Assembly: GCA_002269645.1 (NCBI GenBank)
Contig: NIVC01000616.1
Location: forward strand, 372,001 to 436,000
DNA: 64,000 bases
Direction: 5' to 3'
Source of the DNA: Macrostomum lignano
Lineage: Eukaryota
Shown: piece after piece, positions 1 through 64,000 of the stretch
How positions within the stretch are numbered: position 1 is the first letter of the stretch
How the letters are laid out: each line of letters starts with the position of its first letter
Made by a program: the position numbers and the translations under genes
Notes under the pieces: model-generated
What the model saw: only the letters and a program-made list of their open reading frames with translations
Database searches by the model: none
What the model was told of the DNA's origin: nothing

Positions 1-1
1 G

Positions 2-1388
2 AAGCCGGGAGCTGCAGGTAACGGCGAAGGTGCCCAAGAAGGCTCGGCTGTCGCGGCAGTCACGGAGGCTGACCGTGACGTCACGAAGCGGCTGGTGTAC
101 GCCACTATGTACGGGGCCTGCCAGCAGAAGCTCACAGAGATCCTGTCCACTGCTGTCAGCATTGGCCAGGTGCGAGATGAGTGGCCGAGCGGGAGGGAAG
201 GGTAGAGGGAGCGGAAAGAGAGCGGATGGATAGGGAGGGGAGAAAGCGTATAGATGGGGAGAGGGAGACAGCGGATAGATGGGGAGAGGGAGACAGCGGA
301 TAGATGGGGAGAGGGAGACAGCGGATAGATGGGGAGAGGGAGACAGCGGATAGATGGGGAGGGGAGAAAGCGTATAGATGGGGAGAGGGAGACAGCGGAT
401 AGATGGGGAGAGGGAGACAGCGGATAGATGGGGAGAGGGAGACAGCGGATAGATGGGGAGAGGGAGACAGCGGATAGATGGGGATGAGGAGACAGCGGAT
501 AGATGAGGAGGGGAGACAGCGGATAGATGAGGAGGGGAGACAGCGGATAGATGGGAGGAGAGAGCGGATAGATGGGGAGGGGGAGAGAGCGGATAGATGG
601 GGAGGGGAGAGAGCGGATAGATGGGGATGAGGAGAGAGCGGATAGATGGGGACGGGGGGAGAGAGCGGGTAGATAGGGAGGGGGAGAGAGCGGATGGATA
701 GAGAGAGGAGAGAGCGGATAGATGGGAGGGGGGAGAGGAGAGAGCGGATTAATGGTACGTGTAATTTCTCGAGCCGCAGTTGCACCGCAGCCCTACCGCT
801 TCCTCCCTCTCGCCAGGTGAAGCGGATGTACGAAGCCCTGCAGCGCAGCTGGCCGACCCCGTTCGAATATTTCCGCCGGGTCACCCGGCAGGCGGCCACC
901 GACCGCACAGTCGCCACCCTGATGGGCCGGCGGCGCACCTTCGCGGATATCGACAGCCCCGTGCCGTCGGCGAGGGCGCGAGCCCAGCGCCAGGCTGTGA
1001 ATTTCACAATTCAGGTGGGGGCTTGGGCATCAAACTCGACCGTTGCTCAATTAATGGACACTTAATTCCCACTTTTATGTGAATATCTGCCTCGCCTGTC
1101 AGATTACAACCTCCGCTGAATCCCCGACCCCCGCAGGGCAGCGCGGCCGACCTGTGCAAGCTGGCGATGCTGAGCTGCTGGGAGGCCGCCAACGCCTCGC
1201 CAGAGCTGCGCGACGCCCGTCTGGTGCTGCACCTGCACGACGAGCTGGTGTGGGAGGTGGCGGCCTCGCGGGCCGAGCTCGCAGCCGCAGAATTCGGCCG
1301 AGTGATGGAGGGCCTGGCGGAGCGGATCGGGCTGGCCGTGCCGCTTAGGGTGCGCACTCGCTGCGGCGCTGACCTGGCATTTAAATAA
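2..1388 (+). CDS. POLN: DNA polymerase nu (A-family) C-terminal exons: <2..169, 817..1014, 1137..1388; 5' part outside window
   Basis: Spliced translation gives VTEADRDVTKRLVYATMYGA (motif B, very like Pol nu THADREQTKKVVYAVVYGA), MGRRR...RARAQRQAVNFTIQ|GSAADLCKLAM and motif C LHLHDELVWEV. Both introns are GT..AG and phase 0. Confidence 0.85.
217..745. repeat. 25-bp purine-rich minisatellite (AGCGGATAGATGGGGAGAGGGAGAC) in POLN intron 170..816
   Basis: Direct tandem copies with period 25 (e.g. 270, 295). Confidence 0.95.
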
Positions 1389-2069
1389 CTTTTTTCTGCG
1401 ACCATGTGCTAAGCATTCTACTGCTTCTGCGTAGCAGTAGTAGTGTGCAAAAATGCGAGTACTTTTCTTGCTGAATTGATTAAAAAAAGTTTTAAAAATA
1501 CTGCAGATAAATCTGTTGATTCAAATGTAGAAGAAACAGTTCACTTTTTGAGCCGTTAAATGCTTTTGGTTTTCTAAAGTTTTTTTGGAAATGTTTTTAC
1601 TGTTGTTTTTTGTTTTTGCTTCTTTATCTCGGCATTTTATTTTCACTTGCCAATTTCCTACAGAATTTCCTACAGTCCAAATAAATTACGGCATTCACGA
1701 AAGCACGGAGATGGCCGGCTCGCAATTGAAATCGGCAGTTAAAAAGGCGACAGCGAAAGGCGCTCCTCGATCAAAAAGTCGAACGCCTGTCTGCCTCTGA
1801 ATAAATAGCTGAATAATATTTGTATTTATTATTTTTTACTTTTCATTTAGGAGCAAACGCACTCTTGTGATAAATAAAATACAAGCTGGATGGCTTAAAA
1901 CCGTTACTACTTGCTAGAGTCACAACTGGTTTGTTATGGCAGGGAAAAAGAATAAGGGAAATACTCGTAGACGAAAGTGCAGAACTGACTACTCTTCCTG
2001 CTTTTATCAGCAGGTGCTGAAATATTTCTGTACATTTTGAAGTACGTCACGGGGTTTGGGAGTCTTGTC

Positions 2070-2952
2070 GGGAACGAGTGTACATTGGGGTGAGTGGGGC
2101 TGGGCTGGTCGGGAGCGAGTGTACATTGGGGTGAGTGGGGCTGGGCTGGTCGGGAGCGAGTGTACATTGGGGTGAGTGGGGCTGGCTGGTCGGGAGCGAG
2201 TGTACATTGGGGTGAGTGGGGCTGGGCTGGTCGGGAGCGAGTGTACATTGGGGTGAGTGGGGTTGGGCTGGTCGGGAGCGAGTGTACATTGGGGTGAGTG
2301 GGGCTGGGCGGATCGGGAGCGAGTGTACATTGGGGTGAGTGGGGCTGGGCTGGTCGGGAGCGAGTGTACATTGGGGTGAGTGGGGCTGGGCTGGTCGGGA
2401 GCGAGTGTACATTGGGGTGAGTGGGGCTGGGCTGGTCGGGAGCGAGTGTACATTGGGGTGAGTGGGGCTGGGCGGATCGGGAGCGAGTGTACATTGGGGT
2501 GAGTGGGGCTGGGCTGGTCGGGAGCGAGTGTACATTGGGGTGAGTGGGGCTGGGCTGGTCGGGAGCGAGTGTACATTGGGGTGAGTGGGGCTGGGCTGGT
2601 CGGGAGCGAGTGTACATTGGGGTGAGTGGGGCTGGGCTGGTCGGGAGCGAGTGTACATTGGGGTGAGTGGGGCTGGGCTGGTCGGGAGCGAGTGTACATT
2701 GGGGTGAGTGGGGCTGGGCTGGTCGGGAGCGAGTGTACATTGGGGTGAGTGGGGCTGGGCTGGTCGGGAGCGAGTGTACATTGGGGTGAGTGGGGCTGGG
2801 CTGGTCGGGAGCGAGTGTACATTGGGGTGAGTGGGGCTGGGCTGGTCGGGAGCGAGTGTACATTGGGGTGAGTGGGGCTGGGCTGGTCGGGAGCGAGTGT
2901 ACATTGGGGTGAGTGGGGCCGGGCGGATCGGGAGCGAGTGTACATTGGGGTG
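2070..2952. repeat. 41-bp minisatellite (CGGGAGCGAGTGTACATTGGGGTGAGTGGGGCTGGGCTGGT), about 21 copies
   Basis: Near-identical tandem units with period 41. Confidence 0.97.
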
Positions 2953-3999
2953 GCTGTATTTCTTTAAAAAGCGACTGTACAAAGTAACGAAATAGAGAGC
3001 TAATGAGCTTGAGTAGTACACATGTACTTTAGTACGATAAGAAAATAAATAAGTAGACCCAAAAATATAATCTTTAATGCCATAAAATGAAATATTTTCA
3101 TTAAATTTCAGGGGCAATATTTGCTAGCAGGAGACTGACAAGACTGACTTGCTCAGATATCAGTGTTGGATACGAACAATAAATTCACATTTCTATCCGA
3201 TAGAGGCTAAAAGACGAGCAGTTCTAGAGTAGTCAGTAGAACTGTGATCAATTTTTACAGATCAAACAAACACAAATAGTTGACCCAGTACGATAATAAA
3301 TGTACCGCTACAAGAAAGATTCACAGTGTTTTTACATTCACAGTTTAGTTCGTCACAAACTACTCATAGTAGATAATAAAGAGAAGCATACAATGCTGAA
3401 TGAGCTTGGTGCAAAGGTGTTTATTCAAATTAAATAGACCAGCGCATGCACGCACAGATAAATGGGTTTGATTCATTATACAGAGCAGGGTCCGCGCAGC
3501 TTCAATAATTATATTCGACATATTTCATAGGCATACTACTATATCTAGCAGCATGAGTAGTATTTATGCAAATTAGAGTTAGCCCAACTTCCTTTATAGG
3601 GGTTAAATTTTTAACATAACCAAGAATGAAATAAATGAATGAAATTTTAGACAAGGGAAAATGACAGTAGAAAGCGAAAGCTGGTTTGGCGAATCAAATT
3701 TTAAACGAATCAGCCTCACTATTGCCTATTGGTGGTCGTTAAAAACACAACAACAGAAGAACACAGAAGAAAGTCGAGTTGGCAAACACAGGCGCTGGGA
3801 TTGGGATATGCAGACATTAGAGCTGGGAAATCTAAGGTTAACAGGCTGGTTGCCGGGGAGAGGCAGCGGGAGACAGGCTTGGTTAGTTCGGTCACCTCTC
3901 CGGCCTGTCAGTTTGCAGTTAAACACAAGGAAAAATGTATAATATTGTAATTAATTTGGGTCTGTAATTCTGGCCTGGTACCGCCGGGTCTCCGGGGCC

Positions 4000-13175
<9,176 letters not shown>

Positions 13176-15142
13176 TGCGGCAAGAGCAGTAGTGATAAAA
13201 TTTATTGCAATTAAATTACACTATTTTATTCACTTTCAGAGGCTATGACATAAAACATTAAATTCTATATTTTTTCTTCTTAAAATAAAAAATGTACTTT
13301 AAAAAAACTCCAAAAGGCTTTTTTATTTGAAATACATTTCTTTGTATGCTTTTACTCATATAAATTCATATTCATTAAGTCTGACAAATTTGAAGCAATT
13401 TTTAGGGCCATTTGAAATTCATAATCTTTAATTTTCCTAAAGATTCATATATTAACAATAAGCCTAAATCTAATTAAATCTAATCTAATAAGGCTAATTA
13501 TGATTTTTATGGCATGATAACATGGGATTAAAGATATTTGACAAAGACTTTAGTGAAATATTTGAAGTGATTTTTAGCAATCTTTCTATTCCATTAAATA
13601 AATCTCATTTGCCTTTGAAACAAGCAAATGTTGGTCAATAAATAAAAACATTACTTATTTACTATGAAGCTGAAAGGGCTATTTTGAGTAAAGTTTATTA
13701 GTCAAATATAAGAACAAGACTCTGATGCAAGTCTGAGAGCTCTGCTTAGTGCCATGGCTATGTTAGCTATGCCTAGTAATACTATTCTATTACTAGTATA
13801 ATAAAGTAGCAAGTCAATTTGCCAAAAGTTGATTTGTTGAAAGTAGGTTGTTTTACTAAAAGTTGTTGTTTTGTCAAACAAATAAATAACAAACAAATAT
13901 CAATGAGAAAATATATATAAACAATGAACAATGTTTATTTTATCTCGTATATGTTTGTTTTGTTTAAAATTGCTATTTAACAATCCAAACACCCTGCCTG
14001 CAGCTAGTGAATCAATAGTAATTAGTCATAAGTCCAATGCAATGGGGCAAGGAAGGTGAAGAATAGGGTAAAGGTAAAGATGGCTACTATATTAGGCAAA
14101 ATTGGGAAAGAAGTCTCTCAATACATATTGGCTTAACTATCATGTAGCCTATAAGTATCAATAGTAGATTGTTGTACAAAATTATTTTTTCCATTTTTAT
14201 ACAATTAAAAAAATTGCACTAGCAAAAGGGTATTCCAAAATTGATAGAGGCCTAATGGATTAAAATATTCTCAGCAATGACAACCAAAAAATTGAACTTA
14301 AGACCTTTAGACCATTAGCCTAAGTATTATAAATTAATTGAATTGGTGGATATCAGTTTGCTAATCAGGTTTTCTGCAAGACTTTTGGCAAAAAGATATT
14401 TGGTAAATTGACTTTTAGCAAAAAATTCCATGAATCATTTAGTATTTATATATTAAAATAGTAATCATATTATTATAGTAGTGGTTCTAAATTTGTTATG
14501 TAATTAGGCATATTTTAATTCTAAAAATTATTAGTATTTTATTGGTAATAATTTTAATCCCTAATAAAAACTTTTTAATAAGATTGTTTGTTTAAATATG
14601 CTAGTTGTTTTCATTAAAGCAAATTTTTATTTTAACTAATAAAGCTATTTTTGTTTTAAAACAAAGTTTGTTTTAGTCACAATTTTGTTAGCCAATGGGA
14701 CATTTTTGATAATATAAATAGAAGTGAAATTGATGCAAAACAAATTTCAACCTTGGAAATTAGCTTGAACAGTTAACTTTTTTTCAGTTCAAAATAAAAC
14801 ACAAGTCAGTCTTTCTATCTTAGTTATTTGAAGTAAGAAATAAGTCAATGATTGTCAAATAAAGCAAGATTGTGAGGTAGAAAAGCTTTATTAGAGAGAC
14901 TAAGGGCATTTTGCTAATTAAGCAAATGATTATTGAATAGAATGTCTTAGAAAAATAAGAAAGGCAGAGTGCCTAGTAAAAAGAGGGGATTCCCCAGAAG
15001 TAAACATAGACTGTTATAGCTGAAATAGCATGATGCAATGTTAAGTTGAGATAGATAGTGCTGAAAAGCTACAAAGCTAAAGACCCCTTAGTCATTGGTA
15101 ATGCCATATTAGGTAATTTAAAATTAGTGATTAGTAGTCAAT

Positions 15143-16241
15143 GATAATAGCTAAAGTTCTAATACCAGAACCTGTTTTCTAATGGCTATGGATCTGGCAG
15201 TCTTCTATAGGCAGTTATCTACTAATGAAATCTTTGAACATTAGGTCTAAATATCTCTGTTTTGAATCTATCATTTGATTTTGATTTTATCTTAAGGCTC
15301 ATTCCATATAAGATGGACATATTTGGAAAATAGAAAAAAGTCAATATTTTTGCTTGCCATTGCCTAATTAGCCTATTTTTTTACCAAATGTTTATATTGT
15401 GCAATATATACAATCTAAGAATAAAGGAATGGTAAAATGTTGGATTAGTATGTTATCAATTGGCAAAAAGTCATTTTTGTAAAAATTTGGACATTTTTCG
15501 AAGCAAAAGACATCATTAAGATTTTGTACCTTTTAAAAACAAATAGAAAGCTTTTGAAGGTTGAAACAAACTATAGATAAAAGTATAGTACTTGCATCAT
15601 CAGATAAAAGCATTGGTGACCAAATAATCTATTATATTTTTAATGTATTAGTACCTCAAAGTTACTGAATTGACAGAAAAAAATATGTTACGACCATAAT
15701 GTTACGACCATAAGGCTGCCTTTTCTTTTGTATCTTTGTTGCCTTTTGAGTTTATATATTCTAATAAAAGAGTATGATTTCTAAAGATGTTCTTAGTCAA
15801 ATTTTAAAAATGTATTGCAAAATATCAAAAATGAAAAATGTTATTTAAGACTTTTACCTTTTAGTTTCTATATGTCAAAAATCCTGTTGTTACGACCATA
15901 AGTGTCATTTAAGGTTTAATAGCATCTATACTAATGATGATATCTATATGAAACTCTATAAATATATTCTAGACAAAATAATCTTTCATTTAAAATATTG
16001 GTTTAGTATATTCTATTATTAGATTTCATTTTATAAGTAAAAATAACCTGTCATGTTACGACCATGCTTATATGGAATGAGCCTTAAACAAAATCTCAAT
16101 ATCAACCACCCATTGAAAAGTAAAATGTTTCTACTATACTATTATTATATCTATAAATTGCACTATTGGAATACCACTGCTAGATCCATAGGCTTAGCCA
16201 TTAGAAAATGGGTTTCAGTGCTAGAACTCTAGCCATTGCTA
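15143..16241. mobile_element. Decayed non-autonomous TIR element (MITE 'B')
   Basis: Long degenerate TIRs (consensus GGCAATGGCTAGAGTTCCGGCACCGGAACCCGTTTTCTAA), flanked by TAGTCAAT at 15135..15142 and 16242..16249. Four internal GTTACGACCAT motifs. Confidence 0.7.
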
Positions 16242-16249
16242 TAGTCAAT

Positions 16250-16776
16250 CCATGGTCAGGAAGGTGCAGCGTGTGCGCCGGAATAACATCCATCAAAATT
16301 TTTGTTGTGCGCCGCGTGCGCCGAGAAAAAAAATTACTTGTGCGCCATGCGCCGAGAAAAATACACTTGAAAAAGCACCATCAAGTATTAAGTATCTAAA
16401 TTGAATCAATATCAATGGAAGTTCAAGCAGTTCAATCATGGCTTCTATTTGCAAAATATAAGCAAAAAGACGCAACAAAAGCCGCGAAAGGCGCAAATTT
16501 GTTAAGTTTGTTAAGTCGATTAATGAAATTTGAAATAGAAACAACATTGGAAATAACGACTATCGTATCGACTATCGTTTATTTTATTGATTGATTGACA
16601 TTTAATATACGTTTTTTTATTATTCATTATTATATTGTCACGTACACTGACGCACCGAGCCATGCGCCGATGCGCCAAGCCCATGCGCGCGGCGCAGTGA
16701 AGTGTGCGCCGTGCGCCGGCAAATTGCTGATTTGCGCCGGAAAATTCCGAGGATTCTACCGTCTTCCTGGCTGTGG
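16250..16776. mobile_element. Young CpG-rich MITE ('C') with subterminal TGCGCC motif clusters
   Basis: TIR CCATGGTCAGGAAG versus reverse complement CCACAGCCAGGAAG (11/14). Perfect 8-bp TSD TAGTCAAT at 16242..16249 and 16777..16784. About 10 TGCGCC motifs near both ends. Confidence 0.75.
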
Positions 16777-17640
16777 TAGTCAATAGTGTTTTATTGCTCA
16801 AGCACTAGAGTCTAGAGCTACCAGGGTAAATTGTTCTGACAATAGCCCATATATATATAGTAAAAGATTCATAATATATTGAGTTAACAGAGATAAAATA
16901 AGGTCAAATAAGTAACTTAATAATATCAACTTAGTGGCCTTAGTAGGATAGAATAGGCCTAGCCTAGCTAAGAGTAAATATAGGCCCTATATGTAACAAC
17001 TTGGTAGCTAACTGATAGAATTTTGATAAAATAGAAGAAAAGCCCTTATAAAACTTAATGGCATTTGTAGGATTTTCATAGAAAGGGTTAGGCCTAATAC
17101 TAGGCCTAATAGCATTATTATAGTTAGGTGACTTTAATATAATAGGCCCTAGAAAAGAAAATCATTGGCTTAGAACCTTAGGTTATATTAAAAACTAGCC
17201 CTAAATGAAAAGATAATAATCTAACTTCAAGTCTTTATTTTATTTGTTAGGGATTCAAGATAGGCCTTATTATATATATACAGTATATAGGCCTAGTATT
17301 ATTTATTATAGGCCTAGGCCAATGCTCAGAAATAAATGACAATACTAATAGTAATAGATAGCAATAAAGGTTTATGCAAAAATACTAGGCCTAGCTAGAG
17401 TTTCCCTATTTTTATTCATGAAGATTTGGGTTTTATTTAGGTCAAGTTTATAACTTAGATCTCAAAAGGCTCATTGCATTGCATTAGCCTATGTGAAATT
17501 GGATTAGGCCCTAGGGTCTAAGGCCTAAAATTGGCTAAGTTGGGCCTAGGTTAGATATTCAAAATAGCTTTGTGGTTTGGCATTAAAGCCAAAACCCCTC
17601 GCCTCAGGCTGCTGCTGCCTGCCCTCCCGCCTGTTCTGCA

Positions 17641-17923
17641 AAGGTAATGGCTAGAATTCTGGCACCGGAACCCGTTTTCTAACAGCTAGGGATCCGGCAG
17701 TGCTGTATAGAAGCATATAAAGACTGCTAAGAAGAACATATCTTAAGAAGTCTGAATATTAGAAGCATCTTATCCCGAATCTTATCATATCATCTTAAAT
17801 TTTAATCTAGAACAAAATCTCAATATCAGCCACCTATAAAAAGAAAAATATAATGTTCTATCTATATTAGGCCCTATGGGTTCTAAAAATGGGTTCCGGT
17901 GCCGGAACTCTAGCCATTGCCTT
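17641..17923. mobile_element. Short deletion derivative ('A') of the MITE B family
   Basis: About 42-bp TIRs AAGGTAATGGCTAGAATTCTGGCACCGGAACCCGTTTTCTAA and their inverse at 17881..17923. Internal AACAAAATCTCAATATC is shared with B (near 16087). Confidence 0.75.
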
Positions 17924-18837
17924 CTGTGAACGCCTGCGCGCAAGGGGCCTCCCCTCTGCGTCTTAATATATATAGGCCCTATATATAATTAAAGCCAAGG
18001 GATTAGGCCCTATGACTTGGATAGGCCCCTAGAAGAATCACTAGGCTATGATGACCCATTGCCCAGTATTGGCCATAGCATAGTGCATGACATGACCTGC
18101 AGGCATACAAAATTTATCTCAGGACTCAAAGCTATGTTCTGACATAATACTGGCGATGGCGCACCCTGAATCCTGATATTTACTGGCGAACGCCGAACAC
18201 TACATCGGCACTTTGCTAAAAAACATCAAGCAACAATCCATAATCACATCCATGGAATAGCTGACGTGAAGTGAAGTGAAACCCACTTAGGTAGAGTGAT
18301 GTGCTATATAGAAATGGCGCCTGACGGTAACTTGGTATAAATTTATTTTTGGCCTACTACCGCCCGGGTCAGTCAGGCAGTCACGGTGTTATTTGTTTCC
18401 AGCTTCTGCAACTAGAATTTCAATAATTTTTTTGTTTCAGAAATAATATAAAAATGCATTTATCAAGTTATTTTTTACAACATACGTTTCAAAAAGGAAT
18501 TGTACTTAAGTTTTGCTTAACTGTGTTAACACAGGAGAAAACGAATTTTACGCACGAAAGCGCTAATAAGGGGAGCGTCACAGCGAGCGTACGTAAACTG
18601 AGCGGCGTACCTGTACAAGTGGTTGCCGATTTATTGGTTCAAATTGACATTAGAATTGAAGTCGGCAGCTAGTCTGCGTTCGCTATGAAAAAATGCAGGT
18701 AGTAGCAGCTACAGTACAGCAATAATGCTCGACCCATGTCGTCGATGTCTACATACATGTATACATGTATATTAAATTAATTGAACTTGCAATTGTACGT
18801 AGGCACGAGTGTGTAGTACTCGTAGTAGTCCGTTTAG

Positions 18838-19704
18838 CAGTGGCGGACTTAGGGGGGAAGGCGCATAGGGCACGCCCCCCGTCGAGTTAGAATTTTTTAA
18901 TTTTTTACATGGAAAAATCAAGGACGACTTAAGTAGAAGGACGGGAAACCTCGTTTCTTAGAAAATTTTTGAAGGCACTTTTTCCCGAAAAAATACACTG
19001 CGGAGATAGGAAATTTTCATTTTTTCAGCACAAAAATTGCTATAACTTTTGATAGGAGGCAGATCCAGTGTTGATCTTTTGATATGTTGTGCCTTTTTTA
19101 TTGCTCTATCGATATTTATAAAGCTTTCCGTTCAGAAAATTAGGATTCTATGTTAATTTTTTATTCTACGTATATTTCCTGTATCTAAAAATCACAAAAA
19201 ATGCATGACACAGCTCTAATATTTGGTTTTATGAATCTATTTTATCATCTATGTTACGACTATTTGCTATACAGTCAGGTAAGAAGGATAAAATAGACTC
19301 ATAAAATCAAAGAGCCAAGCCGTGGCATTCTAATGTATTTCAAGCACAAGACACATGAAAATATACGTAGAATAAAAAATTAACATAGAATCCTAATTTT
19401 CTGAACGGAAAGCTTTATAAATATCGATAGAGCAATAAAAAAGGCACAACATATCAAAAGATCAACACTGGATCTGCCTCCTATCAAAAGTTATAGCAAT
19501 TTTTGTGCTGAAAAAATGAAAATTTCCTATCTCCGCAGTGTATTTTTTCGGGAAAAAGTGCCTTCAAAAATTTTCTAAGAAACGAGGTTTCCCGTCCTTC
19601 TACTTAAGTCGTCCTTGGGAAAAATATACACATTATCGTGTTCTGCATATGCATGTACCTTAGTATCTGCGCCCCCCGTTCAAAATTTTCTAAATCCCTA
19701 CCTG
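18838..19704. mobile_element. hAT-like MITE ('D') containing a 259-bp internal inverted repeat
   Basis: Ends CAGTGGCGGACTTAG / CTAAATCCCTACCTG (10/15). Flanks CCGTTTAG / CCGTTCAA (6/8 putative TSD). Arms 18919..19177 and 19359..19617. Confidence 0.65.
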
Positions 19705-19740
19705 CCGTTCAAGGATTAGCGGAATGGGCGTCCGCGCCTT

Positions 19741-20345
<605 letters not shown>

Positions 20346-21197
20346 GCTGTTGTGCTGTTTCGCTTTCTTTTTTTCCGCTTGCTAAATAAGATATAAGATC
20401 TCTGCTGGCTGCATGTAAATTGTACATGTACGCGTATTATACTACTGCAGGCATTCTGCGGCTACTAAAAATGCATCGTGTGCTTCACCTCAGAAGTAAT
20501 TCAGAAGCAGCAGTACCATATGCAATAAATGCTGTCTCCACGCTGGACAAGCATCCTCAATAAGCGGTACCTCGATCTGCATAAAGTACCTATACATTAG
20601 TTGTCTCTGATAAAAAGCTATGCGATGCAATAGTACTCCCAGTCTGTGGCAAACTTTGACAATCTCGGTTGCTGGAAATGTGTCAGTCACGCAAAATCGC
20701 TTAGGGAATTAAACTACTCCCTATAATTGCATTGCTAGGGGGGGGGGCGTAGCCATTAGAGGCAGGGGGGTGCACACAACCCCCCTGCCTGTAAGAAAAA
20801 TAATAATTGCATTGCTAGCTAAAAGCATGTGGAAGGAAAGGCCTGATCTACAGCTGCACAGTGAGAACCTGTCTCGTGTCCGCATCGACTAAAAGCAAAT
20901 TGCAGAGAAATGTAGCTTAATTTTTGGTTTGCCAGTCCAACATTGAAGCCGACCGACGCTGCTAGCTCACACTACCAAAACTGTCAACTCCTGATGTGTT
21001 TAGCAAGCCATTAGCTTGCGTTAGTGACTCACCATCACTTTAATCAGAAACTCTACTGACATGGTATTTAAAGAGACGTTTTACAAGTGGAATGATCCGA
21101 ATTTCACCTGCTGCAGTTGAGACTGGATTGCCGCACATTAGATTACTTTGCCTGAAAAATCAACTGGGCAACTGAAACGCTACAAAGCACTTCAAGG

Positions 21198-22030
21198 ATG
21201 CAGTCAAACATCATCATCTGGATAAGTTTCCTCTGCGGTCTCGCAGCTCTTCTGGCTGTCGCAGCTGCGGAGGTGCCCAGGCCGGCTGTCCAGTTCACCG
21301 CGGCCAGGACGGGCAGCGCTGTCGCTCCGCCAGAGTTTCTATCGCAGCCCGGACTCAGCGAGCGCAGCTGCGGCTTCATGTGCAGCCACAAGCCGGGCTG
21401 CTTCGGCTTCTACTGGCTGCTCGGAGCGTGTCGGCTGTTCGACCTGCAGGCGTTTTACGATGCCAGCGCCTGGGTCAGCACCGGCAAGTGCGACGTCTTC
21501 GTGCTGGGTGCGTTTCTGGTGCTTTCGCTCACTTAGGTTCTTTTTTGTTAATATAACAACTGCTTCTGTAAACTCATTGATTGTATCTTATGAGTATAGA
21601 TACATTTATTGTCTCTCGATCAGATTTCAAGAAGCTGCCGGTTGCGGACTGCAGCCAGAGCTCAACCAGTCCGACATGGTTCTACCCATGCAACAGAGCC
21701 ATCGACGGTAACACGAGCCAGTCTCTGTGGTCCGACTCCTGCTCTCACACTCAGTTCAATGCTAGCGAGTGGTGGGAGGCCGGCTTCACAGCTCCGTCTC
21801 TCGTGTCCTTCGTCACCATCCACAACAGGCAGGACTGCTGCGCTGAGAGGCTCAACAAGTTCGACCTGCTTGTTGACGGGTCCGTGTGCAATCAGGTGAG
21901 GCTCAGCGCTCCGTTCTCCGTGGCCAACTTCACCTGCGGCGCTTTCGGCTCTCGGGTCCGAGTTGTGGCTCGCAGCGACCCGCCACAGGCTCTGACAATC
22001 TGCGAGTTCATGGCCTACGGCTTCTTCTGA
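21198..22030 (+). CDS. Secreted PAN/Apple + F-type (fucose-binding) lectin, FTL1; exons 21198..21507, 21624..22030
   Basis: Signal peptide; C-x3-C-x5-C-x2-F...C module; phase-1 GT..AG intron; F-type lectin domain with AIDGN, CSHT...WW, HNRQDCCAERL (H-x26-RxD-x4-R type motif) and terminal LTICEFMAYG. Confidence 0.85.
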
Positions 22031-22650
22031 TCGAGGAATTCGGAGAAATTCAATGTTGGATCACGGAATGCCCAGTGAAATACCATACTAATTAACAAGT
22101 GGGTTACAAAATAAACATCTAGATTCGAATGTCTGTGTCATAATCACCTGCTGCTATTTTCCAAGTTTTCTAAACGTTTTATCAAGAAGAAATTCAGAGA
22201 ATTCGATCTTCTTTTTCCCTTCTGCCACTTAATTTGACATCGGCTTTATGAGGCTGGTCAATCAAGTTCCATTTATTCAAACTCAGAAATATTGTAATGG
22301 GACATGGGTTATGAAGGATGTACATCTATAGTCAAACTCTCCTCAATACGACTACCAATAAACAACATTTGACTCTCCTGCTTTTTCTGAACGAATTTCA
22401 AGAAAGAAAAGTCAACTCGGCAGAAAATAAATAAGAAAAATCAATGACCAGCAAGTCCAGATCCTGATCAATGTTGCTGTCGGTCGAAACTGCAGCCAAA
22501 AAATTGTTTCTGGATTGCCAATTCATCTAAAAAAATTTTCTGTGTGCAGACACATAATTGTTGTTGGTATAGTCATGAGAATATAGATAAAAAACTGCTT
22601 CAAGTTTCAAAGGCCATACTGTCGGTTGCTGTGAATTGCAATCATTTCAT

Positions 22651-23439
22651 TCACGGGATTCCGTAGGCCTTAAACTCGCACATGCTCAGTGGCTGTGGCG
22701 GGTTCTGGCGAATCACAATTTTGATCCGCGAGCCAAAAGCACCGCAGGTGAAGTTGGCAACAGAGAAGGGCACAGTGAGGTTCACCTGGTTGCACACGGA
22801 CCCGTCTAAAAGCAAGTCAAATACGTTGAACCTCCATGGGCAGCAGTCCTGCCGGTTGTAAATGGTGACGTAAGACGCGACGGACGGAGCGGTCAGGACG
22901 GCCTCCCACCACGAGTTGGAATCGAGTTGCGTGTTGGCGCAGGACTCCCCCATCATTACAGCGCGAGTGTTGCCGTCGTAAGCCTTCTCGCAGCCTCTGG
23001 TGGCGCTTGTATTGCTCGACTGGGTGCAGCTGGCGATTGAAAGCTTTGAAACGGCTGAAATGAAGTGCGTTTTTGTAGCTTTTGTTTCGAAACGCTTGTT
23101 GACGTAAGATCGTGCCGAAAATAAGTTACAGTTACCTAGAACAAACACATCGCTTTTCTCCACGCTGACCCAGGAGCTGGTAGTGGAAAACGCCTGCAAG
23201 TTGAACAGCCGACACGCTCCGAGCAGCCAGTAGAAGCCGAAGCAGCCCAACCTCAGGCTGCACACGAAGCCACAGCTGATCAAGTTGGGTCCGGTCTGGG
23301 CCAGAAACTCCAACGGAGCAACAGCGCTGCCCGTTCTGGTCGCAACGGATTGCACAACCGGCCGGAGTGCCTCTGCTGCGGCTGCGCCCGTCCCGAAGAC
23401 GAAGACAGCTAAGAAGAAAATTGCTACAGTTGGCTGCAT
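22651..23439 (-). CDS. Secreted PAN/Apple + F-type lectin, FTL2; exons complement(23136..23439, 22651..23054)
   Basis: Paralog of FTL1 with the same intron position and phase. Signal MQPTVAIFFLAVFVFGTGAAAA; AYDGN, CANT, YNRQDCCPWRF. Confidence 0.85.
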   Translation of the reverse strand: MQPTVAIFFLAVFVFGTGAAAAEALRPVVQSVATRTGSAVAPLEFLAQTGPNLISCGFVCSLRLGCFGFYWLLGACRLFNLQAFSTTSSWVSVEKSDVFVLGNCNLFSARSYVNKRFETKATKTHFISAVSKLSIASCTQSSNTSATRGCEKAYDGNTRAVMMGESCANTQLDSNSWWEAVLTAPSVASYVTIYNRQDCCPWRFNVFDLLLDGSVCNQVNLTVPFSVANFTCGAFGSRIKIVIRQNPPQPLSMCEFKAYGIP

Positions 23440-24905
23440 TGTTTTGAGATTGGAGTTGCTGCAGAATTGCAAAATGAGTTCCATCTTTCGCGCGTTTCCT
23501 GCCAAGGCTCTTATTCCTGATTCTGAAGGCCTGGAAGGGTAGAAACGCCAGCCCAAGCAATTCAACAATGGGAAGGAGAAGCTTGAGAGCTGTCGCCAAA
23601 AGAATTTGCACACAGCAACACAAATGACAACCGATGAATGATTGAGATGCAAGCCATTGTCTTTTGATTGGCTTCCTAAGAGGCAAAAAGTTTAGATGAA
23701 AGATTTTGTGCCTAATTATAGCTGTCTTTTAATGTCACGTTGTCAAAAATGTTGTGACAATATGCCAAAAAGTGTTCGTGAAGTTGGTTCTTTTTCAAAC
23801 AATTGAACTGACTAATCAGTCAAATATTTTTTGTATCACCCTCGGCTCCCTTTCCCGAGCCCTGATCTATCAGTCTTGACAAACTTGGCAAATACATAGC
23901 TGGGATAAATGTCAGATGGAAGCGCACTTTATGGCAATCAAATTCTACTAGGAGAAGGCAAGCAGCAGCAATGTTAATGAATTGAATGCAATGCTCAATT
24001 GGAGATACTTGTGCCACATGTTACTACTGTATAAGTAATGTCAGACTTTAATTCTCTCAACTCACAAAACAGATGATCAATTAATGCAGAAACCTTCGGG
24101 ATAATCCGCGCTACCAAGTTTCTAAACATAATACATTTGTAGTAAAGTGATATAAAGTAGATACTTATATTCAACATCGAGCATCTGTTGATGTGGTGTA
24201 ACGAAGATCTGGGATGTCGCAACGTGGGTCCAGAGAAATCAAGGGGCTGAGCTTTGTAGCTCGGACAAACTGAATTCTTCAGTTCCCATACGGGCTGGCC
24301 GAGATTGTCGGACAGCCAAGTCTGAAGCGCAGAGAAGTTCGAGTCAGGACCGAGGTAGTTGAGTCTGTTGCCGAGTCAGGACAGACCGTCATAGTGAGGA
24401 ACCACTCGCCATTGGAGTCTGACTAAAACTGACTCCTCACATTTGATGTGCTTTCGACCTTGCTTTTAAAAAGCAAAGATTCAGAAAAAAATCTGTTTGC
24501 AGAGTTTTTTCCACTAAACAGGGAACACCATTCAGGTGAGCTCATTGCAGCGACAATGCCATTATTATTGATTCGGAGACTCTTTCAACCACAGTTTGCT
24601 GGCCTTCCTGACTGCAAGAAAGTTTATTCCAGCAAAGACGCAGGAAGCAGAGAAGCCATCGCGATATATAGCGGAGCCAAGCTTAGGTGAGTGAGTCAGG
24701 CCAGCCGCCCAAACAATGGTCTCAAATCATGAATAAAACTTCCTGGTTGTTGCATCCGCAACAACAGACTTGTCAATCAACAGTCGGTGTCTTTGCAGTG
24801 GCTTCCACGCTTTGTGTTAAAGCCATAAAAGATGAAAACAAGCAAGAAAGCAGTGTCAGCCAAGGTAGCTTTTGCTTTCATTCGGGCAGCGCAATGAAAA
24901 GAGAA

Positions 24906-25934
24906 ATGCAGTTGCAAAACTTCAACGCTCTCATGCTTCTACTGCTAGCTGCAGGTCACATTAGCGTCTGACGCAGCTTCCTCCGAGCGCAGGTGGTGGG
25001 CAAGCGACGAGAGCCTCTCCGATTACGAAGTTGTCAAATCGTTCTCGGTCCGGTCCAGAATTGAGTGCACAGCTGCTGCCAGCAGCGACTCCGCTGTGCA
25101 GCTGGTGGCGTTCAACGCCAGCTCCGGCCTGTGCGCTCACTTCAGGTGTCGCCTGGGCCTGAGCCACTGCAGGAAGTGCCGCAGTTTAAACAAGGCAGCT
25201 CCGCGTGGTTTATGGGTAAGAGAATGAATCAGCTCTTCGTTGTTTCTTCGAATGCCTTCATTTAGAATGCGTGACGTCTCCTTGCAGACAGCCGGCAGTG
25301 ACTGCTGGACCACCGTGCAGCACAGGGTGTCCGGCTCAGTGGACTTTTACCGCAACTGGACTCAGTACCAGAGCGAGTTCGGCGAGGGACCCGACGGAAA
25401 CTACTGGATCGGTGAGGACCAAAAAGTTGTGACCTATTAGAGCTATTGTAGAGACTAAAATATCTGCATGTTTAAATGCCTACTGCTAATGGCTTGGCAA
25501 TTGCTATTTCAGGTCTGAACGCTCTTCACGAAATCACGCAGCATGGAAGTCACAAGGTGCGGTTTCTCATGAAAGCCTGGAACGGGTCTGAGCACTGGGC
25601 TGAGTACTCCAGCTTCTCCGTGGGTCCCGAGTCCGACAACTACCGGCTGAGCGTGTCCGGCTTCTCCGGCAGCGCCGGCATCGGCGACTGCTTTTCTGCT
25701 CTAAACGGGCAGCAGTTCACCACAAAGGACGCCGATCACGACACTCACTCTGGTAACTGCGCAGTGATTTATCATGGAGCCTGGTGGTTCACCGCCTGCC
25801 ACTGCACGCACCCGAATGGGTATTACAGAGATGCCTCTGTTGCCACTGGAGATCCCTATGCTCAGGGTGTGATTTGGAGAATGTACTTCGGCTACTACTA
25901 CTCACTGATGGAGTTCGAGATGCTGGTTTTGTAA
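24906..25934 (+). CDS. Secreted degenerate-PAN + fibrinogen-related domain protein (FReD-A); exons 24906..25215, 25288..25411, 25513..25934; apparent extra G near 24948
   Basis: [65 protein letters not shown], terminal EMLVL. The signal peptide joins the mature region only with a 1-nt correction. Confidence 0.8.
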
Positions 25935-26169
25935 CAAGACGCTGGAATTACTATTGATTAATTGTCAAACTGCAATATTTAGATACTTAAGGGCATCCAA
26001 GATAGCGGAATGGATTGATTCACACTACCAGAGTCCAAATCTATCTCTTTGGAAAGATTTTACTAAACAAATTCCAACAAACTGAAAAACACTAATCTTG
26101 ATGAAAATACAAAGGTGACAAAAATATCATCAAATACTGTGAGCAAATGCAGTAATCGTTCTGCTCAAT

Positions 26170-26432
26170 TCTTTATTGATGTGCAACCGACAGCTCAACC
26201 GCAGCTATTGCGCGGCGAATCTCGTATGCCTGTTCAGTCCAAGGACTGGGGGTCGCCACTCCCCTCAAATAACATTTCAATACTGGCACCCATTTTACAG
26301 CTGCGTGAGCTGAAGCAATGCAGAGTTAAGTGTCTTGCTCAAGGACACAAATTCTTCAAGTGGGATCGGGAATCGAGCCCCCGACATTCAAATCGTGAGT
26401 CCGACGCTTTAACCACTAGGCTACAACCCCTC
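26170..26432 (-). mobile_element. tRNA-derived CORE-type SINE
   Basis: Reverse strand shows GGGTTGTAGCCTAGTGG (A box), a B-box-like segment, and TGTGTCCTTGAGCAAGACACTTAACTC...CTGTAAAATGGG resembling the MIR CORE domain. At least five copies in the window. Confidence 0.8.
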
Positions 26433-27180
26433 ACTAGGCTACAACCCTCACTAGGCTACAACCCTCACTAGGCCACAACCCTCACTAGGCTACAACCCCT
26501 CACTAGGCTACAACCCCTCACTAGGCTACAACCCCTCACTAGGCTACAACCCCTCACTAGGCTACAACCCCCACTAGGCTACAACCCCCACTAGGCTACA
26601 ACCCCCACTAGGCTACAACCCCTCACTAGGCTACAACCCCTCACTAGGCTACAACCTCCACTAGGCTACAACCCCTCACTAGGCTAAAACCCCCACTAGG
26701 CTACAACCCCCACTAGGCTACAACCCCCCACTAGGCTACAACCCTCACTAGGCTACAACCCTCACTAGGCTACAACCCCCACTAGGCTACAACCCCCACT
26801 AGGCTACAACCCCCCATCAGGCTACAACCCCCACTAGGCTACAACCCCCCACAAGGCTACAACCCCCCACAAGGCTACAACCCCCACTAGGCTACAACTC
26901 CCCACTAGGCTACAACCCCCCACTAGTCTACAACCCCCACTAGGCTACAACTCCCCGCTAGGCTACAACCCCCCACTAGTCTACAACCCCTCACTAGGCT
27001 ACAACCCCCCACTAGGCTACAACCCCCCACCAGGCTACAACCCCCACTAGGCTACAACCCCTCACTAGGCTACAACCCCCCACTAGGCTACAACCCCCAC
27101 CAGGCTACAACCCCCACTAGGCTACAACCCCCCACAAGGCTACAACCCCCCACAAGGCTACAACCCCCCACTAGGCTACT
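26416..27180. repeat. 16-18-bp minisatellite (CACTAGGCTACAACCCC), about 45 copies, derived from the SINE 5' end; followed by a second SINE head at about 27180..27295
   Basis: The unit is the reverse complement of the first ~17 nt of the adjacent SINE. Confidence 0.9.
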
Positions 27181-27439
27181 AGTGGTCCTTGGGACGGATA
27201 TTGTTCCGAGTGGTTCGAGAATCGAACCCCCCCCCTGACTCTCAAGTCGTGAGTCCCACGCTCTAACCACTAGACTACAACCCCCACTAGGCTGCAAACC
27301 AATAGGTTATGCTCAGATTATACCTACTACCTTAGGTATAAGTAGTACACTGCGAATTATCTGCAGCAAGCTGCCTTCAATGACGGTGAGTATAAAAGCA
27401 GGAAAGCTGAGCAACCTTCGCTAGCAGCAACAGTACCAA

Positions 27440-28473
27440 ATGTCCCTCAAGAACTCTGCTGTCATTGCCAGTGCAGTCGCTTGCACTCTGCTGGTCCTCG
27501 TATCCGGTGCGGTCGCTCAGTTCACCCGCATCGGCTGCTTCAAAGATGGCCGATCGAGGGATCTGAACGCAGCCTCCATCAGCAGCAGGGAGATGTCGTA
27601 CGAGTTTTGCAGCAGCTTCTGCTCTCAGAGGGGCTTGCCATTCTTTGGCGTGCAGTACAGGTCTTATTGCTTCTGCGGCTCTTCCTACGGGCGGTACGGT
27701 GTGGCCGCGGAGAGCGACTGCCGAGGCTCCTGCACTGGCAACCCTGCGCAGAGGTGCGGCGGCACCTGGCGGAACTCCGTGTTCGCTTTAGTCTACGGTC
27801 GTGAGTTCGATTTCGTTGTATACATTTTGACTGTATTTTTTAAAACCTATGGATTTGGTCCTTGACGACTCCTTAGGGGGTCGCTTTTCAAATTACAACC
27901 AAAACAACAAAATGCGTTGTCAGCCAGTCAAGCGAGTCTTGAGAGGCCAAGACAATGTCCACACAAGGGCCTGGGCGCGAACATTGGCCGCACCGCTGGC
28001 AGTGTCCGGGGCGCCGGCATCAGCCACCACGAAACGCCGAAATGGTCTCAAATTGCGAAGACTCAATTTTCACATTAGATTCGAATAAAACTCTATGAAA
28101 CAGACGTTCGCCGGTTTGGAATTTAGAAATTGTACAGTGATCCCTATTACGTGCAAACAAGTATATACTTCAGGTTTCTTGTATACAAAAAATTCTGCCT
28201 ACTGCAAACTTCATATCTGAATAACTCCCTGCTTCAGGCAGCAACTACTTCACTCCGACGCAGCGACCCGGCCCAGCCGTCCCAACTACTGGTTCATCGC
28301 TCTGTACACAAGCTGCCAGATCGGCTGTTGACTGCCTCCTGCTGTGTGCGGCCGAATCCGGTTGCCAGGCTGTAATTTTCCAATCGCACCAGCGACTCTG
28401 CCACCGGCTTAAGTCCGCCTACACTCCTGTCAGCCTGACTGGCATCCCCGGAGACTATTTCATCCGCAACTGA
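27440..28473 (+). CDS. Secreted WSC + PAN/Apple protein (WSC-A); exons 27440..27800, 28238..28473
   Basis: Signal peptide; WSC domain (IGCFKD..RDL..MSYEFCSSFC..FGVQY..CFCG..DC..CTGN..CGGTWRNSVF). The phase-1 GT..AG intron joins an exon encoding SAVDCLLLCAAESGCQAVIFQSHQRLC...DYFIRN*. Confidence 0.85.
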
Positions 28474-28738
28474 GCTCTGGAGAGCGCGATCGAATTACAC
28501 TTGCGAGTAGGAAATACTCACCAAAATCAAACAGGTCTTGTCTTGACGCGTCTCTTTTAGGAAGTGAGGAAGTGAGGAATGGAAATTATATTTATTTACT
28601 GTTCAACCATTCCTATCCAGCTATAGATTACAAGCGCATAATCCAATGATCCGCATTCGTGAAATTCATTTGAACATTGTTGAACGCTATTTAGCTCGTA
28701 AAAACGAATAAATACGATACGTCTATCTAAGAACCTTA

Positions 28739-29010
28739 GGGGTTGCAGCCTAGTGGTCAGAGCATCGGACTTACGACTTGAAGGTCGGGGGTTCGATTAC
28801 CGATCCCACTGGAACAACTTGTGTTCTTGAGCAAAAGACACTTGACTCTGCATTGCTTCAGTTCACCCAGCTGTAAAATGGGTGCCAGCATTAGCTGGGG
28901 TAATTGAGGGTCCTTGGACTGAACAGCCGTACGCAGCCTTCAGATGCGCCACGCAATAGCTGCGGCTGGGCTGTCGGTTCCAATCGAGTATTATTATTTA
29001 TTATTATTAT
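28739..29010 (+). mobile_element. tRNA-derived CORE-type SINE with (TTA)n tail
   Basis: A box CAGCCTAGTGG, B box GGTTCGATTAC, CORE segment, ATT-repeat tail. Confidence 0.8.
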
Positions 29011-29789
29011 CTAAGAAATACACGATTCCATCATCGAATAAGTTGTGCCCACCTAAGGAATGTTTCCACAGAATTACGTGCAACTACCTAAAAAAATATT
29101 GACACAGAAGCCCTCAGCCGCTCTAGAATAACTTTGAGTATAGGCATCAACAGAAAAATTTGGCTGTGGGCACTGTTGCTTAGGGGATCAACACACAGTT
29201 TTTTCTCCCATTTGCCTTGAATCAACAAATCGTCAACAGATTTATTGACATTCGTTGGGGTCGTTATCCAAGTTTCTTTTTCCACAGCTTCGCATTCTGC
29301 ACTGTATATGCACAAGATCTATAGAATAATGGCTCGTGTGACTTAGCCATTGTGGCATTAAGCTCCAGACAATGCCTGGAAACAATTGCTTTGTTGACAC
29401 TGTTAAGCAATCTTGAGATCAACTATACGCTAACGCGATTCGGATAACTTTTCACCCGTCAGGTACTCAGGTTTGCTTGTTTCCAAGCTGATGCGACTGC
29501 TTTTTTCAATGTGAAAAGCGCCAAATCATTATTGCACAGCCAGTGAAAGCAGGGGGTACAACAAGGATCACTTCGAAGGCAGTTCAGTAAGTTGCTCAAG
29601 GAACTTACACGTAACTACCAAACTACCGACCAAGGTTTGCCTGGCGACTTGATTCTTGTTTGAGAAGGTGCGCCACGAAAACGAAGCCACTTTTAAAATT
29701 ACACCGATCGAAAATTCAAGATTGAGTTCTTTCAGCATTACAGGTAAAGACATCAATAATTCATTTTTCTGAACTCAAATCATATTTCA

Positions 29790-30111
29790 TGAATAATAAT
29801 ACTAATAAATAATTAATTGATTACACCTGTCCCAATTGGGCCAGATGTGCAACCGACAGCTCAGCCGCAACTATTTGCGCGGCGCATCTGAAGGCTGCGT
29901 ACGGCTGTTCAGTTCAAGGACTGCGGGGGTCGCCACACACACCCTGAATTACCCCAGATAATGCTGGCACCCATTTTACAGCTGGGTGAACTGAAGCAAT
30001 GCAGAGTCAAGTGTCTTGCTCATGGACACAAATTGTCCCAGTGGGATCGAGAATCGAACCCCCAACCTACAAGTCGTGAGTCCGACGCTCTAACCACTAG
30101 GCTGCAACCCC
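29790..30111 (-). mobile_element. tRNA-derived CORE-type SINE
   Basis: Reverse-complement homolog of the copy at 28739. Confidence 0.8.
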
Positions 30112-30404
30112 GTTTTGTCTTTAATGCTTCGATTAGATCAGATTATCAACAATGCTGCAACTACAATTGTTAATTTTTTCGTTTCATTGTTCATTTTTTT
30201 TCATTTTTGACCTCTACAAAGGGACAGAACGGTGTAAGTTAAATAGCTTTTGAGTAAAAGAGACGCCAGTGCGGCTGAGCTGTCGGTTGCACATCTGGCC
30301 CAATTGGGACAGGTGTAATCAATTAATTATTTATTAGTATTATTATTCATGAAATATGGTTTTGCAAGGAAAAATTCACCTTATTACTTTATAAAGAAAT
30401 TTTT

Positions 30405-31525
30405 TTCGGGAGAGAAGGAAGGCATGGGGAAGATGGGAGAGAGGGAAGGAAAGAATGGGGAAGATGGGAGAGAGAGAAGGAAAGCATGGGGAAGATGGGA
30501 GAGAGGGAAGGAAAGAATGGGGAAGATGGGAGAGAGAGAAGGAAAGCATGGGGAAGATGGGAGAGAGGGAAGAAAAGAATGGGGAGGATGGGATGGAAGA
30601 GAAAAAAAGGAAAGAGTGGGGAAGACGGGAGAGAGAGAAGGAAAGCATGGGGAAGATGTGTCGAGAAAAAATACTAAATTAAAGACTAGAGAGTTACTTG
30701 GAGTTAAATTGAATCTAAGATAAGCCAGTAAGTGGGCGCAGGGCCCAAACAAGTATATTTATACCAGACATTAACTTAGGGGGTTTGAATTGCAGATAAT
30801 AAAGAGAGGGGGTGGAGTGCACGACTAAATAGAGAGGCGAGAATGGAGAACCAATCAGAAGGCAGCAAGGGAGAGAGAGATAAGAATAACAAGATTGAGC
30901 TAGACACAGAGAGAGAGAAAACAGTAAACAGAGACAAGTGAAGGTGAACTAAAGAAATGACTAGGAAAGTCGCGACAAGATGGGAGAGAGGGAAGGAAAG
31001 AATGGGGAGGATGGGAGAGAAAAAAAGGAAAGAGTGGGTAAAACAGGAGAGAGAGAAGGAAAGCATGGGGAAGATGGGAGAGAGGGAAGGAAAGCATGGG
31101 GAGGATGGGAGAGAGGGAAGGAAAGAATGGGGAGGATGGGAGAGAGAGAAGGAAAGCATGGGGAAGATGGGAGAGAGGGAAGAAAAGAATGGGGAGGATG
31201 GGAGAGAGAGAAGGAAAGCATGGGGAGGATGGGAGAGAGGGAAGGAAAGCATGGGGAGGATGGGAGAGAGAGAAGGAAAGCATGGGGAAGATGGGAGAGA
31301 GGGAAGGAAAGAATGGGGAGGATTGGGAGAGAAAAAAGGAAGAGTGGGGAAGACGGGAGAGAGAGAAGGAAAGCATGGGGAAGATGGGAGAGAGGGAAGA
31401 AAAGAATGGGGAGGATGGGAGAAAGAGAAGGAAAGCATGGGGAAGATGGGAGAGAGGGAAGAAAAGAATGGGGAGGATGGGAGAGAGAGAAGGAAAGCAT
31501 CGGGAAGATGGGAGAGAGAGAAGGA
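30405..31525. repeat. About 31-bp purine-only repeat (GGGAGAGAGGGAAGGAAAGCATGGGGAAGAT) in two blocks, ~30405..30660 and ~30975..31525
   Basis: Direct reading. Confidence 0.9.
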
Positions 31526-31599
31526 AAGAATCGCACGAGAAGAGCCAGCGCACTCTCATGAGGAGGGAAATGCTAAAATGCTGTGGCTCTCAGCATGGT

Positions 31600-34500
31600 A
31601 AGGGTTCAAGATAGAATCGCCCTGTCAAACATCAAACACTCATGGGGGAATTGCTGAGATATCATGGCTTATGTTTGGAATCTCTGAAATTCTGTAGCTT
31701 ATAGGGGCTGCTGAAATGCCAAAGGTCAATTGGGAGTTCTTAATGATCTGAGAGAGAGTCTTCGAATGCAGCCTCGCTCTGCATGCAGTGGGCTGCAGTC
31801 AGCTTCACGGCCCATCTTCACCGCCTCTGAGAGAGGCATCACTATTGAAAGCAAGAGCTATTTGGTTGTCATGGAGACCGCAGCTACTGAATAATTCAGA
31901 TTCGGGGCTGATATATTGGGCTCGCATAATTGCTTGTATTGGGTGACTGCGGACTAATTCTGAAAATTCTGAGAGATCACGGAACAGTCAGTTCAACTGG
32001 TGAGTCTGTTGAGCATGAAGCATGAGCTGGGATTCCGTCCCCTCCCTCCACCCTCTCCTTCTGCCCTCGCCCTCCTCCCTCCGCCCTCGCCCTCCTCCAT
32101 CCGCCTTTTCCCTCCTCCCTCCGCCCTCGCCCTCCTCCCTCTCCCTCCTCCCTCCGCCCTCTCCTTTCTCCCTCCGCCCTCGCCCTCCTGGGCGTCGTCG
32201 GCGCCATCGCTGTGGATGCGGTCACGATCGCGTGCCAGAGCTTCATAGGTGCGGCTTTTCAGCCTAGGCTTGGTGTTTCGCAGGGCTACCTGCACCGCAG
32301 GGACGCTCGGGTCAAGTCTGAGCACTCGTTCCCTTAGGCGTGCCGCCCTCTCGGACGCGATAAAAGAAAGTGGTGCAAGCCCGGCCAGTTGTAGAACGGA
32401 ACGGGCGTTGGTTGGCATGATGCAGCCCGTGATCAGCCTCGCACACGCGTTCTGTTGCTGCTCAATGCCTCGCCTAATGGAGGGGGCGGCGCCGCACAAC
32501 CAGGTGCCTGCGGCGTACTCGGCCACAGCACGGATGCTGCTGATGTAGGCTGTTCGGATAGTATGTAAGTCTACATCTCCTGGGAGATGTCGGCGATGAG
32601 CTCCTCCGTGGAGCGCCCCCGTCGGAAGCCCGCCTGGCTGACGGTCAGCCGACCGGAGGCTTCCAGAGCGTAACGGAGGCGCTGGAGGACCAAACGTTCT
32701 GCGAGCTTTGCCACGCAGCTGGTGAGGGTGAGTGGACGATAGGATTCTGGCTTGCTGGCGTCCTTCCCTTTCTTGGGAATCGGGATGATGGTAGCCTTCC
32801 TCCATTGCCACGGGCACTTGCCTTCCAGCCAGGACCGATTAATGAGCTCGAGGATTCTCTTGTCTGTGGACGGCGGTAGATGCTTCAACATGTCATTACT
32901 AACGCCGTCCTGACCGGGGGCCTTCCCGGATTTCAGAGCCCGGACGGCGCTCCGGTACTCCGTAGGGTTGAAAGGTTGACAGATTCCCTGGCGTTTGCCG
33001 GTTTTGCAGCAGTGAGCGCACCGCTTCATGGGCCTTTTTGTTGATCGACCTGTCTTCTGGACGGTTTGGCACTCTGGAGACCGCACTATAGATCTGGCAA
33101 AACAGGTTTGCTTTTTCCAATTTAGTTCGCGCCGGTCTGCTGGGCGCGGTGCCACCCGTCTGGTGCCTGGTAATTGATGTGCTGCTAGCGGGGGTGCGCC
33201 CTTCCCCCTCTCATGTTCTTCAGCAGGCGGAAAAGGTCGCTGTTAACGTCCAGCTGAGCTGCCTTCTCGTTCCAGGATTTAGTCTTTTGCCTTCGGATGG
33301 TGGACCTGACTCGATTTCTGGCCGATTTGAAGGCTGCAATGTTGGAGTCTGACAGCTCAGCTTCAGCCGTCCGGCGCGCCTCTTTGCAAGCCCTAGAGGC
33401 TTTCTCGCAGTCTTCGGTCCAGAAAAGTTTGGCCCTCGGGAGTGTCCCTTTAGGGATGTTGTAGCTCGCCGCCTTCAGGATATCGCTACAAATGAGGGCG
33501 TGAACTTGTTCGGTCGCTACACCGCCCGTCGGGTATCGCTCCCTTTCGGCATCGATTTCGGCGAGCTCCTGTTTAAAGCCGTTCCAATCCGCCTTTCGAT
33601 AGCTCCATTTACCAGTCCGGGGGCGACGCTGCTTGGTAGTTCGCTTGCGGATGGAGCTAAGCTGGAACGTGATGGGGAGATGGTCAGAGCTCATGTCGCT
33701 CTGGGTCGTCCAACTATCCGCGACGCTTCTCAACAGATTACTACTGGTCCAGGTGATGTCCGGCGATGATAGAGCGCCTGTCCCCGGGTTCGTGCGGGTG
33801 TGGCGTTCACCGTTTGCGAGTTTCAGGTTCCTCGCGTTGGCCCAAGCTTCCACCCTGCGGCCCCTGTCGTCTTCATCTTGGTGGCTGTCCCAACTCCAGT
33901 GGGCGTTAAAGTCGCCCCCGAAAATGATACCCTGGGCGTCCGGTATGAGGTTTAGCGGAGGGTGCTAGGTCTCGCCTCTCTGTTCGCTGGTTGGTGGTGC
34001 GTAGACTGAGACCAGTGTGATGGGCTTCGAGTCCTTAAGGTGAACGGTGGCTGCCGTGACGTCCAGCATGCCGCGCTCCGCGTCACTTGGCGGCGGTTTG
34101 CTGTCGACGGTTATGTCCGAGCGGGTGAAAATCATCGCCCGGGTTGGTCGGGTATTTCGGGTCTTTCGGGTCTGGAGGTGGCGGCGGTGGCGAGAGCGGC
34201 TCCGGGGGAGGCGTTGGTGGGGATGGCGGTCGGTCCGGGGGTGTACAAGAGTTACACTGTTCCACTTTGAAGGCGCTAATCCACCTGTTGCTGCGACCCA
34301 GGCCGCTACATGACAGGTGACACCAGTCGCTGCAAACGTTGCAGCGGACCGAGCACTGCCGTCCTTTAATTTGGTTGCCGCACTTACAGCACCACCCAGG
34401 TTGTTTGCTTGGAGGATGCTGGGCCAGTCGCTCGTGCTGTCATCGTCGGTACCACTGCTGTAGCAGGCGCCGGCGCTGTCGCTGCCGTGGATGCGGGTGC

Positions 34501-34950
34501 TTGGATTTTTGCGTCTGCTGTTGCTGTTGCTGTGCTGTCCGCCTGGTTCGGGCCCGGCGCTGTCCAGGGCTCGTTCCTGCGGACGCAACCGGTGCGACCC
34601 GATTTGCATCCGGGGCACCATTCGGTGCGGTCCTCCGGCCAGCGCTTCCGGCATCGCGGTCTGGTGAGGCGGCGTCCGCCACATCTTGTCCACGGTGTCG
34701 GACAGGTGTTCGGGCTAGCGCTGCTTCCGGGCGATCTCTCGGCTAGCTCGGGGCCCCGCTGGGCGGCGTCCTTATGGAGGCCGTCGCACCTAGTGGCCAC
34801 GCAGTAGCCGTCCGGTGGGTTAAAGGGTTGATCCGCCCGAAGCTTCGTCTCTTGAAGCAGGATAGCCGTGGGTTGGTTGGTCTGGAGCCACTTGGCCAGC
34901 TTGGTGAGACGAGCCCGAAGGCCGTTGCAATTGAAGGCCGTTGCAATCGC
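31600..34950 (-). mobile_element. Defective I-group/Ingi-like LINE (LINE-A): disrupted APE, RT with core deleted, decayed 3' end
   Basis: APE motifs FNCNGL, LQETKL, VSVYAPP, GDFNAH, SPDIT, SDHLPI. RT N-terminus KAPGQDG, WRKATIIPIPKKGK, SYRPLTLTSCVAKLAER, QAGFRRGRST joins directly to the post-RT NACARLITG region. Frameshifts and stops present. Confidence 0.9.
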
Positions 34951-36352
34951 TCTTTCTTTCTTTCTTTCTACCCGGCTCGCCGTTAGCACTGCGGTGCTAA
35001 GATAGGCGGGGGCCAGCGCCCCATGCTGCGAAGGAATGTGAAAATGCGACCGTGTCGGTACTCCAGCGGGTCGTCGCTGCCGAAAAAACGGAGGCGGGCG
35101 GCGTCCCCGCGAGGGCAGTGGTAGATGAGGTGCTCAACGGTATCAGAAGCGCCGCAATCGGGGCAGGCGTCAGCTTCCTGGAGGCCGATGCGGGCGCGAG
35201 TGGCGGCGCAGAGCGTGCTGACGCCAGCTCGGAGCTGATTCATGGCGACGAGCTCCGCCCTGCTGCGGCCTGGGTCGGTCGGATGAAGAGGGGGGCCCAG
35301 GACCTGGGCGTCCAGGGCGCGACGGTCGCGGCGGATGGCGGCGCGCGCTGTCTGGAGGCTGATGGCGGCCGTATCTTTTGGTAGCATGGCAGCTTCGGCG
35401 GCGGCGGTGTCAGCTGCGTCGTTGCCGGCTATTCCCGCATGGCCTGGCACCCAAATGAAGGTAACGGAGGCGCTGCTGTTGGCCAGGAGGTGCCAGCAGG
35501 CGTCGCCGGTGGCGGTGGTTTGCCAGAGCGGGCCGCTTTCGAGGGCCGTCAGAGCGCTCAGGCTGTCGGTGGCAACCGCGACCGAGCGGGGCGGTGCAGG
35601 TTGGTCCGCGAGGAAGTGTTCCAGCGCTGCATGGATGCCAACCAGCTCAGCCTGGAAGCTGCTGCAGAGCCTGCCGGCCGGCCTGCGGATGACGGTGGTG
35701 GTGTCACCGGCATAGATCACAGCCGCTACGCCGCCGTTCTCGGTTCCGCCGGCGGCCGACCCATCGGTCCAGGCGATGGCGTCATAGTCGGCAACTCTGG
35801 CGAGGCCGGCGGCCGCGGCTTCGGCCCTGGCCGCAGCATGGGCGGAACGGTGAACGCGTGTCGCGGCGAGGTCGAAGATCGTAGGGCCCCCGTCGTGGGG
35901 TCTCCAGGGGGCGGGTCTGGGCAGGTTTTCCCTGCCAAAGCGCTGCAGGGTGGTGCAGATGGGCAGCTCGGCGGCGGCGCGGCGCCAGCACCCTCGGAAC
36001 TCGCGAGAGCGGTCGAGGTCGCGGCGGTCGTCAAGGGCCTCGCCTCCCGCTAGGGCCGGGTCGAACCTTCGATTCTTAAGCCGTGGTCGTGTTGGCCGCA
36101 TTGCCGTGGTGAAGGCCGGGCAGTCCGACGGCAGCCTGGTGATGCGCTCGAAAAGGGATGCGGCTCGCTCGATGGCGAAATTGCCCACGGGCGGCAGGTT
36201 CGCCAGCCGGAGTGTCCGGTGGTTGGGGGTGGTGCTACAGCAGCCGGTGATGAGGCGCGCGCAGATGGTTTGCTGTTGTTCAATGGTACGCCTGGTGCTC
36301 GGCGCCGCACAGGTTAGCCAAATGGCGCCACCGTAATCAGCGCACCCCCGGA
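34951..36352 (-). mobile_element. 5'-truncated LINE (LINE-B) with open C-terminal ORF, RNase H, CCHC knuckle and (GAAA)n tail
   Basis: ICARLITG; RNase H AWTDGS, SSFQAELVGI, ATDSLSAL, WVPGHAGIAGNDAAD; CPDC..TVEHLIYHCP. Tail at about 34952..34969. Confidence 0.9.
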
Positions 36353-36376
36353 GCTTTTGGTGAGTGGTGAGTGGCT

Positions 36377-37408
36377 ATGAGGTTGTAATCGCTCTGCTGC
36401 TGCTGCTGCTGCTGGCTGCAGTGCTGCATCATGTGACTGAATCCGCCGCCAACTCCGGGCAGCTGTGGCAGTCGAGCCGCGAGAGCCTCTCCGACTACGA
36501 GGCCGTGAGGTCGCTGCCATCCCAAAGCGAGTCCTCGTGCGCGGTGCGTGCCAACATCGACACCGCTGTGCACCTGATGCCGTTCAACGCCAGCTCCGGC
36601 CTGTGCGCTCACTTCAGGTGTCGCCTGGGCCTGAGCCACTGCAGGAAGTGCCGCAATGCGAACAAGGGATTTCAGCGAGTGCGGGTGAGTTCCTCAGTTA
36701 GATATGTCAGCGTTAATGCAAAGTAGAAAAACTGGCACACCTGTTGTGTCACCTTGCAGACAGCCGGCAGTGACTGCTGGACCACCGTGCAGCACAGGGT
36801 GTCCGGCTCAGTGGACTTTTACCGCAACTGGACTCAGTACCAGAGCGAGTTCGGCGAGGGACCCGACGGAAACTACTGGATCGGTGAGGACCAAAAAGTT
36901 GTGACCTATTAGAGCTATTGTACAGACTAAAATATCTGCATGTTCAAATGCTCAATGCTAATGGCTTGGCAATTGCTATTTCAGGTCTGAACGCTCTTCA
37001 CGAAATCACGCAGCATGGAAGTCACAAGGTGCGGTTTCTCATGAAAGCCTGGAACGGGTCTGAGCACTGGGCTGAATACTCCAGCTTCTCCGTGGGTCCC
37101 GAGTCCGACAACTACCGGCTGAGCGTTTCCGGCTTCTCCGGCAGCGCCGGCATCGGCGACTGCTTTTCTGCTCTAAACGGGCAGCAGTTCACCACAAAGG
37201 ACGCCGATCACGACACTCACTCTGGTAACTGCGCAGTGATTTATCACGGAGCCTGGTGGTTCACCGCCTGCCACTGCACGCACCCGAATGGGGAGTACAG
37301 AGATGCCTCTAAGGCCACTGGAGATCCCTATGCTCAGGGTGTCATTTGGAGCTTGTACTTCGGCTACTACTATACTCACTGAAGGAGTTCGAGATGCTGG
37401 TTTTGTAA
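36377..37408 (+). pseudogene. FReD-B, probable pseudogene paralog of FReD-A; exons ~36377..36684, 36760..36883, 36985..37408
   Basis: Exons 2-3 are nearly identical to FReD-A. ATG AGG TTG TAA is out of frame with the signal peptide, a second frameshift (TACTACTATACTCAC) removes the terminal strand, and LINE-B abuts the start. Confidence 0.7.
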
Positions 37409-37647
37409 CAAGACGCTGGAATAACTATTGATTAATTGTCAAACTGCAATATTTAGATACTTAAGGGCATCCAAGATAGCGGAATGAATTGATTTACACT
37501 ACCAGAGTCCAAATCTATCTCTTTGGAAAGATTTTTCTAAACAAATTCCAACAAACTGAAAAACACTAATCTTGATGAAAATACAAAGGTGACAAAAATA
37601 TCATCAAATACTGTGAGCAAATGCAGTAATCGTTCTGCTCAATTCTT

Positions 37648-37905
37648 TATTGATGTGCAATCGACAGCTCAACCGCAGCTATTGCGCGGCGAATCTCGTA
37701 TGCCTGTTCAGTCCAAGGACTGAGGGTCGCCACTCCCCTCAAATAACATGTCAATACTGGCACCCATTTTACAGCTGCGTGAGCTGAAGCAATGCAGAGT
37801 TAAGTGTCTTGCTCAAGGACACAAGTTCTTTAAGTGGGATCGGGAATCGAGCCCCCGACATTCAAGTCTTGAGTCCGACGCTTTAACCACTAGGCTACAA
37901 CCCCC
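37648..37905 (-). mobile_element. CORE-type SINE (duplicate of the 26170 copy)
   Basis: Nearly identical to 26170..26432, in the same flanking context. Confidence 0.8.
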
Positions 37906-38230
37906 ACTAGGCTACAACCCCACTAGGCTACAACCCCCATTAGGCTACAACCCCTCACTAGGCTACAACCCCTCACTAGGCTACAACCCCCACTGGGCTA
38001 CAACCCCCACTAGTCTACAACCCCCACTGGGCTACAACCCCCACTAGGCTACAACCCCCACTGGGCTACAACCCCCACTAGGCTACAACCCACACTAGGC
38101 TACAACCCCCACTGGGCTACAACCCCCACTAGGCTACAACCCCCACTAGGCTACAACCCCCACTAGGCTACAACCCCCACTAGGCTACAACCCCCTACTA
38201 GTCTACAACTCCGCACTAGGCTACAACCTA
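37888..38230. repeat. SINE-head-derived 16-17-bp minisatellite, about 20 copies
   Basis: Same unit as 26416..27180. Confidence 0.9.
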
Positions 38231-38355
38231 TAGTTTATGCTCAGGTTTGCTACTATAAGTAGTACAACCAGAAGTGTCTGCAACAATGTGCCTTTAGTTG
38301 TGGTGAGTATAAAGCAGGTAGCTGAGCAGCCTTCGCCAACAGCAAAAGGTACCAA

Positions 38356-38645
38356 ATGTCCCGCAAGAACTCTGCTATCATTGCCCGTACAGTCGCCGGT
38401 GCGGTGCGGTCACTCAGTTCGCCTGCTTCGGCTGCTCCAAAAAGATCAGCAGCAGGGAGATGTCGCACAAGTTTTGCAGCAGCTTCTGCTCTCAGAGGGG
38501 CTCGCCATGCTTCGGCGTGCAGTACAGGTCTGATTGCTTCTGCGGCTCTTCCTGTGGGCGAAAGCCGATGAGGCGCCTGCACTGGCAACTCTGCGCAGAG
38601 GCGCGCTGCCTGGCGGAACTCCGTGTTTGCTTTAGTCTAGGGTCG
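38356..38645 (+). pseudogene. WSC-B pseudogene (decayed copy of WSC-A exon 1)
   Basis: Aligns to 27440..27800 with several deletions and frameshifts; no PAN exon found downstream. Confidence 0.8.
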
Positions 38646-39387
38646 TGAGTTCGATTTCACTTTCTGCATTTTTGACTGTATTTTTCATAACCGTTCGGAT
38701 TTGGTCCCGTGACGACTCCTTGGGGGTTGCGAATCGAAGTCAATGAAAGGGTCATTGTTTTTGGAATCACTTCGGAAGCCTTCCAGGCCGTCAAGATATT
38801 CAACTACAGCTGTAGCTCGTATTCTCCGAGGTGGACTGTTTCCATAGGCGTTCTTTTTGACATCTACAAAGGTACAGAACTGTTTAAGGTTTTGAGTAAA
38901 AGTGAGCAGCAGTTCAGATCGAGCGGGCGTCAAAGGTCAATTAAAGTACTGTGTGAAATTACATATATTGTTATTATAAGATTATTGACATATCGTATTG
39001 TTAGGCGTATTATGAATTACACTCGGCTTCTAAGTTGCTTTTCGTGTTTTGGCCATAGACATCCAAGGTGTAAAAGATCCGGCTTCATTGGAGGCAAGGA
39101 GTTCTACAATTAGCTATCTGGAGCGGAAGCGAGTTTTACCTCATTAGGCCACGCCAATTGTAAAGAAAAAGGAGCCAGCACTGAATGTCTATGGCTCTGT
39201 CTGACTCTGTCTATGCTAGTCTGGCTTCATGAGGTAAAATTGAAAAACTCGTTTCCACTCCAGATTGCTAATTATAGAACTTCTTGATTGAAGGACTTAA
39301 AAATCACCTCAACAATGATATAATAGTAGTGGATTCCGTCCTGCATAGCGCACTAATCATTCTATTACTAAGCAATGCCAAGGTGAT

Positions 39388-39885
39388 ATGCAGCAGCAGC
39401 AGCAGCAGGACGGCGTCAGGCGCCCCTGGGGCATGCTGGAGCCGCGCAATCTCTGTCCTCGAATATTCCCCGACTTTGTGTTCGAGCTCTACGACTCCGT
39501 GTACCGAATCGGCAGCGACCGCGAGAACGACCTCATGTTGGTTGAGGACACGCGGGTGTGCCGCTACCACGGCTTCATCTTCCTGCACCGGGACGACTCC
39601 GGGACCACCATGTGGTACTACGATCACAGCATCTCGGGCACCCTGGTGAACTCGTACAGGGTGCACAGCAGGTGGTACAACTTGTTGTACGGCGACTACA
39701 TCCACATCGGCTGGACGGCTGGCGAGGACTCCTCAAAGTACACCACTCTGAGGATTTTCGGGCCCTACCCGCTGCCGCAGCATCCCAGAGCGGTGCGACT
39801 GCGCCAGCCTAACATCGACATCCAGATGTCGCCGCCGCTGTTTGCGCTGTACATGAAGGAGCTGGAGAATGAGAATAGAAAGTGA
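39388..39885 (+). CDS. Intronless stand-alone FHA-domain protein with degenerate phosphothreonine site
   Basis: YRIGSDRENDLML.D.RVCRYH...DHSISGTLVN...LLYGDYIHIG follows FHA spacing; GC-rich coding-like sequence. Confidence 0.75.
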   Translation: MQQQQQQDGVRRPWGMLEPRNLCPRIFPDFVFELYDSVYRIGSDRENDLMLVEDTRVCRYHGFIFLHRDDSGTTMWYYDHSISGTLVNSYRVHSRWYNLLYGDYIHIGWTAGEDSSKYTTLRIFGPYPLPQHPRAVRLRQPNIDIQMSPPLFALYMKELENENRK

Positions 39886-40779
39886 TGGCCCGCCTGCGGC
39901 CCCAGCTTCATTTACTAAACATAGTTGCTTTGGTCTCGTTTGATAAAAAGCTCTCTGCACATGACTTTTAAGCCATAAAATCTACTCAGCAACTCAGTTG
40001 CCTGTTGCTGTGACTTCAGCTGTAGTTTCCAGGCAGTATGGAATTTGCTGAAGTGTGCTTGCAGTCTGACGGGCTCAGAAATATTAAGGTTTAATGCTGA
40101 TAATATATGCCCCAGCAAGCTCGTTTCTGGAGATGGCATTCGATGAGTGATCATCTGAGAAGATAATTGCGACGTCCTAAGACAGATGAAAACATTAAGC
40201 AGGTTCCAGATTTTCTAATTAAATTACCCTAAAAGAACTTGGAAGACAAACTGGAACCATGCAGACATGCAGCCGGACTGTGGATCTCTGTGGATACTTA
40301 TGGATCTCTGATTTGTTGTTAATTTAATTATTTTTGTTGGATCAGGTTTTAATAGGCCTTCGATGCTCTGAGAGTCGCGCTGATGCTGCATTGCTACATG
40401 TATTTTCCACTGTTCTCTCACTGACTAAACAATATTGGACACAAAATTACTAACAGAATTCTGAAATTTACTATCAATGATTTTCAGAGAAGAAAAAACT
40501 TTTCTTCCTGTGCCCACGAGCTTCCAACGCCTGATGCAGTCAGTCAGAAACTGCGTGTGAGTTTGGCTGGAGTCGCGCTTGAAGGCACGCGAACACCAAG
40601 GTTTAAGCAAACGCTTTTTTAGCAGTCAGTTTGGGTTCACAATGCATAGCGAATGTCACGAAATGTCGTTGGAAAAAAAACGCAAAAAGTTTTATTTAAA
40701 AGCGCTGCATAGCTCGCAGCTGGAAATCGAAGACTGGAAGCAGCTCGACAGACTGCATCAGATTTTGCATTCATAAAGC

Positions 40780-41728
40780 ATGCCGATTTCCTTTCCGGTT
40801 TGTGTGCTCGCGCTCTGTGGCTCAGTGTCTCTGCTGGTTGCCTCTGCTGAAGTGCTCACCAAGTCTGATCGATTCGATCGAGTCAACAAGAGCAGCGCCA
40901 TCGCTCCGCCGGAGTTTCTCGTGCAGCCCAGACCGAACAAGATCAGCTGTGGTTTCCTGTGCAGCCGCAGGCCGGGCTGCTTCGGCTTCTACTGGCTGCT
41001 CGGAGCGTGTCGGCTGTTCGACCTGCAGGCGTTCCTCAATGCCAGCGCCTGGGTCAGCACCGGCTCGTGCGATGTCTACGTGCTGGGTAAATTTAGACGA
41101 GATGTTGCAACTCTGACATTTATTGCTTATCTTCACAAATTCCTCTGCATTTATCTGTTCTCACAGCTTTCATAATTTCAGACATCAAAAAGCTGAAGTT
41201 TTTGAACTGCAGCCAGAGCTCCAACTACTATGCGGACAGGTATCTTTGCGACCGAGCATTCGATGGCGACGCCAGATCCAGCAGCTCGAATGACATGTGC
41301 ACCCACACAAAGTCCAGTGCTAACGAGTGGTGGGAGGCCGGCCTGGCTGTTCCATCGTTTGTGTCCTTCGTCACCATCCACAACAGGCAGGACTGCTGCG
41401 CTGAGAGGCTCAACAAGTTCGACCTGCTTGTTGACGGGTCCGTGTGCAACCAGGTGAGGCTCTTGACTTAGCTGCAGGGGGCGTCCGGCGGATGCAGCGA
41501 GGAGGCGGAGGAGACCGCCCATTCCGCTAGCCCCTGGCGACCAACGACTTCCGTTGAAGTGGTGTCGCTCAGGGGGACCCGTCGGTCTCGCAGGTGAGGC
41601 TCAGCGCTCCGTTCTCCGTGGCCAACTTCACCTGCGGCGCTTTCGGCTCTCGGGTTCGAGTTGTGGCTCGCAGCGACCCGCCACAGGCTCTGACAATCTG
41701 CGAGTTCATCGCGTTTGGGTTCTACTGA
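40780..41728 (+). CDS. Secreted PAN/Apple + F-type lectin, FTL3; exons 40780..41086, 41182..41453, 41594..41728 if the new 140-nt intron is spliced
   Basis: Paralog of FTL1 with long near-identical stretches. CTHT..HNRQDCCAERL intact. Interrupted by the insertion at 41463..41590. Confidence 0.75.
41463..41590. mobile_element. 128-bp insertion with 12-bp target-site duplication (possibly a short 5'-truncated retroelement in reverse orientation)
   Basis: CAGGTGAGGCTC at 41451..41462 and 41591..41602; FTL1 has a single copy and no insert at the equivalent site (near 21893). Confidence 0.85.
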
Positions 41729-43695
41729 AGACGGGACTTTACTCAAGCTGAAGTGCCTGAGACTCGACCGGAGTTCTCTGCACACTGGTTGTTAATTTTA
41801 CATTTCAGCAGACCGTTTCCGACATCATGGCAAAGTAAAATTGTATTGTTAAGGTAGATGCGACAGCAGATTTATGAAAGAACCTGTCTACCCAAGCAAC
41901 CTTTTTCCCGTCTTCAGTTGCTACTTGTTATTTACTGAATAACATGTCTTAAGCAGGTGAGTTGATAATAAATTCAAAAGGAAATCAATTGTGCCTGGAA
42001 ATTCGAGGGTCAGGTTATTTCTTAGAGTCGAAACATAAGCCATTAGAAAGGTCTCTCAGTTTTTGCGATTCAGTTCAGTTCTAGTCTCAGTTCTAGAATC
42101 GAATGCAACCCACTCCATCGAATTGCCGTTGCCAAGAATTGTTGGAAAAACAAGTTGAGTGCTATTTGGGCATGTAGTAAAATAACAAAAAACTGAATAA
42201 AACACAGACTTCGAGGCCTGATAGTAGTTAGGCAAGTTCTTTTGAAGCTTATTTTCATTTTTGACATTGAATTACACCCAGTTTTATGTGCAGGACAAAA
42301 ACTTTGTAATTGTCCTTGGGTACTCATTTGAACTATTTTGACATCTTGAAGTTTTCTGGCACATAGATAACTCAGACCTGCATTGATGTGAGAAAACAGA
42401 TTAAGAATGTCTAAAATTTGATTTTGGGTGAAGAAATCGCGCATGTTTACTACCAACACAGTTATGTAGGGTTATAGCTACTCACTCAAAAAAGTTTACT
42501 CAGTGTTACCCATGTAACAAAGTTGACAAAGTCCCGCCCCTTTTTAGGACTTCCGTTAGAAAGCGCTAAAACGCTATTAAACAAAACTTTTTTTACGAAC
42601 TGGTGGCTTGGCAAACTTGGCTGCGCATTCAGCAGCTGACGGCATTGGTGCAACGTTACAGTAAAGCTTAAGCCGAATAAAAAATAGACAGACAGAGAAC
42701 ATGAGCTCTAGCGGAGAATGTGAGGCTCGTCGCAATGCCAATATTTTTTCCTGGGCTCAACCTCACACCCCACCCGCAGCCACCGTTCTGAGATGCGCCT
42801 GCAGCACCTGCACTTGTGTGCGATGCATTTTCAGGTGGTGAGGAGGGCGTCTTCCGCCGCAGACTGCCTTCTCCCTCTCTCTCCTGTCTCTTCTGCACTC
42901 CTCTCTGTGAGCCGTTCAAACAGATCAACTCAGCCACTTCAAATTCACCCTCCTCCCTTCAATATTTTTTCATTCTCTTAGCTCATAGATAGCTCAGTCC
43001 CAGCCAGCTCAGGCGCCAGACCGGTTCTGGCGAGCGGTGCCGCAGTCTCTATCCAGTGCGCTTGTTGGCTGGGAGGGCGGAGATGAAGGGAGGAGAGGCT
43101 GTGAGCTGGATGAAGAGAGCGAGCGAGAGAGAGATACTCCTGCAGCGGTGTATGAAGTAGAAACTGACACTGCCACTATACCGTTGCTGAGTTTGAGCAG
43201 TTGCTTCAGGAACGAGAGAGACAGAGAGACAGGGGGTGGAGAGGACACAGGCTGTCTGCTCAGTGACAATGCGGCGAGAAATGTAGAGACAGACTAAAAC
43301 AGTCTACGACCACCCAAACCACTGAAAGATTTATGCCAGCCGCTCCCTCAGAACTGCTCTCTAAAAACTCTTAAACATACTCAGTTTATTCTCATTCAAG
43401 CACTGACTCTCCCTCTTCCCCTCCTCCCTCTTCCCACTCAGCATCCCGCTGTCGCAAGCGCCATCGACCCGCGCCCAGACAGAGGCCCTCCTGAGCTGGT
43501 TTTGAGCGGCTGAAAAGGAAGCGCAGCCGGTAAAAAGAGAATTGAATAAAGGGGAGGAAAGGCGCAAACCGGGGGAACTTTCCAATCAGCTCATCCCACC
43601 TGTTGTCATAGCTGCATCAGCATCGAGACTGCACATTTTTCCGGTAAAAGTAAATTCTTCTGCAACGGGAAAAAAGAGAAGCCGCTGTAGCCGCC

Positions 43696-44451
43696 ATGAG
43701 CCAGCTGGAAGCGCTGCCTACTGAGAGGCGCCAGCACCAGCCAAGAGTACTGCCGCCAGCGCCCCTGAACGACTGGGACCGGTACAAGCCCACCGACCGC
43801 AGCGCGTGGTGGCGGGACCAGCTCAACCGCTACCCGGCAGTCGGCCAGTACGAGCCGCGCGAGGTCAGCTCCATACAGCGAGTCAACTATCCTTCGTCTA
43901 CCTTCAAGAGCTCCGGCCGGCAGCGCAACCTTGAAGCGGCAACGGGCCTGGGCGGCGGTGGAGGCAGCGGAGTGCCGCCTGGAGCCTACAGCCACCGCAG
44001 CTTCACTGACGAGATGAGCAAAGACATTCGCAGCTACGGTTTCCGCAACTCGAAGAAATCCTCGCTGGACGCACTGACCGAAGGTCTGGTAGATCGACAG
44101 CTGTCGAACCTGACACCCGGGCAGTACAACGTGGAGACCTACCACAGCATCCGCGTCGACCCCGAGCCAGCCAGAGGCTCCTGCTTCAAGTCGCGATCCC
44201 GTCGCGTCATCAAGGAGTTCGAGCCGCGCGAAGGACCGCCTCCAGGTGCGTACGATTCGAGTCGGAGCACGCTGAGCCAGCAGGGCGTGCGCTCATCGTT
44301 CCGTTCCAGCTGCCCACGGTTTGTCTCATCCTACAACAAGGTCCCGGCGCCGGGCTCCTACGACAAGTCCTACCAGACTCCTATGTCGGCTGGAATGATG
44401 CGGATGGGCCGACAGCATGGACTGTTCTTCAGCACCGCCTTCTACCCCTGA
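43696..44451 (+). CDS. STPG4: Sperm-tail PG-rich repeat protein, STPG4-like, intronless
   Basis: PGxY repeats (PAVGQY, TPGQYNV, EGPPPGAYD, PAPGSYD), N-terminal AWWR and C-terminal RMGRQHGLFF are colinear with my recollection of vertebrate STPG4 (GWWR...SPGQYNV...EGPGPG...KMGQEHSLFF). Confidence 0.75.
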   Translation: MSQLEALPTERRQHQPRVLPPAPLNDWDRYKPTDRSAWWRDQLNRYPAVGQYEPREVSSIQRVNYPSSTFKSSGRQRNLEAATGLGGGGGSGVPPGAYSHRSFTDEMSKDIRSYGFRNSKKSSLDALTEGLVDRQLSNLTPGQYNVETYHSIRVDPEPARGSCFKSRSRRVIKEFEPREGPPPGAYDSSRSTLSQQGVRSSFRSSCPRFVSSYNKVPAPGSYDKSYQTPMSAGMMRMGRQHGLFFSTAFYP

Positions 44452-44534
44452 TCCAGATTGCCGCCTGCCTACCTGACGTCTTAGGAGCTGTGATCTGATG
44501 CGATTCTTGTATAACTGCTTCTGCTTTCCTTTCC

Positions 44535-45016
44535 CTTTGAAGAGACAGCCCATTCCTTTGATAAGCGCCGACATCTCATCCTTTTGAGTTGTTCCTTTGA
44601 TGAGCCGACATCCTGTTCCCTTAAGCTGTTCGATCCTTTGATGAGCCGACATCCCGTTCCCTTAAGTTGTTCCTTTGATGAGCCGACATCCCGTTCCCTT
44701 AAGTTGTTCGATCCTTTGATGAGCCGACACCCCGTTCCCTTAAGTTGTTCGATCCTTTGATGAGCCGCCATCCCGTTCCCTTAAGTTGTTCGATCCTTTG
44801 ATGAGCCGACATCCCGTTCCCTTAAGTTGTTCGATCCTTTGATGAGCCGCCATCCCGTTCCCTTAAGTTGTTCGATCCTTTGATGAGCCGCCATCCCGTT
44901 CCCTTAAGTTGTTCGATCCTTTGATGAGCCGACATCCCGTTCCCTTAAGCTGTTCGATCCTTTGATGAGCCGACATCCCGTCCCTTTGAGTTGTTCCTTT
45001 GATGAGCCACCATCCC
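44535..45016. repeat. 41-bp minisatellite (CTTTGATGAGCCGACATCCCGTTCCCTTAAGTTGTTCGATC), about 11 copies
   Basis: Direct reading; unrelated to the 41-bp repeat at 2070. Confidence 0.9.
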
Positions 45017-45600
45017 GCCGTTTTGATAGATGAGCAGACAATGTGACCCCTTAGTGTTTTCGGAGGCCGGTTGAAGTTATTTGTTTACCAAATTGAAGCT
45101 TTTTAACTTACGCGTTCATCTAAACGGGGCCTCAAAGATTTTTGGCTCCTCTACTTTGCTGTCTTTGATTCTTCTGCTTCAAATTAATTGCCTGTTCTTT
45201 CCGCCACAGTAAGACAAGGATTTTCTGCTTTGCTCAATTATAGCTCTCCGATCTCCTGATACTGCATAGCAGCGTAACCTGTGTATTTTGGTTGCACACA
45301 GATATTCTCATTGAAATTTTTTTAACAAGAATGTAGATTAAAAGTACGCGCAACTGAACTATGCTTTGTTCTATTTTTATTAAATAGATAGATATTTTTT
45401 ATTTTTACTTTTTGCAAAACAATTTTGCCGTAATTAATTTCTGTTACCAAAGTGAAAATTCAGCATATAGGGCAGTTCGCATGCAAAACATACAATTAAT
45501 TATTTACACTCAGATGAATGATATGCTACTGAAGATTTATCAAACCAGTAGTGTGGTTAGTGCATATTAAAACAAACTTAGTTTAACTGCACAGCCATCC

Positions 45601-45707
45601 ATAGAGACAGGGGCGCCCAACTCAAGAGACAGGGGCGCCCAACTCAAGAGACAGGGGCGCCCAACTCAAGAGACAGGGGCGCCCAACTCAAGAGACAGGG
45701 GCGCCCA
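45601..45707. repeat. 22-bp tandem repeat (AGAGACAGGGGCGCCCAACTCA) x~5
   Basis: Direct reading; a degenerate copy follows near 45737. Confidence 0.85.
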
Positions 45708-46309
45708 CAAAAAAGACGGGCGCCAACGCGAACCAAGAGACAGGGGGCGCTCAGGGTTGCGATCCCCTCAAATTAAAATTGCAACGCACAACCCCGAACA
45801 TTTTTTCCACTCCCCGAATAACACAGACTTGCCGTAAAACGTTGCACACCGAATGTAGCCATGCACTATTCGAAGCTTTCGTCGAATAGTTCGTGAAGGA
45901 ATTTCCTGGGCATTGCAAATTTCGCAGGTGCTTCCGCAGGTGCAGTTCAACATTGCGCTGAAAGAAAATCATTTTTGCTGCAACCAAGTGGCCATGCATT
46001 TCTGCGTAAAAGCGAATGATAAACCGGGAAGGTTACAAAGTGAACTTTTCGATTGCAACAGAATGCTCTCGCACCACCGCTGAGGCTACTAAGGGGATGC
46101 GGCACAAGTGGGTGAAATGTGAACGCAATATAGGGTTAGTAGGGTTGTACCAGTTCCCACTGTGGAGAGGCACGAGCGAAGTTTGAAAGAGATGGGATTC
46201 AAGATAGAATAGAAGTCATGTACCGTATTTATTTATATAAAATATAATTACAGAGGATTGGCTGCAACTGGGTTACTGTAGCTGATATGCCTTTACACTC
46301 AACGACTTC

Positions 46310-47935
46310 ACACTCATTTTGCGCTGCAGTTACTCATTTCAGCATCAAACTCACTCCTTTTAGCGCCACTGTCACTCATTTTAGCATCAAACTCACTCAT
46401 TTTAGCGCCACTGTCACTCATTTTAGCATCAAACTCACTCATTTCAGCGCCACTGTCACTCATTTTAGCATCAAACTCACTCATTTCAGCGCCACTGTCA
46501 CTCATTTTAGCATCAAACTCACTCATTTCAGCGCCACTGTCACTCATTTTAGCATCAAACTCACTCATTTCAGCGCCACTGTCACTCATTTTAGCATCAA
46601 ACTCACTCATTTCAGCGCCACTGTCACTCATTTTAGCATCAAACTCACTCATTTCAGCGCCACTGTCACTCATTTTAGCATCAAACTCACTCATTTCAGC
46701 GCCACTGTCACTCATTTTAGCATCAAACTCACTCATTTCAGCGCCACTGTCACTCATTTTAGCATCAAACTCACTCATTTCAGCGCCACTGTCACTCATT
46801 TCAGCATCAAACTCACTCATTTCAGCGCCACTGTCACTCATTTTAGCGCCACTGTCACTCATTTCAGCGCCACTGTCACTCATTTTAGCGCCACTGTCAC
46901 TCATTTTAGCGCCACTGTCACTCATTTTAGCGCCACTGTCACTCATTTTAGCACCAAACTCACTCATTTCAGCATCAAACTCACTCATTTTAGCGCCACT
47001 GTCACTCATTTCAGCACCAAACTCACTCATTTCAGCATCAAACTCACTCATTTCAGCATCAAACTCACTCATTTCAGCATCAAACTCACTCATTTCAGCA
47101 TCAAACTCACTCATTTTAGCATCAAACTCACTCATTTTACCATCAAACTCACTTATTTCAGCATCAAACTCACTCATTTTAGCATCAAACTCACTCATTT
47201 TAGCATCAAACTCACTCATTTCAGCATCAAACTCACTCATTTCAGCGCCACTGTCACTCATTTTAGCGCCACTGTCACTCATTTTAGCACCAAACTCACT
47301 CATTTCAGCATCAAACTCACTCATTTTAGCGCCACTGTCACTCATTTCAGCACCAAACTCACTCATTTCAGCATCAAACTCACTCATTTCAGCATCAAAC
47401 TCACTCATTTCAGCATCAAACTCACTCATTTTAGCATCAAACTCACTCATTTTACCATCAAACTCACTTATTTCAGCATCAAACTCACTCATTTTAGCAT
47501 CAAACTCACTCATTTCAGCATCAAACTCACTCATTTCAGCATCAAACTCACTCATTTTAGCATCAAACTCACTCATTTCAGCATCAAACTCACTCATTTC
47601 AGCATCAAACTCACTCATTTCAGCATCAAACTCACTCATTTCAGCATCAAACTCACTCATTTCAGCATCAAACTCACTCATTTTAGCGCCACTGTCACTC
47701 ATTTTAGCGCCAAACTTATTCATTTTAGCGTCGCAATCACTCACTTTAGCACCACAGTCACTCATTTTAGCGCCACAGCCACTCATTTTAGCACCAAACT
47801 CACTCATTTTAGCGTCGCAATCACTCACTTTAGCGCCACGGTCACTCATTTTAGCGCCACTGTCACTCATTTCAGCACCAAACTCACTCATTTTAGCGTC
47901 GCAATCACTCACTTTAGCGCCACGGTCACTCATTT
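46310..47935. repeat. 21-bp two-monomer satellite (TCACTCATTTYAGCATCAAAC / TCACTCATTTYAGCGCCACTG)
   Basis: Alternating and block-wise arrangement of two monomers. Confidence 0.95.
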
Positions 47936-48939
47936 AATTTTAATAGAGTTAATTTTAGAAATATACCGAAGGCCGGTCACTGGGCGGTGGGGGGGGGGGT
48001 GACAGAGCATTGGCATCAAAGCAAATGCGTTGCCTCGAGCTGGCAATAAATTTGCTTTCAGCTATCCAAATATTTTGATTAGAGCGAACTTTGCAAACGA
48101 TAAGGGATATAGTGGGGTAACAGGTCCATCCCATGGGTATAGGCCATTGGGTAGGCAGTCAGCTTGGGAGGGCCAGATTAACCGTTGCTCGTACCGTTTA
48201 GAAGGCTCGGGTTTCTGTGCAATGCACTTTTACTCGTTTCTAAGAAAGAATTCCATTTTGCTACTGACCAGCCGTGTGTCCAGAAGTGTTCCTCTCTGGC
48301 AGTTAATCACAGGCTCTGTTTTATTTATAGATAGACTGCTGGAGATTCTTTGACTAGAGAGGAAGTGAAGCCAGTGGAAGCTGAGGATGAGGCTGGGTGG
48401 GCGCAGGCAAGGAAATCTAGATCTAGCAGCTGGAATACCAACTCTTAAGTGGAGGCGCTCGGACCCGGACCGTAGTAGCCTAGTAGGCTGGCGCGATGAT
48501 AACGAAAAATGGGAGTCCGCCTGGGGACCGGGGGCAGGCAGAGACCAATAACAGACAACAGACAAGGCCTGCTAGGGCTCGTTCCCCCTAGAAGGGTATG
48601 AGCGAGCAGGTAAGAAAAATGGGGAAAAGAGGAGAGAGAATATGGGGCATATGAAAAATCACATACTATTGTACATTGTCTTTTTGATACTAAAAACATA
48701 CGGGTACAAATGTACGTTGAATTTCCAGTTAGTCATCGTAACTGCAGAGTCTAAAGCTGTCTTTGTGCACACAAAAGACAGAGCTGAGGCAGTGAGGCAC
48801 ATGTTTTCATGATTTCAAGTTCCCTGCTTTTTCTTAGCTCTTAGTCTTTACTCTTACTAAGATTATAAGATAAAATACTTTTTCGAATGCCATACGAACA
48901 CACCTGCCGGGCCATGTCAGGTTTAGCCGACTATTCAAA

Positions 48940-49560
48940 TATCTTCTCGACTGCAGCGATGTCCAGTTACGAAAATTCCAATCAGACAGCATCGAAGCGC
49001 GCTTCATCTGGATTCGGCAGCTCAGTTGCAGCAGCAAACTTTTATCTATATGCGCCAGCTATCTGAAAGCGACAGGAAAATCAGAGCTGTTTCTCTGTTG
49101 AAGTATTCCAGTATTGCTGTCACTGACATCGAAGTGGTGCTGCGGAATAAGAATATAGTTCGATGAAGAGGACCTGCGGCAACTGGCAGATCAGATTCAC
49201 GGCGAAGTAGTATTCGATTGCTTTCCGGACAAAAGTCACCTGGCCATCGTCTACTGCATCAGCGGCTTCTGCGCCCGTTCATTGCTCCGGACAAAGAAGA
49301 AGTGTGAGTTCTGTGAGGATTCCCTCGTCTGCGACACTGCCGTTGCAGTCTTCGACTTCAAAGACAATCAGCAGGCGAAGGTGCATTCGACTTCCTGGCT
49401 GAAATTGATGAGGAGCACATTTTTCAACTGTGTGTCTTGCTGGCTAGTGTTTTTTGAACTCTTAAGTCTAAAGCACAGCGAGTCTGAAGCCCTGAAATTG
49501 ATTTCTACTGGAAACACTGCACGAATGGGCTCGACATAGTGCAAGAAATCGTAACGCGTG
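48940..49560 (+). mobile_element. Decayed P-element/THAP9-like transposase C-terminal fragment
   Basis: Frameshifted translation KFQSDSIEARFIWIRQLS / MRQLSESDRKIRAVSLLKYS / LAIVYCISGFCARSLL..KCEFC resembles the QDxLExxFGxIRQ and YIAGY..CxxC motifs of P-family transposases. Confidence 0.6.
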
Positions 49561-50659
49561 CTTCTGTGCTTTGCTTGAACTGCATGGCGAAGATGCTGGT
49601 GCGGGAGGTCAATCAGAAGGACTGAAGGAGTCGGCATTATCTGTGTAACGAAACATCAAGAAGCTGACTGCGGCTTTCTTTACTGTTATACATTGCTTAA
49701 TAGCTGGCTAAAATTGAGAATCAAAATGTCAAATCTCAAAAGTCAATCAAGATGTCATTGACTGAACACTGATTGTGCGATCAATTATTTGTCAGAGTCA
49801 GAGCAAAACTATTCAATCAGTCATGTGAATAAAATCACGTTGCACTGTCACAACAATAACTTGTTAAATATTGCTTGAAGTCATTAATTATTTCCGTATT
49901 ATGCTGTTTAAATTCACATTTTTTATTCTGAATGGTGTCGAATTACGAGCTAGCTCGTCATAGTATAGGTACGCATATTTATCCATCATTTTTATTGCCG
50001 AAATCGTAATTCTGTTTCCTTGATGATACACTTTGAATGCAATGATATGAATCAGTGTCTGCTTTTATTGTCTATTAAATACAAAAAACAATATTTGTTT
50101 CGTTTCCATACCTGTTGTGACTTTTCGTGCAAATAAAGTAGAGAACGCTAAATAGAAGTTTGTAGTTAACGAGAGAGCGGATCTGAGCTAGAGAGCCCGC
50201 GCGCGAGCCTAAATAACTTATTAGCCGATTTTATTGATTCGCGTAGATAACAGAACCACAGAAGAGGGGGGGGGGGGTTGAACGTACATTTATCGAGAAA
50301 GATAAGCGATGGACGAAGGGGGGTGGCGTACATGGGGGACGAGGCGCTGATCAATAAGGTGGATGGTTAGGCAGAGAGGGAGCAAGTGCAGGCGCACTCA
50401 TTAAAATAACAATTTAGCGACAATACTTAAAATCCGATTTCGCGCAGGTGTGTGCTGAACCCCCCCCCCATGGGAGTCATCAAACATCTCAGCAGATGTG
50501 CCGAGCCTTTGGGAAAAAAGCAAACATTTTTTTAAAGTCAGGGAGTCGGCAAACTCCGGCCCGCGAAGCCTCTCTATGCGGCCCTCGGGTCCTTTGAAAC
50601 TTCAGAACAGCAAAACGGCCCTCTGAGGGTTTGTGTCTCTGCTCAGCTCTTTTCTTATT

Positions 50660-51620
50660 TATCTCCTCTCTCTTCTCTTTCCTGTCTTCCCCTTCTCTGA
50701 CAAATCCTCTCTCTCCTCTCCGCTCCTTTCTCGCTTCTCTTTTCTTCTCTCTTTTTTCTCTTCTCTTCTGTTCTCTTCTCTTCTCTCTTCTCTCTTCTCT
50801 TCTTTTCTCTCCTCTCTTCTCTCTTCTCTTCTCTTCTCTTCTCTTCTCTTCTCTTCTCTCTTCTCTCTTCTCTTCTTTTCTCTCCTCTCTTCTCTCTTGT
50901 CTTCTCTTCTCTTCTCTTCTCTTCCCTTCTCCTCTCTTCTCGTCTCTCCTCTCCTCTTTGCTCCTTTCTCTCTTATTCTCTTCTCTTCTCTTCTCCTCTC
51001 TTCTCTTCTCTTCTCTTCTCTTCTCTTCTCTCTTCTCTCTTCTCTCTTCTCTCTTCTCTTCTCTTCTCTTCTCTTCTCCTCTCTTCTCTTCTCTTCTCTT
51101 CTCTTCTCTTCTCTTCTCTTCTCTTCCCTTCTCCTCTCTTCTCGTCTCTCCTCTCCTCTTTGCTCCTTTCTCTCTTCTTTTCTTCTCCTCCCTTTCCCTT
51201 CTCTCTTCTCTTCTTTTCTCTCCTCTCTTCTCTCTTCTCTTCTCTTCTCTTCTCTTCTCTTCTCTTCTCTTCTCTTCTCTTCTCTTCCCTTCTCCTCTCT
51301 TCTCGTCTCTCCTCTCCTCTTTGCTCCTTTCTCTCTTCTTCTCTTCTCCTCCCTTTCCCTTCTCTCTTCTCTTCTTTTCTCTCCTCTCTCCTCTCTTCTC
51401 TCTTCTCTTCTCTTCTCTTCTCTTCTCTTCTCTTCTCTTCTCTTCTCTTATCGTCTCTCCTCTCCTCTTCGCTCCTTTCTCTCTTCTTCTCTTCTCCTCC
51501 CTTTCCCTTCTCTCCCCTCTCCTTTCCTTTAGTCTTGTCTCTTTTCCTTTATTCCCTCACCTCTTCTTTTTTCCTATCTCTCCTCTATCTTCTTTATTCC
51601 TTCCCCTCTCTCCCTGGTTT
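50660..51620. repeat. About 1-kb pyrimidine tract, mostly (CTTCT)n
   Basis: Direct reading. Confidence 0.95.
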
Positions 51621-52537
51621 CTCTGCCTGGCCCCTACGGTAAAAAAGCATTTACCGACCCTTGATTCAAGCAATAGAATTCTAGATGACTAACTTCTATG
51701 GCTTGAATCAAGTATTTAGTTATCTAGAATTCTATGATTCAAGCAGTCCTTCAGTCAATGAATTCCTTTCCTTACGTTCTTTTTTTCTTTTGCAGTTTGA
51801 AAAGGAGACGCAACCCAAGGCTGATTGGACAGTGAATACCGAACGGTTTCATTGGCCAAACAGCGGCCTGTTAAGCGGCTGTGCCCCCGTGTAGTTCAGG
51901 GCAGGGAAATCCAGCAGTTCAGCATCCCAAGTTGCATTCTCCAAGCCAGAAATGCCGTTGCTATGGGCCCTAGCAACCGGAACACTGTTAATATTCTTCT
52001 GCACTCATTTGCAAGTTTTTGGCTCGGGCTCGCTTCGAGGTGAGGCCACAGTAAAAAAATAGTTGTTTTTTTATGGATTTATGAACTTTCACATTGCGTA
52101 GGGACGAATTCATGCATTGCATTGCGGCCGCAGAAAATTGATTCATTTTTTGTTATACCTTTGAGTGCTCAGTGCGCAGGTGACCTGCACAGGCCAGTTG
52201 AGTAATGAGCTGATGGGCCTTTTGTCCGGCAGCTCTGCAGTTCCCAATTAGCTTCCCCTCTCTCTCTTCCCAGCATCCGCGCGCCTCATCTTATCTGCAT
52301 CGCTCTCTCGTTTCTTTTTCCATTGATGAAGAGATTTTTTCTGGTTTGCCTTTGAGCCCAGGACTGCTGTGGCATTGCCAGTCTGGCCGGGGCAGGAAGG
52401 CAGATGCGTGACACTGCTCTGCTGAGCACGGCTGCCTGACAAAAAGTCCCGAGGCATGATAGGAACTTGAATGAGGCTCCCTGCTTGTGATAAATGGATA
52501 GAATTGCCTTGCACACAGTTTAACACAACTTGTATGC

Positions 52538-52862
<325 letters not shown>

Positions 52863-53334
52863 AAATACGAAAGCAAACTGAATGAGGTTTCATGGCTCCC
52901 GGCTGTGGATGCTTTGTGACTGATGAAAATTCAGCCACAGCTGGCATTTGTATTTCATAAAAGATGAAGCATCAACTGCATGGTCCGCATATTATGCAGT
53001 GGTTGATTTGTCTTAATAATCTCAAAAACGAATGCATCCGCGCTTGTCTCTGCATGACGAGATTCGCTCATGGAGTCCTCGCGAACGAGCGTACTGCATG
53101 TCTCAAAACCGAAAATGCACTTTACTGTAGCAGAACGTACTGTCCCGTGGAAACCATACGCAAACGATTGCTGCGCGGGCTCAAGACGCGCCCTGGTAGC
53201 AAAGAATCCTGATTGTGAATATTAATATCGGCAGGTGTGATGCTGCCGACCCGTTGACATGCAGCGAGAAGGCAGGAAGTCTCATGCCCCTCCCATTGCA
53301 ACATCAATATATCCTTTTCTATCCGAAATTTCAG

Positions 53335-55621
53335 TATTCCTGACGACGCCTCATCAGAACTGCACCTGGCTACCCGTAGAAAGCTCATTAGTCACGTTCG
53401 AGCTGGCTCAGAACTCTTCGTCAGCAGGTCCGCAGCCTGACGCGGCAGCTTGCTCGGTGCTGCTAACTCCGGACCCGCAGTTCGGCCAGCGCGCGGAAAA
53501 CTTCGTGTTCCGAATCGTGAACAGGCATCTCGTGTGCCAGCTGTCAATCCTAATCGACGACCTGGTTAATAATGTGAGCCATTTCTTTTAAAGCACCGTA
53601 GCTTCTCTCAGGACGGCCTTTAACAATAGTAGCTCCGGGATTCACCAACCATTTCTTAGAAATCGCTATCGGTCTGCAGCTGGCCGAGGGAGATATTCCA
53701 GACCAGCCTGTCCGTGAGACTGCTCAGCCAGGCGGAACCGAGCGCTGAGCCGGCCGAATTTCAGCAGCACTCGAACTCGCTGAAGGCGGATCCTCTGCTG
53801 CTCACTGCAGCCGCGTTTTACAGGCGTAAGTGCGGGAGTGAGGCACTGATTTGGCAGTGAGGCACTGATTTGGCAGTGAGGCACTGATTTGGCAGTGAGG
53901 CACTGAGTTGGCAGTGAGGCACTGAGTTGGCAGTGAGGCACTGAGTTGGCAGTGAGGCACTGATTTGGCAGTGAGGCACTGAGTTGGCAGTGAGGCACTG
54001 ATTTGGCAGTGAGGCACTGATTTGACAGTGAGGCACTGATTTGGCAGTGAGGCACTGAGTTGGCAGTGAGGCACTGAGTTGGCAGTGAGGCACTGATTTG
54101 GCAGTGAGGCACTGAGTTGGCAGTGAGGCACTGATTTGGCAGTGAGGCACTGATTTGACAGTGAGGCACTGATTTGGCAGTGAGGCACTGATTTGGCAGT
54201 GAGGCACTGATTTGGCAGTGAGGCACTGATTTGGCAGTGAGGCACTGATTTGGCAGTGAGGCACTGATTTGGCAGTGAGGCACTGATTTGGCAGTGAGGC
54301 ACTGATTTGGCAGTGAGGCACTGATTTGGCACTGAGGCACTGATTTGGCAGTGAGGCACTGATTTGGCACTGAGGCACTGATTTGGCAGTGAGGCACTGA
54401 TTTGGCAGTGAGGCACTGAGTTGACAGTGAGGCACTGATTTGGCACTGAGGCACTGAGTTGACAGTGTGGCACTGATTTGGCAGTGAGGCACTGATTTGG
54501 CAGTGAGGCACTGATTTGGCAGTGAGGCACTGATTTGACAGTGAGGCACTGATTTTACAGTGAGGCACTGATTTGACAGTGAGGCACTGATTTGACAGTG
54601 AGGCACTGATTTGGCAGTGAGGCACTGATTTGGCAGTGAGGCACTGATTTGGCAGTGAGGCACTGATTTGGCACTGAGGCACTGATTTGGCACTGAGGCA
54701 CTGATTTGGCAGTGAGGCACTGATTTGGCACTGAGGCACTGATTTGGCACTGAGGCACTGATTTGGCACTGAGGCACTGAGTTGACAGTGAGGCACTGAT
54801 TTGGCACTGAGGCACTGATTTGGCACTGAGGCACTGAGTTGACAGTGAGGCACTGATTTGGCAGTGAGGCACTGATTTGGCACTGAGGCACTGATTTGGC
54901 ACTGAGGCACTGATTTGGCAGTGGGGCACTGAGTTGGCAGTGAGGCACTGAGTTGGCAGTGAGGCACTGATTTGGCACTGAGGCACTGAGTTGACAGTGA
55001 GGCACTGATTTGGCAGTGAGACACTGAGTTGACAGTGAGGCACTGATTTGGCAGTGGGGCACTGAGTTGGCAGTGAGGCACTGAGTTGACAGTGAGGCAC
55101 TGATTTGGCAGTGGGGCACTGAGTTGGCAGTGAGGCACTGATTTGGCAGTGGGGCACTGAGTTGGCAGTGAGGCACTGAGTTGGCAGTGAGGCACTGATT
55201 TGGCAGTGAGGCACTGAGTTGGCAGTGAGGCACTGAGTTGACAGTGAGGCACTGAATGAAACGCATGCTTGAAGAGCGAGTGCACTTGAGTTTCCATGGA
55301 GAGAAAGTGGAGCAGTAACCCGAGTCCCTCCAGCGACCTTGCACTGTCACTCAATGCCATATACTCACATGCAATTTAGTGAGAATTCCGGCCTGATTTC
55401 AGTGAAACCTGAGCATGTTTTGTCTCTAATCGATTGGGACTCAGTCTCGCATCAAAGCGAGCTGCAATCGATCCTGGCCGTGCACTCTTAGTGAGCTCAA
55501 CATGGGATTGACAGTGGGGTAAACAGGGATGCAGTCTTACCCTGTAACTGACCTGTGTTTTCTTTCAGTTCAAAGCACGAATTGCCATGGTGTATTTTGC
55601 TTAACAAACAAAAACCTTTTG

Positions 55622-55679
<58 letters not shown>

Positions 55680-56636
55680 GAGCCAAGGTCGTGGCTCATT
55701 CATTCATTCATGCACAGGAAACTTGTGCCTCTCAGCTAGTTAGAAAAGATCATTGTGTGCATTTAGTGTTGTGAAAGTCTGGAACTTCGGACAAGGACAA
55801 AAATATGAATAGAGTTAATGTAAATGCACTTCGAAGTAAAGACAGGAGCCCTGTTGCAAAACTCAGTGAATGAGGCGTGAAGGCGGTACGTGGTTCTTTT
55901 ACTTGTTCTTTGTGTTGCAGTGAACAACTTGCAACCTCTGATTCTCTGACAGCGCACCTCTGCGAAGACTTCAAATGCCGGAGCAGCCGAATCTGCATCC
56001 CGAAGCCGGCAAGCTGCGACGGCCTGGCCCAGTGTCCGGACCTGAGCGACGAGTCGATGGACAAGGAGGACAACTCCTGCTTTCAGTACAACAGTAAGCT
56101 TCGATGAGCAAGTGTGCCAGTGCGTGTCTGCGTAAAGTATCTCAGGATACATGTCTGACGATTGGAAAGTCAAGGCTGCTGTGCATCCTGTGTGAGCGTG
56201 TGCATTGATTGCTATAATTATGGGACTCTTGGGTAGAATAGCTGGGATGTCAAGGCTTACAGGGGGTATTTCTGTGATGTTTAAGGCTGACGGGGGAATT
56301 GCTGAGATGTCAAGGCTGAGAGGTCAGAAGCTACATGTAGTTTATTCAAAAAAATATTCCATTATTTGTGAGCTTCCCAACGGAGGGCGCTGATTGCTAG
56401 TCCTATATACTAAAAGCTTCCATCTAAAGCCAAAATGCACCCCCGGTTACCAAGGCGACAGCTTCTCTCGGATCGGCATCATTCTGACTAGCGCTTTGCT
56501 CGTCAGCGTCGGGCTGGTGTTTGCCGCCGTGATTCGCCGGACTCTGTTGGAACGACTTAAAAAACCGTCGAAATACGAAGTGAATCCCGGCAAGGAGGTT
56601 CAGTGTAAGACGCGATGCGACGTGTACAAAAATTAG
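53335..56636 (+). CDS. Single-pass membrane protein with CUB-like region and one LDL-receptor class A repeat; exons 53335..53573, 53660..53825, 55953..56093, ~56455..56636; 5' exon(s) unresolved
   Basis: Phase-consistent GT..AG chain. LDLa motif CEDFKCRSSRICIPKPASCDGLAQCPDLSDES; TM segment IGIILTSALLVSVGLVFAAVI followed by RR. The CUB call is weak (HQNCTW only) and the last acceptor is uncertain. Confidence 0.6.
53836..55256. repeat. 19-bp satellite (GGCAGTGAGGCACTGATTT), about 74 copies, inside intron 53826..55952
   Basis: Direct reading, period 19. Confidence 0.97.
55625..55677. repeat. (GA)n microsatellite
   Basis: Direct reading. Confidence 0.95.
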
Positions 56637-57362
56637 AATAAAATCAATATCGCTTACTATAAGTAGGATACTAGAGAATTTAATGCGCAATTTTTAAGCA
56701 AATGTTAGCCTAAGGCCAATTTATATGTAGGCCAGATAAGAAGCCAAAAACTTCAGAAACTTTTTCGCCTTTCAGACACCGAATGTGAGACGTCCTTCAT
56801 GTCTCCAGAACTTGACGCATTCTGATTCAATCGCAATGGAAATCGATTACGATTCATATTTTCGTAAAAATATAGACTCAAGATTCCAAACGATAACTTG
56901 TAAATTTACATGCCTAACTTTGTTGAAATTCTTTCTAACCATCGGATACATGTTTTGCTGATTGCGTGTACAAATTTAAAATTATGTGCTTTTGTCTAAT
57001 TTTTTTGCTTGTTGCTGGATGCATGTTCCAAAAAATAAATTTGCTAGTGAAATACGAGTAATTCACAAGTCGAATTTTTGCCGAATTTTGTCATTTTCTT
57101 GAGGACAGATATTGCATTCACGCGTTGCTAGGATACGCATTGATTTGCTGTTTCGCATCGAGAATTACTCCGACCTGAGTCTTGGAATCGCGAGCGCCGT
57201 GTTGATAAGGCCAGCTGATAAGACTGTCTGTCTTTCCCGCCCAAAAGCAGAGCACAAACTCCAGCTGAGCTAGTGAGTCAGCTTGGCTGCAAAAAGTCCT
57301 GGTCAACAGACAAAGAATTTGTTGCCGTTTAGCGACTGGCTTTGTTGAAGCAAACGGCGAAC

Positions 57363-60300
57363 ATGCAGGTGGTCTCTTCAAGAAGTCCGACCGGCTCAAC
57401 CGCCTGCTGTCTTCTGTTCTGTCTGGCGTTTCTGCTTCCGTGCGTTCATTCCAAAAGCTGTGAGTTTGTCTTATTAAGAACTCAAATTGATTGTGCTGTC
57501 GCGATTTGACTGCCAAAAATTAGGACACAAGACGGTAAGACAGTGGTTCGATTATAGTGTACATTCCTGACAATTAGAAAGTCCTGTTCACCCTGTGTGA
57601 GCGAGTGTATGAATGTGTGCCTGCGTACAGTATTGCCCGAATTCCAAATTTTTGCATAATCAATCGAGTTCAAATGCAACTTTTTGATCGCTGCGGCAAT
57701 CCTGCAGTCGCCGCCTGCAGCAGCGGCAGCTTCGGTCCCAGCTGCAACCTCAGCTGCACGGAGCACTGCGACTTTGAAGCCAACTGCAACAGTTCCACAG
57801 ACGGTGGCTGCACCGTGCGGTGTCAGAAAGGCTGGAAGAACCTGCCGCTGTGCAACACGCTCTGTGAGCCGAACTGGTTCTCCTACAACTGCGCCCTGCG
57901 GTGCCACTGCGCCAACGCCACCGAAGTTTGCGACAGGAAGAACGGCAACTGCCAGAGCGGCTGCGACCCCAGGTGGGCGGAGAGCAGCTGTCATGTGAGA
58001 ATGCCGGAGATCACAAACCCGCCCTGGATTGTGGAGTCCGGCTGCGCCAGGTTTCTCGTCGCCTTCCGACCGTTCAACTCAACGTTAGACGTTGGAGTAG
58101 GAAATGTCGGCTTCTACCAGATTGAGTCGGCCGTGGTCGGTCGGGACCTGTGGACGGAGCGTGCGAATGTCACCGGGTCTCCCTACCAGGCCTGGGTCGA
58201 TGTCGGCAGCGTTGATCCATCCCTGCAGCATCAGTTCCGCGTTCGGATATTCTACCGATCGGCGGACTTTTACGAGAGATTCGCGCCGCCAGGGAACTCC
58301 AGCGCTGCCAGCAGCGTCGATTGCGCAGGTAAACATTTTTGGAAATGGCAACAACTGAATGCTGTAAGTCGGGGCGTAGCTAGAGGTTTGGACAAGGCGA
58401 CCCTTTATCCTCTGGATATCATGTAGTACCTCCCTGCAGGAGGTTGAGTGACCATTCAAATATGAGCAACTAAAAGAACAAAATTCCTTGTCACGCCCCG
58501 TGATAAGGCAGCTTGCGGTGTGGAACTGCCATGTGTTTGTTTCCTGGCAAATCGAGGTGCCAGGGGACACCATTAAATAGAAGGATAATTTTTGTCTACC
58601 AAATTTCAGGCACAACTCCAGGTTCATCAACATCTACTCAGACAACAAGTACGATACAGTTAATCCTGTTTTATATTCAGTTTTTTCGCCTAAAGGATAA
58701 AATCCTCAGAAAAGATAAGAGAAATGTGCTATATTTTCTTGATTAAACAGCACTTACCACGACCTTGAGCAGTTCCTCAGTAACTACAGATAGAGAAGGT
58801 AACGCCGCATCTGAGCTCTGTACTGTTATTTTGTTGTCCTCGTATTACTGTTGCAATCGTTCAACAAAATTAAAGAGGGTGATTATGATTTACTGCAGAA
58901 ATTCAAGGCCACAGTTTTTCTATCTTGATTGGATTTATACAGTTGCGCAGCGAGTCCTCTATAACTGATGTTCAAATTCAATTGGTTAAATTATTTGATT
59001 TTTTGGAGTTTAGCAAAATCTGAATACTCAGTTAGGCGTAGTTTTTACTGTTGTGTCATCGCTTGCAAATATGTTTACTATTCAACGAGGTAGCCTAGTG
59101 GCTAGAGTGTCGGACTCACGACTTGAAGGTCGGGGGTTCGACTCTCGACCCACTCGAAACAATTTGTTTCCTTGAGCAAGACACTAAACTCTGCATTGCT
59201 TCAGTTCACCCAGCTGTAAAATGGGTGCCAGCATTAGCTGGGTAATTGAGGGTGTGTGTTGTGACATCCCAGTCCTTGGACTGAACAGCCGTACGCAGCC
59301 TTCAGCCTGCCCATTAGGGCAGGTGCAATCAATCGTTAGTTATTATTAGAGATTTAGTATATTGTGATTAGTTATTATCTACGAGAACTCATGGTTTGAC
59401 TTGACTCATCTCGCACCTTTACAGTTACAGACAAACCGTCAACTGATGGTGCGACTACAACAGCAGACGCGGCAACAACTTCTGAAACTCGTGAGATTTT
59501 ACTTACGAGCTTATTTTCCAAGCAAAAGAGCACGCTTTGAATGGGCTAGACAAAAAGTTATCTAGGTTTATTTATTCAACACAGTATATGAAGTTTCTTT
59601 GACACTAAATAGTCTGAAATAAATTTTAATTTCAAATTGCGATCGTTCAACTCTGCGACTCATTTCAGCGAGTCCCACTGTAGCGGACACTTCAGCAACA
59701 AGTTCAGCCACCTCGCCACAGACAACTGCAGCGACCTCCGCTCCGCCTGGCCCAGCAGACAGCATGGGTCTCATCGTGGCTCTCTGCATTGTTCTCTTTC
59801 TGGCACTCTGCATCGCTGCCGCGGTGCTGTGGTGCCGGCTGCGCGGACGATTTCCAAGCGAGAAAAAGCTACCGCCGCCTGGTGTTGCCATGACAACTAT
59901 GGGGGGTCAGGTGAGCTTGGCCGAGCCCAGGTCGGCGCGCTACTGGACTCCGATCACGGACCTTATCGAGCCGCGTCGACCAGTGCTAAGCGGTCCGATT
60001 GCGTCATCTGCTACTCCGGATAATTCTCACGGCACAGCCGATCTGACCAAATCTGATGGCCAGCTGAGCTTCCAGGTGACAAAAAATACTAGAAGTATGA
60101 GTGTATCCCTCTCGTGAGAGCGAACTCACGGGAGTTCCGTTGGCAATGAGAAAGCTAGAATAAATGCACACCTGGCTGAAGGTGTGTGAGTTCACCGGTC
60201 AACGGAAACTTCCTCCGCTACATTCCAGGCTGAATTCGACTCGCTGCCGCGCGGTCACCAGCCGCACAGACAGTGCGAAGTCGCCAGGCGGTTGGAGAAC

Positions 60301-62411
60301 GCGTCGAAGAACGCCACTCCGCTGTGTTTCCCCTACGACTACAATCGAGTGACCTTCAAAGGAGACGAAGATGCATACTACAATGCGTCAGTAATGAAGG
60401 GGTATGTCAGACGGGACGCCTACATTGCTGCTCAGTCACCTATGGATGACAGGTCGGCAGAGTTGCTCTGGAGAGCCGTGCTGGAGCAGAATGTTGCTCA
60501 GGTGGTGGCAGCTGGTGGAAGTCAGGTGAGAGAGAACTACAGGTTACATCAAATATCCTAATTCAACTACATGTGATAAACCAATTCGATCCTGATTTCA
60601 GGAGCATCTGGCATTTCAATATTGGCCTGAGGCGGCTGGGCAGACTCTAAGCATAGGCGGCGTGACCGTTCGCTGTGAGTCTCGACAGCGACGTCACGAG
60701 TTCACCGTCACCCGATTGAGAGTCAACGGAATGCGGGTGACCCACTACCAGCTGGCCTGTCGAGCAGCCGACACCCTGGGTCTGGTGGCCATGTACATCG
60801 CTGTGCGGTCGGCTGCTCGAATTGAGGACGGTCCGATGTTGGTGCACTGCCGAACAGGCATCGGAGCGACCTGCGTGTTTATCGGACTCGACTGGCTGCT
60901 GCAGCAGGCGGCACGAGAGAACGGCAGTGTCAGCGTCTGCAAGGTGAGACTGTACAGTCAGGAAAGAAAATATCAGAAAATGAAACACTAACAAAGTATT
61001 TGCACCTCTATTTTCCCTCACCGATTTAACAGTGCGCTCGCGATCTCCGCCGGGGCCGTCCAAACGCCCTGCCCGACGCTCGCCAGTACGCTCTTCTCTA
61101 CGATGCTCTTTTCGAAGCCTTCCTAAGACGCAGCTTCCTAGCGGTGCCCTCCGTCAGTGCCATTGACGCCTTCATGGCAGCATTTGATCGCCGTGTGATG
61201 CCGTCAGCAATGACTGCACTGCAGGAACAGCTGGACCTGCTGACCCGACTGGGACCAGTTTTGGACGAGCCCAAGTCAGCAGCAGCAGTCAGCGGCACCG
61301 CTAAAGTCACCTTCGACAACCACAGAGAAGCAGAAGTCGTGTTTTGCTTCGCACCGCCATCGACGGTGAAGCCCGACGACGCTGCTGCAGTTACTGCCAG
61401 TCGCAACGCCTTCTGGCTCGACGTGCTCCATCGGCAGGCTATCATAGTGGCCATTCTGGACAGCTCAGCCGCTAACACGGCGTCAGTGCTGCCTGCCAGT
61501 GCACTACTGGCGTCTGACAGCGGCGAGCAGAAACCGACGCTTGAGCTGCCGGATTTACAGGTTTGGATGCTTCAATCTTTATAAAAGAGGATGCTTCAGC
61601 CAAGACATCGCTTTTTGTTGTTTTTTAATGCCATGCCTGTAACGTCTTACAGATAAGTTTTCCTGCAGTCAAACCTGACGCCGATACCAGCAACAGTCAC
61701 AAGAGTCGCACGCTTATCATCCGTCCGCGAACTCAAGGCTCAACAACTCCTGGTACAGAGGATGCATCATCAAAGATAGAGCTACTGATGCTGAGCTGGA
61801 AATCTGCTCCAGTTGACGGTGATAGCTTTGATGAAGATTCTTCAATAGCCGATTTGGCTAACGCTGTGGCTGCTTTGACAGCGGCTGCTTCTAGAGACAC
61901 TGTCGAAGGCCAGTGCATTCTTGTCGACGCCGATACGCGCCGCTGCGGTCTCCTCGCTGTCGCCGCGCAAACCTGGCATCAGCTGATCGAGGACGGCTAC
62001 GCCGACCTGTGCGCTGTAGTGAGACGGCGCCAACGTCGATGTGGCGGTGACGCGGCTATTGATGCTCGTGAATACCGCATGATCCACCGGTGCCTGCAGC
62101 GTCTGGCCAGCTGGCGCCGTCGTCGACCCCTGCCAGAGGGTCGTCGGAAGCGCCGAGGTGGCGGCCGCCGCCGCGAGAGAAGTTCTGACAATACCTTCGA
62201 GTATGAAGCAGACCAGGACAGCCTGTGGCTCAGTCTGACATCAACGCTCGAGTCGGGAGGCGATGAGCTGGAGAGCTCCATCTACGACTACTGCCAGCTT
62301 CCGGTGAGGCCCAGAGCCGACCTGGCAGCCTCGCCTGTCTACATCAACTTAACGGGAGTCCAAGGAAGCGATGAAAATCCGGTCGAAACAGAACCGGAGC
62401 CGATTGTCTGA
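57363..62411 (+). CDS. Receptor-type tyrosine phosphatase-like protein (signal, MEGF/SCARF-type EGF repeats, FN3, Ser/Thr stalk, TM, degenerate PTP D1, very degenerate D2-like region); exons 57363..57459, 57708..58328, 58610..58648, ~58781..58819, ~59431..59490, 59669..60075, 60229..60525, 60602..60943, 61033..61560, 61653..62411
   Basis: Phase-consistent splicing. FPYDYNRV, YYNAS, YIAAQSP, QYWP, VHCRTGIGATCVFI and RQY.LLYDAL match PTP motifs; TM GLIVALCIVLFLALCIAAAVLW. The small stalk exons are tentative. Confidence 0.8.
59087..59345 (+). mobile_element. CORE-type SINE in an RPTP intron
   Basis: TAGCCTAGTGG A box, GGTTCGACTC B box, CORE segment, TTA tail. Confidence 0.8.
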
Positions 62412-63041
62412 CAACTTTCAAGACAAAATTGTGAGCTACTCACGTGAATGGTTTGCTTCGGTCACAATTACTGGTCACAATTACTGGTCACAATTCGGTC
62501 ACACTTTAGTCACAATTAAACTGGCAGAGTTTAATATATTTGAGATTGTTTATGCGTCAAACAGTTTCTGCACGCGTTACCAAATACTCGTATTTAGGTA
62601 AAAATGCTAATTTTTCACCGGATCTTCATTCCGTCCAGACAATTGAATGATGTGGCAGTCGCATGAGGAATCTTTGTTTAACTTAAGCAATTGTTTTAAC
62701 TTGTCCTACCCAAATTGTCTCATAAACTCTTAGAATATCGCTTAGGACAGGTAGAGGTCGCTAAAATTATCACTGAATCATTTTTTTACTATTTTTGTCA
62801 ATAAGACCTACGTTATAACGGAAATCAATGATGAGACCAATTATTTGTCATTGTTATGTGAATAAAAAAATCATCAAGTGTAGAGCCACGCAGACAATTC
62901 TCAGACTATCGGCATCGGTTCAAATTGGTGTATAAAAAGCATTAATTTACAGTTAGAGTTAAAGTTGTAATCAAGGTATGAAGCATGTATTAAAACAAAT
63001 ATTACAGATTAGGCTTGTGGTTGTCACTTTGATTATCGAAT

Positions 63042-64000
63042 TTAAACAAACGAGAACTTGGCAGCTATGCTCAAATGGTCTGACGCTAAATTGTGATCAG
63101 GTGTGCAGTCTTTGTCCCGCTGAATGTACCAAGAAGGCACCTCCAGTGCAGCCAGGGGCCGCAGGTGTTGCAATTCGTAGAAAATGAAGTCAACGCAGCC
63201 GGAGTTGTTGGTCAGGTTTAGAGTGCAGGCTGGCTCGCTGCCAAGTACGTCCAGATAGGCGCTGGAAATGCTTTGTCCTCGGCAAAATTGCTTGCCAGAC
63301 TCGCCTAATAAAACCTTCATCAAAGGTAGCTGCTGTTTCTGCGAAGACTCCCAGGAAGAACTGGTGCACTCTCCTGCCTTGCCCACGACGCAGTGATAGG
63401 CTAGGGAGTCTGGCGTGGAATTGAAATCGCCGCAGACAAAAAATGCACCACCTTTTGCGGCTGATGCGGTCTCCGCAATCATGGCAACGGCCTAGCAATC
63501 ATTGGTTGCGGGATTAAGAAGGAATTATATAATCAGGTGGAAAACTCGTATACGAGCTATGCTGTCTGAATTTGTTACAGTGCCTTCTAGGACTGGAATC
63601 AAGGGGGAATACAGCAACTCTATGTAACCCACAAGGCAGAGTCGTTTTTGTTTCTCCGCTTAAGCTCAGGGGAACGCTGGGATGCCAACAACTAAAAGGA
63701 ATTTCTGAGATTCCGAGGTTCAAGGCAAATTTGCGCTCGTACGAGCTATATTGGCCCTGAATTTCTCTGGCATCATCCGGCATGCACACTCTGTACCGTG
63801 GGGTCTATCGCTGCTCTGCCCCCCATTCTTAAATATCAGGCTTAGTTCAACTGTAATTATGCATTTATATAGTTTTGGTGTACACTTTAGTATGCAATCT
63901 CATGGTCACTATCGCCTGAGGTTGGCATGAGGTCTAGCTGACATGTAGGTCTATAGGTGAGCTACATTAACGCACCTGAGCTGCTCGTAGGTCTGGCTTC
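63042..64000 (-). CDS. CCR4/nocturnin/PDE12/Angel-family EEP phosphodiesterase, last exons complement(63976..>64000, 63042..63491)
   Basis: CGDFNSTPDS, SAY..LGSEPACT, GCVDFIFY and ASDHLSIAAKF are the C-terminal EEP motifs; GT..AG intron is phase 0. Subfamily not resolved. Confidence 0.8.

Follow-up and report, generated by a model that had tools for sequence, protein, structure and literature searches.

The window analysed here, a 64,000-nucleotide stretch of the Macrostomum lignano genome, holds within positions 21198-41728 three genes that pair a PAN/Apple module with an F-type lectin domain (FTL_A, FTL_B and FTL_C), two fibrinogen-related genes with an N-terminal module of ~80 aa (FReD_A and FReD_B), one intact WSC+PAN gene (WSC_A) and one WSC pseudogene (WSC_B). 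Gene models were built with GT-AG introns, and in these models an intron falls at every domain boundary. The genes on either side are unrelated: a cullin gene lies upstream of the cluster, and a SHIPPO-repeat gene and one for a tyrosine phosphatase lie downstream. The window abounds in minisatellites, SINE-like repeats and retrotransposon fragments. A tblastn search detected no additional copies in the rest of the window, and all close relatives are M. lignano proteins. The features are as follows.

21198-21507 / 21624-22030, plus strand: FTL_A, 238 aa, GT-AG gene model
21198-21507, plus strand: FTL_A exon 1, signal peptide (21198-21269) and PAN/Apple module (C0, C4, C10, C20, C40), with a phase-1 GT donor at its end
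21624-22030, plus strand: FTL_A exon 2, F-type lectin domain with its His...RxDxxxxR fucose-site motif intact
23439-23136 / 23054-22651, minus strand: FTL_B, 235 aa, PAN and F-type lectin
24894, plus strand: leader ATG of FReD_A, out of frame with the remainder and running into a stop
~24949-25215 / 25288-25411 / 25513-25934, plus strand: FReD_A, PAN-like N-module in the first segment, subdomains B and P in the other two
25276-26760, unstranded: duplicated segment from FReD intron 1 to the 3' flank, 96.3% identical to 36748-38228
27440-27800 / 28238-28473, plus strand: WSC_A, 198 aa, GT-AG gene model
27440-27800, plus strand: WSC_A exon 1, signal peptide and WSC domain with 8 Cys
28238-28473, plus strand: WSC_A exon 2, encoding a PAN/Apple module whose four-Cys core is canonical (C0, C4, C10, C22)
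31996-36374, minus strand: non-LTR retrotransposon fragments (RNase H, endonuclease, start of RT)
36364-36684 / 36760-36883 / 36985-37382, plus strand: FReD_B, PAN-like N-module and a FReD domain without subdomain A
38254-38727, plus strand: WSC_B pseudogene, sharing 82-83% identity with WSC_A exon 1 and its flank but interrupted by a stop and several indels
40780-41086 / 41182-41453 / 41594-41728, plus strand: FTL_C, 237 aa, PAN and F-type lectin
41454-41593, plus strand: 140-nt GT...AG insertion within the lectin exon of FTL_C, with duplicated CAGGTGAGGCTC on its flanks

The original reading of the locus as a cluster is supported: its genes encode small secreted two-module proteins, in each of which a PAN/Apple-type unit accompanies a lectin domain of the F-type, FReD or WSC kind. 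The identities proposed for the glycan-binding domains were likewise confirmed. The FTL lectin domain matched F5_F8_type_C_2 at 2e-11, and the FTL_A lectin matched the F-type lectin structures 3CQO (5.5e-20) and 1K12 (7.4e-10), with its His and both Arg residues, the fucose triad, lining up with those of both structures. FTL_C carries the same motif as FTL_A (His...Arg-x-Asp-x4-Arg); in FTL_B an Asn replaces the fucose-site His and the cysteine at C40 is lost. The insertion at 41454-41593 is either a recently gained intron or one that disables the gene, and FTL_C is intact only if it gets spliced out. Among the FTL paralogues dN/dS is 0.39-0.75, which indicates weak purifying selection.

The N-modules of FTL_A, FTL_B and FTL_C all contain C0, C4, C10 and C20, the four-cysteine PAN core pattern. 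Across the module family, six of eight members matched PAN_3 and four of eight matched PAN_1 (best 4.2e-4); the paralogue P0002 reached 25.3 bits to PAN_1, over the cut-off, and both P0002 and P0003 bear Apple-domain names in UniProt. The window copies by themselves gave only weak matches under the Pfam cut-offs (KIAA0319_N 0.04, PAN_3 0.1), the best PDB profile match of the module was the Apple domain of Eimeria MIC5 (1HKY, E = 0.18), and its AlphaFold model was poor (mean pLDDT 51), with no significant Foldseek matches. At the family level, sequence comparison makes a good case that the FTL N-modules are PAN domains. For WSC_A, Pfam WSC matched at 1.6e-18 over positions 2-82 of the 82-position profile, with eight cysteines. 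Its C-terminal module, spaced C0, C4, C10, F15, L21, C22, matched PAN_1 in isolation at E = 2.5e-5 (24.5 bits vs a cut-off of 21.4); within the full protein it scored 21.2 bits to PAN_1, and PAN_4 matched at 1.6e-3. On these profile matches, the predicted PAN identity of the WSC_A module is solid. Two WSC+PAN genes, one intact and one decayed, had been noted; WSC_A is indeed intact and WSC_B decayed, but no PAN exon follows WSC_B.

The FReD genes depart from the canonical form. Fibrinogen_C matched at 4.4e-43, but over profile positions 40-208 of 221 only, and the alignment to ficolin-2 begins at ficolin-2 residue 44, so that FReD subdomain A is missing: the complete A+B+P set is absent, and it is subdomain A that has no counterpart. 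In these proteins of only ~260 aa its place is occupied by the PAN-like module. FReD_A and FReD_B share the spacing C0, A4, V10, F15, L21, C22, and with C0 and C22 as the only cysteines the four-cysteine PAN core is not present; at least 90% of family members have Ala at position 4. A search of 1.84 billion representatives returned 18 matches to the module: 16 are FReD proteins, all those with a visible source name coming from M. lignano, and two are spurious repeat proteins. The cysteine spacings originally quoted for WSC_A, the two FReDs and the FTLs are exact when read from the translations. Signal peptides, which had been attributed to all of these genes, are apparent as Met, hydrophobic stretch and AxA leaders in FTL_A, FTL_B, FTL_C and WSC_A, but FReD_A and FReD_B have defective starts, the latter with a hydrophobic leader that lacks an in-frame ATG and adjoins a retrotransposon ORF. 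We infer from the leaders in the translations that the cluster proteins are secreted.

The FReD N-module had been taken for a PAN domain minus its inner disulfide, and this is supported at the level of fold. The core of its AlphaFold model (pLDDT 85-90) follows the beta-alpha-beta-beta order of PAN, and the top ~30 Foldseek matches in the PDB are almost exclusively PAN/Apple domains (plasminogen, HGF, MIC4, SML-2, MIC5, prekallikrein and FXI), with probability up to 1.0 but uniformly weak E-values (best 0.04, none <=0.001) and a query-normalised TM of only 0.41-0.45. Fibrinogen chains, of which the PDB holds hundreds, are absent from these matches, which argues against the alternative that the module is not a PAN at all and is instead either new to this lineage or derived from fibrinogen subdomain A by remodelling, with PAN-like cysteine spacing acquired by chance. 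Were that so, only the FTL and WSC genes would have PAN modules. The alternative draws on the sequence searches: none of the 17 family members matched a Pfam PAN model at E up to 10, no PDB sequence-profile match was found, and hhalign gave the module a probability of only 0.2-1.3% against the FTL PAN profile; in addition, the module fills the exact position of subdomain A, which has one disulfide too. Nevertheless, the best hhalign register is the PAN register, and the FReD profile scores the WSC_A PAN at 11.1 bits, above all 1400 shuffled decoys, in a gapless alignment that places FReD C0 and C22 on WSC_A C0 and C22; tblastn adds a weak sequence link between the two (E = 0.021). We therefore consider a non-PAN origin unlikely, and the modelled structure supports a PAN/Apple fold for the FReD N-module, at fold level only.

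The identity between 25276-26760 and 36748-38228 marks a segmental duplication of FReD and WSC together, with later homogenisation, and the retrotransposon fragments at 31996-36374 lie between the two FReD+WSC units and adjoin the start of FReD_B. The idea of a shared PAN module shuffled among neighbouring genes is not supported by comparison of the modules: the FTL profile scores a Pomacea (snail) PAN at 20.1 bits and the neighbouring WSC_A PAN at 9.6 (decoy maximum 9.0), and leaves the FReD module undetected. None of the three PAN types is closer to the other two than to the snail PAN, so any common origin is ancient and does not reflect local exchange. Two or three of the seven units of the cluster are defective. 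Unless the indels stem from errors in the assembly, WSC_B and the two FReD copies may be dead, so that part of the supposed toolkit may have no function.

The M. lignano locus is a real, lineage-specific lectin cluster that is partly decayed. Our preferred reading, at a probability of roughly 0.6, is that of a Macrostomum-specific cluster of small secreted two-module lectin genes that arose by tandem and segmental duplication. On this reading, three unrelated sugar-binding domains would each be linked, via a boundary intron, to one module of PAN/Apple fold, placed N-terminally in the F-type lectin and FReD genes, within the exon that also encodes the signal peptide, and C-terminally in the WSC gene, with the FReD family using a divergent PAN-like module, always devoid of the inner (C4-C10) disulfide, that would replace fibrinogen subdomain A. 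Each product would be a soluble extracellular glycan binder that takes one specificity from its lectin domain, probably for fucose in FTL_A and FTL_C by analogy with fish fucolectins and for acetylated sugars in the FReDs by analogy with ficolins. The PAN module may supply a second ligand site, as the apicomplexan Apple lectins SML-2 and MIC4 suggest, or a self-association surface, and such a two-site molecule could cross-link or agglutinate glycans of mucus, microbes, gametes or seminal fluid. The cluster would be in turnover, with FReD and WSC duplicated as a unit and later split by retrotransposon fragments, and with decay of one WSC copy, damage to both FReD starts (in this assembly) and loss of the sugar-site residue in FTL_B. 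It is highly improbable, in our estimate, that the PAN and PAN-like modules are dedicated assembly handles that bring fucose-, acetyl-sugar- and WSC-type binders from a co-regulated cluster into mixed oligomers as a combinatorial system of soluble lectins, with the disulfide-reduced FReD PAN standing in for subdomain A as the oligomerisation element.

The neighbourhood might also carry no functional meaning, three fast-evolving secreted families having expanded independently in a repeat-rich, duplication-prone region, with several pseudogenes among them and nothing co-regulated or interacting. The dense repeats of the window, the dead WSC_B, the defective FReD starts and the fact that the closest relatives of the cluster PAN modules are not one another all fit this account, as do fused M. 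lignano gene models at other loci, where FReD-only and FTL-only arrays stand beside unrelated genes; these arrays do not point to a general linkage of the three families. Yet FReD and WSC were duplicated jointly as one unit, and three PAN-bearing families within 20 kb between unrelated genes strike us as improbable under random placement; we regard mere co-location as possible but on balance doubtful. Invertebrate F-type lectins and FReDs most often serve as immune lectins, and this speaks against a further account, in which the genes encode reproductive secreted proteins (prostate/seminal-fluid or egg-associated) and not immune or mucus lectins, with turnover driven by sexual selection. The fairly high dN/dS and the lineage restriction of the families are in keeping with it, and the prostate-specific seminal-fluid candidates of M. 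lignano include WSC-domain secreted proteins, namely RNA815_80.4, which has two WSC domains (PMC4490696), and a group with WSCD2 homology that includes Mlig-pro46 (PMC6953679). However, no evidence links the cluster genes to the RNA815_80.4 or Mlig-pro46 transcripts and the protein search returned no M. lignano relative of WSC_A, and we judge a reproductive role rather unlikely.

Compared with other taxa, the lectin cluster is a lineage-specific variation on known modular lectins, a sound piece of annotation that brings no surprise. PAN+FReD is already known from molluscs and PAN+WSC from fungal oxidases. The PAN+FTL pairing was found only in M. lignano proteins in the searches made. In invertebrates, innate-recognition and reproductive proteins diversify via recombination of a lectin domain with a small adaptor module, and here three such combinations are adjacent at one locus of a regenerating model flatworm. 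Most interesting among them is the FReD lectin, in which a PAN-like fold, missed by sequence models, appears to stand where subdomain A would be. Should the PAN modules prove to be sugar-binding or assembly units, the locus would offer a compact system for the construction and turnover of bivalent lectins and would point to a large unannotated Macrostomum FReD family, whose detectable relatives are all from M. lignano where the source is named.

Secreted mollusc proteins likewise join an N-terminal PAN/Apple to a C-terminal fibrinogen-related lectin domain (PMC7588048), as in Biomphalaria FREP1/Bg179, some Lottia FReDs and the Pomacea 'ficolin-like' P0042-P0044 (PF00024+PF01683+PF00147), an order that the M. 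lignano FReDs share. Whereas the mollusc proteins have, besides a canonical four-Cys PAN seen by Pfam, a complete FReD and further modules (EB, IgSF), the PAN-like unit of the M. lignano FReDs is without the inner disulfide, invisible to Pfam and in the place of subdomain A. Anguilla agglutinin (1K12), striped bass FBP32 (3CQO) and Streptococcus FTLDs have the F-type fold and fucose motif in common with FTL_A and FTL_C, FTL_B differing by its missing His, but these fish and bacterial lectins consist of single or tandem lectin domains with no PAN. Like WSC_A, the copper-radical alcohol oxidases of Colletotrichum graminicola (6RYV/6RYX) hold an N-terminal PAN_1 and a WSC in one secreted protein, and 6RYV is among the best fold matches of the FReD N-module; in the fungal enzymes PAN and WSC are added to a large catalytic domain, whereas the animal WSC_A (198 aa) is WSC and PAN alone. 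Finally, the apicomplexan Apple lectins (Sarcocystis SML-2, Toxoplasma MIC4, Eimeria MIC5) consist exclusively of PAN repeats, unlike the two-module M. lignano proteins, and their small PAN/Apple modules bind galactose-type sugars themselves; compared with the cluster modules, 1HKY is the best sequence match and 2YIL, 2LL3 and 4A5V are among the top fold matches.

The 20-kb stretch from FTL_A to FTL_C is a real and bounded cluster, in part decayed, of modular lectin genes specific to this lineage. We built gene models from open reading frames (ORFs), paralogue alignments and splice sites, and the limits originally proposed for the cluster, 21198 and 41728, coincide exactly with the start of FTL_A and the stop of FTL_C. 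Both flanks are occupied by genes unrelated to lectins, and tblastn searches with all six module types recovered no further module copies in the 64 kb. The window is eukaryotic in character, with short GT-AG introns and numerous minisatellites.

Features of the cluster and its flanks
11.7-13.2 kb, minus strand, cullin (Pfam match), with more cullin-like ORFs down to ~4.5 kb; cluster flank
21198-21507 / 21624-22030, plus strand, FTL_A, N-terminal module and F-type lectin, 238 aa
23439-23136 / 23054-22651, minus strand, FTL_B, same architecture, 235 aa
24949-25215 / 25288-25411 / 25513-25934, plus strand, FReD_A, N-terminal module and fibrinogen-related domain (FReD); the ATG of its leader, at 24894, is out of frame
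27440-27800 / 28238-28473, plus strand, WSC_A, WSC domain and PAN module, 198 aa
31996-36374, minus strand, non-LTR retrotransposon fragments
36364-36684 / 36760-36883 / 36985-37382, plus strand, FReD_B, without an in-frame ATG
38254-38727, plus strand, WSC_B, remnant of a WSC gene
39388-39885, plus strand, intronless FHA-domain ORF, 165 aa (Pfam 1.6e-6), between the WSC_B remnant and FTL_C and unrelated to the lectin genes
40780-41086 / 41182-41453 / 41594-41728, plus strand, FTL_C, architecture as FTL_A, 237 aa
43.6-44.4 kb, SHIPPO-repeat ORF; cluster flank
60-62 kb, tyrosine phosphatase; cluster flank

Profile matches indicate that the three kinds of sugar-binding domain are genuine. The C-terminal exons of the FTL genes match F5_F8_type_C_2 (2e-11) as well as solved F-type lectins (striped bass FBP32, 5.5e-20; eel agglutinin 1K12, 7.4e-10; Streptococcus FTLDs), and WSC_A matches the WSC domain over its full length at 1.6e-18, with eight cysteines. 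The fucose-site His and Arg-x-Asp-x4-Arg of FTL_A align with those of the solved lectins, and the motif is kept in FTL_C. In FTL_B (22651-23439) this His is replaced by Asn and the fifth module cysteine, C40 (numbered by offset from the first cysteine), is lost (Lys-Ser-Asp versus Lys-Cys-Asp) in a frame that is otherwise open; its sugar specificity may have been changed or lost. In the FReDs, the Fibrinogen_C match (4.4e-43) does not begin until profile position 40, and their ficolin-2 alignments start at ficolin-2 residue 44; subdomain A, normally found at the N-terminus, is therefore absent.

The cysteine spacings described in the original prediction for the ~80-aa modules that accompany these domains are exact when read against the translations. 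Scanned alone, the WSC_A module scores 24.5 bits against PAN_1 (curated cut-off 21.4) and is clearly a PAN/Apple domain. PAN-clan matches are weak in the three FTL modules of the window, and it is at the level of the family that the sequence comparisons identify the FTL N-terminal module as PAN/Apple. Across eight family members, PAN_3 is matched in six and PAN_1 in four (best 4.2e-4), one paralogue (P0002) lies above the PAN_1 cut-off and two are named Apple-domain proteins in UniProt. In the PDB, the family profile comes closest to the Apple domain of Eimeria MIC5 (E = 0.18), whose four cysteines all align with its own, and against a snail PAN domain it reaches 20.1 bits, where none of 1400 shuffled decoys exceeds 9.0. 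AlphaFold produced a poor model of this module from the eight sequences, and its Foldseek matches were non-significant.

The N-terminal module of the FReD proteins most likely has a divergent PAN fold that lacks the inner disulfide. Pfam PAN models matched none of the 17 family members and no sequence match was found in the PDB. From the 17-sequence alignment, AlphaFold2 predicted a confident core at residues 21-60 (block pLDDT 85-90) with a strand-helix-strand-strand arrangement, and the top 36 Foldseek matches in the PDB were nearly all PAN/Apple domains, among them plasminogen, HGF NK1, Toxoplasma MIC4, Sarcocystis SML-2, Eimeria MIC5, prekallikrein and a Colletotrichum PAN/WSC oxidase, with Factor XI a few ranks below. 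The scores are weak (E 0.04 or worse; query-normalised TM 0.41-0.45), and we infer that the roughly 30 disordered residues out of 81 depress the TM values. A rival reading takes the module for fibrinogen subdomain A; fibrinogen chains are absent from these fold matches. A weak but independent sequence link to the PAN module of WSC_A also points to the divergent PAN fold: the FReD family profile aligns with it without gaps, C0 on C0 and C22 on C22, at 11.1 bits, above all 1400 decoys, with C4 and C10 of WSC_A facing Ala and Val, and tblastn connects the two at E = 0.021. This alignment exactly reproduces the register originally read between the two modules, and the accompanying claim of a PAN domain lacking its inner disulfide is supported at the level of fold by AlphaFold2 and Foldseek. 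Because position 4 is Ala in 90% or more of the FReD family, loss of this disulfide would be old and family-wide.

While the anatomy first proposed for the cluster is largely right, the evolutionary claim that its genes share a shuffled PAN module is unsupported. The FTL profile favours a mollusc PAN domain (20.1 bits) over that of the neighbouring WSC_A (9.6 bits) and fails to detect the FReD module, and none of the three PAN types is the nearest relative of another. Profile-profile comparison of the FTL and FReD N-terminal modules gave no significant similarity (probability 0.2%). With more divergent members included, the best alignment fell in the PAN register, but at P = 0.039 and a probability of 1.3% it was rejected as proof of homology. 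Introns lie at every domain boundary, in phase 1 in the FTLs and WSC_A and phase 0 in the FReDs, which fits an ancient origin by exon-level recombination; there is no sign of module exchange within the locus. The suggestion that the cluster products hetero-oligomerise is likewise unsupported.

Comparable pairings are known from other systems. PAN/Apple and FReD domains are combined in Biomphalaria FREP1 and some Lottia FReDs (PMC7588048). Pomacea ficolin-like proteins likewise join the two, fungal copper-radical oxidases (6RYV) pair PAN with WSC, and the Apple domains of SML-2 and MIC4 are, according to their PDB entry titles, themselves lectins. The cluster differs in its minimal two-module format, in FReDs whose subdomain A is replaced by a disulfide-reduced PAN-like unit invisible to sequence models, and in FTLs that pair PAN with an F-type lectin. 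We found no published account of this last pairing, nor a dedicated description of these Macrostomum families. Since secreted WSC-domain proteins of M. lignano are prostate or seminal-fluid candidates (PMC4490696, PMC6953679), a reproductive role of the cluster, instead of an immune or mucus role, is a live alternative.

Every close protein relative comes from M. lignano, a free-living flatworm, with identities of up to 65% for the F-type lectins and up to 93% for the FReDs, and one UniProt fragment has peptides identical to FReD_A; this places the origin of the window in M. lignano or a species very near to it. When the FReD N-module profile was searched against 1.84 billion representative proteins, it returned 18 matches, 16 of them FReD proteins, from M. 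lignano wherever a source was named, and two spurious repeat proteins. All PAN-bearing FTL relatives are likewise from M. lignano. For WSC_A, a word-indexed search recovered a single relative, a bacterial protein (Pararhodobacter) that is 46% identical in the WSC domain and is encoded on a metagenome contig, in an ordinary metabolic gene neighbourhood that is irrelevant to WSC_A. Fused UniProt gene models, a weak proxy for synteny, give glimpses of other loci, where tandem FReDs adjoin a solute symporter or a DNA-polymerase zinc finger and where PAN-FTL pairs stand in tandem. No model combines all three families, and their general linkage is therefore unproven.

Within the locus, FReD and WSC were duplicated as one unit. 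Positions 25276-26760 and 36748-38228, spanning FReD intron 1 to the 3' flank, are 96.3% identical. FReD exon 1 (24949-25215 versus 36364-36684) retains 59% amino-acid identity with a dS of 0.48, compared to 0.04 for exons 2-3, and the WSC exons of WSC_A and WSC_B are 83% identical; given this far greater divergence, the 96.3% identity probably reflects gene conversion after an older duplication. WSC_B is disrupted by indels and a stop codon; its similarity to WSC_A runs out in the intron, and the PAN exon is absent. The defects in FReD_A, FReD_B and WSC_B may represent real decay or long-read indel errors. The order of the retrotransposon fragments (RNase H 36374-34986, endonuclease 33964-33188, RT start 33242-32574) does not match that of a single element. 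Running antisense to FReD_B, the RNase H ORF overlaps the first codons of that gene by ~10 nt, and a UniProt M. lignano model (P0029) also has RNase H fused with FReD.

Among the FTL paralogues, dN/dS values of 0.39-0.75 indicate that purifying selection is weak, as is usual for secreted proteins that evolve fast. FTL_C contains a 140-nt insertion (41454-41593), missing in FTL_A and FTL_B and without a second copy in the window, which begins GTGAGG, ends CGCAG and has a duplicated CAGGTGAGGCTC on both sides. Once it is spliced out, the frame matches that of the paralogues exactly, and retaining it leads to an early TAG; it looks like either a very young intron gained through a target-site-duplicating insertion or a disabling insertion.

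A SINE-like repeat of ~250 nt occurs in five copies (26178-26430, 28739-28985, 29844-30111, 37652-37904 and 59090-59305) that are 82-90% identical, lie in both orientations and translate as '...KCLAQGH...ESDALTTRLQP'; several flank FReD and WSC genes. The window is unusually rich in minisatellite arrays, whose units range from short to medium length (2064-2952, 5078-6451, 8881-10352, 10957-11656, 19742-20329, 26413-27179, 30410-31530, 37887-38228, 46311-47935 and 53834-55255). They include a near-perfect array of ~590 bp in a 6-nt register just upstream of the cluster, and each FReD copy is followed by a 17-18-nt array.

What the first reader, a model, noticed from the sequence alone, without database searches (positions are those of the whole stretch)
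41451..41602. Candidate newborn intron: insertion whose target-site duplication supplies both splice sites in lectin FTL3
Seen: a 128-bp insert (41463..41590) sits between two copies of CAGGTGAGGCTC. The left copy reads CAG|GTGAG (strong donor) and the right copy reads ...GGTCTCGCAG|GTG (acceptor). Removing 41454..41593 (140 nt, GT..AG, phase 0) restores exactly AAC CAG GTG AGG CTC AGC, as in paralog FTL1. Paralogs FTL1 and FTL2 have no intron here, and FTL1 is near-identical on both sides, so the event is very recent. Unspliced, the ORF stops after three codons (TTG ACT TAG) and truncates the lectin. Established: duplication of an AG|GT proto-splice site by an insertion is a recognised route to precise intron gain, as with introner elements. 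Inference, weak: the insert may be a reversed 5'-truncated LINE end, since it shares the 14-mer TAGCGGAATGGGCG with 19717..19730 and ends in a TAAG-like tail.
Basis: partly seen in the sequence, partly recalled or inferred. Interest (0 to 1): 0.85.

Follow-up and report, generated by a model that had tools for sequence, protein, structure and literature searches.

The report
Truncated LINE insertion, possibly spliceable, in lectin
One of three near-identical copies of a flatworm (Macrostomum lignano) fucose-lectin gene has a 128-bp retrotransposon tail in its last exon, and the 12 bases duplicated on insertion happen to read as splice signals, so it may be a newborn intron, but splicing is untested and its 3' signals look weak.

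Summary
A 128-bp insert (41463-41590) lies between two perfect copies of CAGGTGAGGCTC. Removing 41454-41593 restores the reading frame of an F-type lectin gene.

New evidence:
- The window is Macrostomum lignano.
- Two other contigs of the same assembly carry this gene at about 99.3% identity with an exact empty site. The insertion is therefore very recent and copy-specific.
- The insert is the last 40 codons, the stop codon and 5 nt of ORF2 of an RNase H-bearing LINE, antisense to the lectin and 5'-truncated. Six M. lignano gene models carry the same tail at 83-100% amino-acid identity.
- The donor CAG|GTGAGGCT is identical to a real intron donor in the neighbouring cullin gene.
- The acceptor side is poor: 45% pyrimidines, no branch-point motif, 67% GC, and a competing AG 21 nt upstream.
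- No expression or splicing evidence could be obtained.

Verdict: this is a solid dead-on-arrival LINE insertion, and its target-site duplication makes it a plausible proto-intron. Recruitment of both splice sites from an AGGT-containing duplication is already known in dinoflagellate introner-like elements. I rate it a new member of a known kind, of moderate interest, and easy to test.

The parts
40780..41086 (+). FTL3 exon 1: ATG, signal peptide and Cys-rich N-terminal region. It ends in phase 1 at the donor ctgg|gtaaat.
   Evidence: ORF and alignment to FTL1 and to the L003/L004 copies. The translated full-length product is 237 aa.
41087..41181 (+). FTL3 intron 1: 95 nt, GC 0.34, gtaaat...tttcag. 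This is an ordinary intron.
   Evidence: Reading frame continuity and conservation of position in FTL1.
41182..41453 (+). FTL3 exon 2, part a: F-type lectin domain including the fucose-binding motif H-x26-R-x-D-x4-R (CTHT...HNRQDCCAER).
   Evidence: Pfam PF22633 at 3e-09. The motif was read directly from the translation.
41451..41462 (+). Left copy of the 12-bp target-site duplication CAGGTGAGGCTC. It supplies the candidate donor CAG|GTGAGG (GT at 41454-41455).
   Evidence: The donor is identical to the real cullin intron donor cag|GTGAGGCT.
41463..41590 (-). 5'-truncated 3' end of a non-LTR retrotransposon: the last 40 codons of ORF2, a TAA stop (41470-41468 on the - strand) and 5 nt. It is antisense to FTL3. 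Its premature in-frame TAG on the + strand is at 41469-41471.
   Evidence: phmmer and blastp against six M. lignano proteins at 83-100% identity. P0127 has RVT_1, RNase_H and then this tail at residues 662-699, matching 36/38.
41591..41602 (+). Right copy of the target-site duplication. Its CAG (41591-41593) is the candidate acceptor.
41454..41593 (+). Candidate new intron: 140 nt, phase 0, GT..AG, GC 0.67.
   Evidence: Removal restores the ORF. Features were compared with 7 real introns. The fold energy is -67 kcal/mol with z = -2.1. Splicing was not tested.
41594..41728 (+). FTL3 exon 2, part b: the C-terminal 44 codons of the lectin domain plus the TGA stop.
21893..21904 (+). Empty site in paralog FTL1: a single copy of the 12-mer.

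Best explanation
SHOWN:
- The window is Macrostomum lignano.
- FTL3 is a two-exon F-type (fucose-binding) lectin gene.
- In this copy only, the last exon carries the terminal 128 nt of a LINE whose ORF2 has RT, RNase H and a CCHC motif.
- The fragment is inserted antisense, is 5'-truncated, and is flanked by a perfect 12-bp target-site duplication.
- Two other copies of the locus in the same genome assembly, 99.3% identical, have the exact empty site.

INFERRED (mechanism):
- The insertion arose by target-primed reverse transcription.
- The + strand was nicked after ...GAGGCTC, between the bases now at 41462 and 41603.
- Its 3'-OH primed cDNA synthesis from the LINE RNA 3' end (...GCUAAGUCAA).
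- Reverse transcription aborted after 128 nt.
- A second nick 12 bp to the left, followed by fill-in, duplicated CAGGTGAGGCTC.

INFERRED (consequence):
- The target 12-mer encoded Q-V-R as CAG|GTGAGG. The insert is therefore bracketed by a consensus donor and a CAG acceptor, and their use would remove exactly 140 nt and restore the mRNA.
- I judge the most likely state to be a proto-intron. Unspliced transcripts encode a lectin truncated 44 residues short, which is probably non-functional. This would be tolerated because two intact-site copies exist.
- Precise splicing is possible but probably partial, because the acceptor side is weak.

My estimates:
- LINE/TPRT origin: 0.93.
- Precise splicing detectable, given transcription: about 0.45.
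- Majority of transcripts precisely spliced: about 0.2-0.25.
For: - Sequence and duplication.
- Species: the cullin ORF is 100% identical to BOX15_Mlig030544g1. The SHIPPO ORF is found exactly in 3 contigs of GCA_002269645.1.
- Empty sites: in L003 and L004, window 41462 and 41591 both map onto one 12-mer (locus 7898-7909), with 6 mismatches in 913 bp.
- LINE identity: six M. lignano proteins match different frames of the insert at 83-100%. All six are M. lignano entries.
- LINE architecture: P0127 has RVT_1 at 110-226, RNase_H at 414-543, and the insert at 662-699 in frame with ORF2.
- 3' terminus: flanks diverge immediately after ...LQLSQ in P0125, P0127 and P0129, so the insert's left end is the element's 3' terminus.
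- 5' truncation: P0126 and P0127 continue past the insert's right end, so that end is a truncation point.
- Donor: it is identical to a real cullin intron donor, and similar ...CGCAG|gtg acceptors are used by real introns.
- Weak 3' signals and competing AG.
- Assembly redundancy: the DV1 assembly holds 180 Mb of non-repeat duplicates at >=95% identity (PMC5730564).
Against: - No DNA copy of the full LINE could be retrieved, so the exact 3' terminus and any 5'-junction microhomology are inferred from protein-level matches only.
- There is no poly(A) or microsatellite tail.
- No transcript data were available. Splicing could equally be efficient (donor perfect; one real intron, cul6, has a pyrimidine tract of only 0.50) or absent.
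- FTL3 may be silent in all copies. It is not a called gene in L003, L004 or L005, and no protein at >=90% identity exists in the 5.8-billion-protein set.
- That the window is the third contig (510,635 bp) of the same assembly is an inference.
Confidence: 0.55

Rival explanations
1. True newborn intron. The 140 nt are removed precisely and efficiently by the spliceosome, using the two duplicated CAG|GT motifs, and this gene copy still makes full-length lectin.
For: - The donor CAG|GTGAGGCT is identical to a bona fide donor in the same window. The acceptor CGCAG|gtg resembles that of real cullin intron 5.
- The length of 140 nt is workable, the intron is phase 0, and the ORF is restored exactly.
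- No AG occurs in the last 20 nt before the acceptor.
- Only about 0.8% of random 12-bp duplications in this CDS would contain AGGTRAG. A surviving exon insertion at just such a site hints at survivorship through splicing.
- Duplicated AGGT has been shown experimentally to make a functional intron (PMC3265369, abstract).
Against: - Pyrimidine fraction is 0.45, against 0.50-0.80 in 7 real introns.
- No yUnAy motif lies within about 120 nt of the acceptor.
- GC is 0.67, above both flanking exon parts and all real introns seen.
- A competing AG at 41571-41572 would cause a frameshift.
- The predicted structure is stable and pairs the donor.
- There is no expression evidence.
- Two redundant empty copies weaken any selection argument.
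Confidence: 0.3
2. Filler-DNA capture during repair of a staggered double-strand break (the NHEJ model of intron gain proposed for Daphnia), rather than LINE-mediated target-primed reverse transcription.
For: - Short direct repeats flanking new introns are the signature of that model (PMC3020277, abstract).
- There is no poly(A) tail.
Against: - One end of the insert coincides with the LINE's own 3' terminus. Flanks of three other copies diverge exactly there.
- The other end is a 5' truncation.
- A 12-bp duplication is typical of LINE insertions. Random capture would not be expected to end at the element terminus.
Confidence: 0.05
3. Assembly artefact or chimeric long read: the insert does not exist in the animal's genome.
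For: - The assembly is PacBio-based and known to contain errors (PMC5730564).
- Only one of three copies carries the insert.
Against: An artefact would not create a perfect 12-bp duplication around a fragment ending at a LINE terminus. The flanks are otherwise collinear and carry their own SNPs.
Confidence: 0.03
4. Ancestral intron lost precisely from the other copies and paralogs.
For: Precise deletion between 12-bp direct repeats is mechanistically possible.
Against: - It would require independent precise loss in L003/L004, FTL1, FTL2 and the P0002 gene.
- The sequence is a young LINE tail, 100% identical at the protein level to another copy.
Confidence: 0.01

Closest known systems
Dead-on-arrival 5'-truncated LINE insertions made by target-primed reverse transcription
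   Same: The fragment ends at the element's 3' terminus and is truncated at the 5' side. It is flanked by a duplication of non-fixed length (12 bp), and empty sites exist in sister copies.
   Different: There is no poly(A) or simple-repeat tail. ORF2 appears to run to within 5 nt of the 3' end. The clade was not determined; an RNase H domain downstream of RT suggests an I/R1/LOA-like architecture.
Introner-like elements of Polarella glacialis, classes 13/14 (bioRxiv 10.1101/2020.10.14.339549)
   Same: Both splice sites are recruited from an AGGH/AGGT-containing target-site duplication, so excision restores the exon exactly. The position is phase 0.
   Different: Those are specialised, high-copy families with fixed 4-nt duplications that generated hundreds of introns. 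This is a one-off insertion of an ordinary LINE fragment in an animal, with no evidence of other intron-forming copies.
Introners derived from non-LTR retrotransposons (PMC12130899)
   Same: In both cases the intron sequence originates from a non-LTR retrotransposon.
   Different: Family-level propagation as introns has not been shown here.
Intron creation by duplication of an AGGT-containing segment (Rogers model; Hellsten et al. 2011, PMC3265369)
   Same: A duplicated AG|GT provides donor and acceptor, and splicing restores the original mRNA.
   Different: There the intron body is duplicated exon sequence. Here the duplicate is only 12 bp and the body is foreign (LINE) DNA.
DSB-repair-associated intron gain with short flanking repeats (Daphnia; PMC3020277)
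   Same: A young, polymorphic intron-like insertion is flanked by a short direct repeat.
   Different: Here the repeat is explained by LINE integration rather than NHEJ.

Membership tests
Non-LTR retrotransposon (LINE) insertion | Sequence homologous to a LINE, contiguous with its RT-containing ORF2 | tested here: met
   The reverse-strand frame 0 of the insert matches P0127 residues 662-699 (36/38), downstream of RVT_1 and RNase_H in the same reading frame. Five further M. lignano copies were found.
Non-LTR retrotransposon (LINE) insertion | Insert ends at the element's 3' terminus and is truncated at the 5' side | tested here: met
   Flanks of P0125, P0127 and P0129 diverge right after ...LQLSQ, which is the insert's end. 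P0126 and P0127 extend beyond the other end. This is protein-level evidence only.
Non-LTR retrotransposon (LINE) insertion | Target-site duplication and a matching empty site | tested here: met
   A 12-bp perfect duplication. Empty sites occur in L003, L004, FTL1 and FTL2.
Non-LTR retrotransposon (LINE) insertion | 3' poly(A) or simple-repeat tail (present in many but not all clades) | tested here: not met
   The element end reads ...CTGCAGCTAAGTCAA directly abutting the duplication. This feature is not required for all LINE clades.
Functional spliceosomal intron | GT..AG boundaries whose use preserves the reading frame | tested here: met
   Positions 41454-41593, 140 nt, phase 0; the ORF is restored.
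Functional spliceosomal intron | Donor matching the species' consensus | tested here: met
   cag|GTGAGGCT is identical to the donor of the cullin intron at 6464..4998.
Functional spliceosomal intron | Branch point and pyrimidine tract upstream of the acceptor | tested here: inconclusive
   Pyrimidine fraction is 0.45 against 0.50-0.80 in 7 real introns. There is no yUnAy near the 3' end, and a competing AG lies 21 nt upstream. The reference set is small.
Functional spliceosomal intron | Spliced junction observed in transcripts of this gene copy | not testable with these tools
   No RNA data were accessible. No similar protein is in the database.
Introner / introner-like element | Many near-identical copies that are themselves introns of unrelated genes | not tested
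   Other copies are known only as LINE tails inside chimeric gene models. There is no other copy in 64 kb plus about 110 kb of M. lignano DNA. A genome-wide search was not possible.
Introner / introner-like element | Element is a short non-autonomous unit specialised to carry or recruit splice signals | tested here: not met
   The insert is an arbitrary 5'-truncated piece of ORF2 coding sequence. Both core splice dinucleotides come from the host 12-mer.
F-type lectin (fucolectin / FTP domain) | F-type lectin fold and the H-x26-R-x-D-x4-R fucose-binding motif | tested here: met
   PF22633 scores above its cut-off. The closest proteins are M. lignano 'FTP domain-containing protein' entries. The motif was read from the translation.

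The most novel reading that the evidence does not exclude
The 140 nt are precisely spliced in vivo from the insert-bearing copy. This would be an intron birth caught in the act in an animal. An ordinary, non-specialised, dead-on-arrival LINE fragment would become an intron solely because its target-site duplication copied a CAG|GTGAGG proto-splice site. The event would still be polymorphic among gene copies in a transgenesis-capable laboratory flatworm.
Probability: 0.3. Interest if true: 0.75.

Novelty: new member of a known kind. Interest (0 to 1): 0.48.

Why it matters
How new spliceosomal introns arise in animals is poorly documented. A survey of 3,325 genomes found introners in only two animal groups (PMC9860276).

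If this copy is spliced, a routine LINE insertion with no specialised element would be shown to create a precise intron whenever its target-site duplication spans a proto-splice site. The locus offers a natural control: two near-isogenic empty copies in the same genome. The organism has public RNA-seq data and transgenesis.

If it is not spliced, this is an ordinary TE knockout of a redundant lectin copy.

Tried and rejected
- The 14-mer TAGCGGAATGGGCG at 19717-19730, cited as evidence for LINE origin, does not extend by one base. It sits beside a (TAG)n array, and about 0.05 such matches are expected by chance. I rejected it as evidence.
- A search of the window for other copies of the insert by DNA (word size 7) and by six-frame peptides found none.
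- The GC-rich retroelement at about 31.2-36.2 kb is not the source. It carries Exo_endo_phos_2, RVT_1 and RNase_H hits but is a different family: 26% amino-acid identity to P0127 and no DNA match.
- Rfam found nothing meaningful on either strand of 41300-41750, so an SINE or structured-RNA origin is not supported.
- No copy of the tail occurs in loci L001-L005.
The 571-aa ORF at 46287-48002, tried in order to reveal the window's own contig annotation, is not on record.
- TIRs or a DNA-transposon origin: the ends are not inverted repeats and 12 bp is atypical. I rejected this by inspection.
- An ancestral intron lost elsewhere was rejected (see rival explanations).

Full report
**1. Observation**

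- CAGGTGAGGCTC occurs at 41451-41462 and again at 41591-41602. The 128 bp between them (41463-41590, 67% GC) is unique in the window.
- The repeat is exactly 12 bp, because the bases just outside it differ.
- Removing 41454-41593 (140 nt, GT..AG, phase 0) gives a continuous ORF ...DGSVCNQVRLSAPFSVANF... to the TGA at 41726-41728.
- With the insert retained, the frame ends after L-T at the TAG at 41469-41471.

**2. The gene and the organism**

- The interrupted exon encodes an F-type lectin domain. Pfam PF22633 scores above its cut-off.
- The fucose-binding motif H-x26-R-x-D-x4-R (CTHT...HNRQDCCAER) is intact and lies upstream of the insert.
- The gene has two coding exons, 40780-41086 and 41182-41728, separated by a 95-nt AT-rich intron. 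It encodes a 237-aa secreted-type protein.
- Two paralogs are nearby: FTL1 (+, exon 21623-22027) and FTL2 (-, 23052-22660).
- The closest database proteins are Macrostomum lignano FTP-domain proteins at 56-58% identity.
- The cullin-1 gene in the window is 100% identical over the aligned part to M. lignano BOX15_Mlig030544g1.
- A 251-aa SHIPPO-repeat ORF at 43696-44451 is found exactly in three contigs of assembly GCA_002269645.1.
- The window is therefore M. lignano, most probably the third contig (510,635 bp) of that assembly. That last point is an inference.

**3. Empty sites**

- FTL1, FTL2 and the single-exon gene of P0002 are uninterrupted at this position. All have a CAG|GTR motif there, encoded by the conserved N-Q-V.
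- Contigs NIVC01002108.1 (L003) and NIVC01001020.1 (L004) carry the same FTL3 locus. Window 41462 and window 41591 both align onto a single 12-mer at locus 7898-7909.
- Over about 913 aligned bp around the gene, the window differs from each of them at only 6 positions (0.66%).
- The published description of this assembly reports 180 Mb of duplicated non-repetitive blocks at >=95% identity, attributed to extra large chromosomes in the sequenced DV1 line (PMC5730564). That fits three near-identical copies.
- The insertion is thus specific to one copy and very young.
FTL1 is 74% identical over exon 2 upstream of the site (90% in the last 165 bp) and 94-95% downstream.

**4. What the insert is**

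- Nothing in the window, in Rfam or in 110 kb of other M. lignano loci matches it.
- A phmmer search of its six reading frames against 1.84 billion representative proteins returned six hits. All six are M. lignano UniProt gene models.
- They match different frames of the insert at 83-100% identity.
- P0127 ('Reverse transcriptase domain-containing protein') has RVT_1 at residues 110-226, RNase_H at 414-543 and a CCHC motif near 596-624. In the same frame it then has ...RADFFPTVGGPRCR-RDRRVPLSDITSTEVIGRQGLAEWAVSSASSLHPPDAP. The segment after the hyphen matches reverse-strand frame 0 of the insert at 36/38 residues.
- In the window copy that frame stays open for 40 codons and ends at a TAA 5 nt before the insert's left end.
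- In P0125, P0127 and P0129 the sequence after ...LQLSQ (the very end of the insert) is unrelated from copy to copy. That end is therefore the element's 3' terminus.
- P0126 and P0127 continue into ORF2 beyond the other end, which is therefore a 5' truncation.
- The insert is thus the last 128 nt of an RNase H-bearing non-LTR retrotransposon, antisense to FTL3.
- One other copy (P0126) is identical over 37 residues, so the family has been active recently.
- The LINE-like element at 31.2-36.2 kb is a different family.

**5. Mechanism (inferred)**

A 3'-anchored, 5'-truncated fragment with a 12-bp duplication is the signature of target-primed reverse transcription. The likely steps are:
- a nick in the + strand after GAGGCTC;
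- priming on the LINE RNA 3' end;
- abortive cDNA synthesis after 128 nt;
- a second nick 12 bp to the left;
- fill-in that duplicated the 12-mer.

A repair-mediated capture of filler DNA is much less likely, because one end coincides with the element terminus.

**6. Is it an intron?**

In favour:
- The donor cag|GTGAGGCT is identical to the donor of a real cullin intron in this window (6464..4998). Real acceptors include ...CCCGCAG|gtg.
- The last 20 nt before the acceptor contain no other AG.

Against:
- GC content is 0.67. The flanking exon parts are 0.55 and 0.62, and seven real introns are 0.34-0.53.
- The pyrimidine fraction in the 20 nt before CAG is 0.45, against 0.50-0.80 in real introns.
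- No yUnAy branch-point motif lies within about 120 nt of the acceptor.
- An AG at 41571-41572 could compete and would shift the frame.
- The RNA is predicted to fold stably (-67 kcal/mol, z = -2.1), with the donor paired.

Other considerations:
- Only about 0.8% of random 12-bp duplications in this CDS would contain AGGTRAG. The configuration is either luck or weak survivorship evidence.
- The seven-intron reference set is small.

**7. Expression**

- FTL3 is not a called gene on L003, L004 or L005.
- No protein at >=90% identity to FTL1 or FTL3 exists in the 5.8-billion-protein collection.
- The GenBank annotation is a filtered 'coregenes' set that excludes transcripts overlapping repeats (PMC5730564), so this absence is weak evidence.
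- Splicing therefore remains untested.
- The proposed junction test has a trap. The spliced junction has the same sequence as mRNA from the two empty copies, so only reads linked to 41429T and 41656T (and 41356C) are diagnostic.

**8. Comparison with known systems**

- Recruitment of both splice sites from an AGGH target-site duplication is described for Polarella introner-like element classes 13 and 14 (bioRxiv 10.1101/2020.10.14.339549).
- Non-LTR retrotransposons account for about 5% of classified introner families (PMC12130899).
- Duplication of AGGT has been shown experimentally to create a functional intron (PMC3265369).
- This locus works like those cases but is not an introner. It is a single arbitrary LINE fragment with no sign of a specialised intron-forming family.
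- Introners have been found in only two animal groups (PMC9860276), so a verified case in a flatworm would be notable.

**9. Verdict**

- The structural observation and the LINE origin are firmly supported.
- 'Newborn intron' remains a plausible but unproven reading, with a weak acceptor side.
- It is a new member of a known kind, of moderate interest, and cheap to test.

Noticed in passing
window 18000-38000 vs L002/L003/L004: There is large structural variation among the three copies of the locus. Window ~27.1-37.9 kb, which includes the retroelement and tandem arrays, is absent from L004 and is bracketed in the window by a 1.5-kb direct duplication (25276-26760 vs 36748-38228, 96% identical). 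Window ~18.0-31.2 kb, which includes FTL1 and FTL2, is absent from the NIVC01002108.1 contig, where 17989 joins 31248.
   Followed up: partly
L004 near 7990 (window-equivalent 41683): The empty-site FTL3 copy on NIVC01001020.1 has a 1-bp deletion (the A of CGCCACAGG) that would frameshift the last ~15 codons. It is either a real second disabling mutation in another copy or a long-read indel error.
   Followed up: no
window 41182-41728 vs 21623-22030: Identity between FTL3 and FTL1 is mosaic: about 74% over the first part of exon 2, 90% just upstream of the insertion site and 94-95% downstream. This suggests gene conversion between the paralogs over the 3' half of the exon.
   Followed up: no
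window 31200-36200, - strand: A GC-rich (60-66%) retroelement remnant has Exo_endo_phos_2, RVT_1 and RNase_H hits in separate ORFs. The RNase H ORF lies upstream of the endonuclease/RT ORFs, so it is possibly nested or rearranged. It is also present in L002/L003 at 98% identity.
   Followed up: partly
window 7576-7887, + strand: A fragment 42% identical at the protein level to the CCHC/C-terminal region of the same kind of LINE ORF2 (P0127 residues 560-657) lies inside a cullin intron.
   Followed up: no
window 4003-13181, - strand: The cullin-1 gene has at least 6 introns of 450-1785 nt. Several are filled with long tandem arrays, for example 34-bp and 23-bp periodicities around 8.9-11.6 kb.
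   Followed up: partly
window 25476-25934 and ~36950-37400, + strand: Duplicated ORFs encode a fibrinogen C-terminal domain (PF00147, 1.6e-32). One of the LINE-tail-containing gene models (P0128) is also a fibrinogen-domain protein. This is probably coincidence.
   Followed up: no
window 26413-27179, 37887-38228, 30410-31528, 44593-45017: There are long minisatellite arrays: 17/18-bp CCACTAGGCTACAACCC units, a 31-bp purine-rich unit and a 41-bp unit. They account for the strong strand-composition skews in the window.
   Followed up: no
window 14000-16000: An AT-rich block (GC 0.27) lies between the cullin gene and the lectin cluster. It is only partly shared with L002.
   Followed up: no
P0125, P0126, P0128, P0130 (M. 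lignano UniProt entries): Several ML2-based gene models are chimeras that translate this LINE tail, in sense or antisense frames, as part of ion-channel, kinase or fibrinogen proteins. This is a caution for anyone using that proteome.
   Followed up: partly
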